A DNA stretch of 64,000 bases from Verrucomicrobiota bacterium. Its GTDB lineage: Bacteria; Verrucomicrobiota; Verrucomicrobiia; Palsa-1439. Below, piece after piece: positions 1-64,000 of the stretch. The stretch is from NCBI GenBank assembly GCA_037127585.1, contig JBAXYB010000002.1, positions 3,701-67,700 of the forward strand, read 5' to 3'. The stretch's first letter is position 1, and the number at the start of each line of letters is the position of its first letter. Under the pieces are notes generated by a model. The model was given only the letters and a program-made list of their open reading frames with translations, had not been told where the DNA came from and did no database searches. A program made the position numbers and the translations under genes.

Positions 1-854
1 GTTTCGTCCTCGGCACCGGTAAGCTCCTCTTGAAAGTGCCGGAAACGATGCGCTTCCGGCTCGAAGGCAAAATGCAAAAGGGCGTGATGGCCAAAGACAT
101 CATCCTCCACGTCATCGGCGACATCGGGTTCGACGGCGCGACGTACCGGGCGATGCAGTTTGATGGGCCGGGCGCGAGTTCATTGAACATGGACGACCGG
201 ATGACCATCGCCAACATGGCCATCGAAGCCGGGGGCAAGAACGGCATCTTCGAGCCTGACCAAACAACCTTCGACTACGTCAACGAACGCACGAAATTCA
301 ACGGCACTAAAACCGCCTACGACCCGATCTTCTGCGACAAAGTGCAGTCGTTCTTCTACGACAAAACCTTCGACCTCACCCAACTCGAACCGACCGTCGC
401 CTGCCACCCGAACCCCGGCGTGCGCAAGCTCGCCAAAGAACTCGGCAACATCACCCTCGACCGCGCCTACATCGGCTCATGCACGGGCGGAAAATCCAGC
501 GATTTTTTCGCTTTCGCGCAGATCGTCAAAGGCAAGAAGGTCAAGATCGACACGTTCGGCGTGCCGGCCACCCCCGAAGTCATCGCCGACCTCCACGCCG
601 GCAACATCTGGCAAATCCTCGTGGATGCCGGCGTGCAGATGTCGGAGAATCCCGGCTGCGCCGCCTGTCTCGGCGGACCGGCCGACACGTTTGGCCGCAT
701 GAACAAACCGATGAAATGCATCAGTGCGACCAACCGCAATTTCCCCGGCCGCATGGGCCATCTCGAATCGCAGGTATTCCTCGCCAGCCCCTACACCGTC
801 GCCGCCAGCGCATTAACCGGTAAGATTACGGATCCGCGCGAATACTTGAGTTGA
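1..854 (+). CDS. leuC: 3-isopropylmalate dehydratase / homoaconitase large subunit (aconitase family), 3' portion; the 5' end lies upstream of the window
   Basis: ORF 30..854 is in frame with the window start. Translation carries LeuC C-terminal hallmarks (IGSCTGG ... GCAACLGG, aconitase swivel-free large subunit). Stop at 852-854. Confidence 0.8.
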   Translation, partial: FVLGTGKLLLKVPETMRFRLEGKMQKGVMAKDIILHVIGDIGFDGATYRAMQFDGPGASSLNMDDRMTIANMAIEAGGKNGIFEPDQTTFDYVNERTKFNGTKTAYDPIFCDKVQSFFYDKTFDLTQLEPTVACHPNPGVRKLAKELGNITLDRAYIGSCTGGKSSDFFAFAQIVKGKKVKIDTFGVPATPEVIADLHAGNIWQILVDAGVQMSENPGCAACLGGPADTFGRMNKPMKCISATNRNFPGRMGHLESQVFLASPYTVAASALTGKITDPREYLS

Positions 855-1339
855 TGAAACTCTATTTCCTCCGGCACGCCACAGCGACCGACATCGCGCC
901 GACGGACGAAGCCCGTGCCTTGACGCCGCACGGCGAAGCCGAGGCCAAAAGCGCCGGTCTCGCGCTCGGCAAACTCGGCGCAAAATTGACGCACATCGGA
1001 TGCAGTCCACTCCTCCGCGCCCGGCAAACCGCGGCGATCGTCGCGACGACACTCCAGTTTGCCGGCAAGGTTGAGCCACTGGAGGAACTCGTCAACGGCG
1101 CGCCCACGCTGCTGTTGCTGCAAGCGATCAAAGCGCGGACTGGCGTCAAAGAAATGTTACTCGTCGGTCACATGCCGAGTCTGGCCGGCCATTTAAGCGA
1201 ACTGGTTTTCGAAATCCCGGCATCACGCGCCGGATTTACTCCCGCCGGCGCCGCGTGTGTTGAGTTGGCCCACCTGAAACTCAACGCCGGCCGGCTGCTC
1301 TGGTTCAAGCCGCACAGCGAGCTGGCGAAATCCGCCTGA
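854..1339 (+). CDS. sixA: phosphohistidine phosphatase SixA (histidine phosphatase superfamily)
   Basis: ORF 851..1339. ATG at 854 overlaps the leuC stop (ATGA). LYFLRHA (RHG-type) catalytic motif near the N-terminus; ~160 aa, as for SixA. Confidence 0.65.
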   Translation: MKLYFLRHATATDIAPTDEARALTPHGEAEAKSAGLALGKLGAKLTHIGCSPLLRARQTAAIVATTLQFAGKVEPLEELVNGAPTLLLLQAIKARTGVKEMLLVGHMPSLAGHLSELVFEIPASRAGFTPAGAACVELAHLKLNAGRLLWFKPHSELAKSA

Positions 1340-1488
1340 GCCAGAGCGCAACACCGACGGCTCAAGCATCGAGGACAATTGGGAATTGATATGCTCCCCG
1401 AAAACTGATCCATTCAAACACGAGCTGGGACTGACGAACCGTCAGATCGCTGCCTTAAACCACTCGGCCATCCCTCCTGCCGCGTGGA

Positions 1489-1514
1489 CGCGAGCCACTC
1501 GCGCGGGTTCTTTC
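1489..1514 (+). terminator. weak candidate intrinsic terminator between convergent sixA and arfB (CGCGAG-CCA-CTCGCG hairpin followed by GGGTTCTTTC)
   Basis: Hairpin read directly from the sequence. The T-tract is weak. Confidence 0.25.
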
Positions 1515-1524
1515 AAGACGAGAA

Positions 1525-1923
1525 CTACTCCCATGCGCCGGACCGGCGCGCTTGTTTCTTCGCGCCGTGCTTGGACTTGTCATCGAGCATCCGCGCTTTC
1601 GCGCGCCGACTGCGTTTGCGCTTTTGCCGGCGGATCCGTTCGCGCTCGGCAACCTCGGCGGCAACAAAACCTTTTTGTCGGCCTTCGATTTTGTCGAGCA
1701 ACAGCCGGCGCGCAAGAAACCGATTCAAACCTTGTTGCCGGGTTTCCTGACATTTGACCTGAATGCCGGTCGGACGATGGAGCAACATCACGCAGGATGA
1801 CACCTTGTTGACGTTCTGGCCGCCGTGACCACCGGAGCGGACGAAGGATTCTTCGATGTCCGCCTCCCGCACGCCGAGCGCGGCCATTCGCTGGGTGAGT
1901 TGGAGTTGTTTCTCGGGGTTCAT
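1525..1923 (-). CDS. arfB: alternative ribosome rescue factor ArfB (peptidyl-tRNA hydrolase, RF-1 domain with GGQ)
   Basis: 132-aa ORF with [12 protein letters not shown] (GGQ motif) and a basic C-terminal tail typical of ArfB/YaeJ. Confidence 0.85.
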
Positions 1924-2378
1924 CGAACGGAGATGATTTTATAATCCTGGGCGTGAAACTTGAACCGGTCGCCGACCTTCTTGCTGATGAGTTGCTGGCC
2001 GATCGGCGATTCGGGCGTGATGACGAACACGTCTTTGACTTCGATCCCCCCGGCTTTGGGACCGATGAAATACCACATCCGCTCGCCGCGCACTTCGAGT
2101 TCGACGAGGGCGGTGATGGCAATCGGCGACGCGGCGGTGAATTTTGCGAGCGTGAGCGCTTGATAAGCCGCCAACGCTTCTTCGGTCGCGGTGGCTTGCC
2201 GGGCTTGGGAACTGGCGAGGTAGGCGGTTTCGAGGCCGCGCGTGTCGTATTGGTCTTCGGCTTTGTTTTGTTCGTCCGAGGCGTCGGCGTGCATCGCGCG
2301 CGAGGCGCCGACCAACATCTCCAGCTCATCGCCGAGATGTTTGAAGACGTGTTGGAGGATGGCGTTTTTGGAAATCAT
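1920..2378 (-). CDS. GreA/GreB-family transcription elongation factor-like protein
   Basis: ORF 1920..2435. The internal Met at 2378 gives a ~152-aa product. The C-terminal [25 protein letters not shown] resembles the GreA FKBP-like domain. 4-nt overlap with rdgC upstream. Confidence 0.55.
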
Positions 2379-3445
2379 CGGCGGGTCGAGCGATCGGCGG
2401 CCCATTGGTGAATTTCTTTTTGAGCGGCGTTCCATTTTTTTGCGTCACTGCGTTCAGCCAGAAACCGGTCGAACAACTCCAAGAGTATACACCGGAACGC
2501 GTCGAGTTTGAGCAGCCGATCTTGGAAACGGGAAACGGGTTCGAGGACTTCCTTCGGCTCCGGCATCTTGAGCGACCGGAAGACGAACAGTTCGGTGTCA
2601 AACGACACCGACCACGCCTCATCGGCGCGGGCGATCAAGAGTTTGGCGCGGCGCAGTTTTTTGCCGCTGAGCAGCGCGGTCTTGGCTTCGGCGCTGACCG
2701 TCGGCAACCCTTTGCGCAATGTGATTTCGTGCGCGCCCGCGCCGGCCCGCGTGAACAGCAGCGGCCCTTCCAAAGCCACGCCGACGTCGCCAAATTCCTT
2801 GCTTTTGAAAATCCCGCCGCGCGCTTCGGAGACGAACCAGACCCACGTCAGGAAATCGAGGCCGGGCGCGTCTTCCATTTCTTCGTCCATCACCTCGGGC
2901 GAGAAACTGGTCCGCGCCCAATCCCGCACGTCCACCCGCTGGCGCTCGGCTGCCGCGGTGGCGACGCCGACCGGGATGAGTTTGATGCCGGTCGTGTTGT
3001 GAAAGTGAAAAGTGAAAACATCCGTCTGACTCTCCGACAACGCGCCGGCATACACCAAGCGGGCGCGCGCGTCGTAGACAAAGGGAATTCCTTTCAGCGT
3101 TGGCGGCATGTCCGGCAGGAGGCGGCTCAAGATTTGTTTGCGAATCTCGCTCCGGGTTTTGCGGTCGACGAACGGCTTGTTCTCCGCGCGCATGTAGGCG
3201 ACTTCTTCGAGCATGCACTCGGCGCGCAGCAACGACGTCGGCACCTTGCGTTCGGCTTTCAGCAAGACCAGGCGCAAATAGCCGGCGTAGATCGCATTGT
3301 CCTCTGTGATGGGTACGTCGAGTAAATGCCGGCCGCCAACCCAACCTTGGGCGACTTCGATGCCGATGGATTTCAACGGCGGCGCGGCGTGTTTGGCGAA
3401 CCGCTCCACCGCATCTTGCGGCAGCGGGTGCGCGAGATAAAACAT
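2375..3445 (-). CDS. rdgC: recombination-associated protein RdgC-like
   Basis: ORF 2375..3478. N-terminal region (MFYLAH ... AQGWV) and length fit the RdgC family. Start chosen at the Met corresponding to the RdgC N-terminus (3445); the longer start at 3478 is possible. Confidence 0.55.
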   Translation of the reverse strand: MFYLAHPLPQDAVERFAKHAAPPLKSIGIEVAQGWVGGRHLLDVPITEDNAIYAGYLRLVLLKAERKVPTSLLRAECMLEEVAYMRAENKPFVDRKTRSEIRKQILSRLLPDMPPTLKGIPFVYDARARLVYAGALSESQTDVFTFHFHNTTGIKLIPVGVATAAAERQRVDVRDWARTSFSPEVMDEEMEDAPGLDFLTWVWFVSEARGGIFKSKEFGDVGVALEGPLLFTRAGAGAHEITLRKGLPTVSAEAKTALLSGKKLRRAKLLIARADEAWSVSFDTELFVFRSLKMPEPKEVLEPVSRFQDRLLKLDAFRCILLELFDRFLAERSDAKKWNAAQKEIHQWAADRSTRR

Positions 3446-3547
3446 CCGGAATGCGACTGATCCTGATTCAAATGACATGCAAATTTCCTTCGGGTGAAGC
3501 GCGGCTTATACCACGAGATGCCCCGGGGACGAAAGGAAACGTGCCGG

Positions 3548-4075
3548 CTAGTCGACCGCGACGTAGACGATCCAGTTGGAGAAAATCAAGATCTGGTTGG
3601 CGCCCGCGTGGAATGGGACTTCCACCCGGTCCGCATCGGGATGATAACCGCGCAGTTCCTTGCCTTGCCACACGAGGTTGCCATTCACCCAGACCGCGAA
3701 TCCGGGCGAGCCCCCCAACTGTAAAGTCGCTTTCTTTTCGCTCGCCGCATTAACGATGGTGAGCGCGAAGGCGCCCGTCGTTGTCGAGGCCATGCCGGGG
3801 TGCGTGGGGACAACGACCTGCCCTAATGGCATGACGCCGCCGCGTTGAATCCAACATTCCTGCCACCAACTGGTCTGGGCGGCTTCCGATTCCCGGTCAA
3901 ACTTCCGCCAGCCGGCTTTGAGCAGATCCGTTTCAGCGGGAAGTTCCGGCACGGGTGGATAGGGCGTCCCGGCTTTCCAAGGTGTGGCCGGCGCGATGGA
4001 CCACTCGGTCAACATTCCCGGCTCGACGGAAACTTTCTCGATGAGCGGGGCCGAGCAACCGAGCGCATCGAGCAC
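3548..4075 (-). CDS. hypothetical protein, possibly a C-terminal fragment of a larger carbohydrate-binding protein; lies in a gene-decay region
   Basis: 175-aa ORF with protein-like composition (GAFALTIVNAASEKKATLQLGGSPGFAVWVNGNLVWQG) but no signal peptide or recognisable N-terminus. Flanked by stop-interrupted frames. Confidence 0.3.
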   Translation of the reverse strand: MLDALGCSAPLIEKVSVEPGMLTEWSIAPATPWKAGTPYPPVPELPAETDLLKAGWRKFDRESEAAQTSWWQECWIQRGGVMPLGQVVVPTHPGMASTTTGAFALTIVNAASEKKATLQLGGSPGFAVWVNGNLVWQGKELRGYHPDADRVEVPFHAGANQILIFSNWIVYVAVD

Positions 4076-4112
4076 CGCGCGACCCAGCGTCCGCCAGCCG
4101 TTCTTCGTATGA

Positions 4113-4715
4113 TGGACGCCGTCCGGTCCCCAGAGAATCTACGCCGACTCCGCCGGCGGCGTTCGCCGGTCGGAGACAGCGTTCGCCTCGGCGATTGACG
4201 CCGCGCGCGTCCCGAGTCGGATCTTTGGGGTCCAAGATGCCGGGCGGGATGGCGAGCATCTGGAGCAGATACCGGCGGACCAGGTGGCGTGGGAGTTGGC
4301 GGAAAGTCGGAAACAGTTGGAGGATTTATTCCAGCGCCCCATCCGCGGCTTCGCCTATCCGTACAGCACGTACAGTCCGTCTGTGAAAGAGGAAGTTCGC
4401 CGGTAAGGCTCCGTCTACGCGCGGACGGCTATTCCCGGCCCCGAGTACGCCGTCGCACCGATCAACGTCCCCTCGGTCTTTCCACCCACTGACCCCATGG
4501 AGTTTGGGACCACGACACATCGGTTGAACCCGCGCATTTGGGACGAGTTTAACCACACGAAGGTCACCGGCGGCGTGTTTCATTTCTGGGGACACAGTTA
4601 CGAATTCTTGAACGAAACGATGTGGAAAGAATTTGAAGCGAAGCGCGCCCGGCTCAGCGCCGATCCGGACGTTCGCTGGATGACCAACCTCGATCTCTTC
4701 AACGAACCGCGATAA
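4113..4715 (+). pseudogene. polysaccharide deacetylase-family gene remnant (C-terminal part only) interrupted by an in-frame TAA at ~4404-4406
   Basis: A single reading frame (phase of ORF 4497..4715) translates ...LEDLFQRPIRGFAYPYSTYSPSVKEEVRR*GSVYARTAIPGPEY...MEFGTT...GGVFHFWGHSYEF. FAYPYx...EEVRRaGY.yA.Tt.pG is the typical PF01522 C-terminal pattern. The stop falls where Ala/Gly-Tyr is expected. TGA at 4110-4112 closes the frame upstream, so no intact N-terminal catalytic half is present. Confidence 0.5.
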
Positions 4716-5688
4716 CGGTTTCCCGCTCCACCGACTCAATTGCCGCCGCCAAAACTTTCTGCGCCGCGAGTCCATCGGCACCGGAGCCATCGATCTGCTC
4801 AGGCGCCACACCGCCGGCAACCTCTTCCACGAACTTGTTGATCCGGTTGCGGAAGGTGTCTTCAAAATCGCGCATCCCCCCGAAAATCGGATTGGTGTAG
4901 ACGGTTTTTTCCAATGTCTCGGCCGGGTAGAGCGTGACTTCCCGGAACATATCGTCGAGGACGAAGCGGCCACCGGTGCCGGCCACTTCGCAGCGTTCCA
5001 TCGGATGGCCGCGCCCGATGTCGTAGCTGCCGGTCAGCGAGCCGACGACGCCATTCTTAAAACGCAAGTTGAACTGCGCCGTGGACCAGATCTTGCGTCC
5101 CGGCGCCTTGGTCGCGAAGCAGTGCACCGCGTCGATGTCGCCGCAGTAGTACCGCATGATATCGATGGTGTGCGGATGCAGCGCCTTGAGATGAAAGTAG
5201 GGCGAACTTTCGTTGGGGTTCATGATCCACATGCCCATGTTGATGAAGAGCAAGTGGCCGAGCCGTCCCTCCGTCACCCACTTCTTCGCGAGCACCGCGG
5301 CCGGGGTGAACCGGTGATTCAAATTCACCCCGAGCGAAAGGCCTTTGACGCGCGCCGTGGCCACCATCTCTTCCGCCTGCGCGATGTCATTGCTGATCGG
5401 TTTCTCACAGAGCACATGGCAACCGGCTTCGAGGGCCTGCAACGTCGGCGCGTAGTGCTCGCTGCCGTATTCGTAACCGCCGGTCGCCACACTACAAATG
5501 GCCGGCTTCAGTTTCGCCAGCATCTCCCGCGCATCGAGAAAATGCGGGACGTCAAACGACTTGCCGGCGGCGGCGGCGCGGTCGGGGCGCAGGTCGCAGA
5601 CGCCCGCCAATTCCGCCAGCGGATTCTCTTGATACAACTTCGCATGCCGGTTCCCAATCGGCCCCATCCCGATGACGCAGACTTTCAT
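4699..5688 (-). CDS. Gfo/Idh/MocA-family NAD(P)-dependent oxidoreductase
   Basis: 329 aa. N-terminal Rossmann VCVIGMGPIGNRHAKL and the family motif CEKPIS...LGVNLNHRF. Confidence 0.85.
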   Translation of the reverse strand: MKVCVIGMGPIGNRHAKLYQENPLAELAGVCDLRPDRAAAAGKSFDVPHFLDAREMLAKLKPAICSVATGGYEYGSEHYAPTLQALEAGCHVLCEKPISNDIAQAEEMVATARVKGLSLGVNLNHRFTPAAVLAKKWVTEGRLGHLLFINMGMWIMNPNESSPYFHLKALHPHTIDIMRYYCGDIDAVHCFATKAPGRKIWSTAQFNLRFKNGVVGSLTGSYDIGRGHPMERCEVAGTGGRFVLDDMFREVTLYPAETLEKTVYTNPIFGGMRDFEDTFRNRINKFVEEVAGGVAPEQIDGSGADGLAAQKVLAAAIESVERETVIAVR

Positions 5689-6398
5689 TTGTATTTGTAT
5701 GCCTGCAATGCCGGCGCGAAGAAATCAAAATCGTGCACGCCGGTATCGGTCTGCCACCGGCCAATCACGTCGGGACGCACCGGAATGCGGGCCAGCGGAA
5801 TCCCGAGAAACTTCTCCAGGCGCTTGAGCGTTTTCTCCTGGTGCAGGACAAAATCCTCGAAGCGCACTTCGATCCAGTGCGCCGGGCGCGGTGTGGCTTT
5901 CACGAGATCGTATTGATACTTCCAGGAAATCGCGCGCCGGCGCCGTTCGTCGTCCGTTACCGGGTACTTGATTCCGAAACCTCGCAGATCGTCCGTCACG
6001 TGGTGGCCGATGATGCAATCCCGTGGGTCACGAATCCAGAAGATATATTTGATGTCCGGGAACAAGCGTTGGATCCACGGATACGCCAGCGTCGTCTCCG
6101 GTATCTTCCAGCCCCGGTGATCCGCGGCACTTTTCAGGACGGACTTCAAATACGAGTCGATGAGGCGCTGGAACTTGGCCGGAATTCTCTTTTTGTGTAA
6201 CGCGCTGAAATCCCAGTTCAACTCGCCCAGCCATTTGACGTGGGGCGCGAGGACCCGGCAAGCGTCATACATTTCTTCCGGCGGGAGGAGATCGCCGGAC
6301 ACGTTCAGCGGTGCGCCCATGTCCACGCCGCTGGCCGACAGCGTGTGCGACATCGCGCGCGTGCCGGAATGGCCCCGGCCAATGACGGTGACCAGCAT
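5685..6398 (-). CDS. PAPS-dependent sulfotransferase (Sulfotransfer_3 / Stf-type)
   Basis: ORF 5685..6608. Internal ATG at 6398 abuts the stop of the upstream gene. 5'-PSB motif GRGHSGTRAM and 3'-PB motif WIRDPRDxIIGH are present. Confidence 0.8.
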   Translation of the reverse strand: MLVTVIGRGHSGTRAMSHTLSASGVDMGAPLNVSGDLLPPEEMYDACRVLAPHVKWLGELNWDFSALHKKRIPAKFQRLIDSYLKSVLKSAADHRGWKIPETTLAYPWIQRLFPDIKYIFWIRDPRDCIIGHHVTDDLRGFGIKYPVTDDERRRRAISWKYQYDLVKATPRPAHWIEVRFEDFVLHQEKTLKRLEKFLGIPLARIPVRPDVIGRWQTDTGVHDFDFFAPALQAYKYK

Positions 6399-6399
6399 C

Positions 6400-7818
6400 T
6401 CAGATCTTCGATCCGCGTTGGGTTTCGTGTTCCTTGCGGACGGCGTTCGCCTGCAACTTTTGCGCGGCGACCATCGAGCCGATGTACATCGAATCGTAGG
6501 CCTGCTGCGAGGTCTTGAATGGCCCGAATTCATTGCCGTGCCAGTTGAGGTTTGTGAACATCGGGTTCGGTCGGCCGGTCTCTTTCTCGCGCTTGGCGAT
6601 CCACGCATTCATCCGCGCATCGAGCAGCTTCACGATCTCCGGTTCCTTCTTGGCGAGGTTGTGATTTTCCAATGGATCGCGCACGAGGTCGTAGAGTTCG
6701 ACTTCCGGTTTGAAATGGAAGTCCGGTTCCAAGGCGCGGATGTATTTCCACTGCGGTGTCCGCCAACCGTGTTTCCGCATCCACGTGCATTCCGTGATGT
6801 AAAACTCCGGCTCCACCTCACGCACTTTACCGCGCATCACCGGCGCGAGACTCCGCCCGTTGTATTTGATGCCGGTTTTGACGCCCATCAGGTCGAGAAT
6901 CGTCGGCGTCGTGTCCTTGGCTTGCGTGATGTCGGCGAACCGTTTCCCCGCCGGCACCTTGCCTGGCCAGACAAACGCCAGCGGCAACACCAATGTCGGC
7001 TCATACAAACCGTGGTGATCAAAGTAGCATTCGTGTTCATCAAGCGTCTCGCCGTGGTCGGCGGTGATGACTACCAGCGTGTCTTCGGTCAACCCGAGCG
7101 CGGTGATCTGCGCGAACAGATTCGCAATGGCCGCGTCCATGTACGCGACCGCCCCATCGTACTGGGCGTTCACGTATTCCGCGTCGGTGCAACCCTCTGG
7201 CAACCAGCTCGTGATGTAATCGCGAAACGGCTTGAACGCCTTCATCTTGTCCAGCGAATGATTACCGGGGTCGCTCTCGTTACCTTGGTAGAACATCCGC
7301 TCGAACGGCAACGGCGGCAGATACGGCGAGTGCGGATCCATGTGGCGCAAGAAAAGGAAAAACGGCTTGTCGTCACCGGCGAGCCGCGTCAACTCCGGGA
7401 TTGTCACCTTGTTCAACTCTTCCGCCTTCGGACTCCGGCCGCCCTGCGTGCCGGGGCCCCAGCCGGGAAATTCGAGGTACTTCTGAAACCCGCGCGAAGC
7501 CGGGTTGCCGCCAAACCCGACGCACGTCGTCTGGTAACCGGCCTCGCCGAGAATTTCCGCCAGTGTTTTCACGTGCGCCCCCAGCGGGCCGGCATGCCGG
7601 AGCGCCACCACATCCGTCCCGAAACAATCCATCCCGGTAAACATCGAGCTGTAGCCCGGCGTCGTCGGGATGTGCGGACTGAAATGACTCTCAAACACCG
7701 TCCCTTGCGCCGCGAACTTGTCGATATGCGGCGTTGTCAGCCGGTGATACCCGTACAAACTCATGTGGTCCCGCCGCAGACTGTCGATCCCGAACAGAAT
7801 TAGATTTGGTTTTTTCAT
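6400..7818 (-). CDS. sulfatase-family (alkaline phosphatase superfamily) protein lacking the formylglycine motif (T-T-P-G-Y in place of C/S-x-P-S-R); cytoplasmic
   Basis: 472 aa. Sulfatase signatures GIDSLRRD, LFLRHMDPHSPY, VVITADHGE and YDLVRDPLENHNLA are present. No signal peptide. The nucleophile position carries Thr. Confidence 0.8.
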   Translation of the reverse strand: MKKPNLILFGIDSLRRDHMSLYGYHRLTTPHIDKFAAQGTVFESHFSPHIPTTPGYSSMFTGMDCFGTDVVALRHAGPLGAHVKTLAEILGEAGYQTTCVGFGGNPASRGFQKYLEFPGWGPGTQGGRSPKAEELNKVTIPELTRLAGDDKPFFLFLRHMDPHSPYLPPLPFERMFYQGNESDPGNHSLDKMKAFKPFRDYITSWLPEGCTDAEYVNAQYDGAVAYMDAAIANLFAQITALGLTEDTLVVITADHGETLDEHECYFDHHGLYEPTLVLPLAFVWPGKVPAGKRFADITQAKDTTPTILDLMGVKTGIKYNGRSLAPVMRGKVREVEPEFYITECTWMRKHGWRTPQWKYIRALEPDFHFKPEVELYDLVRDPLENHNLAKKEPEIVKLLDARMNAWIAKREKETGRPNPMFTNLNWHGNEFGPFKTSQQAYDSMYIGSMVAAQKLQANAVRKEHETQRGSKI

Positions 7819-8798
7819 AAACTGATTCGCTTTCCTTGTTTGTCCGATTCATAACACGCCAGCACCAGCCGCAACACCTCCCGGCCTTCCGCCGCCGTCG
7901 CGAGCGATGGTCGTTTACTCTGGAGAAACTCGAGCAGCGGCCCGGCCAGACCGCGGATCCGCTCCCCGTGATCCTTGATCTCCGGCAACTCACTGGCCGT
8001 CCACTTCTCATCGCGAAACCACTTCAACTGCGGTCCCGCGCCCGGCGGCCGCGGCCCATTGCAACTCGGCACATCGCCGTAGTTCTGGATGATCACGCCG
8101 CGCTCGCAAATCACTTCCGTGACATTCTCCCCAGCCAACGCCAAGAAACTGCACGACACCTCGCCGAGCGCCCCATCCGCATACCGGAATAACGCGATGC
8201 CGGTATCGTTCGCCAGCGACATTGTGCTCAACTCCGCGCTGACGCTGACCGGCAGACCTTTGAGCCAATAGAGAAAATCAATCGGATGCGCCGCGTCGTC
8301 GGCGAAAATGTCGCGATTCAATTCCGGTTGGACATGCCACGATTTGTCGAAATCCTTGAACGTCTGGGTTGGTAACCCATGCCGGCGGCGCACCATGTAA
8401 ACCTTGCCGAACTCCGGCAAGAGCGCCTTCAGTTGCAGGTTGTGCGGATCGACGCGCATCTGCCACGCGAGCGTGAACGGCACATTCTTTGTCGCCGCCA
8501 CAATCCGGTCAGCCTCCGCCAACGTCAGCGCGAGCGGTTTCTGCAAGATGATGGCCTTGCCGGCGGCGGCGGCTTGTTCGACCAGTTCCGCGTGCCGGGA
8601 AGTCTCGGAGGCGATGACGACCGCGTCCACTTGCCGGAGGACATCCGCGACGGAGTCGGCGACTGGAATGCCGGACTTTTTCGCGCGCTCGACATCATGA
8701 TCCCAACCGGCCACGAGTTGCACATCGTCACGCTTCCGCCATTCGCCGATGTACATCCCGACGTGACCGTGCGCGAAACCGAGGATGCCGAGATTCAT
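7815..8798 (-). CDS. Gfo/Idh/MocA-family oxidoreductase
   Basis: ORF 7815..8864. Start at the Met giving MNLGILGFAHGHVG (8798), which abuts the next gene's stop. QKPLALT family motif. Confidence 0.8.
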   Translation of the reverse strand: MNLGILGFAHGHVGMYIGEWRKRDDVQLVAGWDHDVERAKKSGIPVADSVADVLRQVDAVVIASETSRHAELVEQAAAAGKAIILQKPLALTLAEADRIVAATKNVPFTLAWQMRVDPHNLQLKALLPEFGKVYMVRRRHGLPTQTFKDFDKSWHVQPELNRDIFADDAAHPIDFLYWLKGLPVSVSAELSTMSLANDTGIALFRYADGALGEVSCSFLALAGENVTEVICERGVIIQNYGDVPSCNGPRPPGAGPQLKWFRDEKWTASELPEIKDHGERIRGLAGPLLEFLQSKRPSLATAAEGREVLRLVLACYESDKQGKRISL

Positions 8799-9568
8799 CG
8801 TGCTCCGCTGGCTTGGAGACAGGCTTGCATGTGACCGCGCGCTTCCGCCGCGATGGCGACGCACCGGGGAATGTCATACTCCTTTGCGCCGATGACTTCC
8901 AAGTCGACTGGGCCGGTATAACCCGCTTGATGCAACGTGCGGATGTAGCCGAGCAAATCAATCTCGCCCCGGCCGTTGGCTTGCATCTCGGGGGTGCCGG
9001 GATTTTGTTGTCGGCCCTTGCAGTCGCGGATGTGAACGTGCTTGATGCGCTTCACGACCGCGCTGAGCGCATCGACCGGGTTTTCGTTCGCGCGATGAAT
9101 GTGACTCGGATCCATATCCAGCCCGATGGCCGGGATCGCCTGCAAGGCGCGCAGCGTCGTCGGTGTGTTGTAGATCGCCGCGCCGACGTGAGCCTTGAAG
9201 CACAACGTAACGCCGTACTTGCCGGCTAGGGCGGCGAGTTTACCGAGGGAGTCGATGGATTGCTGGAACGTCGCCTCGTCGTTGCTCTTGCCGCCGGGGC
9301 CGCAGTTGACGATGGGGCAACCCATGGCGGCTGCGGCTTGGAAGGCGACCTCCATTGTGGCCGGGTCTTGCGACGGCTGTTCCATCGCGAGAATCGGGAC
9401 GTTGTACTTCGCCGACAGCTCCTTGAGCGCTACCGGCCCGATCATGTGGTCGCTCATGCCGTTGATGGCGGAAATCTCCAAGCCATCATAACCACAGATG
9501 GCCGCATACTTGAACGCGGTCTCGACATCGTGACCGCCAAAGAGAACAGAATTAAAGCCGATTTTCAT
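8795..9568 (-). CDS. sugar phosphate isomerase/epimerase (xylose isomerase-like TIM barrel)
   Basis: 257 aa. Typical AP endonuclease 2 / IolI-like pattern (GYDGLEIS ... HVHIRD). Confidence 0.8.
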   Translation of the reverse strand: MKIGFNSVLFGGHDVETAFKYAAICGYDGLEISAINGMSDHMIGPVALKELSAKYNVPILAMEQPSQDPATMEVAFQAAAAMGCPIVNCGPGGKSNDEATFQQSIDSLGKLAALAGKYGVTLCFKAHVGAAIYNTPTTLRALQAIPAIGLDMDPSHIHRANENPVDALSAVVKRIKHVHIRDCKGRQQNPGTPEMQANGRGEIDLLGYIRTLHQAGYTGPVDLEVIGAKEYDIPRCVAIAAEARGHMQACLQASGAR

Positions 9569-9580
9569 AGGGAACTCCGG

Positions 9581-10690
9581 TTATTGGTCGCGCGGGTCGC
9601 GGTTGAGCGACGGGAGCGGATGCGGGCGCACGAGCGTGCCGCCTTGTTCGTAGGACTCAATCGCCGCGAACGTGTATTCGAGCGTCGCCAACGCATCCCG
9701 CCCGGACGAGCGCAGGGCGTGTTTCGGCACGCGATTCGTCAGGTCTTCAAGATAGGCGTGGATGCGCGTCGGAAACGTCGCGCCGAAATCTTTGACGCCG
9801 GTATCCGTGACAACCGGGGTGGGTTGCTGGCCGAGGCCGAACGACTGGCCTGCCGCGGGGGCCGGGTAGTAGGTCAGTTTCTCGGTGACGTTCTCGATGC
9901 AGAACGTGCCTTTCGTGCCGCCGAGTTCAAAACTCCACCAACCGCCCAACCCCATAGTCGCGTCGCCGCGCGAACTAAAAAGATAGCCGATGGCGCCGCT
10001 CTGGAATTTCACGTGGACGCTGGCGATCGACACCATTAAATCCGCGGCATGCCGGCGCACGCTGGGGCGATCCATGAACGCCTGGATGTGCGTGATGTCG
10101 CCGCAGAAATGCCGGAGCAAACTGAACGGGTGCGCGAGAAACGCCTTGAGATGGGCGTAGGGGAAGCCGTCGAAATTCGGACCCGCGCCGGCTTTGTAGG
10201 TGTCTTCGCCGCCGACGAAGCCCGCCCGGTGCAGACAGTAAATCTGTTCACCGATCTTGCCGTCCGCCATCAACTGCTTCGCCTGCCGGGCCGGTTCGGT
10301 GAAAAAGTGGTTCAGGTTGCAGCCGAGGTACAAATCCTTTTCCGCGGCGAATTTCACCAAATCGCGCGCTTCCTGGATGTCATTGGAAATGGGTTTTTCC
10401 ACCAGCACATTCTTGCCGGCGGCGAGGGCAAGCATCGCGGGCGCGAAATGCCAACTGCCGTTTTCGCTGCCGCCCGTCGAAACATCGACGATGTCCAACT
10501 CGGGATGCGCGGCGAGCATGTCCTCGAGCCGGTAGTAGGCTTTGACTTTGTGCTTGGCGGCGACTTCATCCGCGCGGCTCTTGACCACATCGCAAACGGC
10601 GACAAGTTTCGCGAGCGCGTCCGTCGCATAACTCTGCGCGTGTGTCTGCCCGATGCCTTTTAATCCAACGACTCCGACGTTTAATGCCAT
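9581..10690 (-). CDS. Gfo/Idh/MocA-family oxidoreductase (paralog of 4699..5688)
   Basis: ORF 9581..10783. Start at Met32 (MALNVGVVGLKGIGQ). VEKPISNDI ... LGCNLNHFF closely parallels the 4699..5688 product. Confidence 0.85.
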   Translation of the reverse strand: MALNVGVVGLKGIGQTHAQSYATDALAKLVAVCDVVKSRADEVAAKHKVKAYYRLEDMLAAHPELDIVDVSTGGSENGSWHFAPAMLALAAGKNVLVEKPISNDIQEARDLVKFAAEKDLYLGCNLNHFFTEPARQAKQLMADGKIGEQIYCLHRAGFVGGEDTYKAGAGPNFDGFPYAHLKAFLAHPFSLLRHFCGDITHIQAFMDRPSVRRHAADLMVSIASVHVKFQSGAIGYLFSSRGDATMGLGGWWSFELGGTKGTFCIENVTEKLTYYPAPAAGQSFGLGQQPTPVVTDTGVKDFGATFPTRIHAYLEDLTNRVPKHALRSSGRDALATLEYTFAAIESYEQGGTLVRPHPLPSLNRDPRDQ

Positions 10691-10781
10691 GGTGATTTCC
10701 TTTGTTCGACGAGTCGCGACAGTAGCGGACAACCGGCGACGTGTCCTTGACAATCCCGCCAAACATCTGGACGATCCTGCC

Positions 10782-11645
10782 ATGGCTCAACACCTGCGTG
10801 GCGCGGACCTTTTTTCCGACCGGCATTTTCGGCTGCACGTCATGCGGCTGCCGCAACACGGTGCGTCGCGGGAACAACACACGCATGACTTCAATGAATT
10901 AGTGGTAATTCTGGCCGGCCACGGCCAACATGAAGTGGGCCGGGAAGTCTATGACATCAGTGCCGGCGATGTGTTCGCGCTTTTGGGCGACGCGAGTCAT
11001 TGCTACCCCGAGGTCAAAAACCTCTCGCTGATCAATATCCTGTACGATCCCGCCACCCTGCGTTTCCCCCGGGCCGACCTCGGCGCGGTGCCGGGATATC
11101 ACGCGCTGTTCGAGGTCGAACCGCGGCTCCGGCAACGCCAACGGTTCCAAAACCGGCTCAAGCTCAACATGACGGAACTCGGACAACTCGCGAAGTTGAT
11201 CGCTGATTTGGAAGCCGAGCTGCGCGCCAAGACGCCCGGCTCGCGCTTCCTCGCGACCGCACACTTGATGCGCATCATTGGTTTTTTGGCGCGGGCCTAC
11301 AGCCAGATTCCGGTCACGCAGCGCCGCCCGGTCACTCAACTCAGCGAACTGCTCGGTTATATGGAACAGCATTTCACCGAACCGTTGACCATCGGCAATC
11401 TGGCCCGCGCGGCGCACATGTCGGAGACGTCATTGTTTCGGCAATTCCGTCAGGTCATGGGCCGGTCGCCGATTGACTACTTGATCCGGTTGCGCATTCA
11501 CAAAGCCGCCCAACTGTTGCGCCGGGAACAGATGCGCGTGAAAGAGGCCAGCGCGGCGGTTGGTTTCACCGACAGCAACTATTTCACCCGGCAATTCGCC
11601 AAGGTCATGAGCGTCAGCCCCCGCGAATATCAGCGGCGGAAATAG
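10782..11645 (+). CDS. AraC-family transcriptional regulator with N-terminal cupin sensor domain
   Basis: ORF 10653..11645. Start chosen at Met44 (10782), divergent from the operon at 10690. C-terminal double HTH (SLFRQFRQVMGRSPIDYL ... NYFTRQFAKVMSVSPREYQ). Confidence 0.8.
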   Translation: MAQHLRGADLFSDRHFRLHVMRLPQHGASREQHTHDFNELVVILAGHGQHEVGREVYDISAGDVFALLGDASHCYPEVKNLSLINILYDPATLRFPRADLGAVPGYHALFEVEPRLRQRQRFQNRLKLNMTELGQLAKLIADLEAELRAKTPGSRFLATAHLMRIIGFLARAYSQIPVTQRRPVTQLSELLGYMEQHFTEPLTIGNLARAAHMSETSLFRQFRQVMGRSPIDYLIRLRIHKAAQLLRREQMRVKEASAAVGFTDSNYFTRQFAKVMSVSPREYQRRK

Positions 11646-11653
11646 TCTCGGCT

Positions 11654-12652
11654 TTACGGGGTGGATTTTTTTGCGGGCGCATTCGTGGCCGGGAAGGCGC
11701 CGCGCAAGAGCCAATGTTTTTTGAGGCCTTGCACGAGGTTGTCGGTGTCGACCACCAACGTCGAGATGCCGGTCAGGATTTGGTCGTTGGATTGGACTTG
11801 GGAATTCAGGTTGCCGGTGATCGAGGCGAGGTTGAGCAGGGTGGCGTTGAGGCCGAACACAAGCTCATTGATCTGCGCGGAGAGATTGGTGGTGATAAGC
11901 CAGTCGCCCAGCGAACCGGTGGGATTGGTGAGGTTGCCGGTGATGAGGGTGGCGTTGCTCAAGACCGGCGCGAGTTGCGCGGTTGTGCGGTCGAGACTGG
12001 CCATCAGGGTGGCGCTGTTGGTGACGAGAATATTGGCATTGTCGAGGACGACGTTGAGGCGATTGGTGAGCGCGAGGATGTTCGGCAAGGCGCCTTCGAC
12101 TTGGTTTAGCAGCTTCTCGGCGCGTTCGGTCACCCCGGCGGATTCGTCGGGCTGGAGGAAGACGCCTTTGGGCGCGAGGGTGAGCGCAACCATCTGGCTG
12201 TTGACGAGCACTTCGTGGGGCCGGTTGAGCCGGTCGGTCACAGTCGGGACGCCGGTCAGGCCCTTGGTGACTTCGAGTTGCCGGCCCATCAGACCGACGT
12301 TGACGACTTTGATTTTCGAGTCGGACAGGATGTAGCCGTAGTAGGGCCGCTTGATTTCGACGCCGACGAAGACGTTGTAGTACGCGCCGGGCGGTTCGGC
12401 CTCGATGACCGTGATGGCGCCGACGTCGAAGCCCATCAGCTTGACCGGCGCGCCGACTTCGAGACCGTCGGCTGTTTGGACGAACGTGAAGTAGGGGCAG
12501 CGCGGCACCCGCCAGCCGCGCCGTTCGGACAGGTGATAGAGGTAGTAGCCAAACCCCGCCAGCAACAGCAGCAGCGCCACCACCACAAACACACCCACGA
12601 CGCGCTGGGTGCGCTCGGGGGTCGTCTCATCCACTGTTCGTTGTTCGTTCAT
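11654..12652 (-). CDS. mlaD: MlaD / MCE-domain protein (outer-membrane lipid asymmetry ABC system substrate-binding component)
   Basis: ORF 11654..12964. Start at Met105 (12652) gives an N-terminal TM helix followed by an MCE domain (VKLMGFDVGAITVIE). Overlaps the mlaE stop. Confidence 0.8.
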   Translation of the reverse strand: MNEQRTVDETTPERTQRVVGVFVVVALLLLLAGFGYYLYHLSERRGWRVPRCPYFTFVQTADGLEVGAPVKLMGFDVGAITVIEAEPPGAYYNVFVGVEIKRPYYGYILSDSKIKVVNVGLMGRQLEVTKGLTGVPTVTDRLNRPHEVLVNSQMVALTLAPKGVFLQPDESAGVTERAEKLLNQVEGALPNILALTNRLNVVLDNANILVTNSATLMASLDRTTAQLAPVLSNATLITGNLTNPTGSLGDWLITTNLSAQINELVFGLNATLLNLASITGNLNSQVQSNDQILTGISTLVVDTDNLVQGLKKHWLLRGAFPATNAPAKKSTP

Positions 12653-13443
12653 CGTCCGAAATATCCGGCGAGAAATACCGCGTCGAGCACCACGCACAAC
12701 GCGAACGCTTCCACCACTGCGCGCGTCGTCGCCGCCGGGAACTGCTCGATCTTCAGCATTCCCTCCAACCCGTGATAGCAACTCACAAGACCGATGACGA
12801 TGCCAAACAACGCCGCCTTCAACCCGATCAACACGAAATCCATCCAGTGCATCGCTTCCGCGAGCTGCGCGCAATACGCGCTTGCCCGCAAGGGCACGTT
12901 CTGGATAAACGCCACGAGGTACCCACTGGCCAGCGCGATGGCGATCAGATAGATCGTCAAACAAAATACGGACACTCCCATCGCCACCACCCGCGGCGCC
13001 ACCACGTCGCGCATTGTCCGCCGACCGAGCCGGTCGACAGACTCCGCCTTCCCGCGCATCGCGACCGCGCCGAGTTCAACGACCGTGGCCGCCCCCGCCC
13101 GCGCCGTCACGAGAAACGCCGTCAGCAACGGGCCGAGTTCGCGCAACACCACCGTCACCATCACCGTTCCAATGTAGCGTTGCGCGCTGACTTGCCGGAG
13201 CAGCGCCACCGCTTGCCCGATCACCAACAACCCCAACGCCACGCCGATGAAGCCGGTCAGCGGTAATTGCCGGACCCCGCATCGCCAGATTTCCCGGCTT
13301 GTCGCCGCGCGCTGCATGGCCCGCAATGGTTTCGGCACCACGAGCGCCGCCGCCAACGTCGCGCGCGCAAACCGCCAGCGGTGCCCCAACCCCGACGGCG
13401 ATCGGAGCGCGCGCAGACCAACGTTACCTATCCAAGTTTGCAT
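12649..13443 (-). CDS. mlaE: MlaE-type ABC transporter permease
   Basis: 264-aa polytopic membrane protein with MlaE/Ttg2B family conservation. Confidence 0.85.
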   Translation of the reverse strand: MQTWIGNVGLRALRSPSGLGHRWRFARATLAAALVVPKPLRAMQRAATSREIWRCGVRQLPLTGFIGVALGLLVIGQAVALLRQVSAQRYIGTVMVTVVLRELGPLLTAFLVTARAGAATVVELGAVAMRGKAESVDRLGRRTMRDVVAPRVVAMGVSVFCLTIYLIAIALASGYLVAFIQNVPLRASAYCAQLAEAMHWMDFVLIGLKAALFGIVIGLVSCYHGLEGMLKIEQFPAATTRAVVEAFALCVVLDAVFLAGYFGR

Positions 13444-14288
13444 GTCGTGTCGAGCAGCGCGCCGTACCGGAGGTTGCGCGTGCTCACGGCCAACTCATAC
13501 ACGCTCAACGCTTCCATCGCAAATGCCAATGCGGCCCCGCCGGCCACAATGATGTCGGCCCGGTCGGCTGGCAGGCCGGGGACTTGCCGGCGTTCGGTGA
13601 GTGACATGGCGTTGAGCCGGGCGACAAGCGCTAGAACTTCGTCGAGTGTTTTGACGTTGCCGATTTTAACTAACGTGAGGTTGGCTCCGCCGGTCGCGAT
13701 GAACTTGCGGCCGGTGGCGTTGTAATCGCGCAGCGTTGACCGGTAGGTTGTGCGGAGAAATTCGGCGAGCGCCGGGAAGTCGCCGCCGAAGCGTTCGGTC
13801 ATCCGCACGGCGCCGAGCGGCAAGCTTTGGTGGCGCTCGATTTTGCCGACTGCGCCTTGGATGAATTCGACGCTGCCGCCACCAATATCCATCACGAGCA
13901 ACCGGCTCTTCGCCAAAGCCGGGTCGCTGGACACGCCGCGAAAGATCAACTCTGCTTCGCGTTCGCCGGTGATGACTTCGACTTCGAGTCCGCATTGCCG
14001 GCGGACGGCGTCGAGGAATTCTTGCTGGTTGTCAGCGTCGCGCACGGCACTGGTCGTGATGGCGCAGATACCGGTGACTGATTGTCCCCGGGCCTCGGTC
14101 ACGTAGTCGGCAATCGTCTGGACGGTGCGCGCGATGGCGGGGCCGGTGAGTTGGCGAGTTGCATTGACACTTTCGCCGAGGCGCGTGGTTTTGTCCTTAG
14201 CGACGAGGGAGACGACTTGACCGTCATTCACGTCGGCGATGAGGAGTTTGACGGTGTTCGTACCGATGTCGATGACGGCGCGGCGCAT
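13428..14288 (-). CDS. ppx: Ppx/GppA-family phosphatase (exopolyphosphatase N-terminal domain only)
   Basis: 286 aa. Actin-like ATPase fold motifs (VIDIGTNTVKLLIAD ... LVMDIGGGSVEF). Confidence 0.8.
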   Translation of the reverse strand: MRRAVIDIGTNTVKLLIADVNDGQVVSLVAKDKTTRLGESVNATRQLTGPAIARTVQTIADYVTEARGQSVTGICAITTSAVRDADNQQEFLDAVRRQCGLEVEVITGEREAELIFRGVSSDPALAKSRLLVMDIGGGSVEFIQGAVGKIERHQSLPLGAVRMTERFGGDFPALAEFLRTTYRSTLRDYNATGRKFIATGGANLTLVKIGNVKTLDEVLALVARLNAMSLTERRQVPGLPADRADIIVAGGAALAFAMEALSVYELAVSTRNLRYGALLDTTCKLG

Positions 14289-14370
14289 GGAGGGGAGGTT
14301 ACTCGGTTCACGGTTCGCGGTTCAAGGTTGTTGCTGTCAACCCTGAACCGAGAACTTCCTTGAAAAAAGT

Positions 14371-14405
14371 CTTGCCTGCCGGGGGGCTTGTGATATTTTT
14401 CACGA
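14371..14405 (+). promoter_or_regulatory. candidate sigma-70 promoter for the atp operon (TTGCCT -35, ~16-17 nt spacer, TGtGATATT extended -10)
   Basis: Read from the sequence upstream of atpZ. Also a 12-bp stem hairpin (GGTTCAAGGTTG/CAACCCTGAACC) at ~14310-14345 in the ppx/atp divergent region. Confidence 0.25.
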
Positions 14406-14464
14406 ACTTTGCGCCGCCCAAGTTTGCTTGCGAGTCGGTCCGGGTTGCATGGGATGTTTTCCAG

Positions 14465-14674
14465 ATGAAACTACCGGGCGCGGCGCGTTACATGGCCTTG
14501 GGCATCCAGATGGTCATTGTGACGGCGGTCAGTGCCGCCATTGGGTACTGGCTGGATTTGAAAACTGGGAAAGAGCCGATTTTTTTGATCGTGTTTTTCT
14601 TCCTCGGGTCGTTTGGCGGGATTGCGGTCGTTTGGCGGGCCATGGATCAGGGCGATGGCGCGAAGCGGCCCTGA
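14465..14674 (+). CDS. atpZ: AtpZ-like small membrane protein (putative F0F1-ATPase-associated subunit)
   Basis: ORF 14360..14674. Internal Met gives a 69-aa two-TM protein directly upstream of atpI/atpB, as in atpZ-I-B-E-F-H-A-G-D-C operons. Confidence 0.5.
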   Translation: MKLPGAARYMALGIQMVIVTAVSAAIGYWLDLKTGKEPIFLIVFFFLGSFGGIAVVWRAMDQGDGAKRP

Positions 14675-14686
14675 CCACATATATAT

Positions 14687-14965
14687 ATGGATAGCGCGGC
14701 ATGGTTGGGAGTCACAGAAGGGCTCGGCATCGGGTTGATTTACGGGCTGTGGCAGGCGTGGGATTTGCGCCGCGGACCGAGTGCGACGCCGACGTTGCAA
14801 CGGACGTTGTTTGCCGGCGCACGGATGTTGGTTTTGATGAGCTTGTTGTTGGTGGCGTTGAAGTACGGCGGCGCGGATAAGATTTGGTTGGTAGTGGGTG
14901 TGGCGGTAGGATTTACGGCGGTATTTGTGTGGCGGATGAAGACGGCGTTAGCGAAGAAAAAGTGA
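14687..14965 (+). CDS. atpI: ATP synthase protein I-like small membrane protein
   Basis: 92-aa hydrophobic protein immediately upstream of atpB. Confidence 0.45.
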   Translation: MDSAAWLGVTEGLGIGLIYGLWQAWDLRRGPSATPTLQRTLFAGARMLVLMSLLLVALKYGGADKIWLVVGVAVGFTAVFVWRMKTALAKKK

Positions 14966-14971
14966 ACGAGT

Positions 14972-16020
<1,049 letters not shown>

Positions 16021-16033
16021 CCGGGAGATTCAC

Positions 16034-16615
16034 GTGAAGAAATTTATCATCGCCGGTCTGGCGCTGAGTCCAGCGCTGGCATTTGCGGCCGAAGAAGCCG
16101 CCGAACATGCCGGCGGCGGCCCGCTCGAAATCAACTGGGGACTGCAAATCTGGGTCATCGCCACATTCGTGGTCATGATGGGTTTGCTCGCGAAACTCTC
16201 ATTCAAGCCCATCGGTGAGGCTCTCGAACGCCGCGGTTCGACCATCAAGGCTGCGCTCGACGAAGCTGAGAAGTCGCGCGCCGATGCGAAGAAGCTGATG
16301 GAAGATTACCAGAAGCAAATCGCCGAAGCCCGCGCCGAAGCCGCCAAAGTCATCGAAGAAGCCCGGCAACTCGGCGAAAAAGTCCGCAAGGATGTCGTCG
16401 ACAAGGCCACCGTTGAAGCTTCCGCCGTTGTCTCCCGCGCGCAGGAAGAGATCGTTCGCCAGAAGGACAAAGGCATCCAGGAAATGAAGGACACCATCGC
16501 GAATCTTTCCGTCCAGATTGCCTCCAAGGTCATCGAAAAAGAAGTCAACGAAGCCACGCACAAGCAGCTCGTTGAGAACCTGATCAAAGACCTCGCCAAA
16601 GTTCGGAAGCAGTAA
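16034..16615 (+). CDS. atpF: F0 ATP synthase subunit b
   Basis: 193 aa: N-terminal TM then a long charged coiled coil. Confidence 0.85.
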   Translation: MKKFIIAGLALSPALAFAAEEAAEHAGGGPLEINWGLQIWVIATFVVMMGLLAKLSFKPIGEALERRGSTIKAALDEAEKSRADAKKLMEDYQKQIAEARAEAAKVIEEARQLGEKVRKDVVDKATVEASAVVSRAQEEIVRQKDKGIQEMKDTIANLSVQIASKVIEKEVNEATHKQLVENLIKDLAKVRKQ

Positions 16616-17151
16616 TGGCTCACGACCCGATCAATACCGGCTACGCTCGCGCCCTCTTTGAGATGGCGCAAGCCGAAGGCGTGGTCAGCCGCGTCGAGGA
16701 AGAACTCTTCCGTCTCCGGGAACTCCTCAAAGCCAACCCGGAACTATTTCAGTTCCTCAAAGATCCGAACATCAAACCCGAAGGCAAGCGCACCGCGCTC
16801 GGCGATCTTTTCCAAGGCCGCGTCCATCCGCTCGTGCTTTCGACGCTCATTTCGCTCAGCGATCAAGACCGTGCCGGCCGCGTGCTTCACGTCATCGAAG
16901 ATTTCAGCAACATTGCCGCCGCGGCGCGCCAAACCATTACCGGCGAAGTTACCGTGGTCGTCACACTCGACGACGCCACGCTCGGCCGCATGGCCACCGA
17001 GCTCAGCCGCATCACCGGCAAGAACGTCAAACTCCTCCAGAAAATCGACCCGGCCATCCTCGGCGGCGCGATCATCACCGTCGGCGAACAAATCATCGAC
17101 GGCAGCCTGCGTCGCAAGCTCGATCAGCTTAAAGACAAGTTAGCGCAGTAA
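16615..17151 (+). CDS. atpH: F1 ATP synthase subunit delta (OSCP)
   Basis: 178 aa. [10 protein letters not shown]-terminus typical of delta. Confidence 0.85.
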
Positions 17152-17161
17152 GAGGTCAATC

Positions 17162-18712
17162 ATGCCCGACATACTCACACTCGACTCCAAACAAATCTCC
17201 GACGTCCTCCGCAAGAGCATCAGCGAATTCAAATCGGAAGTCACCGTTCAGGAAGTTGGCGAAGTCCTCGAATGCGGCGACGGTATCGCCCGCGTTTCCG
17301 GCCTGCCGAACTGCCTCTCCGAAGAAATGCTCGAATTCCCCGGCGGCAACTACGGCGTCGCGCTCAACCTCGAACGCGACAACGTCGGCGTCATGATTCT
17401 CGGCGATTACACGCAGATCGAAGAAGGCCAACTCGTCAAGCGCACCGGCCGCATCCTCAGCGTCCCGGTCGGCGACGCCTTGCTCGGTCGCGTCGTCAAC
17501 GCGCTCGGCCAGCCCATCGACGGCAAAGGTCCGATCAACACTTCCACGATGCGCCCGATCGAAGGCCGCAGCCCCAGCGTCATCGAACGCGAACCGGTCA
17601 AGCAGCCGTTGGCGACCGGCATCAAGTCCATCGACGCGATGATTCCGATTGGCCGCGGCCAACGCGAACTCATCATCGGCGACCGCCAGACCGGCAAGAC
17701 CGCCATCTGCGTCGACACGATCATCAATCAAAAAGGCGGCGACGTGATGTGTATCTACGTCGCCATCGGCCAGAAGAAGTCCACCGTCGTCAGCGTCGTC
17801 GAGATCTTGGAGAAGGCCGGCGCGATGCCGTACACCATCGTCGTCAGCGCCACTGCCAGCGACGCCGCTCCGATGCAGTTCGTCGCCCCCTACGCCGGCA
17901 CGGCGATGGGCGAATACTTCCGCGACCTCGGCAAGCACGCCCTCATCATTTACGACGATCTTTCCAAGCACGCGATTGCCTACCGGCAAATCTCGTTGCT
18001 GTTGCGTCGTCCGCCCGGCCGCGAAGCGTTCCCAGGTGACGTATTCAACGTCCACAGCCGGTTGCTCGAACGTTCTGCCAAGCTGAACATCGACGCTCCG
18101 AAGCTCAATCCGATTTATCCGAAGGGTGGCGGCTCGCTTACCGCGTTGCCGATCATCGAGACGCAGGAAGGAGACTTCTCGGCGTACATCCCGACGAACG
18201 TCATCTCGATCACCGATGGTCAGATTTACCTCGAATCCGACTTGTTCTACGCCGGTATTCGTCCCGCCGTCTCGGTTGGTCTCTCGGTCAGCCGCGTCGG
18301 TGGCGCAGCGCAAACCAAGGCGATGAAGAAGATCGCCGGTACGCTCCGTCTCAGTCTCGCGCAATACCGGGAACTCGCCGCATTCGCGCAATTGTCGAGC
18401 GACCTCGACAAAAACACGAAAGCGCAACTTGATCGCGGCCAGCGCATGGTCGAATTGCTCAAGCAGCCGCAATATCAGCCGATGACGAACGAAGATCAGG
18501 TCTCGGTTCTCTGGGCCGCGACCAACGGTTACCTCGACGGCGTGGCCGTCCCGTCGATCCGCAAGTTCGAAGTCGAGTTCCTGCAATTCCTCAAGAGCAA
18601 ATACGCTTCGACCGTGGAGCAGTTGCGCGCGAAGAAAGAATTGACCGACGAAATCGTCGCCGGCTTGAAGAAGGCTGCCGAAGAATTCAAAGGCATTTTC
18701 TCCGGTAACTAA
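17162..18712 (+). CDS. atpA: F1 ATP synthase subunit alpha
   Basis: 516 aa. Walker A GDRQTGKT and the alpha-specific sequence throughout. Confidence 0.95.
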
Positions 18713-18715
18713 GGA

Positions 18716-19582
18716 ATGGCCAGTCTCCGCGACATCCGCCGGCGCATCAAAGGCGTTAAGAACATCCGGCAGGTCACCAAAGCGATGAACATGATCGCTG
18801 CGGCCCGGTTGCGTCGCGCCCAGCAAAAGGCAGAGTCCGCCCGGCCGTACGCCGACCGGCTCGCCGAAATCTTGCAGGACGTGATGGCATCGAGCGGCGG
18901 TGCGGCCCGGCATCCGTTGATGGCGAAGCGCGAAGTGAAGAAGATCGCGCTCGTGATCATCACCGCTGACCGTGGCCTGTGCGGCGCGTTCAATGCCGGC
19001 ATCATCCGCGAAGCGCAGCGTTTTCTCCGGGAGCAGACGCAGCCGGTCGAGTTGATCACCGTCGGTCGCAAGGCGCGCGATCATTTTCAACGGCTCGATT
19101 ACAAAATCGCCCAGCATTTCACCCAGCCGTCGCGCGATATCCGGCTGGAAGAAGTCGGCGGCGTGAGCAAGCTGGTCATCGGTGAGTACGGCGGCGCGAA
19201 GTATGACCAGGTGTTTTTAGCGTACGCGAAATTTGTCAGTGTGTTGAAGTCGCAGCCGACCGTCGTGCAGTTGCTGCCCTTCGTAAAACCCGCCGACGCC
19301 GGCAAGGTCGGTAAGGCCGCGTATGAATTTGAGCCGAACGCCGAGGAACTACTGAACACATTGCTGCCGCAGTATGTCGAGGTGTTGATTTATCGGTCGA
19401 TTGTCGAATCGCTCGCGAGCGAACAAGCCGCGCGCATGGTCGCGATGAAAGCCGCCACCGACAGCGCGTCCGATATGATCACCGGGCTGACGCGCAAGTA
19501 CAACAACGCCCGGCAAGCCAGCATCACGAATCAATTGTTGGAAGTCGTATCCGGCGCCGACGCGCTGGCGAAAAAGGACTAG
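18716..19582 (+). CDS. atpG: F1 ATP synthase subunit gamma
   Basis: 288 aa. N-terminal MASLRDIRRRIKGVKNIRQVTKAM is the gamma hallmark. Confidence 0.9.
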   Translation: MASLRDIRRRIKGVKNIRQVTKAMNMIAAARLRRAQQKAESARPYADRLAEILQDVMASSGGAARHPLMAKREVKKIALVIITADRGLCGAFNAGIIREAQRFLREQTQPVELITVGRKARDHFQRLDYKIAQHFTQPSRDIRLEEVGGVSKLVIGEYGGAKYDQVFLAYAKFVSVLKSQPTVVQLLPFVKPADAGKVGKAAYEFEPNAEELLNTLLPQYVEVLIYRSIVESLASEQAARMVAMKAATDSASDMITGLTRKYNNARQASITNQLLEVVSGADALAKKD

Positions 19583-21003
<1,421 letters not shown>

Positions 21004-21004
<1 letters not shown>

Positions 21005-21417
21005 TGTCCTCGTTCGCCTTCGAAATTCTGACGTTGCAGAAAGCCTTCCTGAAAGAGGAAGTGGGCTTCGTGATCGCCCCCGGTCAGGAAGGCCAATTTG
21101 AAATCCTCGCGCACCATGCGCCCTATGTGTTCGCCCTCAAACCCGGTCCGCTTCGCATGCGCTTACCGGACGGCAAGGACAAGTATGTGGCTGTTGGGAC
21201 TGGTTTTCTCTGCGTCCAAAAAGATCGCACGACAGTCCTGACTCGGAGCGCCGAGCAGCCGCAGGATATTGACAAAGCCCGTGCCGAACGCGCCAAACAG
21301 CGTGCCGTTGAACGCCTCGCGAACAAGACCGGCACCATTGATACCGCGCGCGCGCAGGCGGCGCTGGGGCGCGCCCTTGCCAGATTGCAGGTTGCCGAGT
21401 ACCGTCCGGTGGAATGA
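21004..21417 (+). CDS. atpC: F1 ATP synthase subunit epsilon
   Basis: 137 aa. Start overlaps the atpD stop. Confidence 0.9.
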
Positions 21418-22154
21418 GCACGAACTCCCACGGGTGGGCGATGGCGAGCCTTGAGGCTCGAATCACCGCACACGTGCATGCGTGGGAAAAAGCTAAGGAA
21501 CGCGGTCAGCCACTCGCCCCCGAGACGTATCCGTTCGTTACCATCTCCCGCGAATTCGGCTGTGAAGGATCACTTCTCGCTTACCGGCTCCAGGAAATCC
21601 TGAACGAGCGGTGTCGGCCGTTCTTCCCCTGGGTCGCCTATGACCATCAACTCCTCGACAAGGTGGCCCGAGAGCTGCATTTGTCACGGGGCGTCGTGGA
21701 GGCCATTGATGGTCGCCGGCGCAACGAAATGAGCGCGATCTTCGATTCGATTCTCAACAACCGGGTGGAAGAATCCGTCATTGTCCGGAAGATGGCCGAA
21801 GTGATTCGCTCGCTCGCGATTCACGGCCACACGATCACCGTTGGCCGCGGCAGCCACCTGATTACCCAAGACCTGCGCAACGGCATGCACGTGCGCCTCG
21901 TCGCACCTCGCGGCTGGCGTGTGCACCAAGCCGCGGCCGACCGCGGCCTCACGGTTCATGAAGCGGAACAATTCATCGACCAAGGGGAACGCGAACGCCG
22001 GCAGTACTTGAAAACTTTCTTCGTGGAAGATGCCGCCCACCCCTTCCATCACGACCTGATTATCGACAACTCACGCTTCAACCTCGCGCAGATTGCCGAG
22101 ATCGTCTTCACCGCTCTCAGCGCGCGGTTTGGTGAAACATTGGTCGGCGCCTAA
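21414..22154 (+). CDS. cytidylate kinase-like family P-loop protein (PF13189-like)
   Basis: 246 aa. FVTISREFGCEGSLLAYRLQE is the characteristic N-terminus of the cytidylate-kinase-like family. Start overlaps the atpC stop by 4 nt (co-transcribed with the atp operon). Confidence 0.65.
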   Translation: MSTNSHGWAMASLEARITAHVHAWEKAKERGQPLAPETYPFVTISREFGCEGSLLAYRLQEILNERCRPFFPWVAYDHQLLDKVARELHLSRGVVEAIDGRRRNEMSAIFDSILNNRVEESVIVRKMAEVIRSLAIHGHTITVGRGSHLITQDLRNGMHVRLVAPRGWRVHQAAADRGLTVHEAEQFIDQGERERRQYLKTFFVEDAAHPFHHDLIIDNSRFNLAQIAEIVFTALSARFGETLVGA

Positions 22155-22158
22155 CCGG

Positions 22159-22680
22159 TCACTTCCGCCAGAACGTGTCTTTCTGCCCGGCTTTATAATT
22201 CACCCACCGCGCCAACACGAACAGCGCATCACTGAGTCGGTTCAGATACGGAACAGCGAGACCGTCCGGCTTGAGTCGCACACAAAACCGCTCCGCGCGC
22301 CGGCAAACCGTCCGCGCCACGTGAAGTTGAGCCGCCGCCGGTGTTCCGCCCGGTAAGATGAATTCCCGGAGCGGACCAAGCTTGGCGTTGCACGCGTCCA
22401 TTAATTTCTCCAACGCGTCAATCTGCGATTGCCGGACCATGCCCGGCGCGCCGGCCAGTTCAGCCCCGAGATCAAAGAGATCATTTTGGATTCCGGCGAG
22501 GATGGCGTCGGTCTTCTTGTCGAGCTTACCGGCCCGGGCGACGCCAATAACGGAATTCAATTCATCAACCGTCCCGTACGCCCAGAGGCGCGGCGAATCC
22601 TTGCTGACGCGTTCGCCGTCGACCAAACCGGTATCCCCGGCGTCACCGGTGCGCGTATAGATTTTTGTGAGGCGTGGCAT
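22159..22680 (-). CDS. cob(I)yrinic acid a,c-diamide / cob(I)alamin adenosyltransferase, PduO type
   Basis: 173 aa. MPRLTKIYTRTGDAGDTGL is the classic PduO-type signature. Confidence 0.85.
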   Translation of the reverse strand: MPRLTKIYTRTGDAGDTGLVDGERVSKDSPRLWAYGTVDELNSVIGVARAGKLDKKTDAILAGIQNDLFDLGAELAGAPGMVRQSQIDALEKLMDACNAKLGPLREFILPGGTPAAAQLHVARTVCRRAERFCVRLKPDGLAVPYLNRLSDALFVLARWVNYKAGQKDTFWRK

Positions 22681-23031
22681 TTAGCACTTCTGAAACTTAG
22701 CCGGGATCAGGCACATGAACTTAAACGGCTTCTCCCCGGTATTCTTGAACTGATGCTTTTCGTCTGACGGAATGTAGAGAATGTCACCGGCCTGCAGCGC
22801 AACTTCCTGCCCCTCGCGCCAGACGGTGCCCACGCCTTCGGTGATATAAATTTCGTGCTCGTACGGGTGGTTGTGCAGCGGCGTATTCCCACCGGGGGCA
22901 ACGTCAAAAAACCGCATCGCCATGCTGGGCGCGCCATCGCGGGCGGTGATCGCGACTTGATAATGACAATCCTTCACGCCGTCCATCTCCACCCGCTCCG
23001 CCGGTATGTCTTTGAGGCTCGTGATTTTCAT
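22681..23031 (-). CDS. cupin-domain protein
   Basis: 116 aa. The two-His cupin motif (PLHNHPYEHEIYITEG ... DILYIPSDEKH). Confidence 0.75.
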   Translation of the reverse strand: MKITSLKDIPAERVEMDGVKDCHYQVAITARDGAPSMAMRFFDVAPGGNTPLHNHPYEHEIYITEGVGTVWREGQEVALQAGDILYIPSDEKHQFKNTGEKPFKFMCLIPAKFQKC

Positions 23032-23046
23032 TTTGATTCCCCTGGC

Positions 23047-25221
23047 TTAGTACGGGAGGGGGAACCGGCCTGTCAGCGCTTTGACCTTGTCTTTCACCCG
23101 AGCTTGCACGGTCGTGTCAGCGGGGGCGAGGAGGACTTCGTCAATCAACGCGGCAATTTGTGTCATCTCGCCCACTTGCATCCCACGGGTCGTCATCGCG
23201 GGGGTGCCGATGCGGATGCCGCTGGTGACCGCGGGTTTTTCCGGGTCGAATGGGATCATGTTTTTGTTCACGGTGATGCCGGCGTGATCGAGGGCTTCTT
23301 GCGCGATCTTGCCGGTGAGTTTCTTCGGGCGCAGATCGACGAGCATCAGGTGATTATCGGTGCCGCCGCTGACGATCCGGTAGCCTTTTCCGGTCAGGGC
23401 CGCGGCGAGGGCCTGGGCATTCTTGACGACTTGCTGTTGGTAGGTCTTGAACTCCGGTTGCAGGGCTTCTTTGAAGCAAATGGCTTTGGCGGCAATGACG
23501 TGTTCGAGGGGGCCGCCTTGGATGCCGGGGAAGATTTGGGAGTTCACTGTTTTGGCGAGTCCTTCTTTGCAGAGTATCAACCCGCCGCGCGGGCCACGGA
23601 GGGTTTTGTGCGTCGTGGTCGTGACGATGTCCGCATACGGGACCGGGCTCGGATGGACTCCGGCCGCGACGAGGCCGGCAATGTGTGCCATGTCCACAAT
23701 CAAGGCTGCGCCGACTTCTTTGGCGATGGCAGCGAACGCGGCGAAATCGAGGATGCGCGGGTAAGCGCTGGCGCCGGCGATAATGATGCGCGGTTTTTCT
23801 GCGCGGGCAAGGCGCGCGAGTTCGTCCATGTCGATGCGTTCGTCCGTGGCGCTCAGGCCGTACGGGACGATGCGGAATAACTTGCCGGAGAAGTTGACCG
23901 GCGAACCGTGCGTCAGATGGCCGCCAAAATTCAGGCTCATCGCGAGAATGGTGTCGCCCGGTTTGGCGACGGCGAAGAACGCGGCCATGTTGGCTTGCGA
24001 ACCGGAGTGCGGCTGGACGTTGGCGTGTTCGGCGCCGAAGAGTTGTTTGGCGCGGTCGATGGCGAGCTGCTCGACGACGTCCACGCATTCACAGCCGCCG
24101 TAGTAACGCTTGCCGGGGTAGCCTTCGGCGTATTTGTTGGTGAGCACCGTGCCGGTGGCTTCGAGGATGGCCGGGGAGACGAAGTTCTCGCTGGCGATCA
24201 GTTCGATGTTGTCCTGCTGGCGTTGTTGCTCGTGCTGGATGGCGCCGAAGATCTCGGGGTCGACTTGCTCGATGGCTGAGGTTTTGTTTTTTAGTGGTGT
24301 GGGTGGGTTGTCCATTTTCTTTACGCGCCGCTCGTGGCGGCCTCCTTCAAATTCGGTTTTGAGCCAGGCTTCGAGTATCAATGTCGCCTTGGCGTCGTTC
24401 ATTTCCAAGGCGGAGAGGACGAGAATGTTGGCGTCGTTGTGTTCGCGGCTCAGTTTCGCCCAGTGCTCGTCGTTGACCAGCGCCGCGCGGGCGCCGATGA
24501 CGCGGTTGGCGGCGATGCTCATGCCGATGCCGCTTTTGCAGATGAGCACGCCGCGGTCGAAGTTGCCGGTGGCCACTTCGCGGGCGACGACGAACGCGTA
24601 ATCGGGATAGTCCACAGCATCCGTCGAGTGGGTGCCGAAATCGGCGAATTGATATCCGTGTTGCACGAGCCAGTCTTTGACGGTTTCTTTCATCGCGACG
24701 CCCCCATGGTCGGCGGCGACGGCCACGCGGGTGACTTGCCGGGGCTTGGGGGATTCGCGGTGCACTTCGGTGCCTTTGATGAATTCCAAAATGCTCGGCA
24801 ACGCCTGCTGGATCTGGTCACGGGTGCGCCGATAGACGTCGAGCGATTGGCCAATCGGATCGGACACGTCTCGGCCAATGACTTCGGCGTCCTCGAATTC
24901 CCGCAGCAGAAAAGTTTTTTCGGCCGCGCTCGGATAAAACGCTTGGATCGTGTCCTGTTGTTGCCGGGTCATCGTAAAGATGAAGTCAGCGGCTTCGACC
25001 AACGGGACACGCAACGACTGGCTGACGTGGCTGGCAATGTCCAACCCGATTTCAGCCATCGCTTGCACGGACTCCGGGCTGGCCAGTTGGCCATCGAGCG
25101 CGCCAATGCCGGCGGACGCGACCCGGTAGTTTGGATTATTACCCAACGCAGCGCGCAACAACCCCTCCGCCATCGGGCTGCGACAGACGTTGCCGGTGCA
25201 GATAAAGAGGATCGTTTTCAT
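23047..25221 (-). CDS. glyA: tri-domain fusion protein: low-molecular-weight protein tyrosine (arginine) phosphatase + ribose-5-phosphate isomerase B + serine hydroxymethyltransferase
   Basis: Single uninterrupted 724-aa ORF. aa 1-~155: LMW-PTP with P-loop CTGNVCRS and DP general-acid motif. aa ~160-~305: RpiB/LacAB ([10 protein letters not shown] ... [15 protein letters not shown]). aa ~310-724: SHMT (IASENF ... [14 protein letters not shown] with the PLP lysine). Domains are joined by short linkers with no intervening stops. Confidence 0.85.
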
Positions 25222-26468
25222 CGCCAGGACAAGAGCACGCGAATGCCTTTCAAAATATCGACCGCCCGCTGCAACACGATGTCGCGGACCGTCTGCAAGT
25301 CGCCATCTTCCTCAGTCGTGCCGAGCGCCAACGCGTTCGTCGCCAGACCGGATTGTCCGCCGAGCTTGAGGGCCGGCGACTCGATGCGGTCGCCGCGAAA
25401 AGCCTTCACCAGTTCCGCCTCGGAATAGCCCTTCTTCTTCACGCGCGCCTGCAAGCTGGCGGTCAGCGTCATGTTCGTTTGCAAATTAAACACCACCTCG
25501 TGCTCGGTCTGCGGATCGATCTTCACCATGATATCGGGAATCAATCCGCCGGGAAAAGTCGCGCCGCCTTTGGGAAACGAAATCTTTGCCGTGGCCAGCC
25601 GGAGCACGCGGCCGTCGGACAGCTTCACATCTTCCCAAGCGACCGGTAAGCCCGAGGTCGGTCCGCCAATCACAATCCCGCGATCCTGAGCGCGTAACGC
25701 GCCGACGAGGACTTCGGCGCTGCCGCGCGTGTCCCCGTTGACCAACAACATCAACGGCGCGTTCGCCAATTCGCTGGCCAACGTCTTGGGCGCCTCGACG
25801 GTGTGAAACACTTGCGGTTCGCCAGTGGATTGCTTCAGTTGGAACACCTCCACGCCCGCCGTCAGAAACCGGCTCGCGACGATGGCCGCCGCGGCATAAT
25901 TCGTTCCGTCAGCAAACCGCAGATCGAGAATGTAGCCGGTCACCTTGGCATCGGCGAATTTCTTAAACTCGGTATCCAACGCCAGCGCTGTCTCCGGCGT
26001 CACGTCGACGAGGCGAATGTAGCCGATGTCCGGCTGAATGGCCTCGACCCGCGCCAGCGGCTCGTGTGTGAGATCGACAGTCGGCGTGACCACAGTGGAA
26101 TTCGAGGCCGCTTCCTCCGCGGTGAGCAACTTCGCCCCCGCCCCGAGCATCTGCAGCAGGCCGGCCACCGAAGCAGCATTCAGCTTCTTCGCATCCAGCG
26201 TCTCGCGGTCAACATAGTGTTGCTTGAGCACGTCGATGAGTTCACCCGCCGGCAAGCCTGGCGTTTCCGCGATCAGTCCGAACCCTTTTGTCGGCACGGG
26301 TGGCTCATCGGTAATCGCACGCGGTTTGCCATCACGACTCTTGAGAACATCCATCGGTCCGATTTTTGCCGGCATCTGCGGTGTCTCAGGAGTCACACTG
26401 GGCTCGTCTCCATGACCGGTAACGGTCAGCAGCAGTGCCAATAGGCTAAGGAAAAGTTTATGTTTCAT
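25218..26468 (-). CDS. S41-family (C-terminal processing / tail-specific-like) peptidase, secreted
   Basis: 416 aa with an N-terminal signal peptide. S41 catalytic-region motif [33 protein letters not shown]. Confidence 0.75.
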
Positions 26469-27697
26469 TTATGTCGTGCCGCGATGTCGCGGCGATAATG
26501 CGCGCCCTCGAAGTGAATCAACTCCACGCCCGCATACGCGCGCTGCACCGCTTCCGTAATGTTCGCGCCGAGGCCGGTCACGCCGAGGACCCGGCCGCCG
26601 TCAGTCACCAACGTGTCGCCAACCTGCTTCGTGCCGGCGTGAAACACGGTGACGTTAGCCAACTTACCGGCCTCTTTCAACCCGTCAATCACTTTCCCGC
26701 GTTCATAGTTACCGGGATAACCGCCGGCCGTCATGACCACGCACGCCGCCGCCCCGGGCTTCCATTTCACCGTAAATTTATCGAGCGTCCCGGCCGCCGT
26801 CGCGAGACAGGCTTCCACGAGATCAAAATCCATCCGCGGCACCACCACTTGCGTCTCCGGGTCGCCGAACCGGCAGTTGAACTCAATGACCTGCGGCCCC
26901 GTCTTCGTCAACATCAGCCCGGCATAGAGCACGCCCCGGTAATCAATGCCGTCGGCTTTCAACCCGGCCAATGTGCGCGCGAAAATATCTGTGGCATCCA
27001 CCGGTATCCCCATCGGCGAATACGCCCCCATCCCCCCGGTATTCAACCCGGTATCATTGTCGCCGACGCGTTTGTGATCTTGGGCCGGCACGAGGATCTT
27101 GAAGTTCTGACCGTCCACCAACGCCATCACGCTGGCTTCTTCGCCGACGAGACAATCTTCGATGACGACCTGCGCGCCGGCATCGCCGAACACGCGTTTC
27201 TCCATGATGTCGGTAATGGCTTGTTCGGCTTCCGCCACGGTCTTGGCAACGATGACGCCTTTGCCGGCGGCGAGACCGTCGGCTTTGACGACAATCGGCG
27301 CACCGTGTTGGCGGACGTAAGCGCGGGCGGCGGCCGGTTGGTCGAAGATGCCGGCGGCGGCGGTTGGGATGCCGTGTTTTAAGAGGAAGCGTTTCGAGAA
27401 AACTTTACTGCCTTCGAGTTGCGCTGCGGCTTGGGTCGGGCCGAAAATCCGGAGTCCGCGAGCGTGAAATGCGTCGGCGATGCCGGCGCAGAGGGGCACT
27501 TCGGGGCCGACGACGGTAAGATCAATTTGGTTTTCGGCAGCGAAGGCGACCGGATCGGTCAGGGTCACGCATTCGGCAAGTTGCGCGATACCGGGGTTAC
27601 CGGGGGCGCAGTATAGTTTTGTGTCGTGCCGGCTTTGGGCCAGCTTCCACACCAAAGCATGTTCGCGGCCGCCGCCGCCAATAACCAAAACCTTCAT
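26465..27697 (-). CDS. purD: phosphoribosylamine--glycine ligase
   Basis: 410 aa. ATP-grasp PurD conserved throughout (MKVLVIGGGGREHAL...). Confidence 0.9.
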   Translation of the reverse strand: MKVLVIGGGGREHALVWKLAQSRHDTKLYCAPGNPGIAQLAECVTLTDPVAFAAENQIDLTVVGPEVPLCAGIADAFHARGLRIFGPTQAAAQLEGSKVFSKRFLLKHGIPTAAAGIFDQPAAARAYVRQHGAPIVVKADGLAAGKGVIVAKTVAEAEQAITDIMEKRVFGDAGAQVVIEDCLVGEEASVMALVDGQNFKILVPAQDHKRVGDNDTGLNTGGMGAYSPMGIPVDATDIFARTLAGLKADGIDYRGVLYAGLMLTKTGPQVIEFNCRFGDPETQVVVPRMDFDLVEACLATAAGTLDKFTVKWKPGAAACVVMTAGGYPGNYERGKVIDGLKEAGKLANVTVFHAGTKQVGDTLVTDGGRVLGVTGLGANITEAVQRAYAGVELIHFEGAHYRRDIAARHK

Positions 27698-27740
27698 AAA
27701 CTCGCGGCGGCACTGTAGGAGAGTGCAGCAACTGGGTCAA

Positions 27741-28466
27741 CTACTTGGTTTTTGGTTTCTCAGCTTGGAGCGTGGTGCCTTTGTCGTTTTCGTCTTTGCC
27801 ACGGAGAACCAGCCGATTGGCCTTCTTGGAGACTTTGCCGATGAAGGCGGCTTGCAAGGTGCTTGTCCCAAAATTACTGATCGTGTAACCGGCGGCGTTG
27901 CGGTCGGTGGTGACGAGCACGGCACCGGACAGCGCGAACGAGCCGTTGTTGTCGATGCCGTTGCCGTTGAGATCGAACCAGCCCGGCACGTTGTTCGTTG
28001 AGGGCGTGAGGGTGAATGTTTCGAGAGTCTTTTTGCCGTCAGATTCGACGGAGGCGGTCCAACTGCCGCTTAGGTCCGGGATAGGGCCGGGGGCGGGCGC
28101 TTTGAATTTCTGCGGGCCATGCGTGGTTTTAACGTGGCCGACAAATCCGCCATTGCCGCGCACGCGGCCTTCAATGATGCCGGCTTGGCTGCCGCCTTCG
28201 ACGAATTCGGTGAAGCCGCCGACGATGTCGCCGTTGGCGTCGTTGTCCCAGGTTCCGGCAATGGTAAACGGGCCGAGCGCATCGAGCGAGATCCCGTAGC
28301 CGGTCGAGGTGAAGTCATTCGCAAAGGTCAGAAAGATCACGCCGCGATCTTGACCGAGAACGGTGATTTGCCACGGGGCGGCGGGTGCCACACCGGCAAT
28401 TGATTGTGCGGTCACCAATAAACTAACCGCGGTCCCCAAAACTAATCCATAAATATATTTACGCAT
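27741..28466 (-). CDS. secreted hypothetical protein
   Basis: 241 aa. N-terminal signal peptide, G/T/N-rich. No recognised domain. Confidence 0.5.
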   Translation of the reverse strand: MRKYIYGLVLGTAVSLLVTAQSIAGVAPAAPWQITVLGQDRGVIFLTFANDFTSTGYGISLDALGPFTIAGTWDNDANGDIVGGFTEFVEGGSQAGIIEGRVRGNGGFVGHVKTTHGPQKFKAPAPGPIPDLSGSWTASVESDGKKTLETFTLTPSTNNVPGWFDLNGNGIDNNGSFALSGAVLVTTDRNAAGYTISNFGTSTLQAAFIGKVSKKANRLVLRGKDENDKGTTLQAEKPKTK

Positions 28467-28532
28467 CTGTTGCTGGCCTCCATTCCAGCGAAGACAGTCG
28501 TAAAAAAGCCGATTTTGGGGGCAATTGCAATC

Positions 28533-28568
28533 TCAAAAACAACAAACCCCGAGCTAGGCCCGGGGTTT
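28533..28568 (-). terminator. intrinsic terminator downstream of nrdJ (AAACCCCG-loop-CGGGGTTT hairpin followed on the minus strand by GTTGTTTTTGAG)
   Basis: Perfect 8-bp GC-rich stem plus a U-tract in the minus-strand transcript, ~25 nt after the nrdJ stop. Confidence 0.55.
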
Positions 28569-28592
28569 GTGTGTTGGGATTGTGCTGGGTGT

Positions 28593-31500
28593 TTAGGAAC
28601 AGCCCATGGAGTTGCCACAGTTCAGGCACTTGTAGCACGCGCCGTTGCGGACGGTGATCGCGCCGCAGGTGTCGCAGGTCGGGGCATCGGTCATGAAGTG
28701 CGCGATGGTTTTGCTCAGGGCTTGGACGCTGGTCAACGGCCGGGCGGCGACTTCGCCGGTCTGTTCCAGATCCTGGACGGGCCGGTTGACGGCTTTTTGC
28801 TCTTGTTCGGCGACTTCTTTGAGTGGCAATTCGGTCTGGCCGGCGTTGGGCGAGTTGGCTTCGCGGTAGCCGGGGATGAACTGGCAAGCCAGCCAACGGA
28901 AGAGGTAGTCGGTGATCGACTTGGCAATCGGAATGTCCGGGTTCTTCGTGAAGCCGGACGGTTCGAACCGTTGGTGGGCGAATTTTTTGACGAGCGTTTC
29001 GAGCGGCACGCCGTATTGAAACGCCATGCTGACGAGGGTGCCGATGGTGTCCATGAGGCCGCCGATGGTCGAGCCTTCTTTGGCCATGGTGATGAACAAC
29101 TCGCCGGGGGTGCCGTCTTCGTAGAGCCCGACGGTGATGTAGCCTTCGTGGCCGGCAATGTCGAATTTGTGCGTGACCGCCTGCCGCGTGTCCGGCAACC
29201 GATGGCGCAGGGGCGCGGCGGCGCGGGTGCGCAGTTCGTTAATTTCGGAATCGAGTTCGAGGATGCGCGATTTGAGTTCGTCCGTTTCCTGAACGGTCGG
29301 GGCGGGCTTGCCGCTGTTGGTCTTGGACGTGTTGAGAGGCTGGGAACGTTTCGAGCCGTCCCGGTAGATCGCAACCGCCTTGAGGCCGAGCTTCCAGCCT
29401 TCAATGTACGTCTGCATGATGTCGTCAACCGTGGCGTCCTGGGGCATGTTGACGGTCTTGGAGATGGCGCCGCTGAGGAACGGTTGCGCCGCGGCCATCA
29501 TCTTGAGGTGCGCCAGATAATGGATGGTGCGTTTGCCTTTGGCGGGTTTGAACGCGCAGTCGAACACCGGCAGGTGTTTGTCTTGCAGATCCGGCGCGCC
29601 TTCGATGGTGTCGTTCGCGTCGACGAACTTCACAATGTCGGTGATCTGGGACTCGCTGTAGCCGAGTTTGCGCAAGGCCATCGGCACGGTCCGGTTGACG
29701 ATTTTCAGCATCCCGCCGCCGGCGAGGAGTTTGTATTTCACGAGCGCGATGTCGGGTTCGACGCCGGTGGTGTCGCAGTCCATCATGAACGCGATCGTGC
29801 CGGTCGGCGCGAGGACGGTGACTTGGGAGTTGCGATAGCCGTACCGGCGACCGAGCTCGACGGCTTCGTCGCCACAACGTTGCGCGGCAGCCCGGAGGTA
29901 GTCGGGGCAGCTCGGGTGAATGCGTTTCACGGAGTCGCGATGTTGTTCCATGACTTGGAGCATCGGCTCGCGGTTCTTCTCGAAGCCTTCAAACGCGCCG
30001 AGCTTCTCGGCGATCCGTGCGGATTGCACGTAGGCTTGGAGGTGGATGATGGCCGTCAACGCGCCGGCAATGGAGCGTCCTTCGTCGCTGTCGTAGGGCA
30101 GACCGAGCGCCATGAGCAGCGAACCGAGGTTCGCGTAGCCGAGACCGAGCGGGCGGAAGAGATGGCTGTTCTGCGCGATGTCATTGGTCGGATAACTCGC
30201 GTTATCGACCATGATTTCCTGGGCGGTAATGAAGATTTCAGCGGCGGCTTTGTAGCGTTCGACATCAAAGGTGCCGTCGTCGCGGAGGAACTTCATCAAA
30301 TTCAGCGAGGCGAGGTTGCACGCGCTGTTGTCGAGGAACATGTACTCGGAGCACGGGTTGCTGGAGTTGATCGGTGCGGTGTTTTTGCAGGTGTGCCAGC
30401 GTTGGATGGTGTCCTCGTACTGGACGCCGGGATCGCCGCAGGTCCACGTGCCTTCGGCGATGCCTTGCATCAACTCGCGGGCTTTGTACGTCGGGCCGGG
30501 CTTGCTGGGGTCGGTGACCCAGTGGGTCGTCCAATCCTTGTCGTCGATGACGGCGCGCATGAACTCGTCGGTCACGCGGACGCTGAGGTTTTCATTTTGG
30601 AACGAGACGGAGCCGTAGGCGTCCCCGTTGAAGTCGCCCGAATAGCCGGCTTCAATCAACGACCACGCTTTCCGCTCTTCCTTCGGCTTGGCTTCGATGA
30701 AGTCCTTGATGTCCGGATGCCAGACTTTCAAGGTGTTCATCTTCGCCGCGCGCCGGGTCTTGCCGCCCGATTTCACCACGCTGGCGATCGAATCGAACAC
30801 GCGCAGGAACGACATCGGCCCGCTCGGCCGGCCGCCGCCGGACAGTTTCTCGCGCCGGCTGCGCAACGTGGAGAGATCGGTGCCGGTGCCGCTGCCATAC
30901 TTGAAGAGCATCGCTTCGGCCCGCGCCAATTCCATGATGTCTTCCATCGTGTCGCCCACCGATTGGATGAAACAGGCTGAGCACTGCGGATACTCGTATT
31001 GCGTGGTGGCCTGTTTGATCTGGTTTGTCTGGCGGTCGAAGCAGAAGTTACCGGGGCCGCTGTTTTTCCCGATGTGATATTCGTGATAGAGACCGCAGTT
31101 GAACCAGACCGGCGAGTTAAACGAGCCGTACTGGTTGACGCACAACCAGGTCAACTCGTCATAGAACGCATCGGCGTCCTTATCGCTGGCGAAATAGCCC
31201 TGCGCGCGACCCCAGTCTGAGACGGTGTTAGTGACGCGGTGGACGAGTTGCCGGACGCTGTGCTCGCGTTCGCTGGTGCCGTTCTCGCCGTAGAAATATT
31301 TTGAGACCACGACCTTCGTCGCGAGAATCGACCAGTTCTTCGGCACTTCGACGTTGTCCTGTTTGAAGATCGTCTTGCCGGCGTCATCGGTAATCTCGGC
31401 TTTGCGGCGTTCCCATTCGAGTTCGTCGAACGGTTTCACGCCGGCCCGACTGAAAACGCGCGGCACAATTAGCCCATTTTTCTTGGCGCTCGGTTTGGAT

Positions 31501-31607
31501 CGTTTACTCGGACTGCTGATGGTGGGAATATCGGCTTCAACTTCTTTACGGCTTAACTTTGTTTTATGCACAGAAAATACTCCTGTGCTCTGCTTCAGAT
31601 TGATCAC
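28593..31607 (-). CDS. nrdJ: class II adenosylcobalamin-dependent ribonucleotide reductase
   Basis: 1004 aa. B12-dependent RNR conserved core plus a C-terminal Cys-rich Zn-ribbon (CDTCGAITVRNGACYKCLNCG). GTG start preceded by AGGAGG at a 5-nt spacing. Confidence 0.9.
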   Translation of the reverse strand: MINLKQSTGVFSVHKTKLSRKEVEADIPTISSPSKRSKPSAKKNGLIVPRVFSRAGVKPFDELEWERRKAEITDDAGKTIFKQDNVEVPKNWSILATKVVVSKYFYGENGTSEREHSVRQLVHRVTNTVSDWGRAQGYFASDKDADAFYDELTWLCVNQYGSFNSPVWFNCGLYHEYHIGKNSGPGNFCFDRQTNQIKQATTQYEYPQCSACFIQSVGDTMEDIMELARAEAMLFKYGSGTGTDLSTLRSRREKLSGGGRPSGPMSFLRVFDSIASVVKSGGKTRRAAKMNTLKVWHPDIKDFIEAKPKEERKAWSLIEAGYSGDFNGDAYGSVSFQNENLSVRVTDEFMRAVIDDKDWTTHWVTDPSKPGPTYKARELMQGIAEGTWTCGDPGVQYEDTIQRWHTCKNTAPINSSNPCSEYMFLDNSACNLASLNLMKFLRDDGTFDVERYKAAAEIFITAQEIMVDNASYPTNDIAQNSHLFRPLGLGYANLGSLLMALGLPYDSDEGRSIAGALTAIIHLQAYVQSARIAEKLGAFEGFEKNREPMLQVMEQHRDSVKRIHPSCPDYLRAAAQRCGDEAVELGRRYGYRNSQVTVLAPTGTIAFMMDCDTTGVEPDIALVKYKLLAGGGMLKIVNRTVPMALRKLGYSESQITDIVKFVDANDTIEGAPDLQDKHLPVFDCAFKPAKGKRTIHYLAHLKMMAAAQPFLSGAISKTVNMPQDATVDDIMQTYIEGWKLGLKAVAIYRDGSKRSQPLNTSKTNSGKPAPTVQETDELKSRILELDSEINELRTRAAAPLRHRLPDTRQAVTHKFDIAGHEGYITVGLYEDGTPGELFITMAKEGSTIGGLMDTIGTLVSMAFQYGVPLETLVKKFAHQRFEPSGFTKNPDIPIAKSITDYLFRWLACQFIPGYREANSPNAGQTELPLKEVAEQEQKAVNRPVQDLEQTGEVAARPLTSVQALSKTIAHFMTDAPTCDTCGAITVRNGACYKCLNCGNSMGCS

Positions 31608-31686
31608 AGCTGCCTCCTAATTCTGCCCCGCGTCGTAATTCTGCAATTTCTGGGAAAGAGGAAACGTGCCCCAAACCCCCTCTAAT

Positions 31687-31723
31687 AGTGACGTGCACCA
31701 CTGTAAGACCCCACATATGGTGT
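31687..31723 (-). promoter_or_regulatory. candidate operator pair in the nrdJ leader: NrdR-box-like ACACCATATGTGGGGT plus imperfect palindrome AGTGGTGCACGTCACT, centres ~21 nt apart
   Basis: Read on the minus strand of the der-nrdJ intergenic region. Matches the NrdR box consensus acaCwAtATaTwGtgt at ~12/16. Confidence 0.25.
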
Positions 31724-31745
31724 TTCAAGAAAAAAGTGTTCCGGA

Positions 31746-33191
31746 TCACAACTTTTTTTCAAAGTGACGTTTTTGTGGCGGTTTTGCGACGAAATCTTTT
31801 CGCTCACGCGCCCGGAGTTCGAGCACGACCGGGCAACTGGTGAAGCTGTACGTCGCCCGGACTTTGTCCGTGAGGAAGCGTTCGTAGTGTTTCGTCAAAC
31901 AATCCACATCATTGACGAATAAAAGGAACCGCGGCGGCCGTGTGGACTTCTGGAAAGCATAATAAATTTTGAATCGCCGGCCGCCCACGTACGACGGTGG
32001 ATACGCGTCGATGGCGCGGGCGAGCAACCGGTTCAACGCCGGCGTCTCGATCTCTTTCTCCATCTCGCTGTCGATAACGCCAATGGCTTTGAATAACTCG
32101 TTCACCCCTTGGCCGGTCTTCGCCGACGTGAATAACACCGTTGCCCAATCCAAAAAGAACAATTCCTTGTGCAGCGCCTCGATGTATTCATCGCGAAAAT
32201 CTTTCTGGCGCTTGCCGGCAGCTTTCATATGGCGCGTTTTCGCGTCCAATTCAGCGGCGAGATCCCACTTGTTGACCAAGATCACGCAGGCGCGTTTGGC
32301 TTCCGCGATTTGGCCGCCGATCTTCTGATCCTGTTTCGTCACGCCGGCCACGGCATCGAGCACGAGCACGGCCACGTCGCATTCCCGGATCGAGCGTTCC
32401 GCGCGCATCAACCCAAATTGATCCACCGACGTATTAATCTTGCTCCGGTGCCGCAACCCGGCCGTGTCGATGAGCATGTATTCCTTGCCGGCGAGCCTGA
32501 ACGGCACGTCCACCGAATCGCGCGTCGTCCCGGCCACCTCGCTCACGATGGTCCGGTCGCTCTTCAAGAGAGCATTCACCAGCGACGATTTACCGACGTT
32601 GGGGCGGCCCACAATCGCAATGCGCGTGGGGCGGACCGCGACTTCGACTTCGCCGACCGGGAAATCCGCTGTCGCCGTTTCCACGAGACCTTCAACGCCC
32701 TGCCCGTGAATCGCCGCGATGGCGAACGTCGCCTCGAATCCCAGTTCGCTGAACTCCGCCACATCTTTGGCGCGTTGCTCGTTATCAACCTTGTTCACCG
32801 CGAGAAAGACCGGCTTACCGCTCCGCCGCAATTTCTTCGCGATCTCCAAATCCAACGGCGTCACCCCGGCCGTCACGTCGACAACCATCACCAATGCGTT
32901 GGCCATCTCGATCGCGACTTCCGCCTGGCGTTTCGACGCGATGGCGATCAAGTCGCCGCCCTTCTCCTCGTCCATGAACGCGATCCCGCCGGTATCCACC
33001 ACCTCAAAATGTTTATTCCCACTCTCCGCCGGCGCGCTGACCCGGTCGCGCGTCACGCCGGGTTCTTCGTGGACAATGGCAATGCGCCGCCCGGCAATGC
33101 AATTGAAGAGCGCACTCTTCCCGACATTGGGGCGGCCGACGATGGCCAAGATGTGTTTTTTCGCAGTCACAACGGAAACTCGCACGCGCAT
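31746..33191 (-). CDS. der: ribosome biogenesis GTPase Der (EngA), two tandem GTPase domains + KH-like domain
   Basis: ORF 31746..33278. Start at Met30 (33191). Two G1 motifs GRPNVGKS and two G-domains. Confidence 0.85.
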   Translation of the reverse strand: MRVRVSVVTAKKHILAIVGRPNVGKSALFNCIAGRRIAIVHEEPGVTRDRVSAPAESGNKHFEVVDTGGIAFMDEEKGGDLIAIASKRQAEVAIEMANALVMVVDVTAGVTPLDLEIAKKLRRSGKPVFLAVNKVDNEQRAKDVAEFSELGFEATFAIAAIHGQGVEGLVETATADFPVGEVEVAVRPTRIAIVGRPNVGKSSLVNALLKSDRTIVSEVAGTTRDSVDVPFRLAGKEYMLIDTAGLRHRSKINTSVDQFGLMRAERSIRECDVAVLVLDAVAGVTKQDQKIGGQIAEAKRACVILVNKWDLAAELDAKTRHMKAAGKRQKDFRDEYIEALHKELFFLDWATVLFTSAKTGQGVNELFKAIGVIDSEMEKEIETPALNRLLARAIDAYPPSYVGGRRFKIYYAFQKSTRPPRFLLFVNDVDCLTKHYERFLTDKVRATYSFTSCPVVLELRARERKDFVAKPPQKRHFEKKL

Positions 33192-33263
33192 CCTAGCCGC
33201 GCGAAACTTTTTGTCCAGCCCCGGACTCGCTTCGGCGCAAAATATTATGCTAGCTTTTCCGAA

Positions 33264-34436
33264 ATGACTGCCCGGCAAATCGCTCTTGAACTTCTCGACG
33301 CCTGGCCGCGCGCGCGCCAGTTCGCCGACGAGCTGCTCGACGAACGGGCGAAACTACCGGCGCAAGACCGCGCTTTCGTGCAGGAACTCTTCTACGGCTG
33401 TCTCCGGCACCGGCTCGAGCTCGATTATCTAATCGAGTCCGTCGCCGGCAAGAAACCGCGCCCGGTCGTGGCCAATCTGCTCCATCTCGGCCTCTACCAA
33501 CTTCACTACCAGAAGACCGCCCCGCACGCTGCCGTGCATGAAACCGTCGAACTCGCGAAACAGCACGTCAGCCCGGCCGAAGTGCGCTTCATCAATGCCG
33601 TGCTCCGCCGGACCGACCCGGCCGCGCTGGAACGCGCCGAACCGTGGGTGCGGCTGTCGCATCCGCGCTGGTTGTATGACCGGCACGGTGCCGCGTGGTG
33701 CGAATGGAACAATCAACCGCCCTCCATATATATACGGATCAATACGCTCCGAACCGGCGGCACAACCTCGCCTCTAGCGGCTGAGCCGACCGCTCATCCG
33801 TTGGCGTGGCGCGTTACTGACTCAGCCGGCATGTTTAGCTCACCGGCCTGGAAGAATGGCGAGTTCTATGTGCAAGATCCGTCCACGTTGCTTGCGGTAG
33901 ATGCGCTTGACCCGCAACCGGGCGAGGCCATTCTTGATATGTGCGCCGCGCCGGGCGGTAAGACCACCTACATCGCCGCAAAAATGCAGAACCGCGGCCA
34001 GATCATCGCCGCCGATTCGTCGAATGTCCGGCTGGGTTTGGTGACGGAGAATTGCCGGCGGCTTGGGATTACCATCGTCGCGACCTTGGCCTGCGCGAAT
34101 GGCCGGTGTCTGCGCGGCCGGCAATTCGATCGGGTGCTCGTTGATGCGCCGTGCTCAAATACCGGCGTCATGCGGCGGCGGGTGGACTTACGGTGGCGGC
34201 TCCAACCGGCGGAAATCACCCGGTTGGCCGCGATCCAGAAAAAGTTGCTCACGGATGCCGGTCAGTTTGTGAAGCCGGGCGGGGTGCTTGTCTACAGCAC
34301 GTGCAGTGTCGAGGCGCAGGAAAACGAGCAGGTGGTCACGCAGCTACCGGGGTTTGTGATCGAAGCCCAGCGCGCCGTGGTGCCGCCGCGCGATCAGATG
34401 GACGGCGCGTTTATCTGTAAATTGCGCGCGCCGTAA
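33264..34436 (+). CDS. rsmB: 16S rRNA (cytosine967-C5)-methyltransferase RsmB/Sun
   Basis: ATG at 33264 within long ORF 32169..34436. NusB-like N-terminal domain and SAM-MTase core with catalytic DAPCSNTG and TCS motifs. Confidence 0.85.
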   Translation: MTARQIALELLDAWPRARQFADELLDERAKLPAQDRAFVQELFYGCLRHRLELDYLIESVAGKKPRPVVANLLHLGLYQLHYQKTAPHAAVHETVELAKQHVSPAEVRFINAVLRRTDPAALERAEPWVRLSHPRWLYDRHGAAWCEWNNQPPSIYIRINTLRTGGTTSPLAAEPTAHPLAWRVTDSAGMFSSPAWKNGEFYVQDPSTLLAVDALDPQPGEAILDMCAAPGGKTTYIAAKMQNRGQIIAADSSNVRLGLVTENCRRLGITIVATLACANGRCLRGRQFDRVLVDAPCSNTGVMRRRVDLRWRLQPAEITRLAAIQKKLLTDAGQFVKPGGVLVYSTCSVEAQENEQVVTQLPGFVIEAQRAVVPPRDQMDGAFICKLRAP

Positions 34437-34503
34437 TGTGGGAGCGGCCTCAGTGCCGCGACCGACAACTCAACATCTGTCGCGGCGCTGAGGCCGCTCC
34501 CAC
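34437..34503. repeat. palindromic REP/MITE-like element, family 2 (TGTGGGAGCGGCC ... GGCCGCTCCCAC), copy 1
   Basis: ~23-nt arms that are near-perfect reverse complements around a 20-nt loop, between convergent rsmB and the LTXXQ gene. Shares termini with the copies at 46230 and 54406. Confidence 0.7.
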
Positions 34504-34568
34504 GTTCTTAAAATAGAACGGCTCTCGTCCGTTGCCGAACGAGAGCCGCCTGGAAGGATCAACGTCAA

Positions 34569-35060
34569 TTACTCAGCGGGAGCAGGCTTCGGAGACTTCT
34601 TTTCGCCCTGATCGCCGCGCGGGCCTTTGCCCATGCGTTCGCGAATTTCTGCCAGTCCCTTGTCGAGGGTGGCTTTCTGCTCGTCCGTGAGCGAGGCGCG
34701 AAGCTGTTCGACGTAGCCCTTGCGGGTATCCATCAACGGCTTGCGTTGTTCCAACAGCTTTTTAATCGCGTCTTTATCCTTGGCGGCATGGGCTTTTTGC
34801 ATCTCTTCTTTGAAGCCCGGGTGCGTCTTGTCCCACGCGTCCGCGTCTTTCTTGAACGCGGTTTCGAGGCCGTCGTATTTTGTCTTCTGATCGGCGGTGA
34901 GCTTCAGGTCATCGAGGATGGGGGGAGGCAACAGATGCTCCATCATCTTCGCGGCGCCGCGGTGGATATCGCCTTTGGCGGGGGCCTTGTCGTCCGCATA
35001 CGCGTACGACGTGACCAAGCCAATGATGGCTAGGGCGGTGAGTGCTTTCAGTAACTTCAT
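34569..35060 (-). CDS. periplasmic LTXXQ-motif protein (CpxP/Spy-like)
   Basis: ORF 34569..35171. Start at Met38 gives a signal peptide. Two LTxxQ motifs (LTADQKTKY, LTDEQKATL). Confidence 0.6.
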   Translation of the reverse strand: MKLLKALTALAIIGLVTSYAYADDKAPAKGDIHRGAAKMMEHLLPPPILDDLKLTADQKTKYDGLETAFKKDADAWDKTHPGFKEEMQKAHAAKDKDAIKKLLEQRKPLMDTRKGYVEQLRASLTDEQKATLDKGLAEIRERMGKGPRGDQGEKKSPKPAPAE

Positions 35061-35533
35061 GGGTTCTCCTTTTGGGGGTTCTCGGTTTTGGTTTCTCGGT
35101 TCTCGGCTGGCGGCGGCTTGTGACCACGCGGCGGGAACGGGGGTTCTTCGCCGGGATGTTCCTGCCGCCACTTATCTTCAAATTCTTTGCGCTGTTGCCG
35201 GAATTGTTCCCGGGCTTTCTCGCGTTGCTCGGGTGACATTTTTTTCCACCGGTCGCCATTCTCTTTCAAGCGCTGCCGCTCTTCCGGAGTCATCTCCACA
35301 AACCGTTTGATGCGTTCATGAATGAATTGCCGTTCCTCCGGCGGCATCTGATTGAGTGCGCTGTGTAACCGGAGAACTTGCATCTTCGCTTCTGGCGGCA
35401 ACTTGCTCCAGTTCTCGTTGGCGCGTTGCTCCATCTGCGCCTTCTGTTCGTCAGTTAATGGCTGCCGGTCGCGCGGCGGCTCTTGCGCCGCGGCGCCAAC
35501 TGCTATCAGCAATGCGAGCACGAGCCATTTCAT
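35057..35533 (-). CDS. periplasmic DUF3106-like protein (charged, QR/EER-rich repeats)
   Basis: ORF 35057..35725. Start at Met65 gives a signal peptide. Repeated PPEERQ/PEERQRL/PEQREKAREQFRQQ segments. Confidence 0.5.
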   Translation of the reverse strand: MKWLVLALLIAVGAAAQEPPRDRQPLTDEQKAQMEQRANENWSKLPPEAKMQVLRLHSALNQMPPEERQFIHERIKRFVEMTPEERQRLKENGDRWKKMSPEQREKAREQFRQQRKEFEDKWRQEHPGEEPPFPPRGHKPPPAENRETKTENPQKENP

Positions 35534-35868
35534 AGCCTGTTGTCGTCCTCCAATTGATCGAGCGCGGCAATCACATCGTAATCTTCGAGCGTATCCTGAT
35601 GGGCTGCGGCATAAACCTCCGCGTTGTGCCGTGCGATTGCGCGCCGTTGAATCACGAGACCGCTGATGCTGATCATGGCCACACAACTCAACGCCGTCGC
35701 CCACCGAAACACCGGCAACTGCCAAAACCGGCGGGCCGGCGCCTCGTGCAAACGGCGGATGGTGCGCTGCGCAAAACCAAACGAAGGCTCAATCCCGCGC
35801 TGCCGGCCCAATAACTCCCAGGCGGCTTGCGCGTCTTTGTCTTCGTATTCATCGCGGTTCATATTCAC
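35530..35868 (-). CDS. putative anti-sigma factor (single TM)
   Basis: 112 aa, one TM helix, located directly downstream of an ECF sigma gene with a 4-nt overlap to the next gene. Confidence 0.45.
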   Translation of the reverse strand: MNMNRDEYEDKDAQAAWELLGRQRGIEPSFGFAQRTIRRLHEAPARRFWQLPVFRWATALSCVAMISISGLVIQRRAIARHNAEVYAAAHQDTLEDYDVIAALDQLEDDNRL

Positions 35869-35898
35869 TTCAACACCGGCCCTTCCGAAAGGTTGCGG

Positions 35899-36471
35899 TC
35901 AATAACAACCGCGCAATTTCTCCTTCAACGCTTCCCGGGCCCGATTCAGCAACGATTTCACCGCCGACACCGAACACCCCAGCACCACGGCGATTTCCTC
36001 ATACGCCAGACCCTCGAATCGGCAGAGAATCACCGCCGTCCGTTGCGCCTCCGGCAACGTCTGGATGGCGGCGTGAATCGTGTCCTGCAACTCCCGCTCG
36101 ACAACTTCCTGCGCCGGATCCGCTGTCCGCGCATCGGCAAACTGGCGAGCACTTTCCTCGTTTTCGGTGAGCGCGTCGAGCGACTCCGTCGCCCGTCGGC
36201 CGCGGCGCCGGTATTCATTGAGAACCGTATTGCGCGTGATGGTGAATAGCCACGTCGTGAATTTCGCCGTCGCTTGATACCGGCCCGCCGACCGGAAGAC
36301 TTGGATGAAGACGCGCTGCGCGAGGTCTTCAGCTTCCCAGGCGTCGCCGATACTCCGGTAAATCATGTTGATGACGGGCCGCTGGTAGCGCTCGATCAAT
36401 TCGCGAAAAGCATCCTCATCGCCCTCTTTGACACGGGTCATGAGGACGAGATCGGTATCGTTGGAAGCCAT
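35899..36471 (-). CDS. ECF-subfamily RNA polymerase sigma-70 factor
   Basis: ORF 35899..36567. Start at Met33. Region 2 (FRELIERYQRPVINMIYRSIGDAWEAEDLAQRVFIQVF) and region 4 HTH (AQRTAVILCRFEGLAYEEIAVVLGCSVSAVKSLLNRAR). Confidence 0.8.
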   Translation of the reverse strand: MASNDTDLVLMTRVKEGDEDAFRELIERYQRPVINMIYRSIGDAWEAEDLAQRVFIQVFRSAGRYQATAKFTTWLFTITRNTVLNEYRRRGRRATESLDALTENEESARQFADARTADPAQEVVERELQDTIHAAIQTLPEAQRTAVILCRFEGLAYEEIAVVLGCSVSAVKSLLNRAREALKEKLRGCY

Positions 36472-36544
36472 CGCCAGCAAGATTAGCTGAAGGACTCCAA
36501 CACCGCAACGCCGGCAAGGTTGCGCGACGATAGGTTCGATCACG

Positions 36545-37339
36545 TCAACGAGAAGCGGGGTTAACAACCGGCAGTGTATCTATACAATAGCGGATGCTTT
36601 CTTCTAGGACTGGACCTGAACGAGCATTGATGTGGATTGAACGGACGCTATTCCACCAAAGGATTTCGTTGGTTTGCCCATCTACCAAGGCCACGATATT
36701 TTGCACTTGGCCGGGGGATTCGTAGAGCGGTGTCACCGCAACGCCAGTGGCGATGCCTGTGGCCACACCGATAAGGATTCCGAGTGCCATCTTGCCACGG
36801 CGCTTGTTACGTGCCATACGCGATTCGAGAAATACGGAACTATCCATCAAGAGGATCGCTGGAGCGTCTTGCAGGCCGAGAGCGATCTTCAGTTCCGTCA
36901 AACATTCGCCCATCTGATAATGAAATGGCACGGGCTGTTTACGTTGACGATCTTGCAAAATCTTAAAGCTCAGGAGCCAAAATTCATCCTGTACTGCCTG
37001 TAATGTTGTAGCTGTGTTTATATCAAATTGTGCCCAGTCCTCGTTCAGGCAAAGGGGTTGCGGTGAAGCGCGGAACGAGTAACCCCTCTCCGAAAAAACT
37101 TTCTCTACGGCAGCCGCAAGATTGGTCTTAACCAAATGCCCCTGGCGATCCATGTCGAGCGCATTCTGGGTTTTATCGGAATTACCTTTGATGGACAGTC
37201 GCGATGGAACTGCGGCAATTTCGCGATAGGCTGCAGGGTTCGTTCGAAACGACTCGTTAATTCGCAGTGGCGGCGCTTTGCAGCCAATCCAAAGACAAGC
37301 CGAAAGTAAAAAAAACACGCTGAACAGGATTCTTTTCAT
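36545..37339 (-). CDS. lipoprotein with C-terminal glycine-zipper segment, unknown function; lower GC than the surroundings
   Basis: 264 aa. Lipobox LLSAC. GILIGVATGIATGVAV glycine zipper near the C-terminus. By eye ~50 % GC. Confidence 0.55.
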   Translation of the reverse strand: MKRILFSVFFLLSACLWIGCKAPPLRINESFRTNPAAYREIAAVPSRLSIKGNSDKTQNALDMDRQGHLVKTNLAAAVEKVFSERGYSFRASPQPLCLNEDWAQFDINTATTLQAVQDEFWLLSFKILQDRQRKQPVPFHYQMGECLTELKIALGLQDAPAILLMDSSVFLESRMARNKRRGKMALGILIGVATGIATGVAVTPLYESPGQVQNIVALVDGQTNEILWWNSVRSIHINARSGPVLEESIRYCIDTLPVVNPASR

Positions 37340-37348
37340 AAAAAAAGC

Positions 37349-37891
37349 CTATTCCATCTGCCACTTCACTTTGACGCCGCGCTTCTGACCGAAACGATCG
37401 ACATAGAACACTTCACCGGCCGCCTTGCCGTATTCATGGAGTTCTTTCGTGATCTTCACGTCGAAACAGCAGTACTCGGCGATCTCCATGATCCGGCCTT
37501 CCTTCCACCACTTCAAAGCGGCCATGCCATCAGCGACTTTCGGAGCGCCGAGCGTCGGCACAGCGCACGATTCGAGGGACACGCGATGACCGAGCGTGCC
37601 TTCGAGGTCTTTCATCAAATCCAGCGTCGGGACTTCATGAAAATCAAACAACGTGTAGTGCGTCAACACATCGTAATCGAAGTTGATGATGTTGAAGCCG
37701 ACGACCAAGTCCGCCCGGCGCAGTTGCTTGATCAAATCCTCGACCTGCGACTCGGGGAAAATCCGGTATTGCCCCTCGCCGGTGCTATACGTAACTCCGA
37801 CCGAGACGAGCATGTCAGCCTTCTTGTTCCAGCCGCCGACTTCCGCCGCGCTCTTCTGCGTTTCCAGGTCGAAATAGACGATATTTTTCAT
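37349..37891 (-). CDS. DEDDy-type 3'-5' exonuclease (DnaQ-like fold, standalone 180 aa)
   Basis: Exo I YFDLETQ, Exo II VVGFNIINFDYDVL and Exo III YCCFD (Y-x3-D) motifs. Confidence 0.7.
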   Translation of the reverse strand: MKNIVYFDLETQKSAAEVGGWNKKADMLVSVGVTYSTGEGQYRIFPESQVEDLIKQLRRADLVVGFNIINFDYDVLTHYTLFDFHEVPTLDLMKDLEGTLGHRVSLESCAVPTLGAPKVADGMAALKWWKEGRIMEIAEYCCFDVKITKELHEYGKAAGEVFYVDRFGQKRGVKVKWQME

Positions 37892-37902
37892 TTTGATTCC
37901 CT

Positions 37903-37962
37903 GCGCTGTGCAGAAGCGCAGCTACAACGGCTCTTGGTGTAGCGGCGCTTCTGTGAAGCGCC
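37903..37962. repeat. palindromic element family 1: two hairpin units (GCGCTGTGCAGAAGCGC-AGCTACAAC and GTGTAGC-GGCGCTTCTGTGAAGCGCC) facing each other
   Basis: Read from the sequence; related to the units at 45611-45686 and 55311-55337. Lies 12 nt upstream of the exonuclease start and just downstream of the 37971 gene stop. Confidence 0.65.
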
Positions 37963-37970
37963 GTTCGATG

Positions 37971-38984
37971 TCATGCGGCAATCCTTGGCAACCCCAGCGT
38001 CCGCATCGTGTGCAAACCCGCCCGCGCTTCCATCAAGAGCGGCAAAGAATTCACCAGCAAGGCCGGCGTCGCAATGTCACCGGGCGTCCCGCCGTCGAGC
38101 ACGAGTTTCATCGGCGGATCGCCGGCAATCTCGATTTGGTCGCGCGGATTCTCTGCGCCGGCATACATCTGCAACTCCAACCGCAAAACTTCCTTACCCT
38201 TCAACGCGCCGACCGCGACCTGACGCACGCCGGCCACTTGACCGGGCGCCGCCGTGAAATATTTCGTCTTGATTGGCTTAACGGCGAGGACAGGTCCGAT
38301 GCTCTCGTCCACTTTTTCCAACTTCCAACCCAACGCATCCGCCAAAAACACCAACGACTCCGTCAACCCGACATGCCGGATCTTCTTGTCGCTCGCGAGC
38401 TTCGTAAATTCCGCCTCGCTGATGCCGACGCCGACCTTGCGCTGCAACGCCTCGCGTCGCGTCGCGGCATCCACCACGCGGGTGACATGAATCGTGTCGA
38501 TCTTCCGGCACGCTCCTGTCAACGCCAACGCCAGCGTGTCCATCACAAAGCCAGGATTCACGCCGGTGCCGACCACTGCGCAACTTTTCTTGACGCACAT
38601 GTCGTCGAGTTCGCCGGCCAAAACGGGATTCCGGTATTTCGGAAACATCGCCTCTTCGCAGGACGTCACGCAATGCAGCCCGGCTCGCACGATCTCGACC
38701 AGTTGCGGGTACACATCCGCAAAACTCGACCCGGTACAATGAATCACCGCATCTGCCTGCGTCTGCCCGAACAACACCACCGCCTTGTCCGTGACCTTGA
38801 AGCCGAGTTGTCGGCCAATGCCCAGCACATCGCCGAAATCGCGCCCGACCGCCTGCGGATTCAGATCAACCGCGCCGACCAGTTGCATGTTGGATTTTTG
38901 GAGGACCAGTTCCGCCGCCGCGCGACCAATCGCTCCCAGCCCATACGAGATAACACGAATAGGTTTGCTCATCGTGTCCGCCAT
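37971..38984 (-). CDS. DapB-like NAD(P)-binding oxidoreductase (dihydrodipicolinate reductase / amine dehydrogenase family)
   Basis: ORF 37971..39056. N-terminal Rossmann IRVISYGLGAIGRAAAEL. Start placed at an internal Met (38984 or 38972). Confidence 0.55.
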   Translation of the reverse strand: MADTMSKPIRVISYGLGAIGRAAAELVLQKSNMQLVGAVDLNPQAVGRDFGDVLGIGRQLGFKVTDKAVVLFGQTQADAVIHCTGSSFADVYPQLVEIVRAGLHCVTSCEEAMFPKYRNPVLAGELDDMCVKKSCAVVGTGVNPGFVMDTLALALTGACRKIDTIHVTRVVDAATRREALQRKVGVGISEAEFTKLASDKKIRHVGLTESLVFLADALGWKLEKVDESIGPVLAVKPIKTKYFTAAPGQVAGVRQVAVGALKGKEVLRLELQMYAGAENPRDQIEIAGDPPMKLVLDGGTPGDIATPALLVNSLPLLMEARAGLHTMRTLGLPRIAA

Positions 38985-40138
38985 ATTAACACAGCGCCTG
39001 CGGCAAAGAGAACTGTTGAGTAACCAAACGCCACCGCCGGCGAGCACGTCGTCCACAACACGCCCACCACGATGCTCGACAGAAAATCGCCGACGCCGTT
39101 CACCGTCGCCAACACGCCGAATCCCATCCCGTGATGTTCCTTGTCCACCAACTCCGCCGCGAGCGAATCCTCCACCGCCTCCTCCGTCGCCACAAAGATG
39201 CCGGCGAGCACAAACACGAGCACCAGCACCGGCAAGTTCATCGGCGCAAACACCAACACCAACCCGGTCACTGCCGCCAGCCCATACCCACCGGCCAGCA
39301 GCGCGCGCTTATTCATATGATCCGCCAGCCATCCGGCCACAAACGCAAAACCGGCATAGAGCACGTTATGTAGCACGTACAACGCAACCGCGATGCTCGC
39401 CGCCTTGGCCTGACCGTATTGCGGCGTCAGCTTCTGCGTTGCGAGCAGGATTAACATTGAGTGTGCAAAGTCACCGGCCCCAAACAAACCCACCGCCAGC
39501 AAAAACCGCTGAAACGATTTCGGCAACGCCGCCAACCGGGCCCGAAACGAAATGTACTTCACGTGAACCCGGTCCTGTTCCTTCACCAACAACGCAATCG
39601 CCGCTGCCGCCAGCAATCCCGGGATGAGTGTCACCAACAACACCCGCGAGAAATTATTGTGGAACGCCACCAACAACAGCGTCGCCGTAATCGGCCCGAC
39701 GATCGCCCCGCACGTATCCATCATCCGCTCAAACCCAAACGCGCGTCCGTACGTCTCCGGTGTGACCGCCGCCGCCAACAACGCCTTGCGCACCGGCGTC
39801 CGCACCCCGCGCCCAAGCCACGCCCCTGCGCGACACAACAAAATGTGCCAAGCCTGCGTCGCCAACCCGATGCACGCCGTGCCGGTCGCCGTCACGAGGT
39901 AGCCGACCACCGCAATGGGTTTCCGCCGTCGCATCTGATCGGTGTAATACCCCGACCCCATCTTCGCAAAACTCGCCAACCCATCCGACACCCCTTCGAT
40001 GATCCCGAGCCACGCCGCCGCCGCCCCCATCGTCGCCAGAAACGCCGGCATCACCGCCGTTGCAATTTCGTGTGACCAATCACTCAACAATGATGCCAGC
40101 CCGATACCCAGCACCGTCCGATTAAGCCAACGCGCCAT
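38969..40138 (-). CDS. MFS transporter
   Basis: 389 aa, 12 predicted TM segments, MFS-like loop motif between TM2 and TM3. Confidence 0.8.
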   Translation of the reverse strand: MARWLNRTVLGIGLASLLSDWSHEIATAVMPAFLATMGAAAAWLGIIEGVSDGLASFAKMGSGYYTDQMRRRKPIAVVGYLVTATGTACIGLATQAWHILLCRAGAWLGRGVRTPVRKALLAAAVTPETYGRAFGFERMMDTCGAIVGPITATLLLVAFHNNFSRVLLVTLIPGLLAAAAIALLVKEQDRVHVKYISFRARLAALPKSFQRFLLAVGLFGAGDFAHSMLILLATQKLTPQYGQAKAASIAVALYVLHNVLYAGFAFVAGWLADHMNKRALLAGGYGLAAVTGLVLVFAPMNLPVLVLVFVLAGIFVATEEAVEDSLAAELVDKEHHGMGFGVLATVNGVGDFLSSIVVGVLWTTCSPAVAFGYSTVLFAAGAVLIWRTR

Positions 40139-40213
40139 ACCGGCGTCGTAACAGAATCGCCTCTGCCTGTCACGGTTGTTTACCGGAAACAGTTTTGTTA
40201 TCGTGCCGGCGCT

Positions 40214-41155
40214 TTGAGGAAGCTCATCATTATTATCGTGCTGGCCTTAATTGCTGTTGCGGCGTGGTGGCTGTCGCGTCGCAACGGGGTCGCCACGACG
40301 GTTTCCGGCACGATCGAAACCGACGAAGTCCACGTCGCCTCCCGCTACGGCGGCCGGGTCATCAAACTCCACGCGCAAGAAGGCGACGCTCTCAAAGCCG
40401 GCCAGCCTATCGCCGAACTCGACGCCACCGAACTCACCTCCCAGCGCGATTACGCCGCCGCCGTTCTTGCCGAGCTCGAACACGGCCCGCGTACCAACGA
40501 GATCGCCGCCGCAAAACACACGTGGGAATCTCTTACCGCGCAACTGACTTCGACGCGCGCCGATGCTGACCGCGCCCGGCAATTATTCGCCAGCAAGACT
40601 ATCTCCGAATCCGAAATGCAGAACACCGTCAGCAAAGCTGACGCGTTGGCACAAAGTGCGGATGCGGCCCGCAAGCAATTCGAACTCCTCGCCGAAGGCA
40701 CGCGCCCCGAACGCATCGACCAAGCCCGCGCGCAGTTGGCGACGATCGAAGCCCAACTCCGCGAAATGCGAATCGTCGCGCCGAGTGATTGTGTGCTCGA
40801 AGTCCTCAGCGTCAAAGTCGGCGACGTCTTACCGGCAAATCGTGAAGTGGCGACGCTGTTGCTGACTCAACATCTCTGGGTGCGCGTGTTCGTACCGGAA
40901 ACGTGGCTCGGATTGATCCAAGTCGGCCAGACACCCAAAGTGCGGACCGACTCCACGCCCGACCGGGAATTCACCGGCACCGTCGAACAGATCAACCGGC
41001 AGGCCGAGTTCACACCACGCAATGTCCAAACCGTTGAGGACCGCATCCGGCAAGTCTTCGGCGTCAAAGTCCGGCTACCCACCGATACCGGCCTGTTGCG
41101 CGCCGGTATGTCGGTGGATGTTTTGTTCCCCAACGTCCCGCCGCCGCCCCGGTAA
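40214..41155 (+). CDS. HlyD-family membrane fusion / secretion protein
   Basis: 313 aa. N-terminal TM, coiled coil, HlyD barrel motifs. Precedes the ABC-2 ATPase and permease. Confidence 0.8.
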   Translation: MRKLIIIIVLALIAVAAWWLSRRNGVATTVSGTIETDEVHVASRYGGRVIKLHAQEGDALKAGQPIAELDATELTSQRDYAAAVLAELEHGPRTNEIAAAKHTWESLTAQLTSTRADADRARQLFASKTISESEMQNTVSKADALAQSADAARKQFELLAEGTRPERIDQARAQLATIEAQLREMRIVAPSDCVLEVLSVKVGDVLPANREVATLLLTQHLWVRVFVPETWLGLIQVGQTPKVRTDSTPDREFTGTVEQINRQAEFTPRNVQTVEDRIRQVFGVKVRLPTDTGLLRAGMSVDVLFPNVPPPPR

Positions 41156-41159
41156 GCCG

Positions 41160-42107
41160 ATGATCGAGTGCGCCAATCTGACGAAGAAGTTTGGCGATTT
41201 CACGGCGGTCGACAACGTGAGTTTTCGTGTCGAGAAACAATCTATCTTCGGCTTCCTCGGCCCGAACGGCTCCGGCAAGACGACGGTTATCCGGATGCTC
41301 TGCGGCATTCTCGAACCGACCAGCGGTGACGCGCGCATCGGCGGCGTGGATGTGGTGCGCGACACGGAACGCGTCAAGGGCAGCATTGGTTACATGTCGC
41401 AGAAGTTCTCGCTCTACGATGAGTTGACGGTGAATGAGAATCTTTTGTTCTACGCGCAACTCTACGGGCTGCGCGGGACGGTGGCGAAGCAACGCCGGGA
41501 TGAACTCGTCGCGCTCACACATCTCGAACCTTATCTCGACCGGCGCGCGGCGTTGTTGTCCGGCGGCTGGCGGCAACGATTGGCGATGGCGTGCGCGTTG
41601 GTGCACAAGCCGAGTGTGTTGTTTCTGGATGAGCCGACCGCCGGTATCGATCCGGTGGCGCGCCGGGAGTTGTGGGATTTGCTCTTCGAGCTTTCCAGTA
41701 ACGGCATGACGCTATTTGTGACGACGCACTATATGGACGAGGCGGAACGCTGTTCGCATGTCGGCTATATCTTCATGTCGAAGCTCATCATCTGCGGCGA
41801 GCCGGATGATCTGAAACAGTTGGCGGACGTCAATCCGCCCGGCACGCGTCGGCTCGACGTGACGTGCGATCATGTGACCGTCGGGTTGCAGGCGGTGCGG
41901 AAACTGGCCGGCGTGCAAGCGGCGACCGTGTTTGGGCAGTCGATGCATCTGCTGGTGGATGAATCGCTGCCGGAGGCGAGTTTGCGGGAGACGTTGGTGA
42001 AAGTGAATGTTCACGCGACGGACATCCGGCCGATTGCGCCGTCGTTGGAAGATGTGTTCGTGGCGTTGACGTCCAAGCATTCCAACAACAACGGAGGTGC
42101 CGCATGA
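41160..42107 (+). CDS. ABC transporter ATP-binding protein (ABC-2 type)
   Basis: ORF 41022..42107. Start at Met47 (MIECANLTKKFGDF). Walker A GPNGSGKTT, signature LSGGWRQRL, Walker B LFLDEPT. Confidence 0.85.
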   Translation: MIECANLTKKFGDFTAVDNVSFRVEKQSIFGFLGPNGSGKTTVIRMLCGILEPTSGDARIGGVDVVRDTERVKGSIGYMSQKFSLYDELTVNENLLFYAQLYGLRGTVAKQRRDELVALTHLEPYLDRRAALLSGGWRQRLAMACALVHKPSVLFLDEPTAGIDPVARRELWDLLFELSSNGMTLFVTTHYMDEAERCSHVGYIFMSKLIICGEPDDLKQLADVNPPGTRRLDVTCDHVTVGLQAVRKLAGVQAATVFGQSMHLLVDESLPEASLRETLVKVNVHATDIRPIAPSLEDVFVALTSKHSNNNGGAA

Positions 42108-43222
42108 ATCCGTTCCGTGGCTTTCGCGCGATTCTCTACAAAGAGTTCAAGGTCATCTTTCGCGACCGTGGGACGCTGTTCTTCATGTTCTTCCCGCCGC
42201 TGCTGCAGATCATCGCGTTTGGCTTCGTGCTCGACAACGACGTGAAACACATGGCGATGGCGGTGTTCAACGAAGACCGCACCGTCGAAAGCCGGCAACT
42301 CATCGATGCGTTCGTCAACACGCAGACGTTTCGCGTCGTAGCCGAAGTGAACAGTCAGGCGGAGTTGGAAGAAATGGTGCGGCGCGGTAAAGCCTACGTG
42401 GGCCTGCAGATCCCGCCCGACTTCACCCGCAAACTCCACGCCAATCAGAAAACCACGTTGCAAGTGCTCATCGATGGCTCGAACTCGACGACGGCATTGC
42501 AGGCGCTCAACACCGCTCTCGGTATTGCAATGCGTAAATCGATCGATGTGTTGTTGGGACAGACTGGCCGGCGTGAACTACCCATCGAGATGCGCCCACA
42601 GGTTCTTTACAACCCGGCCATGCGTGCCCCGAACTTCTTCGTGCCCGGCGTCATCGGTACGGCGTTGCAGATTGCGACCGTGTTCGCAGTGGCAATGGCC
42701 ATCGTGCGCGAACGGGAACGCGGCACGTTGGAGAATCTCATGGTCAGCCCCCTCAGCCGGTGGGGCTTGATGCTCGGCAAGCTCGTACCGTACGTCTGCG
42801 TGTCGATGACAATGGCACTGTTCCTCTTCACGATTCTCCGCTGGGTGTTTCTCGTCCCGATTCAGGGCAGCTTGGTGATGCTCTTTATGGCGGCGCTGCT
42901 GTACGTTTTCGCGCTCGCGTGTCTTGGGTTGCTCATATCGACGAAAGCAAAATCGCAGAACGAAGCGATGCAGATGAGCATGACGATCATGTTGCCGTCG
43001 ATTTTCTTCAGCGGCTTTATCTTCCCGCGTGAAACGATGCCGGCAATCTTCTATTGGCTCAGCACGCTCTTGCCGGCGACGTACTTCATTGAGTTGATGC
43101 GCGCGATCATTCTGCGCGGCGCGACTTTCTTCGAGTTCTGGCGGCACCTCTTGATTCTCGCGGTGATGGGCGTGGTCCTCTTCGCCCTGTGCGCCCTGCG
43201 TTTTAAGAAGAAGTTGGCGTAG
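42104..43222 (+). CDS. ABC-2 type transporter permease
   Basis: 372 aa polytopic membrane protein. 4-nt overlap with the ATPase gene. Confidence 0.8.
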   Translation: MNPFRGFRAILYKEFKVIFRDRGTLFFMFFPPLLQIIAFGFVLDNDVKHMAMAVFNEDRTVESRQLIDAFVNTQTFRVVAEVNSQAELEEMVRRGKAYVGLQIPPDFTRKLHANQKTTLQVLIDGSNSTTALQALNTALGIAMRKSIDVLLGQTGRRELPIEMRPQVLYNPAMRAPNFFVPGVIGTALQIATVFAVAMAIVRERERGTLENLMVSPLSRWGLMLGKLVPYVCVSMTMALFLFTILRWVFLVPIQGSLVMLFMAALLYVFALACLGLLISTKAKSQNEAMQMSMTIMLPSIFFSGFIFPRETMPAIFYWLSTLLPATYFIELMRAIILRGATFFEFWRHLLILAVMGVVLFALCALRFKKKLA

Positions 43223-44657
43223 TATGCTTCTCGATGTACGCCTTCACCGTGCGCCGGTCGAGGTTCGTACGCCGGGCGACTTCCTCGTACGTGGCGTGCC
43301 GCTCGTGCAAGAGTTTGCAGTACCCGGCCAGCAACGCATCCGCATCGAGCGAACCATCGACTATCCCTGCTTGTAATCGGCCGGTCAGGTTAGGCGCAAT
43401 GGCGCGGGGGTCGCCGGTGTATTGCCGGGTCAGCAGGATGCGCCGGACGGCTTGCTCCAATTCACGGACGTTGCCGGGCCACGCATATTTTGCCGGTAGG
43501 GCTTCGCGCAGTAATGCGATAATCTCCGGCGCCACCTGCCCGGTCAGTCGGCGCACGATCAGACGGAGGAGATCGTCGAGTTCAGCGGGCTCTTCCCGGA
43601 TGCGTTGCCGAAGCGGCGGGACGGTGATGACGTCGGAACACAGCCGGTAAAAGAAGTCGTCACGGAATTGACCGGCGCCGCGCAATTTCTCGATAGGTTT
43701 GTTCGTCGCGCCAATCACCCGGCCCCGAAACCGCAGTTTCTCGTGGCTGCCGACCGGCGCGAACGTCCGTTCCTGGAGCACGTGCAGCAGTTTGATTTGA
43801 ACTGGGACACTCACGTCGCCGATTTCGTCGAGGAAGATCGCGCCGTACGGGCTGCACCGGGCGAACACGCCGTCGTGGTCGGCAATCGCGCCGGTAAAAG
43901 CGCCCTTGCGATGGCCGAATAGCTCTGACTCAATCAGCGTTTCCGGGAATTGCGACAGGTTCAGCGCAAGGAATGTCTTGGTGAAACTCTCAGCAAAACA
44001 GCCGCGTTTCTCGTCGAAGGGGATGAACCCCGACCGGCCGATGGCCGCCGCGGCCGCGCCTTTGCCGGTGCCGGTCTCGCCGAGCAGTAGTGTCGAGAAA
44101 TCTTCCATCCGGTTCCAGAGATGCCGCTCGTAGAGGCGGATATCGTGGGTGAAGACGTTGTTCCAGAGATGCCGGCGGAGTTCCTTCATGCACTCGCTAT
44201 GGCCGACCAGGCCGTGGTGGATAAAGTAGAACGCGCGGCGGACTTGGAAGATGACGGCGAAATACCGGCGCGCTTCGTCCGCCGTGAAACCGCGGCGCGT
44301 AAACAACGTCAGCGCCTTCTTCGCGAACGGTACCGGGACCGAGCGATCGCCGGCCGCGATCTGGTCGGCAATGAGTTGGTCGAAGGCGCTGAGATACCGG
44401 TGGTAGATTTCGTAGAGACACGCCGACCGGAGAATCTCGCGGTCCGCGTCGTCGACCTGCTTGAAGTTGGTGAGACCGGCGGCGTGGAGTTTGTGGAGTT
44501 CTTCATTCCAACGCTCGACCGGTGACACATCCTTGCCGCCGATAATCTGAAGCTGCAACTGATCGAACTCATCGCTGAAGGGATTACAAGCCGCCGCCCG
44601 GGTGACGAGGATGAGGAACTCGCGTTGGGCAGCCGGGAGGAGTTTTACGCTAGCCAT
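43203..44657 (-). CDS. sigma-54-dependent transcriptional activator (AAA+ NtrC-family central domain, C-terminal HTH; N-terminal sensory domain unassigned)
   Basis: 484 aa. Walker A GETGTGKG, GAFTGA sigma-54 contact motif, Walker B IFLDEIGD. Confidence 0.8.
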   Translation of the reverse strand: MASVKLLPAAQREFLILVTRAAACNPFSDEFDQLQLQIIGGKDVSPVERWNEELHKLHAAGLTNFKQVDDADREILRSACLYEIYHRYLSAFDQLIADQIAAGDRSVPVPFAKKALTLFTRRGFTADEARRYFAVIFQVRRAFYFIHHGLVGHSECMKELRRHLWNNVFTHDIRLYERHLWNRMEDFSTLLLGETGTGKGAAAAAIGRSGFIPFDEKRGCFAESFTKTFLALNLSQFPETLIESELFGHRKGAFTGAIADHDGVFARCSPYGAIFLDEIGDVSVPVQIKLLHVLQERTFAPVGSHEKLRFRGRVIGATNKPIEKLRGAGQFRDDFFYRLCSDVITVPPLRQRIREEPAELDDLLRLIVRRLTGQVAPEIIALLREALPAKYAWPGNVRELEQAVRRILLTRQYTGDPRAIAPNLTGRLQAGIVDGSLDADALLAGYCKLLHERHATYEEVARRTNLDRRTVKAYIEKHTTPTSS

Positions 44658-44680
44658 ACATTATTTGTAGCATGGCTAGT
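44641..44680. promoter_or_regulatory. 8-bp inverted repeat CTAGCCAT-N14-ATGGCTAG in the divergent region between the sigma-54 activator and the membrane-protein/rSAM cluster
   Basis: Read directly from the sequence; it overlaps the activator start codon region. Confidence 0.3.
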
Positions 44681-44784
44681 CATTTACTGTCCATCACTGG
44701 GATCGCACCTGACCGGAACTCGTGCAAATTCACCATTTCCGACACTGGCACGGCGGCAGCGTAAGGGTTTGAGTGGAGAACATC

Positions 44785-45270
44785 ATGAAGAGGCAAAATC
44801 CAATCAACCCGTTTGACCTCCTTGCGTTGGTCCTTGCCGGTGCGATGATTGAATGCCGAAGCCGGCCAGCGTGGGCGGTATTGATCGCGGTGTCCGCGCT
44901 AGCGGTCGGGCTGGGCACGTTCAGCTTCGCGACGGCCATCACGCAATTTGGCGGATTGTCCGGTATCGCCTGCGCGGCCATTGGATACATAGCACTACTA
45001 TGTATCAGGCAATCCGGCGCTGGCCGGTACGTGATGCTGGGCGCGCTGCTCCTGCTGGCCGGCAAGATCCTCTGGGAATGCGCCACTCACCGCGCACTCT
45101 TTGTCGCCAGCGATAGCCGGTTAGTCGTCTTCCCACTCGCCCATGCCATTGGGCTGGCCAGTGCATTTGGGCTTTGGCTTGGGACCAGCACTTTTCAACA
45201 ACGTCGGCGCATCCATCAAACCGAAAGGCGCGATCGTTCCGTGGCAACGACCGTCACAGTTATCCCATGA
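44785..45270 (+). CDS. small polytopic membrane protein, rhomboid-like (GxSG and AHxxG motifs), rhombosortase-like candidate
   Basis: ORF 44773..45270. FGGLSGIACAAIGY and PLAHAIGLASAFGL resemble rhomboid TM4 Ser and TM6 His motifs. Short (~161 aa). Confidence 0.4.
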   Translation: MKRQNPINPFDLLALVLAGAMIECRSRPAWAVLIAVSALAVGLGTFSFATAITQFGGLSGIACAAIGYIALLCIRQSGAGRYVMLGALLLLAGKILWECATHRALFVASDSRLVVFPLAHAIGLASAFGLWLGTSTFQQRRRIHQTERRDRSVATTVTVIP

Positions 45271-45695
45271 ACGCGACCCCGGTAACACTGAACTGGTTTG
45301 TCGGCTGGTGGTTGATCCTGGCCGGCTTTGCCAGTGGTGCGGTGATTGGATTGTTCTTTCACCAGGAAAAATTTCTCGGCGGGTACGGCTCGTTTCGGCG
45401 GCGGCTGTTGCGGCTGGGCCACATCGCGTGCGCAGCGTTGGGGATGTTGAACTTGATAGTCGCCGTGGCGCCGGTGATGTCGCCGTTGCTGGCGGTTGGC
45501 GGGGTCTTGATGCCGACGGTTTGTTTTCTGACGGCGTGGAAGGCGCAATGCCGGCACTTGTTTGCGATACCGGTGCTGGCGTTGGTGGCAGGAGTGGTGG
45601 TGGTGATGTGGTGTAGTGGCGCTTCTGTGAAGCGCCCCGTCGTGGCGGGACAACTGCCCGCGCTTCACAGAAGCGCGGCTACAACCGGAGATTGA
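45267..45695 (+). CDS. small membrane protein (4 TM); C-terminal ~30 aa encoded by a palindromic repeat element
   Basis: ORF 45174..45695. Start at Met32. The C-terminus VVVVMWCSGASVKRPVVAGQLPALHRSAATTGD is the translation of the family-1 repeat. Confidence 0.4.
   Translation: MNATPVTLNWFVGWWLILAGFASGAVIGLFFHQEKFLGGYGSFRRRLLRLGHIACAALGMLNLIVAVAPVMSPLLAVGGVLMPTVCFLTAWKAQCRHLFAIPVLALVAGVVVVMWCSGASVKRPVVAGQLPALHRSAATTGD
45611..45686. repeat. palindromic element family 1: GTGTAGT-GGCGCTTCTGTGAAGCGCC ... CGCGCTTCACAGAAGCGC-GGCTACAACC (two hairpin units in opposite orientation, 22-nt spacer)
   Basis: The two 17-nt cores are perfect reverse complements and are each self-complementary (GCGCTTC-TGT-GAAGCGC). 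Confidence 0.7.
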
Positions 45696-45697
45696 CG

Positions 45698-47119
45698 ATG
45701 AAAATTGGTTTTTTGGCGATGAGCGGGATCCGGGCGCATGACCCGGAATTGTTGAAACTCGGATTGACGTTGCCGGGGTTTGTCGAGCGCAGCAAGGCGA
45801 TTGCGTCGCTGCCAAGTCTGGGGTTGCTCTATCTCGCGGCGGTGACGCCGGCCGGACACGAACTCGAATACTTCGAGGCCGAGGCGGACGGGAAGGAGTC
45901 GGTCGCGCTGTACGATTGCGATCTCGTGGCGATCAGCACGTTCTCGGCGCAGGTGTTCGAAGCGTACGCGATTGCGGATCGGCTCCGGCTGGCCGGCGTG
46001 AAGGTGGCGTTGGGCGGGTTGCATGTGACGGCGTTGCCGGCCGAGGCGTTCGCGCACGCGGACTATGTGGTGACCGGCGAAGGCGAGAACGTGTGGCCGG
46101 AAGTTGTGCGATCCGCGGAACGTGACGCGCCGCCGCGGACGTTCGCAGCGCAAATGTATCCGGCGGTCGATGTGACGCGCTTGCCGGTGCCGCGCTATGA
46201 TTTGTTGGGCGTCCGAACAGGAGAATCGATGTGGGAGCGGCGTCATTCCCCTCAGCCGGTTGCGGCGGGGACGCCGCTCCCACAACAACCGCCCGCTATC
46301 CGGTACAACCGGTTCACAGTGCAAACGACGCGCGGGTGTCCGTGGCGGTGCGAGTTCTGCGCGTCGAACGTCATGCTCGGCCAGCCGTACCGGAAGCGGC
46401 CGGTGTGGGACGTGGTCCGCGACATCGGCACGATCCAGCAAGTGCGCGAACGTCCATTCATCGAGTTTGCCGATGACAATACGTTCGTCGATAAAACGTG
46501 GGGCAAGCAGTTGTGCCGGGCGCTCGCGCCGCTGCACTTGAAATGGTTTACCGAGACCGACATCTCGGTGGCTGAGGATGGGGAGTTGCTCGAGCTGATG
46601 CACGCGGCGGGTTGCCGGCAGATTCTGATTGGGCTGGAGAGTCCGAACGCGTCGCCGTTGCATGGACTGGAGATGAAGGCGGATTTCAAGGCGCGGTGGT
46701 TTACCCGCTACGCCAACGCCATCGAACGCATCCAGTCGCACGGCATCACGGTGAATGGTTGTTTCATCCTCGGCCTCGATGGTCACGACACCGGTATCTT
46801 CGAGCAGGTGCTCGACTTTGCCCGGCAAGTGTCGCTCTACGACGTGCAGATCACGGTGCTGACGGCGTTTCCCGGTACGCCGCTGTATGCACGACTGCTC
46901 CGGGAAGGCCGCGTGATCGAGCCGGGCCGGTGGGATTTGTGCACGCTCTTTGACGTGAATTACCGGCCGGTCGGGATGAGTGCGGACGAACTGCGCGCCG
47001 GCATGCGGTGGTTGACGGAGCGACTTTACAACGACGAATGCACGCAAGCACGGAGGGCGGGATTTTTATCTTCCTTTCGGCGGGCGACGGGAACAGAATT
47101 ACAGACGAAAGCCGCATGA
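45698..47119 (+). CDS. B12-binding domain radical SAM protein (class B rSAM)
   Basis: ORF 45692..47119 (TTG). ATG at 45698 gives MKIGFLAMSG. N-terminal cobalamin-binding domain, CPWRCEFC (CxxxCxxC) cluster motif. Carries a ~19-aa in-frame insertion derived from a palindromic element. Confidence 0.85.
   Translation: MKIGFLAMSGIRAHDPELLKLGLTLPGFVERSKAIASLPSLGLLYLAAVTPAGHELEYFEAEADGKESVALYDCDLVAISTFSAQVFEAYAIADRLRLAGVKVALGGLHVTALPAEAFAHADYVVTGEGENVWPEVVRSAERDAPPRTFAAQMYPAVDVTRLPVPRYDLLGVRTGESMWERRHSPQPVAAGTPLPQQPPAIRYNRFTVQTTRGCPWRCEFCASNVMLGQPYRKRPVWDVVRDIGTIQQVRERPFIEFADDNTFVDKTWGKQLCRALAPLHLKWFTETDISVAEDGELLELMHAAGCRQILIGLESPNASPLHGLEMKADFKARWFTRYANAIERIQSHGITVNGCFILGLDGHDTGIFEQVLDFARQVSLYDVQITVLTAFPGTPLYARLLREGRVIEPGRWDLCTLFDVNYRPVGMSADELRAGMRWLTERLYNDECTQARRAGFLSSFRRATGTELQTKAA
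46230..46284. repeat. palindromic element family 2 copy 2 (TGTGGGAGCGGCGTC ... GACGCCGCTCCCACA), located in frame inside the rSAM CDS
   Basis: 15-nt perfectly complementary arms plus a 26-nt loop. Translated as MWERRHSPQPVAAGTPLPQQ between the rSAM YDLL and TTRGCPWRCEFC motifs. Confidence 0.7.
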
Positions 47120-48402
47120 AGCCTTCCAAACAAATCCAATGGTTGTACGAGGAACTTCCCAAACTCACCCAAGCCGGAGTGGTACCGGCGGAGGTGGCGG
47201 AGAAACTCCGGCAACATTACGGCGCCGCCGAGTGTGGCGGGCGCCGGTGGGCCATTGTGTTGTTCGGCATTTTGGGCGGGGCGCTCATCGGGGCCGGAAT
47301 CATTTTGTTGCTGGCGCATAACTGGGATGAGTTGTCGCGGCCGGTGCGGGCGGTGATTTCGTTTCTGCCATTGGTGATTGCGGTGGCGTTGGCGGCGTTC
47401 GTGATTTGGAAGCGGGCCGGGAGCACGGCGTGGAGCGAGAGCGTCGGGATATTTTGGGCGTTGGCAATCGGCGCGACGATTTCGCTGGTGGCGCAGACGT
47501 ATCATATCAGCGGGGATTTCCCGGCGTTCATCCTGACGTGGTCGCTGGCCGGGTTGCCGATTGTGTATCTGTTGAACTGTAGTTCGGCGGCGCTGTTGTT
47601 TTGGGTTGGCGCAACGGTGTGGGCGGGACACGCGTGCTGGAATCGCGACGAGGCGATGTGGTTCTGGCCGTTGGCGGCGTTGGCGGTACCGCATCTGTGG
47701 CTAGTGGCTCGAACAAACCGGTACCGGCCGAGGGTGGCGATGCTGATCTGGGGGCTGGCCGGGTGCGCGGCGTTTGGGATTGGGTTTGGCCTGACGCACC
47801 GGATCGAACACGCTTGGATCCCGGTCTTCACAAGTTATTTTGCGGTGTTGTACATGATCGGCAGCCGGTGGTTCGATGAGGGGCGCACTTTCTGGCAGCG
47901 GCCTCTCCAAACTATCGGGGCGTTGGGCGTCATCGCGCTCGGGGTGGCGCTGACGTTTGGGGATGCGTGGCGCGGCACGTTCCGGCAGGGGGACTGGCCG
48001 GGTCTTTTTCAGTCGCCCTTGGTGGTGTTGCCTGTGGCGGCGGTGGTGTTGTGGGTTTACACGTGGACCCGGCAGGATCCGGTGGCGTTGCTTTTCGGTG
48101 GGTTACCGGTGGTGGGGATGATTGGGACCGCACTGGCGGCCGGGCACGCTGGGGTGGTGGTGCTGGTGTTAATGAACGTGTACGTGTTGGGATTAGGCGT
48201 GGCGCTGATTACGTTGGGGGTGCGCGATCAGCGGTTGGGCGTGGTGAATCTGGGGATGCTGGTGACGTCGGTGCTCATCATCGCGCGGTTCTTCGACAGC
48301 GACATGGGGTTTGTGCTGCGCGGACTGGCGTTCATCGCGGTGGGGATCGGTTTCTTGGTGACGAATGTGATGCTGATTCGACGGAAGGGAGGCGCTCAAT
48401 GA
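47116..48402 (+). CDS. DUF2157-like polytopic membrane protein (soluble N-terminal domain plus ~10 TM)
   Basis: ORF 47008..48402. Start at the Met giving MKPSKQIQWLYEEL (47116), overlapping the rSAM stop by 4 nt. Confidence 0.5.
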   Translation: MKPSKQIQWLYEELPKLTQAGVVPAEVAEKLRQHYGAAECGGRRWAIVLFGILGGALIGAGIILLLAHNWDELSRPVRAVISFLPLVIAVALAAFVIWKRAGSTAWSESVGIFWALAIGATISLVAQTYHISGDFPAFILTWSLAGLPIVYLLNCSSAALLFWVGATVWAGHACWNRDEAMWFWPLAALAVPHLWLVARTNRYRPRVAMLIWGLAGCAAFGIGFGLTHRIEHAWIPVFTSYFAVLYMIGSRWFDEGRTFWQRPLQTIGALGVIALGVALTFGDAWRGTFRQGDWPGLFQSPLVVLPVAAVVLWVYTWTRQDPVALLFGGLPVVGMIGTALAAGHAGVVVLVLMNVYVLGLGVALITLGVRDQRLGVVNLGMLVTSVLIIARFFDSDMGFVLRGLAFIAVGIGFLVTNVMLIRRKGGAQ

Positions 48403-48968
48403 ACTGGCGCAAGAGTGTTTTGATTGTGGTGGCGGCCGGACAGTTGGCGATCCCGGCGTATCTGATTCACCGGCAGGAGACGACGTTGCGGGAGGGGCGG
48501 GCGTACAAGTTCAAGACGGCGCCGGTCGATCCGTACGACGCGTTTCGCGGCCGGTATGTGGCGTTGCGGTATGAACAAGACCACGCGCCATGGCCGGGGA
48601 CGAACCAAGTCCTGCGTCAGCAGCGAGCCTATGCGCGGGTTGAAGAGGGCGTGGACGGGTTCGCCTTGGTGCGTGAAGTCACGCCGCGGCCGCCGGTGAC
48701 AGGGGATTTCTTCAAGGTCCAGGCGAATTACGCGGGCTGGGGCACGAATGCCGGGACGGTCTACTTCACAATGCCGTTTGACCGGTATTATATGGAGGAG
48801 ACGAAAGCTCCGAAAGCCGAGCAAGTTTACAGGGCCAACAACCGGCGCGGTCAGACCAATCAGAACACGTATGCCGTCGTGCGCATCCGGCAGGGCCACG
48901 CGGCGCTGGAAAATCTCTTCGTTGCCGGCCAACCGATCACCGAGATGTTGCGCGAGAAGCAACCGTAG
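48392..48968 (+). CDS. membrane-anchored GDYXXLXY-family-like protein
   Basis: ATG at 48392 within ORF 47967..48968. N-terminal TM then a soluble domain containing a degenerate GDFFKVQANY motif. Overlaps the upstream gene's end. This family typically partners DUF2157 proteins. Confidence 0.45.
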
Positions 48969-49034
48969 TTTTTTTGGCATTTGACGGTGGGGGGTGGGGT
49001 CGGTATTCTCGGCCACTTTCTTAAGGAATTTCTT

Positions 49035-50690
49035 ATGTTTATTGCTCATGGCGAAAAAGTTCGGAAACACGCGCGGTGGATCATGTTTGGCGTGCTGGTG
49101 CTGTTGATCCCCGGGTTCGTGGCGTTATTCACGACCACGGGCAGCAAGTCGGACCGGCAGGCGGGCGATGTGCCGACCGTGCGCGGCAAGCCGGTGGTGG
49201 CGGCTGAGTTTGACCAGATGAAGGAATTGGTGCGCGCACAATACGTGGTGATGCGCGGCCGGGATCAGTCGCGGACGATGCAGATGCAGGATCAGATCAA
49301 GCAGGAAGCGGTCGTCCAGATGTTGATGCTGCAGAAAGCGAAGGAAATGGGCGTTGTGGTCAGCGAGCCGGAGTTGCAAGTCGCGCTCATGTCCCAGCCA
49401 GTCTTCCTCAACAGCGCCGGCCAGTTCGACCGGGAACGCCTCCGCCAGTTCATGATTCTGTTGAATAACAATGGCGTCAGCGAAGCGATGTTCGAAGAAG
49501 TGATGCGGCAACGGTTGTTGATTGAGAAATTGCAGGGGCTCATCACCGCCGCCGCCAAGGCCACGCCGGCCGCCGTCCAACAGGCGTACCTGCCATTGCA
49601 CGAAAAACTTTCGATCGATCTCGTGCAATTCGACATGGCCGACAACAAAGTTCCGATCACTGTTTCCAACGCCGAAGTCCGCGCGTTCTACGAGCAGAAC
49701 AAGGAATCGTTCCGCGTGCCGGCCAAAGTCAAAGTGCAGTATGCGGAGTTCACCGCGGCCGCCGCGAAGAAGACCGTTCAGTTGACCGAGGAGGAAATCG
49801 CGGAGTTCTACAACCGCAACAAATTCCGCTATGCCGGCACGAACAGCGTGCCGCAACCGCTCGATGCCGTGAAGGCGGAAGTGAATGCCGAACTGCTCAC
49901 CCTGCGCGCCGACCGCGCCGCCGCCGACCGGGCCACGGAGTTTGGCGTGAAACTGTCGCAGTCACCCAAACCGGAGTTCGCCAAAGTTTGCGCCGAGTTC
50001 GGCGTGACGCCGCTCACCACGGACTTCATCGCGGCCGTCGACAAAGTTCCCGGCGTGACGGACTTGCCGGATTTTGCGACAAAAGCGAATCGCCTCTCCG
50101 CCGACATGCCGGTCAGCGATCCGATTGGCGGGTCGAACACCTACTACATTCTCGAATTCGTGGCCGGCCAACCGAGCGCCGTCCCGCCATTCGAGCAAGT
50201 CGAAGCCGAAGTCACCAAGCAAGTCACGCAAATCCGCACGTACGGCGTGACCCTCGAACGCGCGGAGGCGACCATTGGCCAACTCAAGAAGTTGATCGCC
50301 GCCGGCAAGACCTTCGCGCAGGCCTGCGCCGAATTGAAACTCAAAATCGAAACGCCACCGGCGTTCACAGTCGCCGAAGAAAAACTAAAGTTGCCGGCGG
50401 CCGGCCAAATCCAACAGGCATCGCTTGAGATGCCGGTGAACGCGGTCAGCGAATTGATCGGCACCCCGACCGGTGGGCTGGTGTTCCACGTCCGCGAACG
50501 CCAACCGGCAGACTTGGCGGAGTTTGAGAAGGATCGCGAGCGCATCACCCGGCAAGTCTTGCAGCGCGACCGGCAAGCGTTGTTCAGCGATTGGATTCAG
50601 GCGCTCGTCCACGGTGAGCAAGTGGACTTCAAAATCCCGCGCCGCCAGCCGGAAGCCGAAGAAGTTACGGCTACCGAGTCGACGAACTAA
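49035..50690 (+). CDS. periplasmic chaperone PpiD-like protein (SurA N-terminal-like domain plus inactive/atypical parvulin region), N-terminal membrane anchor
   Basis: ORF 48981..50690. Start at Met19 gives an N-terminal TM (WIMFGVLVLLIPGFVALF). Overall PpiD-like architecture and length. Confidence 0.55.
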   Translation: MFIAHGEKVRKHARWIMFGVLVLLIPGFVALFTTTGSKSDRQAGDVPTVRGKPVVAAEFDQMKELVRAQYVVMRGRDQSRTMQMQDQIKQEAVVQMLMLQKAKEMGVVVSEPELQVALMSQPVFLNSAGQFDRERLRQFMILLNNNGVSEAMFEEVMRQRLLIEKLQGLITAAAKATPAAVQQAYLPLHEKLSIDLVQFDMADNKVPITVSNAEVRAFYEQNKESFRVPAKVKVQYAEFTAAAAKKTVQLTEEEIAEFYNRNKFRYAGTNSVPQPLDAVKAEVNAELLTLRADRAAADRATEFGVKLSQSPKPEFAKVCAEFGVTPLTTDFIAAVDKVPGVTDLPDFATKANRLSADMPVSDPIGGSNTYYILEFVAGQPSAVPPFEQVEAEVTKQVTQIRTYGVTLERAEATIGQLKKLIAAGKTFAQACAELKLKIETPPAFTVAEEKLKLPAAGQIQQASLEMPVNAVSELIGTPTGGLVFHVRERQPADLAEFEKDRERITRQVLQRDRQALFSDWIQALVHGEQVDFKIPRRQPEAEEVTATESTN

Positions 50691-51366
50691 CCAACGCGCG
50701 GAACAGCCGCCGGAACCGCGGCGCGACATGGATCAAGCGTTCGGGGTGAAATTGGACACCCCAAAAGAAACGCGCGGACTTGTGCTCGACCGCTTCGATC
50801 ACGCCATCCCCAGCTCGCGCGACGACGCGCAGTGGTCGCGCCACCGCATCAAGCGCCTGATGGTGCGACGTGTTGACCTTACCGGCGGCCGAACCGAGCA
50901 AGGTGCGCATCTGCGAATCAGCCGCCCACGTTATCGTCTGGCATAAAGCGTCGGGTTGTGGATTCCGGTGACCCGTGAGATCCGGTATCAGTGTGCCGCC
51001 GAGGGCGACGTTCATTACCTGAATCCCCCGGCAAATCCCCAAGACCGGCCAGTCGCGTTTCAGGGCGGCGCGGACCAGATAGATTTCCATTTCGTCGCGC
51101 TGTTCATCAACGCCGCTGATTTTCGCCGTTTGGCGAGGCGTGTAGAACTTGAAACTCACATCGCCACCACCGGCCAGCAGTAAGCCATCACAGTTTTTGA
51201 CGAAGTGGTTGAGGACGCTCCGGTCGTCGGTCAGCGGCAAGATCACCGGTATGCCGCCGGCCAGTTCGATGGCTTGCGAATACGAGATGCCGCAAAATGC
51301 GCCCCGGCCATCCTGCCGGGACGGCAAGCGAATCGCTTCGGGAGTGACCGCAATAACCGGCTTCAT
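50671..51366 (-). CDS. class I glutamine amidotransferase-like hydrolase (peptidase C26 / PuuD gamma-glutamyl-GABA hydrolase family)
   Basis: ORF 50671..51438. Start at Met25. Catalytic GICRG and HH..D region (VQFHPE). Confidence 0.75.
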   Translation of the reverse strand: MKPVIAVTPEAIRLPSRQDGRGAFCGISYSQAIELAGGIPVILPLTDDRSVLNHFVKNCDGLLLAGGGDVSFKFYTPRQTAKISGVDEQRDEMEIYLVRAALKRDWPVLGICRGIQVMNVALGGTLIPDLTGHRNPQPDALCQTITWAADSQMRTLLGSAAGKVNTSHHQALDAVARPLRVVARAGDGVIEAVEHKSARFFWGVQFHPERLIHVAPRFRRLFRALVSSSTR

Positions 51367-52211
51367 TCGCCTCGGGCGAGCAGGACCGGCACGCGGGCTT
51401 TGCGGAGAATGTGCGTCGTCGTCGAGCCGAGAATCCATTCCCGGATCCGGGTATGACCGTAGGCGCCCATCACGATCAAGTCCGCCGCGACTTCCATGGC
51501 GACTTGGAGAATCGCTTGTTCGGGATCGAGGTGGAGTAGTTGGGCGTGCGTTTTGAGGCCCCGCGCCAAGGCGAGTTCGCGGGCTTGGTTGAGAATGTTG
51601 GCCGAGCTTACTTCCTGCTCATGCGGGCCGGCGGTCACGATCGTCACGGCGGCTTCGAGCGCGACCGCGAGATTGAGTCCGCGATGCAGCGCCTTGGTGG
51701 ATTCGTCGCTGCCGTCGTGGGCGATTAACACGTTCCGTGTTTCCCGAAAAGTTTCCGGCGCGATCAAACACGGTTTCTTGGAAGCGCGCACCATGCGCTC
51801 GACGCTGGCCCCGAGCATGTCGCCGTGCCACTGGGCATGTTCGCCGCGTTGCCCGAGCACGACCAGATCGGCGCGCGGCTCGTACTCCAACAACGTATGC
51901 ACCAGACTGCCGGTCGCGTGGGCGACTTCGCACGCGACACCGTTATCGTGACAAAGCTGCGCCGCGGCGGCTAAAATCGTTTGGGCGCGGGTCGTCTGAA
52001 TCTCACGCACTTGGGACAGCAGCGCTGAGTACGGTTGGGCGCCGAGCGCGCCCGAGAGATCGGCGAGCCACGGACCTTCGAGCAGGCGGATATCCGTGAC
52101 ATGCAGCGCCAGGATGCGCGAGTGAAGTTTCTGCGCGAGCCAGACCGCGTGCCGGGCGGCACCATCGGCTCCCGGTGAGCCATCAATCCCTAAGAGAATA
52201 TTCTTAAACAT
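51363..52211 (-). CDS. universal stress protein, tandem USP domains
   Basis: ORF 51363..52349. Start at Met47 (MFKNILLGIDGS). Two UspA domains each with the G-x2-G-x9-G(S/T) ATP motif. Confidence 0.75.
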   Translation of the reverse strand: MFKNILLGIDGSPGADGAARHAVWLAQKLHSRILALHVTDIRLLEGPWLADLSGALGAQPYSALLSQVREIQTTRAQTILAAAAQLCHDNGVACEVAHATGSLVHTLLEYEPRADLVVLGQRGEHAQWHGDMLGASVERMVRASKKPCLIAPETFRETRNVLIAHDGSDESTKALHRGLNLAVALEAAVTIVTAGPHEQEVSSANILNQARELALARGLKTHAQLLHLDPEQAILQVAMEVAADLIVMGAYGHTRIREWILGSTTTHILRKARVPVLLARGE

Positions 52212-52351
52212 ACCAACTCCTTTCGTTTGACCTTCCCACGCAACATACGCCAAGCCACCACCCCCGGCCAGTGCAATGAATGACACAGTACAAAGCGCAC
52301 CGGGTAGTGATTCGGATTGCGAGGCGGCACACCTTCCGGTATAAGCCACGC

Positions 52352-53188
52352 ATGACTTCCCGCAGTATCGCGTTCGCGAACCAAAAAGGGGGCGTCGGCA
52401 AAACCACCACGGCAGTTAGCATGGCTGCGTGTCTCGCCGAACGCGGACAGCGCACGTTGCTCATCGACTTGGATCCACAGGCGAACGCCACCAGCGCCCT
52501 CGGCCTGGAGAAACTTACCGGCGGGAGTATCTATCAAGCGTTGCTGGGGCCGGCCGCGCTTGCGGATTCGATTCGTCCCAGCGGCATTGAACATCTCGAC
52601 GTCATTCCCAGCGAAGTTGATTTGGCTGTGGCCGAAGTGGATGTCGCGCGCACCGAAAACTACCTTCAGCGACTGCGCACCGCCGTGAACCCAATCCGGG
52701 CCCTGAACCGGTACGACTTTATTCTCATCGACTGCCCACCGTCGCTCGGCATCCTGACCATGAACGCCTTGGCGGCCGTTGACCGCGTGATTGTGCCTAT
52801 TCAATGCGAATACTTCGCGCTCGAAGGGTTGGCGGTCATCATGCGCGTCATCGGCCAGATCAAGACGAGCGGCGCGAATCCCGAACTCGACATCCTCGGC
52901 GTGATCATGACGATGTACGATGGCCGGACGAATCTGGCGCAGCAAGTGGTTGGCGAAGTCCGCCGGCATCTGGGCGATAAAGTTTTTAAGACGCTCGTGC
53001 CGCGCACGGTCCGGTTGGCCGAAGCGCCCAGTTTCGGCAAACCGATCAACATCTATGATTCCGGCTCGTATGCGGCCGCGGTTTACCGGTCGTTGACGGA
53101 AGAATTGTTAGCGCGGAATGCGCCCCCGGCAGCCGCGCCGGTCGTCCCCCCAATAAAAAAAGCGGACGTTAAGCCCAGTTTGAAGTAG
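52352..53188 (+). CDS. parA: ParA/Soj-family partition ATPase (no parB follows)
   Basis: ORF 52280..53188. Start at Met25. Deviant Walker A KGGVGKTT. Ala/Pro-rich C-terminal tail. Confidence 0.85.
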   Translation: MTSRSIAFANQKGGVGKTTTAVSMAACLAERGQRTLLIDLDPQANATSALGLEKLTGGSIYQALLGPAALADSIRPSGIEHLDVIPSEVDLAVAEVDVARTENYLQRLRTAVNPIRALNRYDFILIDCPPSLGILTMNALAAVDRVIVPIQCEYFALEGLAVIMRVIGQIKTSGANPELDILGVIMTMYDGRTNLAQQVVGEVRRHLGDKVFKTLVPRTVRLAEAPSFGKPINIYDSGSYAAAVYRSLTEELLARNAPPAAAPVVPPIKKADVKPSLK

Positions 53189-53197
53189 GCGGGAAAC

Positions 53198-53218
53198 TGG
53201 TGCAGCCGGAGGATTCGA
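53198..53218. repeat. degenerate direct repeat of the tRNA-Arg 3' end (TGGTGCAGCCGGAGGATTCGA vs TGGTGCGGCCGGCGGGAGTCGA at 54235-54255): putative attR-like remnant
   Basis: 17 of 22 positions identical to the tRNA 3' end in the same orientation, ~1.04 kb away; the intervening DNA is low-GC. Confidence 0.45.
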
Positions 53219-53435
53219 CGCAGTCTCAACACGGCGAACAGAGACGTGGCCTCGGACCGCCCCTAAAAAACCCGGAGGGAGATTCTCACCACCGCCCCTC
53301 GTCGCCGCCCGCAGCAAGGAAACCCGCCGGACACCTACCGGACTGCGTAAATCATCGGCAGTACCGCCTTGCTGTGCACCCGCAACCGGTTCTGGAGCAT
53401 TGCCAACGGACATAACCCGGCGTTAGCATAAAGCT

Positions 53436-54044
53436 ATGAGCGCATCCAATCGCCAGAAGAAGATCCTCGCTTTTTTCAAAGTTCCTTTTTCTCCAAAAAT
53501 TTCCGTCGGTGCCGCAGGGTGGGAGATTGCCGAACTAATGGAGGACGACGCATGTCGCGAACGATGGCGTCGCTACCTTTATCTGACAAAAGACTTTGGT
53601 TCCACCTCCGACCAATTGATTCCGGTCAGTGAGAAAGAAATTGAGGCAGTAACTATTCCTGAGGGGTGGAGTTCTTCGGAGGCAATCAAAGAATTTCAGA
53701 GTGAGGTAGTCGCTCAAGAGCTAGTTGACCACTCGCCATTTGACCAGCCGCAGCCGGTTGTTGAGTTTCCGCACCGTAGTTTCATTTTCACAGGCAAATT
53801 CGCTTTTGGTTCCCGTAATGCTTGCCAAGCAGCTGTGATTGAACGCGGCGCGTTCGCGCCAGACCAGAAATCCATAACGCACGAAATTAACTATCTAGTT
53901 ATCGGCGCGGAGGGAAGCAAGGCGTGGAAGCGCGGTTCATACGGCAACAAGATTGAGGCAGCAATTCTGGCTCGCCGTGAATACGGCTCGCCTGCGATTA
54001 TTTCCGAGAAGCATTGGACCGCATCTCTAACAAGAACATCCTAA
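53436..54044 (+). CDS. BRCT-domain protein (C-terminal BRCT, N-terminal domain unknown), low-GC gene
   Basis: 202 aa. C-terminal FIFTGKFAFGSRNACQAAVIERGAFAPDQKSITHEINYLVIGAEGSKAWKRG ... AIISEKHW aligns with the LigA-type BRCT pattern. By eye ~48-50 % GC. Confidence 0.6.
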   Translation: MSASNRQKKILAFFKVPFSPKISVGAAGWEIAELMEDDACRERWRRYLYLTKDFGSTSDQLIPVSEKEIEAVTIPEGWSSSEAIKEFQSEVVAQELVDHSPFDQPQPVVEFPHRSFIFTGKFAFGSRNACQAAVIERGAFAPDQKSITHEINYLVIGAEGSKAWKRGSYGNKIEAAILARREYGSPAIISEKHWTASLTRTS

Positions 54045-54234
54045 GCCAGCCTCCACCACCGGCACCCTGAGCCGCCGGCCCGGGGCTTGAGCAAGCCACC
54101 ACTGGGGCGATAATCCCGGGCGCAGGACTTTGGGTGATAACTTGGGTGATAACTCGGTTTTTGCGCATTTGGGGAGCGTCGCGACTGCTTGGGCGCAGTT
54201 CGCACAAGTTGCTTACTGGCAGGACTAAATCGAG

Positions 54235-54311
54235 TGGTGCGGCCGGCGGGAGTCGAACCCACAACCTTTGCCTTCGGAGGGCAACGCTCTATCCAGTTGA
54301 GCTACGGCCGC
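54235..54311 (-). tRNA. tRNA-Arg (anticodon CCG), 77 nt, with encoded CCA
   Basis: Minus-strand sequence GCGGCCGTAGCTCAACTGGATAGAGCGTTGCCCTCCGAAGGCAAAGGTTGTGGGTTCGACTCCCGCCGGCCGCACCA folds as a cloverleaf (7-bp acceptor, D, anticodon stem TTGCC/GGCAA with loop CTCCGAA, T-arm GTGGG/CCCGC). Confidence 0.9.
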
Positions 54312-54405
54312 ACTTGTCAAACGCGGCGCACTCTAGCGGCGCCCGCGCCGCTGTTCAACCTCGAAAAAAGTGCGGCAAGTTTGGGGCGCTACTGGACGCT
54401 GTTAC

Positions 54406-54477
54406 TGTGGGAGCGCCCTTCCGGGCGCGATTTGCTCGAATGACCAACCCGGTCGCGCCCGGAAGGGCGCTCCCACA
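54406..54477. repeat. palindromic element family 2 copy 3 (TGTGGGAGCGCCCTTCCGGGCGCGA ... TCGCGCCCGGAAGGGCGCTCCCACA)
   Basis: 25-nt perfectly complementary arms and a 22-nt loop, between tRNA-Arg and rph. Confidence 0.7.
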
Positions 54478-54578
54478 ACTGGCCAGCCGGATTTTGATGG
54501 TGGTGTCAAAAGGCCCAAGCTAGGGATCGACCCAGAAATAACTTGCCGCTACTCGGCGCGCCGGTCATCCTTCGCGCC

Positions 54579-55301
54579 ATGAAACGTTTTGATGGTCGCT
54601 TGGTGGATCAACTGCGGACACTGAAAATCCAGCCGAATTATCTCGCCACGCCGGCCGGCTCGGTGCTCATCGAAATGGGGAAGACACGCGTCATCTGCGC
54701 CGCGTCGATCGAGGACGGGGTGCCGCGGTGGATGAAGGAACAGAAGGTCGTCGGCGGGTGGGTGACGGCGGAGTATTCGATGTTGCCCTATTCGACTTCG
54801 CCCCGGAAATCCCGGGAAGTCGCCAAGGGCAAGGTCGAGGGGCGGACGCAGGAGATTCAGCGGCTCATCGGCCGGTCCATACGGGCGGTGACGGATATGA
54901 CGAAGCTCGGGGAGCGAACGGTGTGGGTCGATTGCGATGTGCTCGAAGCCGATGGCGGGACGCGGACGGCGTCGATTACCGGGGCGTATGTGGCGATGCA
55001 GTTGGCGATGCAGAAGTTGATGGCGCTGAGTTTGGTGAAGGAGAATCCGGTCACGGCGGCGGTGGCGGCGGTGAGCGTGGGAGTGATCGAGGGGACGCCG
55101 TTGTTGGATTTGAATTATGTCGAGGACGTGGCGGCGGCGGTGGACATGAATGTGGTGATGACGGATGCCGGGCGGTTTGTGGAGGTGCAGGGGACGGGCG
55201 AGGAGTCAACGTTCAGCCGGGAGGAGTTGAACGAATTGCTCCGGTTGGGCGAGCGCGGGATTCAGGAGTTGCTCGCGGCGCAGCAGCAGGCGCTGAAGTA
55301 A
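54579..55301 (+). CDS. rph: ribonuclease PH
   Basis: ORF 54543..55301. Start at MKRFDGR. RNase PH conserved motifs ([17 protein letters not shown] ... [18 protein letters not shown]). Confidence 0.9.
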
Positions 55302-55310
55302 AAACACCAT

Positions 55311-55337
55311 CGCGGCTCACAGAGCCGCGGCTACACC
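55311..55337. repeat. palindromic element family 1, single unit (CGCGGCTC-ACA-GAGCCGCG-GCTACACC); possible bidirectional terminator between convergent rph and trxA
   Basis: Same architecture as CGCGCTTC-ACA-GAAGCGCG-GCTACAACC at 45659-45686, with compensatory stem substitutions. On the minus strand the hairpin is followed by ATGGTGTTTTT. Confidence 0.55.
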
Positions 55338-55343
55338 GGCTGG

Positions 55344-55676
55344 TTAGCCGATGTGGGCGGCTAACTTCTTTTCGAGGTCTTTCTTGCCGACCATGCCGAC
55401 GAGTTGCTCTTTCACGACGCCGCCTTTGAAGATGAGCAGGGTCGGGATTGCGCGCACGTTGAACTTGGTCGCGAGATCTTGATTTTCGTCGACGTTAATC
55501 TTGGCAATTTTGACCTTGCCGACTTTTTCGTCGGCGATTTCGTCGAGGACCGGCGCGATGGCTTTGCAGGGGCCGCACCATTCCGCCCAGAAATCCACAA
55601 GGACCGGCACGGTGGACTTCACGACTTCTTGATCGAAATTACTGCCGCTGATTGTGACAATATTGGCGCTGGCCAT
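55344..55676 (-). CDS. trxA: thioredoxin
   Basis: 110 aa with a WCGPC active site. Confidence 0.9.
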   Translation of the reverse strand: MASANIVTISGSNFDQEVVKSTVPVLVDFWAEWCGPCKAIAPVLDEIADEKVGKVKIAKINVDENQDLATKFNVRAIPTLLIFKGGVVKEQLVGMVGKKDLEKKLAAHIG

Positions 55677-55736
55677 AAAAGGGTCTCCAGTTGGTTGATC
55701 GGTTAGATGCCGTTCGGTGTGGAACGGTTCAAAATT

Positions 55737-56231
55737 CTATTGGACTTGGCCTAATGAGAATAGGTAGCCGGCCACCGCCAGCGCCACAAGCATCGCGGCA
55801 ATGGCCAAGCCGACGTCGATGCCACTGATGGTTGCGGCTGCGGCCACCGGGCGAGCGGCCGGTGCAGGAGCCACGGTTGGGGCCGCGGCCGCCGGAGTCG
55901 CTGACGAAATTTGGGACGTGCCTTCTTCGCGCTTGAGTTTGACGGTCGGGCGCGGGGTTTCGGGCAGACCGGGCTTGGCGGCCGGCACTTGCACGCGCGA
56001 GGTGTCTTTCTTTGGCTTTGGTGTGGCCACGGGCATGCCCATGACGGCGGTCTCTTTCTTGGATTCGTCGTCAGTCGGGGCCGCGCCGGGCGCGGTGGCG
56101 GCTTTCAACCGGACGGTAGGCGTCGGTGAGCCAGCCGGTTTGACGGTCCCGGCTTGCGGTAAGTTAATGCGGACGGTGTCCTTCTTGGAATCGTCGTCAG
56201 GAACATTTTGAATCGGTTGCTCGTCAGCCAT
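55737..56231 (-). CDS. tail-anchored repetitive Pro/Lys/Thr-rich protein
   Basis: 164 aa. Internal repeats (SKKDTVRINLP / SKKETAVMGMP / KKDTSRVQVP; PTPTVRLK / PRPTVKLK). Single C-terminal TM. Confidence 0.45.
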   Translation of the reverse strand: MADEQPIQNVPDDDSKKDTVRINLPQAGTVKPAGSPTPTVRLKAATAPGAAPTDDESKKETAVMGMPVATPKPKKDTSRVQVPAAKPGLPETPRPTVKLKREEGTSQISSATPAAAAPTVAPAPAARPVAAAATISGIDVGLAIAAMLVALAVAGYLFSLGQVQ

Positions 56232-56317
56232 GGGATATATCCTCCGAAGTGCGGCGGCAGAATACGCGGCGGCAGGGCGGGCGTCAACTTCTTTGACGGT
56301 ATCCCGAAATGACCGGC

Positions 56318-57589
56318 TCAGGCTTTTTTGACGCAGCAGTGCAGGATGTCGTAGGGCTTGATGTCTTTGAGTTGTGGGCCGGTAACGAGATAGATGCTAT
56401 CGGTCAGCCGTTCGACGCTGCGGTGGTAGTCCCACCGGAGCATCGCGGTGTGTTGGACGACGAACCGCGGATCGTCATCCCGGAAACACGAGACGCAACT
56501 CGGGTCCGGCAGGCCAACGAGGAATTGGTCGGCGCTGAGGTTGTGCGCGGTCGTCTCATAGAAATCGGCAAACATGATGAACGACGCCGCAAATGGATGA
56601 TCGACGTAGCTGATGGCGCGGGTTTCGCCTTCGTCATCGCGCAAGCCGCGCGGCGCGGTGGGCGGGATGGCGTAGAGGTTTTCCAGAAGGTCGTTGCGGA
56701 TGGCGGCGAGCGAATCAATGCCCCAGGATTTGAGGCGTTCGCCATTGACGCCGTAGTTGAACACGGTGCCTTGGATCACCGCCCCGAGCGCCAGGCCCGG
56801 CCAGAGTTTCAACCGATGCGCCGGTAACGCGCCGCTGCCGGTACGAAAAAGTTTCGGGAACAACAGCGGTTTGACCGATTTGAGGCAAGTGAGATCCGGC
56901 ACGTCGTCGCCGCAGTAGTCGAGCAAGCCCATGTGGGACTCGATCAATTCATCCATGCGCTCCGGCTCCTGGAGGTAGTGGTTGAAAAGATGTTCGAGCA
57001 GGATTGTCTGGCCGTCGGCAAGAGTCAGGGAGAGGCCGGTCGGGGGTTGGTTGACGAGTTGCGGGCGGTGCCGTTTCAACAAGCAGTAGTAATAATTTGT
57101 GAAACTATTGGCGTCGAGGTGATGGATATTGGTCAGCAAGAGGGAATTGATAATGCCGTCCAAATCCTCGTCATCCACTCCTGCATCGGTGCTCCGGCAC
57201 CGGTAGAGGCCGCGCACTTGCGTATCGCCCCGCGTGAACACCCACGCCCGCGTATGGCCAAAATCCGTCGCATGCGCCTCGTCCTTCGGTTCGATCCGCG
57301 TGTAGGTCGTGTACGCGAAATTCATGTAATCGCGACTGCGGCGTTGAATGTGAGGCTCGCCGATTTGCGCCCAGGTGCGGCGTTCGGCTTCGGTCAACGT
57401 GCGGAGCGTTTTCTCGGGGCGCAATTCGTCCACATTCGGCTGGTCAAATTCGTACGCCTCAATTTTGAGATAGCCGCCCGTGGTGAGGCTCGCCAAACTC
57501 ACGTGTTGCGAGCCTTCATGCGTCAGCGGTAACCACCCCTCGGGGTAGTCCAGCGTATAAAGGCTCTCGGGATCGCTGTATTCAGGCAT
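56318..57589 (-). CDS. hypothetical protein (423 aa, soluble)
   Basis: Long ORF with protein-like composition and a 3-periodic codon pattern. No domain recognised. Confidence 0.5.
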   Translation of the reverse strand: MPEYSDPESLYTLDYPEGWLPLTHEGSQHVSLASLTTGGYLKIEAYEFDQPNVDELRPEKTLRTLTEAERRTWAQIGEPHIQRRSRDYMNFAYTTYTRIEPKDEAHATDFGHTRAWVFTRGDTQVRGLYRCRSTDAGVDDEDLDGIINSLLLTNIHHLDANSFTNYYYCLLKRHRPQLVNQPPTGLSLTLADGQTILLEHLFNHYLQEPERMDELIESHMGLLDYCGDDVPDLTCLKSVKPLLFPKLFRTGSGALPAHRLKLWPGLALGAVIQGTVFNYGVNGERLKSWGIDSLAAIRNDLLENLYAIPPTAPRGLRDDEGETRAISYVDHPFAASFIMFADFYETTAHNLSADQFLVGLPDPSCVSCFRDDDPRFVVQHTAMLRWDYHRSVERLTDSIYLVTGPQLKDIKPYDILHCCVKKA

Positions 57590-57648
57590 GCCAACCCTTT
57601 AAGCAGAAGCCTTGCCAGCCCGATTTCGATGCGCTACTTTGCCCGCCT

Positions 57649-58197
57649 ATGAGCAAGATCATCCGTGGTCGGGCCTACGTGGTTCGCGACAATATTGACA
57701 CTGACCAAATCATCCCGGCCCAATATCTGGCACTGGTGCCGACGATTCCCGACGAATACGAAAAACTCGGCAGCTACGCGTTGTGTGGCCTCCCCAAAGA
57801 CCAATACCCGACTCCCTACGTTGCCGCCGGTACCACAAAGACCACGTACCCAATTGTCATTGCGGGTCGCAATTTTGGTTGTGGCAGCTCCCGCGAACAC
57901 GCGCCCATCGCGCTCGGGGCGACCGGTTGCACCGCCGTAGTCTCGGAAGGATTTGCCCGGATCTTCTTTCGCAATTGCGTGGCGACCGGCGAACTCTACC
58001 CCGTCGAAAGCACCCAACGCCTGTGCGATTTGGTGCAGACCGGTGACGAAGTTGAACTCGATCTCGATGCCAACACAGTCACGCTCCTCAAGTCCGGCCA
58101 GGTAGTGGCCACGAAACCACTCGGCGATGCACGGCCCGTCATTGATGTCGGCGGCATTTTCGAGTACGCCCGCGCCACCGGGATGATCAAGCGCTAG
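57649..58197 (+). CDS. leuD: 3-isopropylmalate dehydratase / homoaconitase small subunit (short archaeal-type LeuD)
   Basis: 182 aa. YVVRDNIDTDQIIP ... GRNFGCGSSREHAP are the aconitase swivel-domain signatures. Confidence 0.85.
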   Translation: MSKIIRGRAYVVRDNIDTDQIIPAQYLALVPTIPDEYEKLGSYALCGLPKDQYPTPYVAAGTTKTTYPIVIAGRNFGCGSSREHAPIALGATGCTAVVSEGFARIFFRNCVATGELYPVESTQRLCDLVQTGDEVELDLDANTVTLLKSGQVVATKPLGDARPVIDVGGIFEYARATGMIKR

Positions 58198-58201
58198 CCG
58201 C

Positions 58202-59251
58202 TTACCGGCCCATCAGCCGGTGGACGAGCCACACGCCCACCACCGCGACCCCGGCAAGGATCATCCAGTACTTGTCCCACCACGATGCCGTGTCCTGTAA
58301 AATATCCGTGGACACCGGCGCCCCATCACTCGCCGCCGCGACAGCCGGTGCAGCGGGCGTGAGCCGGCGGTTTATCTCCGCCAGTTGGGCGCGCATCTTC
58401 TCCACCTGCGGGCGCAACTTCTTCAATTGCGATTCAGCGGCCGTCAATTCAGTTTGGGCGCGCAACCGATTGCTGCTTTCGACCCCGAGTTTGCCGTCAC
58501 CGGGAGACGGATTGGCCTTCGCCGGCTTCGCCGAGCCCTGCGCTCTCTCCAACCGGTGTTGCGCGGCGGCGAGTTCGGGCTCGAGTTGCTCGAGCTGCGG
58601 CTGCAAGACGACCCGCCACGCCGTCAACGCCTCCGTCGCTTGCCGGTTGGCGAGGGCTTCCGTCACCCCGCTGGGACGCAGCGCGAGCAAGGCGTCGTAA
58701 GCGCGCACGGCCTGCGGCCATTGTTTGGCTGCGAACGCGTCGTTTCCTTGTTTCATCAAGGTCTGGATATTGTCGCGCAGTTGCCGCTTCTCGCGTTCCT
58801 CCTTCGTGAGCCACGTGCCGTCGACTTTGACCATGCCGGCAGCGACCTTCTGGCGCTCTGCTTGCCACTGCGCGAGCCGGTCAGTGACCTCTTGTTCGTA
58901 CGACGAACCGGGATAGGTCGTCAGGAAGTTTTGCAATTCGCCAATCGCTTTATCATAGGCCACCACCGAAGCACTCGTGTCCGGATCCGGTCCAGTTTTG
59001 GCCAACGTCTGGTACGCCCGCTGCATGGCCACGACTCGCTTTTGTTCCGGGGTCCACCGCGCGAAAGTGGTCACGGTCGATTTGGGGATGACCTGGTTCT
59101 GCAAAATCGTGCCGCCAGCGATGGCCACCTCGATGGTGAGGTTGGACTCGGTCTCGCCGACGATGGTTCCTTCCACCGTCTTGCCGTCGTGGAGTTGGAT
59201 CGTGTCCGCCGACACGGTGGCCACCAACACGAATAGCCAACGCCACTTCAT
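58202..59251 (-). CDS. hypothetical secreted coiled-coil protein with C-terminal TM anchor
   Basis: 349 aa. N-terminal signal peptide, long Ala/Gln/Leu-rich coiled coil, C-terminal hydrophobic helix. Confidence 0.5.
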   Translation of the reverse strand: MKWRWLFVLVATVSADTIQLHDGKTVEGTIVGETESNLTIEVAIAGGTILQNQVIPKSTVTTFARWTPEQKRVVAMQRAYQTLAKTGPDPDTSASVVAYDKAIGELQNFLTTYPGSSYEQEVTDRLAQWQAERQKVAAGMVKVDGTWLTKEEREKRQLRDNIQTLMKQGNDAFAAKQWPQAVRAYDALLALRPSGVTEALANRQATEALTAWRVVLQPQLEQLEPELAAAQHRLERAQGSAKPAKANPSPGDGKLGVESSNRLRAQTELTAAESQLKKLRPQVEKMRAQLAEINRRLTPAAPAVAAASDGAPVSTDILQDTASWWDKYWMILAGVAVVGVWLVHRLMGR

Positions 59252-59598
59252 CGTTGCGTCCGGTAAATCTCGATCGCCACGTACTGCGAGCCGGGAATGC
59301 TGAATTTCTTCACTTCGACCGTTACCGCCACCGCGAGGCGCTTTTGCAGAATCGCCCCGGCAATTTCGTCGGCCACCGCTTCCACTAATTTGCGCGGCCG
59401 TTGCGCCACGACTTGTTTAACGAGGTCCGTGACGACGTCGTAGCCGGTGGTGGACGCTTCCATGTCGGTGCGGCCGGCCTCAGCGAGATCGCGTTCCATG
59501 ATCACCGTGACCAAGAGCCGTTGCGTGTGGGCCCGTTCGGCCGCCGTTACGCCGATGTTGGTTTGGACTTCTAAATCCTTGATTGTGATTTTATCCAT
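59248..59598 (-). CDS. folB: dihydroneopterin aldolase
   Basis: 116 aa. IKDLEVQTNIGVTAAERAHTQRLLVTV is the FolB N-terminal signature. Confidence 0.85.
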   Translation of the reverse strand: MDKITIKDLEVQTNIGVTAAERAHTQRLLVTVIMERDLAEAGRTDMEASTTGYDVVTDLVKQVVAQRPRKLVEAVADEIAGAILQKRLAVAVTVEVKKFSIPGSQYVAIEIYRTQR

Positions 59599-60223
59599 GG
59601 TCGCTCAAACGTTGCTGCAATTCCCCGAGGTGCTCACAAATCCAGTCCGGCTGCGTCGCCTGAAGTGTCTCGCAATGATTGTACCCCGTCAAGACCGCGC
59701 ACGTGTGGACGCCGCCCGCCTTACCGGCGGCGATGTCGTGCTCCATGTCGCCCACGAAAACCGCTTCACCCGGCACGATCTGATTCTCCGCGAGGATCTG
59801 ATGAATCGCCTGCGTCTTATCCTCGATGCCGATGTACGCCTTCGTGACGTACCGGTCGACGCCGAACCGCCGGGCTTGCTGGTCATACGTGTGTTGGTCC
59901 ACCGTGCTGGCGATGAACACGCCAAGCTGCTGTTGCCGGCAAAACTCCAAAAACCCGAGCGTGTGCGGCAGCAATGTGATGGTGCCGAGCAGTTGGTGAT
60001 ACTCCGCGAGAAAGACTTCTTCCAGTTTCGCCTGCGGCACCTGCGGGATCCGGCGCTCGTAAAAACGGCGGACCGGCAAACAAAAATCCCGGCGAAACTC
60101 ATCCAGCGTCAACGCCGGCAACCCGAACATTTGAAAAACGTGATTAGTCGTTGCGAACACCGGCGGCAAGTCGTCCACCAGCGTGCCGGACCAGTCGAGG
60201 ATGACGTGCCGGATGTGCATCAA
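59591..60223 (-). CDS. HAD-superfamily hydrolase (phosphoglycolate phosphatase-like)
   Basis: 210 aa. Motif I ILDWSGTL, motif III/IV VFVGDMEHD. Confidence 0.75.
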   Translation of the reverse strand: MMHIRHVILDWSGTLVDDLPPVFATTNHVFQMFGLPALTLDEFRRDFCLPVRRFYERRIPQVPQAKLEEVFLAEYHQLLGTITLLPHTLGFLEFCRQQQLGVFIASTVDQHTYDQQARRFGVDRYVTKAYIGIEDKTQAIHQILAENQIVPGEAVFVGDMEHDIAAGKAGGVHTCAVLTGYNHCETLQATQPDWICEHLGELQQRLSDHG

Positions 60224-60558
60224 GCTTTTTCACGGGCGCGCGGCGACCGCCGGTTGCGGTTGGCGAGTTCGTTGGTCTTGCGTTTGCGCAATTGCCGCTC
60301 AATTTTCTCCGCCACGATGTCCAGCGCCAGCCGCGGCTCCGGCCCGATTTGTTCCGCGCTCAAGTCCCGCCCCGGTAACTCGATCAAGACCCGCACGACA
60401 TATTGGGCCTGATTCGCATGTGCGCTGGATTTCCGAAACCGGACCCGGGCCCGGATGGCGCGCGGCGCGTACTGTTCGACGCGCCCGATTTTTTCCTCGA
60501 CTGCCTCGCGCAAAGCTTCCGTCAAAACAACGCCGTCGGTGTGAATGAGAATATCCAT
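60220..60558 (-). CDS. hpf: ribosome hibernation promoting factor (short HPF/RaiA)
   Basis: 112 aa. S30AE-family pattern (MDILIHTDGVVLTEALREAVEEKI ... AEQIGPEPRLALDIVAEKIERQLRK). Confidence 0.8.
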   Translation of the reverse strand: MDILIHTDGVVLTEALREAVEEKIGRVEQYAPRAIRARVRFRKSSAHANQAQYVVRVLIELPGRDLSAEQIGPEPRLALDIVAEKIERQLRKRKTNELANRNRRSPRAREKA

Positions 60559-60621
60559 ATGCCGGCATGCTAACAGCCGGCGCGCCGAGACTCAAGCGGG
60601 CAAACAGTCCACGGTTTGCCC

Positions 60622-61759
<1,138 letters not shown>

Positions 61760-61763
<4 letters not shown>

Positions 61764-63037
61764 GCGATGCGGTCGGTGATCAATTGTGGGCGGCCGGCGA
61801 CGGGTTCGTCTTTGAGCTGATAGGCGTGTTGGACGAGGTGCTCGGCGGCAGCGATATGGGCGGGATTGTTGTAGTGCATGAACAGGAGTGGTTCGCCGGC
61901 TTCGACGCGATCGCCGATCTTTTTCGGGTGTTCGAAGCCGACGGCGAAATCGATTTTGTCGGCGGCGATTTTCCGGCCGCCGCCAAGAGCGATGACGGCG
62001 TAGCCGATTTGCGAGCAGTGGATGCCGTGAACGTAGCCGGCCTGCGGGGCGACGATGGGTTTTTGGTGCTGCGCGACCGGCAGGTGGCTTGCGTCACCGC
62101 CTTGAGCGCGGATCATTTCGTGAAACTTCGCGAGGCCGGCTCCGCTGGCGAGGTGTTCTTCGAGATCGTTCGGCTGACCGGCCAACTTGAGCATCTCCGC
62201 CGCGAGCGCGAGCGAGACTTCGACGAGATCATGTGGCCGAGTCTTGCCGGCGAGGATGTCGAGGCATTCCTGGATTTCGAGGGCGTTCCCGATTTTGTCG
62301 CCGAGCGGTTGGTTCATGTCGGTCTGGAGGGCGACGACTTTTTTGCCGTAACGCTTGCCGACTTCGACCATCGCGCGGCCGAGTTCAAGCGAGGATTCCC
62401 GGGTTCGCATGAACGCGCCGGTGCCCCATTTTACGTCGAGCACGAGGCCATCGACATTTTCGGCGAGCTTCTTGGACATGATGCTGGCCACGATAAGCGG
62501 TAGACAGGAGACGGTCGCGGTCACATCGCGAAGCGCGTAGAGTTTTTTGTCGGCGGGCGCGATTTCGGGCGTCGCGCCAATCAGGCAACAGCCGACTTGG
62601 TCGGTGATGCGCTGGAATTCTTCGAGGGCGAGGCCGGTCCTAAAGCCGGGAATGCTTTCCAACTTGTCGAGTGTCCCGCCGGTCGGGCCGAGGCCGCGGC
62701 CGGAGATCATCGGCACGCGCATGCCGCAGCAGGCGATGAGGGGCGCGATGAGCAGGGAAGTTTTGTCGCCGATGCCGCCGGTACTGTGTTTGTCGGCGAG
62801 GAAGTTGCCGGGTTTCCAGTCGACGACCTGGCCGGATTCGACCATGGCGCGGGTGAGCCACATGGTTTCGTCGAAGTTCATGCCTTGGAAGCAAACGGCC
62901 ATCGCGAGCGCGGCCATCTGGTAGTCCGGCAAGTCGCCGCGGGTGAAGCCGTCGATGAAGAAACGGATCTCAGCTTCGGTCAGTGGTTGACCGTCGCGCT
63001 TCTTCTGGATGACTTGCGCTGGAAGCATCAGTCCCAT
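61760..63037 (-). CDS. deoA: thymidine / pyrimidine-nucleoside phosphorylase
   Basis: 425 aa. DKHSTGGIGDKTSL phosphate-binding signature. Confidence 0.9.
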
Positions 63038-63138
63038 CGTATCACTTGCAGGCGATTTGGGAAGTCAACTGTCGTTAGCAAAGGACTGGAGTTACCGGGC
63101 TCGGCTGCCTATGATGCGAACACTTTGGAGGAATGAGT

Positions 63139-64000
63139 ATGATGAAATCTTTGGCTATCGTGGGTGTGGCGGGGGCGTTGTTCGCTCAAGCCAGTCGCGC
63201 GGAAATTTCCGTCACCGAACCTAACCCGCCGCCGCCACGGTCGAGCGGGACGATGACCACGGCGGATGCTCCGACTACTATACCAGTCGCCGTCGTCGTG
63301 GATGGGGATGTGTTGAAATTTCGCAATGGCGATAATCTCCACGGCACCGTGCTCGGGGCGACGCCAACTGGCGGGATGCGGTGGCGGCGCAGCGATGTGA
63401 AGGAGCCGGTGGTTTTCAATTTGGAGAATGTCGGGGACGTGCTGTTGGCGCCGCGGGTCAAAGCGAGCGTGGGACACCGGGTGATTGCGGAGTTGACCAA
63501 TGGCGATGCGTTGGCCGGTGATTTGGTGGGGCTCGTTGAGAAGACGCTGACGTTGAAGACGTGGTATGCGGGGACGTTGGCGATCAAGCGGTCGATGTTG
63601 CAGCGGGTGGCGTTTGTCGGTGAGCTGACGGATGCGACGTATAGCGGGCCGAACAGTCTGGAGGAGTGGAAGGGCGACGGAAACCGCGGGGCGTGGACGT
63701 TCAAGAAGGGCGCGTTGTACGGAGTCGGCGGGGGTGGCATTGGCCGGGATGTGAAGTTGCCGGAGGTCGCGAATATTGAGTTTGATCTGGCGTGGCGCGG
63801 GCAGCTGTACTGCAACGTCGGGTTTGGTTTTGACGACGTGCGGCAGATGCACCAAGCGGGCGGGTATATGGTGCAGATGAGTTACACCCAGATTTATCTG
63901 CAACGGTACCGCCCCAACCAAGGCAGTGGCAATCTCGGCGGGAATGTCGAGATGCAGGAACTCCAGCGGAAGACGAAGATGCACGTCTCGATCCGCATCA
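63139..64000 (+). CDS. secreted hypothetical protein, 3' end beyond the window
   Basis: GGAGG 7 nt upstream of ATG 63139. Signal peptide MMKSLAIVGVAGALFAQASRA. Open frame to the window end (not in the ORF track because it has no stop). Confidence 0.5.
   Translation, partial: MMKSLAIVGVAGALFAQASRAEISVTEPNPPPPRSSGTMTTADAPTTIPVAVVVDGDVLKFRNGDNLHGTVLGATPTGGMRWRRSDVKEPVVFNLENVGDVLLAPRVKASVGHRVIAELTNGDALAGDLVGLVEKTLTLKTWYAGTLAIKRSMLQRVAFVGELTDATYSGPNSLEEWKGDGNRGAWTFKKGALYGVGGGGIGRDVKLPEVANIEFDLAWRGQLYCNVGFGFDDVRQMHQAGGYMVQMSYTQIYLQRYRPNQGSGNLGGNVEMQELQRKTKMHVSIRI

Follow-up and report, generated by a model that had tools for sequence, protein, structure and literature searches.

The six co-directional ORFs on the minus strand between positions 4699 and 10690 were confirmed to form a genuine cytoplasmic operon with no match among described pathways. 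The operon combines Gfo/Idh/MocA dehydrogenases (GFO) and a TIM-barrel protein (TIM) with a sulfatase-fold protein (SLH) and a sulfotransferase (SULT). The cluster recurs at 60–90% protein identity in more than 10 phyla, including Verrucomicrobiota, Lentisphaerota, Planctomycetota, Chloroflexota, Armatimonadota, Deinococcota and Bacillota, with a gene order that varies across phyla and components that remain constant. None of the operon proteins matched a curated equivalog model, and full-text literature searches directed at the cluster turned up no account of it, in agreement with the initial annotation of this DNA, which had placed the operon outside any described sugar or cyclitol pathway and whose interpretation overall is partly supported. 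We tentatively propose a cytoplasmic operon, sugar-inducible and horizontally spread, that would import-dependently turn a modified glycoside or sugar taken up by the cell into an ordinary one via sulfate-ester chemistry.

All six ORFs were recovered at the coordinates first assigned to them, and the Pfam profile search agreed with the initial family assignments of the six genes and of the AraC gene. Gene content and tight coupling are likewise as first described, except that the genes do not all overlap by 1–4 nt: the successive junctions from GFO_A to GFO_C are a 12-nt gap, a 4-nt overlap on either side of GFO_B, a 1-nt gap between SLH and SULT, and a final 4-nt overlap. Base composition is uniform across the six genes (GC 0.59–0.61, GC3 0.76–0.79; AraC GC3 0.74), so SULT bears no sign of recent insertion. 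Pfam matches start at residues 1–4 in five of the six operon proteins, leaving these five no space for a signal peptide; the TIM-barrel match starts at residue 20, and this protein also appears to lack a signal peptide, judging from its N-terminal sequence alone.

Table 1. Features of the operon and its divergent regulator, with the evidence for each assignment.
Feature	Position	Strand	Evidence
AraC/XylS-family regulator, N-terminal cupin sugar-binding domain	10782..11645	+	Pfam, public gene calls
Divergent intergenic region, 91 nt	10691..10781	.	Sequence, junction arithmetic
GFO_A, Gfo/Idh/MocA NAD(P)-dependent sugar dehydrogenase, 369 aa, operon gene 1	9581..10690	-	Pfam
TIM, xylose-isomerase-like TIM-barrel protein, 257 aa	8795..9568	-	Pfam
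GFO_B, Gfo/Idh/MocA oxidoreductase, 327 aa	7815..8798	-	Pfam
SLH, S1-sulfatase/PMH fold, Thr at FGly position	6400..7818	-	Pfam, alignments, Foldseek
SULT, PAPS-type sulfotransferase, 237 aa	5685..6398	-	Pfam, AlphaFold, Foldseek
GFO_C, Gfo/Idh/MocA dehydrogenase, 329 aa, final operon gene	4699..5688	-	Pfam

The core of the cluster is composed of GFO, TIM and SLH. GFO and TIM genes are found in 26 of 29 SLH-anchored loci and SULT in 19 of the 29, while SLH, GFO and TIM together occur in 37 of 51 SULT-anchored loci with 4 kb or more of flank on each side. The presence of SULT in about two thirds of the SLH-anchored clusters marks it as a recurring accessory gene rather than a chance insertion, and its absence from the remaining third places it outside the core. 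Absence of the gene from orthologous operons had been named in the initial annotation as a sign of chance insertion; the absence itself is real (10 of 29 loci; Bacillota versions and several fully syntenic operons also do without the gene), whereas the chance insertion is contradicted by the 37 of 51 loci. SULT directly follows SLH in PVC-type operons, and a GFO gene lies between the two in Chloroflexota. Sample labels of related loci include lake, peat-bog, activated-sludge and soil.

The three dehydrogenases share the GFO_IDH_MocA domain PF01408 (E 7e-22 in GFO_A, 7e-17 in GFO_B and 7e-26 in GFO_C) and PF22725, with PF02894 also present in GFO_B and GFO_C. The EKP motif is found in GFO_A (LVEKPIS) and GFO_C (LCEKPIS) and is replaced by QKP in GFO_B. 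The best NCBIfam models for GFO_A, namely iolG, UDP-GlcNAc 3-dehydrogenase and levoglucosan dehydrogenase, all score far under their cut-offs, as does the top model for GFO_C, an archaeal UDP-GlcNAc 3-dehydrogenase (113 bits vs a cut-off of 450). GFO_C is the most widely conserved GFO partner, its orthologues (60–85% identity) adjoining SULT or SLH in most loci; GFO_A orthologues in related loci are 60–82% identical, and GFO_B, largely a feature of PVC-type clusters, was detected in 7 of the 29 SLH-anchored loci. TIM matches AP_endonuc_2 (PF01261, E 3e-25), falls in the sugar phosphate isomerase/epimerase annotation class, and has only remote PDB relatives (3tva, IolE 3cny and IolI 1i60). The combination had been described initially as a classic inositol signature, a label that finds no support: IolG and IolE models score 38–104 bits against the operon proteins vs cut-offs of 290–355, and iolB, iolC, iolD, iolJ and iolA were looked for and not found.

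SLH, a cytoplasmic protein, matches the Sulfatase (PF00884, E 2e-44) and SGSH_C domains, and Foldseek ranks S1 carbohydrate sulfatases, choline sulfatase and PMH highest. As in the S1 FGly sulfatases and PMH (4uph, 2vqr, 6fny), which belong to the alkaline phosphatase superfamily, it keeps the two-domain fold, the N-terminal metal-binding Asp, the D-H-G-E metal motif and the P-H-x-P histidine. It differs from these enzymes in having no signal peptide and in the residues of the sulfatase signature: the motif T52-T53-P54-G55-Y56 stands where FGly sulfatases have C/S-x-P-x-R, and in alignments to 4uph, 7oz8 and 9koq T52 coincides with the Cys/Ser FGly precursor, Y56 with the motif Arg, and F102 with the Lys of the GY.T...GK.H signature, which bears out the initial description of SLH as an FGly-less enzyme. 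T52, T53, Y56, D12, H163, D254 and H255 are invariant among 24 homologues (mean column identity 79%). Thr-type members of PF00884 are not accepted as FGly sulfatases by SulfAtlas (PMC5066984). With the sulfate-binding Lys and Arg lost, SLH may not act on sulfate esters.

SULT matches Sulfotransfer_3 (E 8e-17), and its AlphaFold model (pLDDT 92.5) is closest in Foldseek to TPST1/2, the sulfotransferase domains of CurM and OLS, and heparan sulfate 3-OST. In the model, strand 2–7 and helix 10–22 frame the GRGHSGT motif, and strand 117–122 precedes R123-D-P-R-D. Both motifs, the second as IRDPRD, had been proposed initially as the hallmarks of a PAPS-type sulfotransferase; most of their positions (I6–A15; R123, P125, R126 and D127) are invariant in 25 homologues, in which GRGHSGTRA, GWKIPETTL and R-x-P-R-D are conserved throughout, and the fold agrees with the assignment. 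SULT relatives of 43–62% identity are fused to GT61, GT4, CE15, TPR and methyltransferase domains, and the fusions to glycosyltransferases and CE15 suggest a carbohydrate acceptor. The gene also stands alone among housekeeping genes in 'Spirochaetia' MAGs.

The divergent gene encodes a protein with HTH_18, HTH_AraC, AraC_binding and Cupin_2 domains, for which the top NCBIfam models are RhaS/RhaR, under their cut-offs. Its divergent orientation and domains are as first reported, but the start assigned at 10653 is probably too far upstream: the protein is 287 aa in public gene calls, so that the gene more probably starts at 10782, which leaves a divergent intergenic region rather than a 38-nt overlap with GFO_A. 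This region is presumed to regulate both transcripts. It contains no match to the sigma-70 consensus, a test that is uninformative for this phylum. A divergent AraC homologue is retained in PVC-type loci.

In other phyla the cluster is flanked by ABC importers resembling binders of pectin oligosaccharide, cellobiose, mannoside and chitobiose, and is accompanied by LacI or AraC regulators, which points to the processing of an imported glycoside and less to a free cyclitol. Some loci also carry FGly-type cytoplasmic sulfatases (Bacillota and part of the PVC loci), RG-lyase-like genes or a cytoplasmic GH78 rhamnosidase, whose gene lies directly after the TIM gene at 3 of about 166 related loci, in two phyla. 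A cysC gene is present at 16 or more of these loci; cysD and cysN-cysC adjoin the cluster, with a CysQ-like gene found once (L004). Because PAPS genes also lie beside clusters that lack SULT (L133, L141, L142, L148 and L168), PAPS may serve something other than SULT, or these genes may assimilate released sulfate. In the window (the whole 64-kb stretch of DNA analysed), neither a transporter nor a PAPS gene adjoins the operon, and PAPS genes are absent throughout. Among the loci examined, the cluster has no conserved kinase, aldolase, exporter or glycosyltransferase partner.

The explanation we favour, which we hold to be possible rather than probable, is an oxidation, elimination or epimerisation, and reduction module acting on a sugar that bears a sulfate ester, in which PAPS-dependent sulfation would serve for activation or as a handle. 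Its substrate would probably be a sulfate-ester-carrying fragment of an oligosaccharide that is acidic and/or rhamnose-bearing. The AraC-cupin regulator would detect the sugar and switch on the divergent operon, and one Gfo/Idh/MocA enzyme would oxidise a ring hydroxyl to a ketone. The metal-dependent TIM barrel could exploit the acidified neighbouring C-H for epimerisation or for β-elimination of a leaving group, and the second or third Gfo/Idh/MocA enzyme would reduce the keto product, these three steps being modelled on LgdA/B1/B2/C and the AL/BT clusters. SLH, as a metallo-enzyme derived from S1 sulfatases/PMH with T52 as the putative nucleophile, is predicted to cleave or transfer a sulfate (or phosphate) ester by covalent catalysis that would need no FGly maturation. 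SULT, where encoded, would use PAPS to place sulfate on the substrate or an intermediate, either allowing unsulfated molecules to join the route or making a good leaving group or recognition handle out of a poor hydroxyl, and may thus be the sulfate counterpart to a pathway kinase. Several points stand against this explanation: PAPS is costly for catabolism, and a sulfotransferase paired with sulfate-ester cleavage looks futile unless the positions or molecules differ. The loss of the sulfate-binding residues in SLH, the PAPS genes beside SULT-less clusters, the solitary SULT genes of the 'Spirochaetia' MAGs, the lack of a transporter or PAPS gene beside the operon in the window, and the low scores against the levoglucosan, BT_2158 and BT_2159 models also weigh against it.

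Two other readings are unlikely, to a similar degree. The operon could synthesise a sulfated small molecule such as a compatible solute, signal or precursor, with GFO/TIM/GFO producing a rarer sugar or cyclitol isomer, SULT sulfating it with PAPS from adjacent cysDNC, and SLH serving as a transferase or turnover enzyme. PAPS synthesis and a CysQ-like gene beside the operon in related loci are typical of sulfation systems, the glycosyltransferase and methyltransferase fusions of the wider SULT family are biosynthetic contexts, and no kinase or aldolase connects the operon with central metabolism; against this, oligosaccharide importers and LacI/AraC sugar regulators adjoin the cluster in Chloroflexota and Bacillota, FGly sulfatases and GH78 lie within the same operons, one third of clusters do without SULT, and neither an exporter nor a glycosyltransferase is conserved. 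Alternatively, the cells might scavenge sulfur from organosulfates, SLH or other sulfatases desulfating an imported sugar after the GFO/TIM steps and the neighbouring cysDNC activating the freed sulfate for assimilation; SULT would then be a side activity or run in the PAP-to-PAPS direction on an activated (α-keto/enol) sulfate. Sulfate esters are a major sulfur pool of soils and peat. The sample labels suit organosulfate-rich habitats, and both the cysD and cysN-cysC genes beside SULT-less clusters and the FGly-type cytoplasmic sulfatases are consistent with scavenging. However, regulation is of the sugar type (AraC-cupin, LacI), and no regulator of the CysB/SftR type was detected. The CysQ-like PAP phosphatase at L004 speaks against a reverse reaction that consumes PAP, the residues with which true sulfatases bind sulfate are missing from SLH, and a forward role for SULT is left without explanation.

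Deglycosylation of plant phenolic (flavonoid) rhamno-glycosides by oxidation and elimination, as in DgpA/DgpBC, is more doubtful still; here SULT would detoxify the freed aglycone by conjugation, and naturally sulfated phenolics would be the substrates of SLH. The PDB relatives of the three dehydrogenases include DgpA and DgpA2, although at a remote level (E 1e-9 to 1e-13), and TIM has no match to DgpB/C at E <1e-3. The RhaS/RhaR-like regulator, the soil, peat and freshwater labels and the GH78 gene after TIM fit this reading, but GH78 is confined to the three loci and the fused SULT relatives indicate carbohydrate acceptors. It is very improbable that SULT modifies protein and serves to mature SLH, for instance through sulfation of Y56 or T52, in the way that FGE/anSME genes adjoin sulfatase genes. 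The solved structures closest to SULT are indeed protein-tyrosine sulfotransferases, the replaced motif holds an invariant Tyr, and SULT directly follows SLH in PVC-type operons; yet TTPGY is unchanged in the SULT-less third of clusters and in Bacillota, SULT is found without SLH or fused to CE15 or GT domains, and a GFO gene separates the two in Chloroflexota. Least probable of all is an ordinary inositol or rare-sugar catabolic operon with SULT and SLH as unrelated neighbours: GFO, TIM and AraC are common in such operons, but the neighbourhood statistics contradict it, the association recurring in more than 10 phyla with changed order and the same components, the IolG and IolE scores lie far under their cut-offs, and the other iol genes were not found.

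The closest known systems each share part of the operon. In Bacillus smithii, the cytoplasmic LgdA/LgdB1/LgdB2/LgdC enzymes, of the Gfo/Idh/MocA and 'sugar phosphate isomerase/epimerase' families, act on levoglucosan by oxidation, β-elimination, hydration and reduction (PMC7676230). The operon encodes the same pairing of families side by side, but with one TIM protein rather than two, with the sulfotransferase and sulfatase-fold enzyme that the Lgd pathway lacks, and with GFO proteins that score 35–60 bits against the levoglucosan dehydrogenase model (cut-off 650). The AL/BT2156–2160 'alternative broad-specificity' clusters cleave glycosides via a 3-keto intermediate, using two Gfo/Idh/MocA oxidoreductases and a sugar-phosphate-isomerase-type lyase/hydratase; signal peptides occur on at least three AL proteins, and the oxidoreductase is reported to be periplasmic (bioRxiv 10.1101/2024.03.25.586180). 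The operon proteins, in contrast, appear to lack signal peptides and score at most 43 bits against the BT_2158/BT_2159 family models (cut-offs 650–750), and the AL/BT clusters have a DUF1080 partner and no sulfur-group enzymes. Sulfation cassettes that couple a sulfotransferase to its own PAPS synthesis include NodH with NodPQ in rhizobia and the Bacteroides BT0412–0416 cholesterol sulfotransferase cluster. Related loci likewise link SULT to cysD/cysN-cysC and a CysQ-like phosphatase; unlike those cassettes, SULT sits within an operon of oxidoreductase, isomerase and sulfatase-fold genes that has a sugar regulator, in a window devoid of PAPS genes. Among the folds nearest SULT, the CurM and olefin synthase domains (4gbm, 4gox) are parts of polyketide synthases that use acyl-ACP, and their identity to SULT is only 14–16%. 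These domains sulfate a hydroxyl solely to convert it into a leaving group, and SULT is proposed here to play the same role.

The six co-directional minus-strand open reading frames reported in the initial annotation are all present, at exactly the coordinates it gave, and profile-HMM annotation, which it had proposed as a check, finds the expected Pfam family for each of the six enzymes. They comprise three Gfo/Idh/MocA oxidoreductases (GFO_A, GFO_B and GFO_C), a xylose-isomerase-like TIM-barrel protein (TIM), a sulfatase-fold protein with threonine at the formylglycine (FGly) position (SLH) and a PAPS-type sulfotransferase (SULT). The tight coupling of the genes is borne out, whereas the overlap claimed for every junction is not: from GFO_A to GFO_C the junctions are a 12-nt gap, two 4-nt overlaps, a 1-nt gap and a 4-nt overlap. 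GC and GC3 are even across all six genes. Pfam matches start at residues 1–4 in five of the six proteins and at residue 20 in TIM, and because the domains begin near the N-terminus, the proteins are taken to be cytoplasmic.

Coordinates of the operon genes, other window open reading frames and features of related loci (L-numbers, from other genomes or metagenomes)
Feature	Sequence	Coordinates	Strand	Annotation
GFO_A	window	9581-10690	-	Pfam GFO_IDH_MocA
TIM	window	8795-9568	-	Pfam AP_endonuc_2, xylose-isomerase-like TIM barrel
GFO_B	window	7815-8798	-	Pfam GFO_IDH_MocA
SLH	window	6400-7818	-	Pfam Sulfatase PF00884 + SGSH_C
SULT	window	5685-6398	-	Pfam Sulfotransfer_3
GFO_C	window	4699-5688	-	Pfam GFO_IDH_MocA
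Three-domain ORF	window	23047-25221	-	724 aa; LMW phosphotyrosine phosphatase (4-143), RpiB/LacAB (166-303), serine hydroxymethyltransferase (317-693)
Ribonucleotide reductase	window	28593-31607	-	1004 aa; class II (B12-dependent), C-terminal TSCPD domain
Pfam-less ORF	window	56318-57589	-	
Pfam-less ORF	window	58202-59251	-	
Pfam-less ORF	window	59447-60412	+	
Pfam-less ORF	window	63186-63815	-	
Pfam-less ORF	window	3548-4075	-	
Fused SULT relative	L060	4153-6126		CE15 fusion
Fused SULT relative	L061	6546-8540		CE15 fusion
cysD + cysN-cysC	L004	11877-16376		
cysD + cysN-cysC	L037	2563-5380		
cysD + cysN-cysC	L130	3372-6223		
GH78	L042	12656-15403		alpha-L-rhamnosidase
GH78	L059	13588-16320		alpha-L-rhamnosidase
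GH78	L070	11847-14426		alpha-L-rhamnosidase
Bacillota operon	L168	9967-18742		Paenibacillus cellulositrophicus plasmid NZ_CP045296.1
Bacillota operon	L083	8092-19122		Alicyclobacillus fodiniaquatilis

The divergent cupin-AraC regulator is likewise confirmed as a plus-strand AraC-family gene encoding a cupin ligand-binding domain and two C-terminal helix-turn-helix motifs (PF02311/PF07883 and PF12833/PF00165), and its divergent arrangement is kept in PVC loci. As first read, with a start at 10653, this gene overlaps the GFO_A start by 38 nt on the opposite strand; since public gene calls give a protein of 287 aa, its start is most likely the ATG at 10782, which leaves a 91-nt divergent intergenic/promoter region before GFO_A. 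A sigma-70 promoter scan returned no match, and a terminator scan returned background level only. The operon flanks in the window are housekeeping genes (an F-ATPase operon, MlaDE, Ppx and an RdgC-like gene). Elsewhere in the window, one open reading frame joins phosphatase, RpiB/LacAB (ribose-5-phosphate isomerase) and serine hydroxymethyltransferase domains, a three-domain fusion that is unusual unless a stop or frameshift was missed; the class II ribonucleotide reductase is ordinary; and five sizeable high-GC3 open reading frames gave no Pfam match at E <1e-5.

The AF2 model of SULT (pLDDT 92.5) has the sulfotransferase α/β fold, and its best 40 Foldseek matches are all sulfotransferases (probability 0.97–1.0), including TPST1/2, the sulfotransferase domains of CurM and olefin synthases, and heparan sulfate 3-O-sulfotransferases (3-OST); the match to PF13469 scores 62.7 bits (cut-off 27). 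Both PAPS-binding motifs named in the initial annotation are found: the 5′-phosphosulfate loop G7-R-G-H-S-G-T-R14, which lies between strand 2–7 and helix 10–22 and is invariant in 25 sequences, and the 3′-phosphate motif R123-D-P-R-D127, which follows strand 117–122 and is invariant among the 25 homologues at R123, P125, R126 and D127. In alignment, K98 and R123 fall on the Lys and Arg of the TPST segment K-D-P ... V-R-D-G-R, while His10 would occupy the position of a TPST Arg, as judged by inspection of an N-terminal loop that has no tool alignment to TPST. By its predicted fold and the two motifs, SULT is assigned to the PAPS-dependent sulfotransferases; its predicted activity is sulfuryl transfer from PAPS to an acceptor, for which the cysD, cysN-cysC and cysQ-like genes beside related clusters give indirect support. 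The orthologue family is unusually conserved, the best 120 database clusters all being at least 69% identical. At 50% clustering, 127 representatives fall below E 1e-30, and among these are fusions with glycosyltransferases (GT61 and GT4), a glucuronoyl-esterase-like CE15 domain, TPR repeats and a methyltransferase (related proteins P0242-P0245, P0292 and P0296, in addition to the L060 and L061 genes). These fusions point to carbohydrate acceptors. In the two CE15 fusions read from DNA, the sulfotransferase domain begins at residue 4 or 13, so that a signal peptide would have little space or none, and the neighbouring genes are unrelated.

The absence of an FGly motif from SLH, noted in the initial annotation, is upheld: T52-T-P-G-Y56 replaces C/S-x-P-x-R, and three independent HMMER alignments (4uph, 7oz8 and 9koq) place T52 on the Cys/Ser that is the formylglycine precursor and Y56 on the motif Arg. 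The second signature, G-Y-x-T-x-x-x-G-K-x-H, is not matched either, SLH reading G94-Y-Q-T-T-C-V-G-F102-G-G with F102 aligned to the signature Lys (9koq alignment). In S1 sulfatases, the signature Lys and His contact FGly and sulfate. Among 24 SLH homologues (mean column identity 79%), T52, T53, Y56 and F102 are invariant, and so are D12, D254 and H255 of the metal site and H163 of the P-H-x-P motif. The predicted fold matches S1 sulfatases (Foldseek E 1e-23); it resembles carbohydrate sulfatases of the S1 family, choline sulfatase and phosphonate monoester hydrolases (PMH) and differs from the fold of membrane-bound phosphoethanolamine or LTA transferases. In the model, the active-site loop 49–77, which carries T52, is of low confidence, with pLDDT <50. 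The SulfAtlas authors remark that a Thr at this position bars PF00884 members from being counted as FGly sulfatases, and that such members are uncharacterised (PMC5066984). On the alignments, the invariant residues, the fold and this remark, SLH is taken to be a descendant of sulfatases/PMH in which the FGly machinery has been swapped for a putative Thr nucleophile.

All three GFOs have an N-terminal Rossmann domain and a C-terminal α/β domain (PF01408 and PF22725, with PF02894 additionally in GFO_B and GFO_C); the catalytic motif is EKP in GFO_A and GFO_C and QKP in GFO_B. TIM falls into two subtypes: the window copy is 62–77% identical to those from Chloroflexota and some PVC loci but only 48–55% identical to many other PVC copies, which suggests that the module has been shuffled between lineages. 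PDB sequence searches with all six enzymes returned remote relatives only.

The gene-neighbourhood search proposed in the initial annotation found the cluster recurring across phyla with the same components. A scan covering a single genome from each GTDB species gave at least 581 stretches that encode a SULT relative, and the best 80 of these belong to Verrucomicrobiota, Lentisphaerota, Kiritimatiellia, Planctomycetota, Chloroflexota, Armatimonadota, KSB1, Deinococcota, Poribacteria, one alphaproteobacterium and 'Spirochaetia'. Among 51 SULT-anchored loci flanked by at least 4 kb on either side, GFO genes are present in 41, TIM in 40, SLH in 38 and all three in 37. PVC loci keep the full order, with AraC divergent from GFO_A-TIM-GFO_B-SLH-SULT-GFO_C, and Chloroflexota, Armatimonadota and Deinococcota have the same components in the order SLH-GFO-SULT-GFO_C-TIM. 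SULT stands alone in 10 loci, eight of them 'Spirochaetia' MAGs; in the three of these 'Spirochaetia' loci that were checked, its neighbours are housekeeping genes (ilvD and leuC, for instance) or have no Pfam match. Anchoring on SLH instead gave 29 metagenome loci with at least 4 kb of flank, 26 of which have both GFO and TIM. Several otherwise fully syntenic operons pass directly from SLH to GFO_C (e.g. L133 and L094), and Alicyclobacillus and two Paenibacillus genomes carry GFO-TIM-SLH without SULT. Since these three families persist where SULT is missing, the core of the module is GFO + TIM + SLH. The initial annotation had held that absence of SULT from orthologous operons would mark it as a chance insertion; the gene is present in 19 of the 29 SLH loci and indeed missing from 10, but chance insertion does not follow, and SULT is a frequent, strongly conserved accessory, neither inserted by chance nor indispensable. 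Members of the module are 60–90% identical across phyla, and the sample labels of related contigs name lake, peat bog, activated sludge and soil. Spurious antisense ORFs called in high-GC loci (neighbour clusters 4 and 8–10) were left out. The module is widely distributed, horizontally shared and built from known enzyme families.

A plasmid search with SLH gave one useful cultured carrier, Paenibacillus cellulositrophicus KACC 16577, whose copy lies at positions 839749-848524 of plasmid NZ_CP045296.1, and the same search with SULT gave no match. The P. cellulositrophicus operon begins with a sensor kinase/regulator, a sugar ABC transporter, GFO, TIM, SLH and GFO and continues with a stand-alone cysC, a second Thr-type sulfatase-like gene, AraC and an FGly-type sulfatase; it has no SULT. 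The Alicyclobacillus fodiniaquatilis locus carries GFO-TIM-SLH, an FGly-type cytoplasmic sulfatase (CSPAR), AraC, a further GFO-TIM pair and a gene with the motif DIPTEVAHT. In Bacillota, the module occurs in multi-copy versions without SULT (L083, L168). The DIPTEVAHT motif marks the second Thr-type sulfatase-like gene, found in six SLH loci that all lack SULT. Genes for PAPS synthesis recur beside the cluster: tblastn with the P. cellulositrophicus CysC found homologues in 16 further related loci, and in three loci Pfam identifies cysD and a cysN-cysC fusion as immediate neighbours of the cluster. In one of these, L004, an inositol-monophosphatase/CysQ-family gene immediately follows GFO_C ahead of cysD/cysN-cysC, giving what would be a complete set for PAPS supply and PAP removal. 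When the count is limited to matches spanning half of the query or more, cysC occurs in 16, cysN in 11 and cysD in 9 of about 166 loci, against a chance expectation of about 0.4% for a single-copy gene to fall within any given 20 kb of a 5-Mb genome; the cys genes are thus strongly enriched beside the cluster, in loci that are not phylogenetically independent. PAPS genes also lie beside SULT-less clusters (L133, L141, L142, L148 and L168), and no cys genes were found in the 64-kb window.

In Chloroflexota, Deinococcota and Bacillota, the cluster adjoins LacI or AraC regulators and Opp/Dpp-type ABC importers. One type of binding protein has SPH1118 of Sphingomonas sp. A1, a binder of pectin oligosaccharides, as a relative (E 4e-56); the relatives of the second type are a mannoside-binding protein, a chitin-oligosaccharide binder and cellobiose binders of Thermotoga type. 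A GH78 α-L-rhamnosidase gene, whose product has an N-terminus unlike a signal peptide, lies directly downstream of TIM in three loci from two phyla (Chloroflexota and Deinococcota), and some PVC loci are flanked by RG-lyase-like, GH67-like and FGly-type sulfatase genes. The cluster neighbourhoods contain no conserved kinase, aldolase or dehydratase, so what the module yields is presumably an ordinary sugar.

The operon described in the initial annotation is thus real, and it has proved more general than the sequence alone could reveal. We place the cluster among the oxidoreductive sugar-conversion modules, as a variant joined in this operon to sulfate-ester chemistry. The reading we tentatively prefer is of a sugar-inducible cytoplasmic module in which an imported modified glycoside would be converted by keto-sugar chemistry (GFO/TIM/GFO), the Thr-type SLH would provide an ester-handling step and SULT, where present, would carry out PAPS-dependent O-sulfation, the sulfate ester serving as a recognition handle or a leaving group. 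Against it stand the expense of PAPS for a catabolic route, the seemingly futile pairing of sulfation with de-esterification within a single operon, the sulfate-binding residues that SLH has lost and the PAPS genes beside SULT-less clusters. A bolder proposal, which we think unlikely, is that sulfate esters are used here like phosphate esters, with SULT as a pathway sulfotransferase whose sulfate would serve keto-sugar chemistry as handle or leaving group and SLH as a new class, free of formylglycine maturation, that cleaves sulfate esters or transfers the sulfuryl group through its Thr nucleophile. In a still bolder variant, oxidation beside the ester would yield an activated (α-keto or enol) sulfate from which the sulfuryl group could pass to PAP, salvaging sulfate as PAPS without ATP cost. 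A full-text literature search on desulfation by oxidation/elimination yielded steroid and bile-acid papers only.

The operon might instead serve biosynthesis of a sulfated metabolite, a possibility we likewise consider improbable, or sulfur scavenging from organosulfates with cysDNC used for assimilation, which seems to us just as doubtful. Less probable again is a route that deglycosylates phenolic rhamno-glycosides and sulfates the aglycone, and that SULT is a maturase of SLH is very improbable, as the two genes occur independently of each other. Last in probability, at scarcely any weight, comes an ordinary inositol operon with unrelated neighbours. The classic inositol signature read in the initial annotation does not hold, as IolG (TIGR04380) scores 69–104 bits against 355 and IolE (TIGR04379) 38 against 290, and no other iol gene (IolD/B/C/J/A) was found in the operon or its flanks. 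The remaining probability falls to something else.

If the proposed logic is true, a PAPS-dependent sulfotransferase would here act as a pathway enzyme and not as a decorating one, for the first time, to our knowledge, in a sugar route of central type. It would also give a function to a large, unassigned class of Thr-type 'sulfatases' that are now annotated wholesale as sulfatases. Because the module is widespread and conserved across phyla, it may account for a sizeable flux, so far unrecognised, in the organic sulfur cycle and in the breakdown and turnover of glycans that are sulfated or acidic. On the conservative outcome, too, annotation would benefit, the GFO + TIM + SLH triad being a recognisable unit. 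The significance of the module would rise sharply if sulfation proved obligatory or SLH proved to be an FGly-independent sulfate-ester enzyme.

The suggestion of an undescribed pathway stands: none of the seven proteins, regulator included, matches an NCBIfam equivalog at its cut-off, and full-text literature searches aimed at the cluster found no description of this gene combination. The window GFOs score 35–60 bits against the levoglucosan dehydrogenase model (cut-off 650) and match DgpA only at E 1e-9 to 1e-13, and the window proteins score 19–43 bits against the BT_2158/BT_2159 models (cut-offs 650–750). In the closest logic described so far, Gfo/Idh/MocA and sugar-phosphate-isomerase-type proteins carry out levoglucosan oxidation, β-elimination, hydration and reduction (PMC7676230), and a like pairing handles many glycosides (bioRxiv 10.1101/2024.03.25.586180). 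The adjacent GFO and TIM genes of the window, coupled from GFO_A through TIM to GFO_B, have the same family content as the Lgd system (PMC7676230) and those of the 2024 preprint; these systems, however, include neither a sulfotransferase nor a sulfatase-fold enzyme, whereas the window operon has both.

Follow-up and report, generated by a model that had tools for sequence, protein, structure and literature searches.

Why should a low-molecular-weight protein phosphatase (LMW-PTP), ribose 5-phosphate isomerase B (RpiB) and serine hydroxymethyltransferase (SHMT) be joined in a single protein? The question is raised by a gene of a Verrucomicrobiota bacterium at positions 23047..25221, minus strand, of the window, as we call the whole stretch of 64,000 nucleotides that was analysed. 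In Bacillus and other bacteria, the genes ywlE, rpiB (ywlF) and glyA are neighbours in the same order as the domains of the fusion, although there they encode three separate polypeptides and here one chain. A preliminary description of the locus had proposed a fusion of all three enzymes with intact catalytic motifs, and this was borne out. The ORF list and the sequence reveal a single uninterrupted ORF of 724 codons with an ATG start and a stop codon at 23047-23049, and neither domain junction contains a stop or a change of frame. The product matches Pfam LMWPc, LacAB_rpiB and SHMT, with E-values too low to be due to chance. The motifs named before were all found, namely the CX5R P-loop (C8-TGNV-C13-R14-S15), D121-P122, C228 in LICKSG and K539 in TTTTHKT.

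The N-terminal phosphatase domain is YwlE-like and comprises residues 1-150 (24772..25221, minus strand). Pfam LMWPc aligns with residues 4-143 over positions 1-142 of its 144-position profile (E=7e-29; 101.3 bits against a cut-off of 23.2), and the best solved homologues are the YwlE proteins of B. subtilis and Geobacillus (E of about 2e-25). In the P-loop, C8-T-G-N-V12-C13-R14-S15, and at the general acid, D121-P122, residues C8, R14 and D121 align with C7, R13 and D118 of YwlE, and all three are invariant among the aligned fusions. The AF2 model gives this domain a pLDDT of about 90, and to judge from its residues it should be catalytically competent. It stayed below the cut-off of every NCBIfam equivalog. 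A thioredoxin-coupled arsenate reductase of the pI258 ArsC type was considered and rejected: C8 and C13 are the only cysteines of the domain, equivalents of the extra redox cysteines Cys82 and Cys89 of ArsC are absent, and TIGR02691 scored 69.9 against a cut-off of 174.3.

The RpiB domain follows at residues 165-303 (24313..24729, minus strand). Pfam LacAB_rpiB (PF02502) covers residues 166-303 over its full profile (1-138 of 138, E=1e-50), and the score for the NCBIfam rpiB equivalog TIGR01120 was 156.5 at a cut-off of 138.65; scores against the LacA/LacB and erythrulose-4-P isomerase models were far below their cut-offs. Gapless or near-gapless alignments were obtained with the RpiB structures of C. 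thermocellum, T. maritima and E. coli, and D171/H172, C228/S230, H261/N262 and R295/R299 align with D8/H9, C65/T67, H98/N99 and R132/R136 of the C. thermocellum enzyme. We take the roles of these residues to be those of an Asp-His pair, a catalytic Cys base with its neighbouring Thr/Ser, a His-Asn pair and two phosphate-binding Arg. Across the 127 aligned fusions they do not vary, with the exception of R295 (126/127) and position 230 (Ser in 113, Thr in 14). The SHMT domain forms the remainder of the protein, residues 317-724 (23050..24273, minus strand). Pfam SHMT (PF00464) matches residues 317-693 over its whole profile (1-399 of 399, E=3e-167, 557 bits), NCBIfam NF000586 scored 655 (cut-off 335), and the alignment with the G. 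stearothermophilus enzyme runs without gaps over 400 residues (E=1e-172). The lysine that binds PLP is K539 within the TTTTHK motif, and Y364, E366, Y374, H435, D510, H513 and R670 correspond to Y51, E53, Y61, H122, D197, H200 and R357 of bsSHMT. The SHMT active-site residues are invariant in 127/127 fusions. The known catalytic residues of all three domains have long been subject to purifying selection. Within the SHMT domain, the central segment is best read as a recombination mosaic; a donor of its "type 1" segment was not found among 150 cluster representatives, the best of which was about 70% identical.

Between the domains lie two linkers, residues ~151-164 (24730..24771, minus strand) and ~304-316 (24274..24312, minus strand). 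They coincide with the regions 24740-24790 and 24280-24330, that is residues ~144-161 and ~298-314, at which the preliminary description had asked whether the frame is continuous. Pronounced length variation was observed in both: the stretch from F147 to R165 is 12 to 31 residues long among the 127 fusions, and that from M303 to D321 is 10 to 24 residues long. In the AF2 model the pLDDT falls below 50 at residues 152-161 and 302-315, and the linkers are predicted to be flexible. The model as a whole, built from a shallow alignment of 20 sequences, reached a pTM of 0.36; its PTP and RpiB domains are good (pLDDT of about 85-90) and its SHMT part is poor.

The same architecture was found in at least 120 protein clusters with all three Pfam domains, which share 65-100% identity and lie on contigs of up to 1.78 Mb, and in at least 13 GTDB loci. 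The GTDB scan started from the patterns GN[VI]CRSPMA and [IV]CKSGIGM, and its locus counts are lower bounds from a biased sample and no census. Carriers with a single open frame include an Akkermansia muciniphila MAG (L003), Pedosphaera, Chthoniobacterales, Spartobacteria and Verrucomicrobiales. These orthologues (L002-L012, L014 and L054; P0002-P0120) have the same domain order, a length of 714-745 aa and invariant catalytic residues, and usually share the upstream neighbours purD and S41. The closest cluster is 87% identical overall; identity to distant loci is 43-57% in the PTP and RpiB parts and 56-81% in the SHMT segments. By this distribution, Verrucomicrobia, including Akkermansia, normally carry the three genes in this conserved, fused form. 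In databases such proteins usually bear the name of one domain only, "ribose 5-phosphate isomerase B" or "serine hydroxymethyltransferase". The earlier statement that an enzyme of this kind has not been described was therefore wrong, since the architecture is abundant in databases and Minf_1669 of Methylacidiphilum infernorum V4 was reported with the identical set of domains (Hou et al., 2008, Biol Direct 3:26; PMC2474590). [quoted passage not shown] M. infernorum, an acidophilic methanotroph, belongs to the same phylum but to another order, and architecture and phylum suggest that Minf_1669 is an ortholog. Our search of the literature on RpiB/LMW phosphatase fusions, Akkermansia SHMT and multidomain verrucomicrobial SHMT retrieved only Hou et al. 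(2008) as naming the protein, and found no published activity assay or biochemical study of the tri-fusion.

Relatives also show how such a protein could have come about. Among the matches listed, we observed separate adjacent genes, RpiB-SHMT fusions with a separate phosphatase, PTP-SHMT fusions lacking RpiB, and the tri-fusion itself. An Actinomycetota MAG (L015) has separate adjacent PTP, RpiB and SHMT genes, and the domain order of the fusion is that of this ancestral gene neighbourhood. PTP and RpiB genes are paired in Planctomycetota and NC10 MAGs (L018, L019), and the suggestion that the fusion might serve as a Rosetta stone for a functional link is reasonable in view of these neighbourhoods. 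PTP and SHMT genes are neighbours in Opitutaceae (L027, L030) and Acidimicrobiales (L074). RpiB-SHMT proteins of 555-581 aa were found in a Lentisphaerae MAG, a "PVC group" MAG and some Verrucomicrobia (L013, L021-L024; P0122, P0124, P0126, P0132, P0247), and PTP-SHMT proteins of about 600 aa in Chthoniobacterales/Spartobacteria (L016, L017, L020). These two-domain fusions of the PVC group seem to be either stages on the way to the tri-fusion or descendants of it. The tri-fusion itself, on this comparative evidence, arose from an older PTP-RpiB-SHMT neighbourhood via intermediate states that survive in relatives. SHMT carries other partner enzymes at its N-terminus elsewhere, in DHFR-SHMT (P0145), DHFR-thymidylate kinase-SHMT (P0137) and FolB-SHMT (P0141) proteins, which fall in the same metabolic area of nucleotides and folate.

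Co-orientation of the gene with purD and an S41 peptidase gene, pointed out before, was confirmed. The gene of the S41 peptidase, which has a signal-peptide-like N-terminus, lies at 25218-26468 and purD at 26465-27697, both on the minus strand; purD overlaps the S41 gene, and the S41 gene the fusion, by 4 nt each. Together they form the upstream part (25218..27697) of the fusion's transcription unit. At L003, L004, L008, L023, L024, L027, L030, L054, L082 and L083, purD likewise precedes the PTP/RpiB/SHMT genes, in most cases with an S41 gene separating them, and this arrangement spans the PVC group from Lentisphaerae to Verrucomicrobia. Downstream, a cupin gene (22681-23031, minus strand) begins 15 nt past the stop codon of the fusion and abuts a co-oriented gene for a PduO-type cob(I)alamin adenosyltransferase (22159-22680, minus strand); this pair was not conserved in the relatives examined. 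Just upstream of purD, a promoter-like site, TTGACC-17-TACAGT (27712..27740, minus strand), may mark the start of the purD-S41-fusion unit; it is a match to the consensus, and the count of such sites in the region is not above chance. Further upstream, a strong terminator (28570-28542, minus strand) closes a ribonucleotide reductase gene.

What, then, might the protein do? We put at roughly 80% the probability that it is simply the form which three housekeeping genes normally take in Verrucomicrobia, expressed as one cytoplasmic polypeptide. Its domains would fold and act independently, with the two short, flexible and length-variable linkers between them. The protein would assemble at least as a dimer, because the active sites of RpiB and of bacterial SHMT are formed across a dimer interface. 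RpiB would supply ribose-5-phosphate and hence PRPP, SHMT would supply glycine and 5,10-methylene-THF, and both outputs would feed purine and thymidylate synthesis. The conserved and translationally coupled purD upstream would fit this scheme, since its substrates are glycine and PRPP-derived phosphoribosylamine. As RpiB and SHMT do not catalyse successive steps, the gain from fusion would be a fixed 1:1 co-expression rather than channelling; protozoan DHFR-TS, for which channelling is documented, differs in that its reactions are consecutive. The most likely function would therefore be that of a co-expressed module of independently acting enzymes that provides nucleotide synthesis with ribose-5-phosphate, glycine and C1 units. 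An explanation by phosphoglycolate salvage and the CBB cycle, attractive for M. infernorum, was rejected, since carriers such as Akkermansia are heterotrophs.

This account presupposes that the fusion is real and that it acts as one chain. Unfused states are natural: L013 has an in-frame stop between its PTP and RpiB parts, in the region of linker 1, and in some other relatives RpiB-SHMT lies in another frame than the upstream PTP gene. One might hence suspect that a missed stop or frameshift in this contig joined three genes that are really separate. However, the ENA, JGI, NCBI and Logan assemblies supply at least 120 independent clusters with the continuous architecture, it forms a single open frame in at least 13 GTDB species representatives, and it was reported in 2008 from a finished isolate genome (Hou et al.; PMC2474590). 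Moreover, the present sequence was assembled independently, with a protein on ENA contig NODE_244 (P0001) that is 100% identical. So many concordant assemblies exclude stops or frameshifts at the junctions, which the preliminary description had named as the observation that would overturn it; an assembly artefact has a negligible probability, and by all these sequences the fusion of the three domains is not one. A subtler possibility is that one chain is translated but that separate working proteins result, by proteolysis in the linkers or by internal starts at the GTG of Val153 or the ATG of Met303. The linkers are predicted to be disordered, Met303 is common among the fusions, relatives with fission variants are viable, and PGAP took the Val153 GTG as the start of NCBI record MEI6082762.1, which is the same protein with only 572 aa and omits the phosphatase domain. 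Because of this record, an RpiB-SHMT isoform starting at Val153 may exist besides the full-length protein. On the other hand, neither codon is preceded by a convincing Shine-Dalgarno sequence (at Met303, the 5-10 nt upstream contain nothing resembling one), and the neighbouring S41 peptidase, with its signal-peptide-like N-terminus, would miss a cytoplasmic substrate. The fused frame has also been long retained: the linkers vary in length, yet are free of stops in all 127 sequences, which argues that selection sees the fused product. We consider separate working products unlikely.

The phosphatase domain could be a protein arginine phosphatase of the YwlE type, with a part in the control of proteostasis as in Bacillus, its fusion being incidental. 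The gene order is that of the Bacillus ywlE-rpiB-glyA region, and YwlE proteins are the closest solved homologues, at about 93 bits, whereas Wzb/AmsI-type PTPs and ArsC reach about 60 at most. Our literature search on ywlE/ywlF/glyA returned no relevant paper. In YwlE, Thr11 at P-loop position 5 confers specificity for phosphoarginine, and its replacement by Ile shifts the activity toward phosphotyrosine (PMC7772506). The fused domain has Val12 at this position, where the required Thr was found in 0/107 fusions with a called N-terminus, against Val in 89/107 and Ile in 18/107; the tally is of the homology-retrieved cluster set and leaves out the GTDB-scan loci, for which the seed pattern fixed Val or Ile. 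From this known determinant we infer that the domain is not a YwlE-type phosphoarginine phosphatase, and an arginine phosphatase, raised before as an alternative for this domain, is quite improbable. Alternatively, the substrate of the phosphatase might be a metabolite, such as PLP or a sugar phosphate, or a phosphoresidue of the SHMT or RpiB to which it is fused; the protein would then work as a regulated unit and not as three enzymes acting independently. The D-loop of the domain is DPI, without an aromatic residue, whereas that of classical LMW-PTPs is DPY(Y), in which the aromatic residue walls the phosphotyrosine pocket. LMW-PTPs bind PLP tightly, and the failure of the domain to reach any NCBIfam equivalog is also consistent with this reading. 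Furthermore, the association of PTP with SHMT outlasts the deletion of RpiB. Together with the PTP and SHMT gene neighbours in Opitutaceae and Acidimicrobiales, the fusions lacking RpiB hint toward a specific relationship between phosphatase and SHMT that simple co-expression does not explain. All this is evidence of association, however, and inheritance of an old operon could also account for the adjacency of the genes; we regard a regulated unit as improbable. Tentatively, and with low probability, the YwlE-like domain could be tied to SHMT instead of being a general protein phosphatase, and act on SHMT or on a phospho-metabolite of the pathway, as in PLP handling, making the protein a self-regulating enzyme. 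If true, this would give the widespread and unexplained linkage of phosphatase and glyA genes a metabolic role.

As a discovery the fusion is modest: it is a gene typical of the verrucomicrobial lineage, was published in 2008 and has hundreds of entries in databases. The fusion/fission series, the purD-S41 context, the variation of the linkers, the Val/Ile P-loop and the SHMT mosaic are new detail beyond the 2008 report. Annotation pipelines name the tri-fusion after one domain or truncate it, as in the NCBI record that drops the phosphatase domain. The uncharacterised tri-fusion is present in Akkermansia muciniphila, which is cultivable and medically studied. In the manner of a Rosetta stone, the series of fusion states is clean evidence of a functional link among a YwlE-like phosphatase, RpiB and SHMT, centred on the supply of nucleotide precursors, and it could guide experiments on the role of YwlE-like phosphatases that are not arginine phosphatases.

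The fused reading frame lies on the minus strand at 23047..25221 and runs from an ATG start through 724 codons without interruption, its initial 4 bases being shared with the stop of the upstream gene. Pfam recovered all three domains as complete and in the order that the preliminary description had claimed, with LMWPc at residues 4-143 (profile 1-142 of 144), LacAB_rpiB at residues 166-303 (profile 1-138 of 138) and SHMT at residues 317-693 (profile 1-399 of 399). In NCBIfam, the middle domain scored 156.5 with the TIGR01120 rpiB equivalog (curated cut-off 138.65) and the C-terminal domain 655 with the SHMT model (cut-off 335). The N-terminal domain, searched alone against NCBIfam, reached no equivalog, and ArsC, Wzb and Etp were all under cut-off. 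Alignment to solved structures confirmed the catalytic motifs quoted earlier and added further catalytic residues. For the phosphatase (PTP) domain the closest structures are YwlE of B. subtilis and Geobacillus (E ~2e-25), and C8, R14, S15 and D121-P122 correspond to YwlE C7, R13, S14 and D118. Alignment of the RpiB domain to the C. thermocellum, T. maritima and E. coli enzymes placed D171/H172, C228, S230, H261/N262 and R295/R299 at catalytic positions. The SHMT domain aligned to G. stearothermophilus SHMT gapless over 400 residues (E=1e-172), which identified K539 as the PLP lysine and mapped Y364, E366, Y374, H435, D510, H513 and R670.

The preliminary description had proposed a search for relatives with the same fusion, and these were found in large numbers. 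Among 5.8 billion proteins we recovered at least 120 clusters at 65-100% identity and with lengths of 705-758 residues, and nearly all clusters listed contained the three Pfam domains together. They came from ENA, JGI, NCBI and Logan assemblies, on contigs of up to 1.78 Mb, and the named source organisms were Verrucomicrobiae, Verrucomicrobiota or Verrucomicrobia. A domain-by-domain tblastn of GTDB species genomes revealed one continuous frame encoding the three domains at no fewer than 13 additional loci, including an Akkermansia muciniphila MAG (L003), Pedosphaera (L008, L054), Chthoniobacterales (L006, L009), Spartobacteria (L011) and Verrucomicrobiales (L010, L012, L014). In an alignment of 127 sequences the catalytic residues were invariant, except for R295 (conserved in 126 of 127), position 230 (S in 113 fusions, T in 14) and the N-termini missing from 20 gene calls. 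Since the same architecture recurs across independent clusters and loci and the catalytic residues are retained, an assembly artefact can be ruled out. Judged from these sequences, the tri-fusion gene is real and is the ordinary, lineage-typical state of these genes in Verrucomicrobia, abundant in databases. One locus, L002 on contig CAZCZP010000001.1, is labelled 'uncultured Bifidobacteriaceae bacterium' and carries a tri-fusion very near that of Akkermansia (central SHMT segment 92% identical, PTP and RpiB 69%); this contig is probably mis-binned or mislabelled.

The statement that such a protein has not been described does not hold, as Hou et al. 2008 (PMC2474590) already noted the same three-domain protein in Methylacidiphilum infernorum (Minf_1669) and inferred a tie between the serine pathway and pentose-phosphate metabolism. 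Beyond that paper, our literature search found no other mention and no biochemical work.

Where an organism is given, the database proteins are named after one domain only. The NCBI entry MEI6082762.1 (P0025) carries the name 'ribose 5-phosphate isomerase B' and shows 100% identity with the query over its 572 aa. Its start is the internal GTG of Val153 (24763-24765), and the phosphatase domain is thereby left unannotated. The 20 truncated calls among the 127 begin at the invariant Met17 of the SPMAE motif and lack the catalytic P-loop Cys (residues 1-17 are encoded at 25171-25221); the cluster representatives P0121, P0123 and P0194 share this start. By the alignment, the Met17 starts are a systematic start-site calling artefact.

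Across related loci, one conserved neighbourhood occurs in a series of forms. PTP, RpiB and SHMT are separate adjacent genes in an Actinomycetota MAG (L015), and a PTP and RpiB gene pair is found in Planctomycetota and NC10 MAGs (L018, L019). RpiB-SHMT is fused with PTP separate upstream in a Lentisphaerae MAG (L024), a 'PVC group' MAG (L023) and some Verrucomicrobia (L021, L022). In a Verrucomicrobiota MAG (L013) one in-frame stop at 4490-4492 splits PTP from RpiB-SHMT. Three Chthoniobacterales/Spartobacteria loci (L016, L017, L020) encode a PTP-SHMT protein of ~600 residues from which RpiB is cleanly absent, while their sister lineages keep the tri-fusion. On their architecture, L013 and these three loci are natural variants in which the module was split or lost a domain. 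In Opitutaceae and an Acidimicrobiales MAG (L027, L030, L074), PTP lies next to SHMT with no RpiB. That PTP-SHMT pairs persist where RpiB is absent may point to a specific link of the phosphatase to SHMT, which we regard as a minority possibility. At 50% clustering, the best 150 of 1.84 billion proteins contained three tri-fusion representatives (P0121, P0123, P0194) and five of RpiB-SHMT. In the representative library, SHMT was also fused N-terminally to other enzymes (P0137, P0145, P0141, P0221), namely DHFR-thymidylate kinase-SHMT (811 aa), DHFR-SHMT (608 aa), FolB-SHMT (562 aa) and MeaB-SHMT (728 aa). Nucleotide and folate enzymes are thus recurrent N-terminal additions to SHMT.

Within the tri-fusions, the central SHMT segment (residues ~405-600, ~23422-24009) falls into two discrete sequence types, with 82-90% or 61-68% identity to the query and no intermediates. 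The types are interleaved and do not track the similarity of the remaining protein (PTP, RpiB). P0014 (L082) matches the query at 85-92% identity in PTP, RpiB and N-terminal SHMT, but at only 64% in the central segment; conversely, P0102 (L083) shows 47-56% in PTP/RpiB and 87% in the central segment. At the DNA level, identity to P0014 drops from 73-89% at residues 1-402 to 59-65% at 413-522, while identity to P0102 climbs from 50-67% and reaches 72-87% across residues 323-672, and the breakpoints in these profiles match. Together, the discrete types, their interleaving and the matching breakpoints point to repeated recombination within the fused gene. The type not found in the query is nearer to distant tri-fusions; among 150 cluster representatives we found no donor for the type present in the query.

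The phosphatase is the least conserved of the three domains (44-89% identity to the query), with its catalytic residues kept. An ArsC reading was rejected, as redox cysteines are absent outside the P-loop. YwlE and Drosophila DARP owe their phosphoarginine phosphatase activity to Thr at P-loop position 5, and exchange of this Thr to Ile moves activity to phosphotyrosine (PMC7772506). The fused domain differs from both enzymes at this position, which is Val12 in the query and V or I in all 107 homology-retrieved fusions with a called N-terminus. The PDB entry 4EGS (180 aa), named 'Ribose 5-phosphate isomerase RpiB', matches not the RpiB but the LMW-PTP domain (residues 3-146, 24784-25215; E=3.7e-25), and its name was probably taken over from a neighbouring or fused gene.

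The minus-strand gene order agrees with the earlier placement of purD and an S41 peptidase co-oriented upstream; purD, the peptidase gene and the fusion follow each other with 4-nt overlaps. A promoter-like site precedes purD (27740-27712, consensus match only). Two genes upstream of purD lies a class II ribonucleotide reductase (28593-31607, Ribonuc_red_2_N family match), closed by a strong terminator (28570-28542, again a consensus match only), and a 241-aa protein without family match is encoded between it and the promoter-like site. Downstream, a cupin gene starts 15 nt after the fusion and is abutted by a PduO-type cob(I)alamin adenosyltransferase gene (22159-22680), the end of a gene string that also includes the reductase. 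Class II ribonucleotide reductases depend on adenosylcobalamin, which the PduO-type enzyme produces. The whole region may share a nucleotide-synthesis theme, although the relatives compared do not share the two downstream genes. An F1Fo ATP synthase operon (14972-21417, plus strand) converges on the fusion with three genes between. Its proximity to a glyA-containing gene resembles the order glyA-upp-atp in Bacillus, and may be left over from an ancient neighbourhood or be coincidental.

The linkers are ~14 and ~13 residues long in the query, the stretches bracketing them span 12-31 and 10-24 residues among fusions, and both are predicted to be disordered (pLDDT <50 at 152-161 and 302-315). PTP and RpiB were modelled confidently (pLDDT ~85-90) and the SHMT part poorly (shallow alignment); with an overall pTM of 0.36, the model fixes no geometry between the domains. 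The three enzymes would fold independently on one chain. RpiB and SHMT families have obligate dimer interfaces, through which the chains probably assemble. Upstream purD, mostly with the S41 peptidase between, is shared by Akkermansia, Pedosphaera, Opitutaceae, a PVC-group MAG and a Lentisphaerae MAG. PurD joins glycine to phosphoribosylamine, a compound made from PRPP and so ultimately from ribose-5-phosphate. Via this textbook pathway, the conserved purD operon ties both fused-enzyme products to purine synthesis. Channelling is disfavoured as a benefit, since the reactions do not follow on from one another; the fusion would rather, probably, provide stoichiometric co-expression for the supply of ribose-5-phosphate, glycine and one-carbon units.

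Follow-up and report, generated by a model that had tools for sequence, protein, structure and literature searches.

Three palindromes with the same ends and different centres recur in a stretch of DNA from an uncultured Verrucomicrobiota MAG, one behind a gene, one inside a gene and one between a tRNA gene and its neighbour. What are they, and how could elements of one kind have come to stand at positions so unlike? The window, i.e., the whole 64-kb stretch of DNA that was analysed, had been read before from its letters and open reading frames. That preliminary description interpreted the palindromes as 10-nt termini enclosing freely varying, self-complementary cores, and proposed either mobile palindromes of the REP, MITE or RPE type or a structured RNA. 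The analysis presented here gives a more definite answer: the three palindromes are very probably dimers of GTAG-type REPs, arranged in the REPIN layout and presumably moved by a RAYT transposase.

Position, Pairing and Statistics of the Three Palindromes

All three palindromes with GTGGGAGCG...CGCTCCCAC ends are present in the window, at 34437-34504 (copy 1), 46230-46284 (copy 2) and 54406-54477 (copy 3), and their internal core sequences had been given correctly. Copy 1 is one base longer than in the first reading; its right end is CGCTCCCACG (...CCCACG) and not ...ACA. The locations were also described accurately. Copy 1 begins right behind the stop codon of rsmB in a convergent intergenic gap, copy 2 lies in frame within CDS 45698-47119, and copy 3 is placed between the genes for tRNA-Arg (54235-54311, minus strand) and rph (54543, plus strand), upstream of both. 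No direct target-site duplication was found at any of the three copies, the flanks of which are GCCGTAA/TTCTTAA, GAATCGA/ACAACCG and CTGTTAC/ACTGGCC, respectively.

The perfect intramolecular complementarity previously attributed to each copy holds strictly for copy 3 only, the arms of which are 25 nt long and 100% complementary. The arms of copy 1 are 31 nt long and 90% complementary, with one internal and one terminal T/G mismatch, both of which are G-U pairs on the rsmB sense strand. In copy 2, pairing is perfect for 15 nt only and continues past a bulge. Each element nevertheless folds far better than its own shuffles (z from -5.9 to -12.3; 0/200 shuffles as good), with a predicted hairpin stability of -42 to -64 kcal/mol.

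The sharing of the termini exceeds chance. The 9-mer GTGGGAGCG occurs six times on both strands of the window, every time at one of the six arm ends, versus 0.9 occurrences expected from dinucleotide shuffles, none of which (0/100) reached six. A search of the window for the 10-mer with one mismatch allowed gave 7 occurrences versus 5.9 expected and is uninformative; the exact 9-mer is the proper test.

Anatomy and Subtypes of the REP Unit

The partition into a 10-nt terminus and a free core had to be abandoned. The repeated unit is a REP of about 26 nt with a short hairpin of its own (Table 1), comprising an unpaired (T)GTGG head, the dinucleotide GA, a stem-loop-stem and a GAN tail. The stem is 5-6 bp long and GC-rich, opens with GCG and closes with CGC, and the loop measures 4-6 nt; what was first seen as a 10-nt terminus is the head, the GA and the first three stem bases. 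In the dimers, two units are joined tail to tail with the heads outermost and a spacer of 16-22 nt. Hence, a pair of inverted units of the same subtype looks like a single long palindrome bounded by TGTGGGAGCG...CGCTCCCACA.

The head of all six arms is GTGG, preceded by T in five arms and by C in one, and GA follows it in every arm. The tails are GAC or GAT, with the exception of AAC in the right arm of copy 2. The local hairpin is present in five of the six arms; the left arm of copy 2 is decayed, as judged against the intact units GTGGGAGCGGCGTCCCCGCCGCGA of loci L088, L136 and L159. All the intact arms in the window match TGT[GA]G followed by 2 nt, a perfect stem-loop and the tail. The right unit of copy 1 differs from the left one at two positions, giving two G-T pairs in the long hairpin.

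Table 1. Coordinates of the REP units and dimers found in the window and of the gene that hosts copy 2.
Feature	Position	Strand	Description
Copy 1, left REP unit	34437..34462	+	T-GTGG-GA, GCGGC, loop CTCAGT, GCCGC, tail GAC; local hairpin scan
Copy 1, spacer	34463..34478		16 nt between REP tails
Copy 1, right REP unit	34479..34504	-	CGTGGGA GCGGC CTCAGC GCCGC GAC
Second-family dimer, heads inward	37903..37961		…CAGCTACA / TGTAGCGGCGCTTCTGTGAAGCGC; between two minus-strand genes
Second-family dimer, heads outward	45612..45683		TGTAGTGGCGCTTCTGTGAAGCGC … GCGCTTCACAGAAGCGCGGCTACA; encodes the C-terminal tail of CDS 45267-45695
B12-binding radical SAM CDS, host of copy 2	45698..47119	+	Pfam domains
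Insert relative to the empty allele	46213..46296	+	~84 nt (28 codons); protein and DNA alignments of filled and empty sites
Copy 2, left REP unit, decayed	46230..46258	+	head TGTGGGAGCGGCGTC intact, then ATT insertion and substitutions
Copy 2, right REP unit, nearly intact	46259..46284	-	TGTGGGA GCGGCG TCCC CGCCGC AAC
Copy 3, left REP unit	54406..54431	+	TGTGGGA GCGCCC TTCC GGGCGC GAT
Copy 3, spacer	54432..54451		20 nt
Copy 3, right REP unit	54452..54477	-	TGTGGGA GCGCCC TTCC GGGCGC GAC
Second-family single REP	55312..55334	-	TGTAGCC GCGGCTC TGT GAGCCGC GAT; stem covaries

The three differing cores are three subtypes of one REP superfamily, and none of them is private to its copy. The unit of copy 3 (GTGGGAGCGCCCTTCCGGGCGCGA) occurs in identical form in L080, L136 and L261, the intact unit of copy 2 is found again in the three loci named above, and L068 holds a unit close to that of copy 1. 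A scan of metagenomes for two of the subtypes yielded further occurrences among the matches listed.

Second REP Family and REP Density

The window also contains a second REP family with the structure TGTAG-NN-GCGCTTC-TGT-GAAGCGC, represented by two dimers of opposite layout and a single unit. The two genes that converge on the singleton at 55312-55334 are rph and the thioredoxin gene. In an independent assembly of this genome, a contig break lies about 17 nt from this singleton.

In total, 64 kb of DNA carry 11 REP units, six of the GTGG family and five of the second family, and about 18 kb of flanking DNA add two more. Three of the six REP sites in the window overlap a coding sequence or directly adjoin one, a larger share than the name "extragenic" would lead one to expect.

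Occurrence in Other Genomes and Covariation of the Stem

Species-representative genomes were scanned with the pattern GTGGGAGCG-NH…DN-CGCTCCCAC, which was built to skip the commonest Pseudomonas subtypes. The pattern GTGGGAGCG..CGCTCCCAC was found at no fewer than 120 loci (at least 120) in many phyla. The matches listed include Xanthomonadales, Methylococcales, Chromatiales, Burkholderiales, deltaproteobacterial MAGs and one cyanobacterium, as well as two Verrucomicrobia (L068, Opitutaceae, and L088, Verrucomicrobiia). The matches in Streptomyces (L023), Microbacterium (L063) and Polyangiaceae (L065) form no hairpin and were set aside as chance matches. Viral contigs with the pattern gave seven matches.

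Among the listed loci, a perfect hairpin directly follows GTGGGA in 232 of 260 arms (89%), and 97% of the hairpin-forming arms have the GAN tail. The diversity between these two fixed parts is considerable, with 30 distinct stems and 86 stem-plus-loop types. In the 110 listed dimers with both arms folding, the two arms are identical in 61 and differ in 49. It follows from the dimers with unlike arms that the conserved thing is the short hairpin of the unit, and not the long hairpin of the pair.

Covariation was assessed with arms selected by no criterion other than the fixed flanks GTGGGAGCG-N10-CGCGA; they comprised 20 distinct sequences. The three variable stem pairs are 99.2% paired and show 25 double changes versus 6.4 in shuffles, the observed value being reached by 0/500 shuffles. 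In the control, where the partner column was slid, pairing went down to 19-52%. The compensatory evolution that the preliminary description ascribed to the palindromes is thus found in the local REP stem, but not in the long palindrome within each copy. These sequence comparisons suggest that one head-and-tail design occurs in many phyla, with a stem that appears to covary freely.

Association with RAYT Transposases

All-against-all clustering of the ORFs from the 120 listed loci gave a RAYT cluster and otherwise housekeeping or spurious GC-rich frames. The preliminary description had recommended a search for a RAYT gene. According to an HMM search and to Pfam lists, in which PF01797 does not appear, there is none in the 64-kb window or the ~9-10 kb on each side of it, but RAYTs do lie beside identical units in other contigs. 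The HMM was built from 113 RayT-like proteins, and no match was obtained with it in the window, L001, L137 and L139.

In L261, the gene at 10001-10612 encodes a 203-aa Y1 transposase (P0245), the HUH and Tyr motifs of which were aligned to named RayT proteins. Copy-3-type units bracket it at 9983-10004 (+) and 10578-10599 (-), with the heads outward, and a third unit is located inside the gene. In L159, copy-2-type units both flank and interrupt a RAYT gene, the product of which scores 103 bits with the HMM of RayT-named proteins. In L085, L040 and L045 (Methylobacter, Crenothrix), a RAYT of 161 aa is encoded about 30 nt from a GTGGGAGCG dimer; this protein matches Pfam Y1_Tnp (1.9e-15), and its relatives are named "REP element-mobilizing transposase RayT" by the sources. 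The HUH histidines and the catalytic tyrosine region are invariant in the alignment of these RAYTs. Several RAYT genes contain an in-frame REP at one fixed place just behind the HUH motif. The Y1 protein of L222 (327 aa) looks like a member of a different IS200-type family and was not counted as a RAYT.

A RAYT encoded in the genome (HUH/Y1, IS200 type) would recognise the folded REP hairpin together with its 5' tag on single-stranded DNA, cut beside the tag and move or copy the unit or the dimer, leaving no target-site duplication. Copies would survive where they are harmless, namely at the ends of genes, between genes and in protein linkers that tolerate an insertion. We infer both that this genome possesses a RAYT of its own and that a RAYT was the mover of these copies, and any role of the copies as RNA hairpins is to be taken in the same way.

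Copy 2 in the Radical SAM Gene

The host gene of copy 2 encodes a B12-binding radical SAM protein, and the insert separates the B12-binding domain (aa 38-136) from the radical SAM core (aa 209-375). Of the 120 best homologs, 110 have the site empty, with a four-residue linker, GDRP, that connects …PRYDLL with YNRFTVQTTRGCP; the window protein has 32 residues at this linker. The closest homologs among the best 120 (83-85% identity) have the empty site. In the AlphaFold (AF2) model, pLDDT is below 50 for residues 173-200, as expected of a loose loop. An identical radical SAM protein is present in ENA metagenome, Logan and NCBI records, and the in-gene copy is therefore not an assembly artefact.

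The insert of about 84 nt consists of copy 2 (55 nt) with about 17 nt extra on the left and about 12 nt extra on the right. The insert (84 nt) exceeds the palindrome (55 nt), so that either more than the REP dimer was moved or the linker was altered at a later time. Judged from these sequences, copy 2 is evidently a surviving in-frame insertion into the linker, the left arm of which has since decayed. The empty linker DNA, which is the state that a precise loss would restore, reads GGCGACCGGCC(A/G).

Other inserts occupy the same linker in six further homologs among the best 120, and all four that were checked at the DNA level hold REPs. These are a mixed dimer in L132 (GCGGCC-TTCC / GCGGGC-TTCT), a single copy-3-type unit in L136, a dimer of the second (TGTAG) family in L135 and a single unit of yet another type in L134 (GTGGGACAAGC-TTCCA-GCTTG). 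No REP units were found in 15-21 kb of the two closest relatives with the empty site. The junctions of the insertions in the linker differ between lineages by a few to ~25 nt. A search for a conserved target beside the elements revealed, outside the head, only T at position -1 (77%) and Y at position -2 (80%).

Since the junctions differ and conservation is limited to these two positions, the repeated filling of the linker is best regarded as survival at a permissive site rather than as insertion into a sequence-specific target. In related lineages, this 12-nt linker has probably received inserts on at least four or five separate occasions, and this, together with the REPs at a fixed place in RAYT genes, could reflect a real target preference of the RAYT, an interpretation that we consider doubtful. 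To our knowledge, the way in which REPs choose their insertion sites is still poorly understood, and if such a preference were true, the recurrent fills would be a natural read-out of REP site choice. Directly downstream, the linker is followed by a short palindrome, AACCGGTT, a possible insertion cue.

Alternative Explanations

Among the classes named in the preliminary description, REP with RAYT agrees with the results, but MITE (no target-site duplication), RPE (a different tag) and structured RNA (no Rfam family) do not. The palindromes might alternatively be RNA hairpins selected in place, serving as terminators, stabilisers of mRNA 3' ends or RNase targets, with the shared ends being a recognition site and not a sign of mobility. 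Such functions would suit the position of copy 1, which directly follows the stop codon of rsmB in a gap between convergent genes, and that of the 55312-55334 singleton between convergent genes, the G-U pairing of both copy 1 mismatches on the rsmB sense strand and the very high stability of the hairpins. Moreover, Di Nocera et al. (PMC3733652) infer an RNA function for many REPs from their G-T pairing and position. However, no T-run is visible by eye behind any of the three palindromes on either strand. A terminator scan restricted to 34300-34700 called a single separate hairpin at 34517-34550 on the minus strand, and not copy 1. Copy 3 is upstream of both of its neighbours and copy 2 is inside a CDS; transposase genes are flanked by the same units, and related genes show filled and empty alleles, all of which speaks against selection in place as RNA. 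Nor do the elements belong to an Rfam family: at the gathering threshold, tRNA alone passes, and a permissive search gave chance miRNA-hairpin matches of 28-35 bits versus thresholds of 67-90. On balance, an origin as RNA hairpins selected in place is unlikely. A secondary RNA role for individual copies is possible and compatible with the explanation as REPs.

MITEs, understood as internally deleted insertion sequences with 10-bp terminal inverted repeats that are moved by a DDE transposase, would likewise have inverted ends, and the size of 55-72 bp, the presence of several copies and one insertion within a gene are in line with them. This size, however, lies at the lower limit of the 70-300 bp that PMC3733652 gives for MITEs, or below it. 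Further points against MITEs are the lack of a direct target-site duplication at the three copies, the end of conservation 1-2 nt outside the head, the covarying hairpin that each arm has for itself and the frequency of single units and mixed dimers. The transposase beside identical units is of the HUH/Y1 and not of the DDE type, and a MITE origin is very improbable. The outline of conserved ends around a variable palindromic centre also bears a superficial similarity to the recombination sites of other systems, e.g., integron attC sites, and the shared ends could in principle have arisen by chance. The attC core is RYYYAAC/GTTRRRY, which the ends of the elements do not match. The gene lists of the window contain neither an integrase nor a cassette array, identical units are scattered singly over many unrelated loci and phyla, and the 9-mer is enriched (6 versus 0.9), which leaves chance or an attC-like site scarcely credible. 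Dimers of REPs, presumably mobilised by a RAYT, are the explanation that we retain.

Significance and Comparison with Known Systems

Every feature described here, the in-frame copy included, has published precedent, and apart from the in-gene copy the finding is an ordinary one. The novelty lies in the host lineage, in its particular stem subtypes and in the recurrent filling of a single linker. The TGTGGGAGCG…CGCGA type of REP, best described in Pseudomonas, is thereby extended to uncultured Verrucomicrobiota. For annotation, the REPs make sense of unusual peptide inserts (…WERRHSPQPVAAGTPLPQ…) and unusual C-terminal tails in predicted proteins, and they account for palindromes at the ends of genes that might pass for terminators or small RNAs. 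A REP also accounts for the adjoining contig break in another assembly of this genome. The repeated linker filling is a small, tidy example of mobile hairpins adding disordered segments to enzymes, and it opens no new question.

The Rickettsia RPEs resemble copy 2 in being palindromic repeats that are inserted in frame in genes which stay open. Their tag and unit sequence are different, and RPE-1 is longer; according to PMC3733652, RPE-4 and RPE-6 form a CGTC-tagged superfamily without a link to transposase genes.

The GTAG-tagged REP superfamily was defined by Di Nocera, De Gregorio and Rocco in 2013 (PMC3733652), and the following traits are described in that article. REPs of the GTAG-1/2 architecture have two extra bases (GW) after the tag and a conserved 3-bp tail. 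Stems of GTAG REPs are 5-13 bp and loops 2-20 nt long, and where the stem differs from one subfamily to another, the changes are complementary. G-T pairs occur, the two arms of a dimer may be alike or unlike, GTGG is a known variant of the tag, and there are tens to thousands of copies per genome. The units in the window have the same GT[AG]G head followed by GA, a GC stem of 5-6 bp, a short loop and a 3-bp GAN tail. Also shared are subfamilies with complementary stem changes, inverted dimers in which the arms may be alike or not, and G-T pairs.

The same article presents the verrucomicrobium Opitutus terrae as highly enriched in GTAG repeats and as having the most intragenic copies (~70). Its families are GTAG-17 to GTAG-20, with GTGG heads in GTAG-20, and single or dimeric REPs are inserted in frame in many of its genes, contributing ~7-30 residues (dimers 20-30). 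The likeness to the present case extends to the phylum, the GTGG heads and the in-frame insertion. The O. terrae peptides quoted there (VAGVADPG.., GTGVPPV, VGPALAAG) derive from other stems, and the list of O. terrae genes does not include the radical SAM gene.

In Pseudomonas, REP classes of the form TGTGGGAGCGGGC.TGCCCGCGAA are paired with RAYTs in P. putida (Nunvar 2010, PMC2817692) and P. fluorescens (Nunvar 2013, PMC3686654), one class being TGTGGGAGCGGGCxTGCCCGCGAA (PMC2817692; PMC3686654). The opening ten bases, TGTGGGAGCG, and the final CGCGA(A/T) agree letter for letter with those found here, whereas the host differs, being an uncultured Verrucomicrobiota MAG. The types GCGCCC-TTCC, GCGGC-CTCAGT and GCGGCG-TCCC are not among the Pseudomonas and Stenotrophomonas classes given in the text of the sources.

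The REPIN is the two-REP unit of Bertels and Rainey 2011 (PMC3116915), and the elements in the window feature the same inverted pair of REPs, with a short spacer (16 nt in copy 1 and 20 nt in copy 3) and one long hairpin. As in the REPIN-RAYT system, L261, L159 and L085 each hold a single Y1 transposase gene flanked by identical units, and a family-1 dimer is kept at one gene position in two lineages. The arrangement here is distinguished by the coexistence of several subtypes and a second REP family within 64 kb.

REP Units in the Radical SAM Linker and a Second REP Family

The orthologous radical SAM gene contains REP units in the same interdomain linker in four further lineages. These inserts are single units or dimers of differing subtypes and families. 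Among the best 120 radical SAM homologs, the linker is empty and only 4 residues long in 110.

Besides the main family with GTGG heads, the window harbors a second REP family, TGTAG-NN-GCGCTTC-TGT-GAAGCGC, which is found at three sites, and units identical to it also occur in the related contigs L132 and L135. The positions of these features are listed in the table, together with those of REP units located in RAYT genes.

TGTAG-family REP units in the window, and REP units of any type in the radical SAM linker of other lineages and in RAYT genes
Feature	Contig	Position
TGTAG-family dimer, heads inward	Window	37903-37961
TGTAG-family dimer, heads outward	Window	45612-45683
TGTAG-family single unit, fully compensated stem variant GCGGCTC/GAGCCGC	Window	55312-55334
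Radical SAM linker REP insert	L132	776-922
Radical SAM linker REP insert	L134	10472-10591
Radical SAM linker REP insert	L135	916-1083
Radical SAM linker REP insert	L136	948-1031
REP unit in RAYT gene, after HUH motif	L261	10268-10296
REP unit in RAYT gene, after HUH motif	L159	3204-3227

The dimer with outward heads is itself coding. It forms the last ~28 codons (…CSGASVKRPVVAGQLPALHRSAATTGD) of the CDS at 45267-45695, which encodes a small membrane protein and closely precedes the radical SAM gene. The same REP-encoded tail is present in L135; the tails of this protein in L130, L131 and L134 are unrelated to it, and the L136 protein has no tail.

REP Units in RAYT Genes and Their Neighbors

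In several RAYT genes, an in-frame REP unit is situated at the same place, just past the HUH motif; proteins P0241 and P0243 belong to this set. The C-termini of these genes are likewise REP-encoded. In contig L159, an in-frame REP dimer (2189-2261) was also observed in a bioF-like aminotransferase gene, and the reading frame runs without a stop from this gene across another REP into the RAYT frame, giving one ORF of 649 codons (1686-3635). The gene order in L260 is as in L159, and there the bioF-like and RAYT genes are called as two.

Other Repeats, Hairpins and an Assembly Break

A third REP type, TGTAGCC-GAAGC-GTGA-GCTTC-GG, was found as an inverted dimer in the same genome, ~7 kb outside the window on its upstream side (L139 18900-18960). 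The viral contig L004 from IMG/VR contains three tandem copies of GTGGGAGCGATTYAAAAACACT at 5372-5440, a repeat unrelated to the REP architecture.

Near copy 1 of the main family, the terminator scan revealed a hairpin followed by a T-run on the minus strand (34517-34550). This hairpin is distinct from the REP dimer and resembles an intrinsic terminator of the minus-strand gene at 34569-35171, which lies downstream in convergent orientation.

In ENA, the assembly of this organism is broken at window ~55241-55295, where the end of NODE_244 and the start of NODE_514 overlap by 55 nt. The break lies ~17 nt from the single TGTAG-family unit, which fits a repeat or strain variant disrupting the assembly.

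Gene Order Downstream of the Radical SAM Gene

The window differs from two relatives, L130 and L134, in the presence of a gene cluster downstream of the radical SAM gene. In L130 (11335-16700) and L134 (11395-18296), this gene is followed by two further B12-binding radical SAM genes, by two genes without a Pfam match and by one GH3-like gene. The DUF2157 gene comes only after these extra genes in L130, whereas in the window (47119-47200) it directly follows the radical SAM gene.

Follow-up and report, generated by a model that had tools for sequence, protein, structure and literature searches.

We found that five short hairpin units in a 64,000-nucleotide stretch of DNA from a Verrucomicrobiota bacterium (GCA_037127585.1 JBAXYB010000002.1:3701-67700; hereafter the window) very probably belong to the superfamily of GTAG-tagged REPs, occurring as singlets and as inverted doublets (REPINs), and are non-autonomous DNA moved in trans by a REP-associated tyrosine transposase (RAYT). 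We observed the anatomy of the repeat, its spread, the covariation of its stem, its linkage to RAYT genes in other genomes and its in-frame insertion in a gene; we infer that a RAYT mobilises the copies of the window. An earlier note on this DNA had described a REP-like family (family 1) that intrudes on coding sequence. All five units are present where it had placed them, and its description can be sharpened to GTAG-tagged REPs, mostly REPIN doublets, for which related genomes encode a cognate RAYT. The units and the genes around them are as follows.

37902-37928, minus strand: degenerate family-1 REP unit; the minus strand reads GTTGTAGC-TGCGCTTCTGCACAGCGCA and GTAG is kept
37936-37963, plus strand: intact family-1 REP unit, GGTGTAGC-GGCGCTTC-TGT-GAAGCGCC-G, with a 9-bp stem
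45267-45695, plus strand: small membrane-protein gene (142 aa), its last 27 residues missing from most orthologues
45610-45686, plus strand: complete REPIN, two inverted units inserted in frame shortly before the membrane-protein gene ends
45610-45636: unit 1 of this REPIN, GGTGTAGT-GGCGCTTC-TGT-GAAGCGCC
45658-45686: unit 2 of this REPIN, CCGCGCTTC-ACA-GAAGCGCGG-CTACAACC
45698-47119, plus strand: B12-binding radical-SAM gene, starting 2 nt past the stop of the extended membrane-protein ORF
54543-55301, plus strand: RNase PH gene (rph), with 9 nt between its stop and the hairpin at 55311
55311-55337, minus strand: REP singlet whose stem is of a compensated sub-type; the minus strand reads GGTGTAGC-CGCGGCTC-TGT-GAGCCGCG
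55344-55676, minus strand: thioredoxin gene (trxA), convergent with rph; 6 nt separate its stop from the REP unit

The five units share the form gkTGTAG-yn-GCGCTTC-TGT-GAAGCGC, with three exact cores, one compensated variant (55311) and one degenerate copy (37903). Read on the other strand, the tail GGCTACA becomes TGTAGCC, and each unit therefore consists of a GTAG tetranucleotide followed by a G+C-rich hairpin of 8-9 bp, the organisation of a GTAG-type REP. The degenerate core GCGSYTCACAGARSCGC has four matches in the window against 0.37 expected, a number reached in none of 100 shuffles; the 9-nt tail by itself is weak evidence, with an enrichment of about 2-fold at one mismatch. Scanning the window for perfect-stem hairpins (at least 6 bp) within 8 nt of GTAG or CTAC returned the five units only. 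At gathering thresholds, the sole Rfam match in the whole window is a tRNA at 54238-54311, the repeats having no match.

The three loci correspond to usual REP positions, namely a co-directional gap (37901-37963), a tightly coupled gene junction where the repeat occupies the last codons of the first of two co-directional genes (45610-45686) and a convergent gap (55311-55337). At the first locus, the degenerate unit lies 10 nt upstream of the start codon of an RNase-H-like gene, and three mismatches in its core (37903-37919) give a shorter stem and a larger loop. The intact unit and the stop codon of a diaminopentanoate-dehydrogenase-like gene are 8 nt apart. Together they form a doublet with the GTAG ends inward, the rarer arrangement compared with the outward one in our census, and the doublet (37901-37963) folds as DNA at -21 kcal/mol (z -4.0). 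The REPIN at 45610-45686 has a 24-nt spacer (45636-45659) between its two 23-nt core matches and reaches as far as the Shine-Dalgarno-like GGAG of the gene that follows. Its 17-nt cores had been described as perfectly complementary, and 45619-45635 and 45660-45676 are indeed exact reverse complements; the element folds as one hairpin both as DNA (-32.2 kcal/mol, z -7.8) and as RNA (-54.8 kcal/mol, z -7.1).

The earlier note had named a lack of additional copies as the result that would speak against a repeat family. Many more copies exist: more than 112 stretches, belonging to at least 35 species-representative assemblies, nearly all labelled Verrucomicrobia among the matches listed, contain the exact 23-mer pattern GTAGNNGCGCTTCTGTGAAGCGC, compared to about 0.3 matches expected by chance in the whole collection by our arithmetic. 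Related genomes carry at least 10-16 separate repeat loci each among the matches listed; the 64-kb window has five units. A megablast comparison of the window with 112 repeat-bearing loci returned no piece of the same genome and only matches of 73-78 % identity, in loci L077 and L051.

We took a census of 192 units and found that the conserved part is limited to gkTGTAGyn-GCGCTTC-TGY-GAAGCGC, with variable flanks. The census search demanded GTAG, so that the presence of GTAG in these units is no independent test; the positions left free by the search are also conserved, with gkT before GTAG and y after it. The majority of copies are inverted doublets, with 54 GTAG-outward doublets (spacers mostly 15-30 nt) and 74 singlets. 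Doublet spacers are shared in some genomes (L021, L083, L099 and L052, and the two copies of L040) and most are unrelated to one another, the spacer of the window REPIN being common only to the orthologous copy in L113.

The search pattern left the closing base pair of the stem unconstrained, and we scored this pair in 200 copies. It is Watson-Crick in 188 (G-C in 132, C-G in 29, T-A in 25 and A-T in 2), a wobble in seven and unpaired in five. Stem changes comprise 18 double changes that keep the pairing and 18 single changes that break it. The repeat thus conserves pairing through compensatory changes, structure rather than sequence being kept. The unit at 55311, for which compensatory changes had been claimed, carries two that are fully compensated in its core (55312-55328), GCGGCTC/GAGCCGC in place of GCGCTTC/GAAGCGC, and the same stem variant is present in the L114 doublet.

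Family-1 units lie on both sides of a RAYT gene in five independent contigs from other genomes (L040, L084, L121, L122 and L169). The L040 and L084 genes match Y1_Tnp and NF047646 (REP-associated tyrosine transposase), the latter at 107-108 bits for a cut-off of 80, and their products show the HUH motif (MPDHIHLF) and the tyrosine motif (YVRQNPVRAGL) of such enzymes. The TAG stop codon of the L040 RAYT is supplied by the GTAG of the repeat. Independently of the GTAG-anchored family-1 search, we found hairpins tagged with GTAG or GTGG at most 350 nt away at 78 of 80 RAYT loci; for more distant RAYTs the flanking GTAG hairpins have other stems. A search of all six frames of the 64-kb window for the RAYT C-terminal signature motif gave no match. 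The family may be orphaned in the window's own genome, to judge from a 64-kb window that encodes no RAYT. The enzyme that would recognise single-stranded hairpins and move them in trans is a HUH/Y1 protein of the IS200/IS605 superfamily, whose gene in related Verrucomicrobiota has the repeat on either side; it is predicted to bind the single-stranded REP and to cut it at or near GTAG.

Near the end of the membrane-protein gene, the doublet at 45610-45686 has been inserted in frame. The ORF 45267-45695 had been said to read through the copy at 45611 and to take its last 30 or so residues from it. The read-through holds and extends to both units rather than the first alone, and the doublet encodes, at 45612-45686, 25 of the 27 extra residues (residues 116-140, CSGASVKRPVVAGQLPALHRSAATT), the final Gly-Asp and the stop being ancestral flank. 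In a DNA alignment with the empty site of L115, the insert falls between ...TTG and the GGAG box. Orthologues with this C-terminus and no repeat homology were the second result that the earlier note had named as speaking against its reading. Instead, 84 of the 120 best membrane-protein orthologues have no extension and end in ...GGAK or similar, and others carry a different GTAG doublet at the identical nucleotide position. We rejected a conserved functional C-terminus, since the protein is about 27 residues shorter at this end in most orthologues and has unrelated repeat-coded tails in others.

According to the mechanism that we propose, the doublet would have landed a few codons before the stop in the frame that reads GTAG as xGT-AGx, so that it would be translated as a tolerated basic tail. 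Translation of the tail is predicted from the reading frame, and the tail is probably neutral. About one quarter of close orthologues carry some repeat-coded tail, and only stop-free, in-frame versions are seen. In orthologues the membrane-protein and radical-SAM genes overlap or abut. These arrangements suggest that translation through the hairpin may keep the radical-SAM gene translationally coupled: read-through would be favoured because a translating ribosome presumably melts the RNA hairpin of -55 kcal/mol beside the radical-SAM ribosome-binding site.

The same site has been occupied more than once. L114, L119 and L120 have flanks that are 88-94 % identical and three different inserts, with GTAG/CTAC boundaries that coincide within 2 nt in L114 and L119 and an L120 insert that has no GTAG. 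In-place divergence of a single ancestral repeat was rejected, these inserts being unrelated despite the similarity of their flanks. It is conceivable, if rather doubtful, that the membrane-protein gene offers, at its 3' end, a fixed landing pad where REPINs of different RAYT systems swap as GTAG/CTAC-bounded cassettes. If true, this would point to RAYT-mediated exchange at shared GTAG sites and to host selection on translated REPINs.

Another explanation for the hairpins is that they are host regulatory elements, either terminators or mRNA-stabilising stem-loops, that evolved or were kept in place and are not mobile. The positions of the units, at the 3' ends of genes and in a convergent gap, fit this view, and the hairpins are stable. 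The best case is at 55311, where the unit fills most of the 42-nt gap between rph and trxA and had been placed at the position of a bidirectional terminator. The convergent gap is as described; the hairpin is the top minus-strand terminator-like site of our scan, with the tail ATGGTGTTTT and a T-run on the trxA strand only, and nothing shows bidirectional action. This hairpin probably helps to end the trxA transcript, judging by its T-run. As a general explanation termination was rejected: an intrinsic terminator is a G+C-rich hairpin directly followed by a U-run, a T-run is missing from four of the five units in the window, and terminator-like sites are not enriched in the region (21 found, 23.4 expected). 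Furthermore, local evolution cannot account for one 23-mer that recurs in over 112 unrelated contexts and at least 35 species, some units are within coding sequence, orthologous sites are empty or occupied by other repeats, and the repeat flanks its own transposase gene. We consider a host origin highly unlikely, and individual copies may have a secondary regulatory role.

Alternatively, the doublets, which at 60-110 nt with inverted ends resemble MITEs, could derive from a DDE-type insertion sequence and move by terminal inverted repeats, leaving target-site duplications. Singlets are, however, as common as doublets (74 and 54), no target-site duplication is visible when the filled site is compared with the empty one, and the sole consistently adjacent transposase is a HUH/Y1 enzyme, which leaves this origin with very little credibility. 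The chance that the palindrome GCGCTTC-TGT-GAAGCGC is a double-stranded operator of a dimeric regulator and the loci its regulon is close to nil: its perfect inverted symmetry, its operator-like size and its recurrence near genes agree with such a role, but the sites are downstream of or within genes rather than in promoters, the closing pair covaries (G-C, C-G, T-A) in a way that preserves pairing rather than base-specific contact, GTAG is asymmetric and on one side only, doublet spacers vary and the adjacent genes are functionally unrelated.

As GTAG-tagged REPs, these units are a new repeat family of an element whose kind and behaviour are already known. GTAG REPs, their RAYTs and their preference for unidirectional and convergent gaps were described in 2013 by Di Nocera, De Gregorio and Rocco (BMC Genomics 14:522, PMC3733652). 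In the part of that study that our comparison covers, the families (including GTAG-17 to GTAG-20 of the verrucomicrobium Opitutus terrae) share with ours a GTAG ending a 6-9 bp stem, sub-families with compensated stems, singlets together with head-to-head and tail-to-tail dimers, and locations between unidirectional and convergent genes near 3' ends. Also common to both are a GTAG that gives a TAG stop codon (here in the L040 RAYT), different REPs at about one gene site (there, Xanthomonas recB) and in-frame intragenic dimers of 20-30 aa, which that study reports as most numerous in O. terrae. The stem GCGCTTC/GAAGCGC is absent from its supplementary lists, to which this comparison refers, the family consensuses being in its Figure 1. 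Compared to the families in the same part of that study, ours spans at least 35 uncultured species and has one site with at least three different inserts between flanks that are 88-94 % identical.

The REPIN-RAYT systems of Pseudomonas and Enterobacteria (Bertels and Rainey 2011, PMC3116915; Bertels et al. 2017, PMC5581495) share with ours an inverted REP pair with a spacer, which is the replicating unit there and a putative one here, a transposase gene flanked by its own REPINs, REP sequences that follow RAYT relatedness and some old copies common to diverged genomes (here the window and L113). Our family differs from these systems in its phylum, and its spacers vary far more between copies than those of Pseudomonas REPINs. 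REP/BIME elements of E. coli with TnpA-REP (for structure and cleavage, Messing et al. 2012, PMC3479197) also combine a hairpin, a GTAG guide and a Y1 HUH enzyme, and form clusters with alternating orientations. They differ in having bulged, longer stems and documented roles in gyrase or IHF binding and in mRNA stability. The Rickettsia palindromic elements (RPE; Ogata et al. 2002, as cited in PMC3733652) are also in-frame palindromic repeats translated as extra peptide; they are longer and are not known to have a GTAG/RAYT system, and the authors of PMC3733652 assign the short RPE-4 and RPE-6 of Rickettsia conorii to the CGTC class, which has no dedicated transposase.

These results leave the principles known for REPs unchanged. 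They give uncultured Verrucomicrobiota of soil, peat and groundwater a defined REP/REPIN family with its transposase, so that REPIN evolution can be studied outside Proteobacteria, and the gene end that has been occupied repeatedly offers a natural and convenient way to test site choice or exchange by such elements. The family is usable as a marker in assembly and binning. For annotation, the repeat makes protein tails and inserts that look spurious, and awareness of it aids the reading of gene models. Intrusion on coding sequence is not peculiar to family 1, as a family-2 element lies in frame in the neighbouring radical-SAM gene.

All five family-1 units described in the earlier note were confirmed at the positions it gave. 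The "tail" GGCTACA that it assigned to the repeat is present, but it is the complement of TGTAGCC and is recast here as a GTAG head. Each family-1 unit is a GTAG followed by a hairpin of 8-9 bp, as listed below.

Family-1 units in the window, each read "tail" first on its appropriate strand
37936-37963, + strand, family-1 unit: GGTGTAGC-GGCGCTTC-TGT-GAAGCGCC
45610-45636, + strand, family-1 unit: GGTGTAGT-GGCGCTTC-TGT-GAAGCGCC
45658-45686, - strand, family-1 unit: GTTGTAGC-CGCGCTTC-TGT-GAAGCGCG
55311-55337, - strand, family-1 unit: GGTGTAGC-CGCGGCTC-TGT-GAGCCGCG
37902-37928, - strand, degenerate family-1 unit: GTTGTAGC-TGCGCTTC-TGCAC-AGCGCA

The degenerate family-1 core matches the window 4 times for 0.37 matches expected, and none of 100 shuffles gave 4. 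Across the whole window, hairpins with 6 or more perfectly paired stem positions that lie no further than 8 nt from GTAG or CTAC are found at the five unit sites only. Single units fold as DNA with -9 to -11 kcal/mol, and the doublet at 45608-45690 folds into one long hairpin (DNA -32.2 kcal/mol, z -7.8; RNA -54.8, z -7.1). A whole-window Rfam search gave no match at family-1 sites.

A search for further copies, in which the pattern GTAGNNGCGCTTCTGTGAAGCGC was scanned against one genome per species, returned at least 112 stretches in at least 35 assemblies, while about 0.3 matches are expected by chance in the whole collection (by arithmetic). Nearly all assemblies among the matches listed are labelled Verrucomicrobia, Verrucomicrobiia or Chthoniobacterales, the other labels being one Kiritimatiellales and single bins of Planctomycetota and of a betaproteobacterium. 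We compiled a census of 192 units from the matches listed plus the window, allowing up to 3 mismatches. Only gkTGTAGyn-GCGCTTC-TGY-GAAGCGC is conserved in these units, and the flanks are random. The census holds 54 inverted doublets (REPINs) with GTAG outward and a spacer mainly of 15-30 nt, 4 pairs with GTAG inward, an arrangement shared by the window pair at 37901-37963, and 74 single units. The closing base pair of the stem was left unconstrained in the search pattern; among 200 copies it is G-C in 132, C-G in 29, T-A in 25, A-T in 2, a wobble in 7 and unpaired in 5. Because this unconstrained position stays paired across G-C, C-G, T-A and A-T, there is clear evidence that base pairing itself is maintained in family-1 stems.

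REPs are associated with tyrosine transposases (RAYTs). A motif search for the RAYT C-terminal signature found none in the 64-kb window and four ORFs in all the DNA fetched from other genomes (loci designated L). A Pfam scan of three of these ORFs (L015, L040 and L084) gave a Y1_Tnp match for each; L040 and L084 score 107 and 108 bits with NCBIfam NF047646, REP-associated tyrosine transposase (cut-off 80), and carry MPDHIHLF as HUH motif and YVRQNPVRAGL as tyrosine motif. The L040 RAYT gene is bracketed by two near-identical family-1 doublets, and its TAG stop is part of the GTAG in the downstream unit. The L084 gene is likewise bracketed by family-1 doublets and has a further in-frame unit inside it. 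In-frame REP units of the RAYT's own or a related family lie within the RAYT genes of L084 (6107-6129) and L015 (3554-3609), where they lengthen the stretch from the HUH motif to the tyrosine motif by 10-20 residues.

An alignment of the same three RAYTs was then used as query for a metagenome scan, from which 80 loci were kept. GTAG- or GTGG-tagged hairpins lie within 350 nt at 78 of the 80, the tag being a search requirement, so that its conservation cannot be scored from these loci. The RAYTs closest to L040 (L121, 68 % identity, and L122, 71 %) have family 1 on both sides, as does the L169 RAYT; around more distant RAYTs the stems are different ones, for example GCGCTTG-TGC, GCCGCCG-TCC, ACCGGCC-TGT and TCGAGCC-TGT, with the TGT loop recurring in most of these stem families. 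The REP is therefore specific to the RAYT clade, as in classical REP-RAYT systems. Both the REPIN concept and the co-variation of REPs with RAYTs reportedly come from Bertels and Rainey.

The superfamily of GTAG-tagged REPs and their RAYTs was defined by Di Nocera and colleagues, who describe these REPs as favouring the gaps between unidirectional or convergent genes near 3' ends and report stop codons supplied by the GTAG ends (PMC3733652). Family 1 shows every defining feature of GTAG REP/REPIN systems that could be tested: the tagged hairpin, the maintained pairing, the location in gene gaps near 3' ends, the inverted doublet and, in other genomes, a RAYT flanked by the repeat. Its stem sequence is absent from the supplementary lists of the 2013 paper (PMC3733652); judged against those lists, family 1 appears to be new within a known type.

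The proposal of a REP-like family intruding on coding sequence is supported and can be sharpened to a GTAG REP with an in-frame doublet in a membrane-protein gene. The product of ORF 45267-45695 (+) is a small membrane protein, and 84 of its 120 best homologues end earlier, soon after their final hydrophobic segment (...GGAK or similar); close homologues mostly have 109-112 residues. The window protein goes on past this usual end with CSGASVKRPVVAGQLPALHRSAATTGD, and its predicted REPIN-encoded tail peptide is PVVAGQLPALHR. Read-through of the repeat to supply the C-terminus thus stands, but not from the first unit alone: the ORF spans the whole doublet, and both units of 45610-45686 are predicted to be translated. 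The GTAG is read in the frame TGT-AGT, and the TAG stop is thereby avoided. When the DNA is aligned with that of L115, an orthologue whose site is empty, the insertion point falls between ...TTG and the GGAG box upstream of the start of the B12-radical-SAM gene (45698-47119, +), and the ancestral overlapping stop (ATGA) remains in frame after the insertion.

A family-1 doublet also occupies this site in three further orthologues (L113, L114 and L118). The L113 doublet has a spacer in common with the window copy that is found in no other doublet compared; the two inserts differ at 7 of 91 positions, against flanks that are 71-84 % identical, and in L113 decay has turned GTAG into GCAG and CTAC into CTCT. 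These two doublets look like one old insertion inherited in both lineages. The first unit in L114 has the stem variant of the 55311 type, and the L118 doublet has a longer spacer. In at least another 15 orthologues the protein tail is of the kind GRDGPPGRP...ARPAVAPY, and the underlying DNA is a GTAG doublet of another sequence (GGTAGGGACGGACCGCCGGGCCGTCC ... GGCGCGCCCGGCGGTCGCGCCCTACC) in the same place. With flanks that share 88-94 % identity, L114, L119 and L120 hold three unrelated inserts; the GTAG and CTAC boundaries of the L114 and L119 inserts agree within 2 nt, and the L120 insert is without GTAG. Such flanks around unrelated inserts argue that this gene end has been repeatedly colonised or has exchanged its occupant. 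L120 is closely related to L114 and L119; at its membrane-gene end (985-1070) are the two palindromes GGACGCGC-GGAA-GCGCGTCC and GGCCACGC-TTCC-GCGTGGCC with CGTC before them, and these may belong to a CGTC-tagged class.

All of these ORFs remain open to within a few nt of the next start codon. A translating ribosome would unfold the very stable hairpin abutting the ribosome binding site of the next gene, and we infer that read-through of the REPIN could thereby be favoured. Published GTAG REPs include dimers of 20-30 residues lying in frame within genes, the largest number of them in the verrucomicrobium Opitutus terrae, and different REPs at about one site in Xanthomonas recB (PMC3733652). 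A fixed, repeatedly re-occupied and always-translated end of the membrane-protein gene would be the one aspect to go somewhat beyond the literature consulted, with partial precedent.

Both genes that flank the 37901-37963 pair are on the - strand: a diaminopentanoate-dehydrogenase-like gene ends on one side of it, and an RNase-H-like gene starts on the other. In L051, from a related genome, the orthologous gap (1940-1990) holds a different GTAG hairpin, GGCGTCTGCCC ... GGGCAGACGGC-CTACAAC, and is a second example of one site with different REP families. The 55311-55337 unit occupies most of the 42-nt gap between the convergent genes rph (+) and trxA (-), and no such element is present at this junction in two related genomes. 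The suggestion that it serves as a bidirectional terminator is unsupported: on the trxA strand ATGGTGTTTT follows the hairpin, forming the first-ranked terminator-like site, but the rph strand has no T-run after it. Terminator-like sites show no overall enrichment in the region. The hairpin is a possible secondary terminator for trxA.

Family 2, the separate repeat of the window, intrudes on coding sequence as well, since its element at 46231-46285 (TGTGGGAGCGGCGTC ... GACGCCGCTCCCACA) is in frame within the B12-radical-SAM gene. It supplies part of an additional stretch of about 30 residues in the protein; an insert at this site is absent in the orthologues L115, L113 and L117, and L116 and L114 have other inserts there. 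Two further family-2 elements at 34435-34506 and 54406-54477 are long inverted repeats that start with TGTGGGAGCG and end with CGCTCCCACA. Their GTGG head is reminiscent of the GTGG variant of GTAG in Opitutus terrae GTAG-20 (PMC3733652). About 95 nt separate the element at 54406-54477 from a tRNA gene (54238-54311, -; Rfam 70 bits). Gene order is conserved between 43203-47119 of the window and the loci L113 and L115-L118: a divergent sigma-54 activator, small hypothetical genes, the small membrane protein and at least one B12-radical-SAM gene, with overlapping stops and starts in this cluster.
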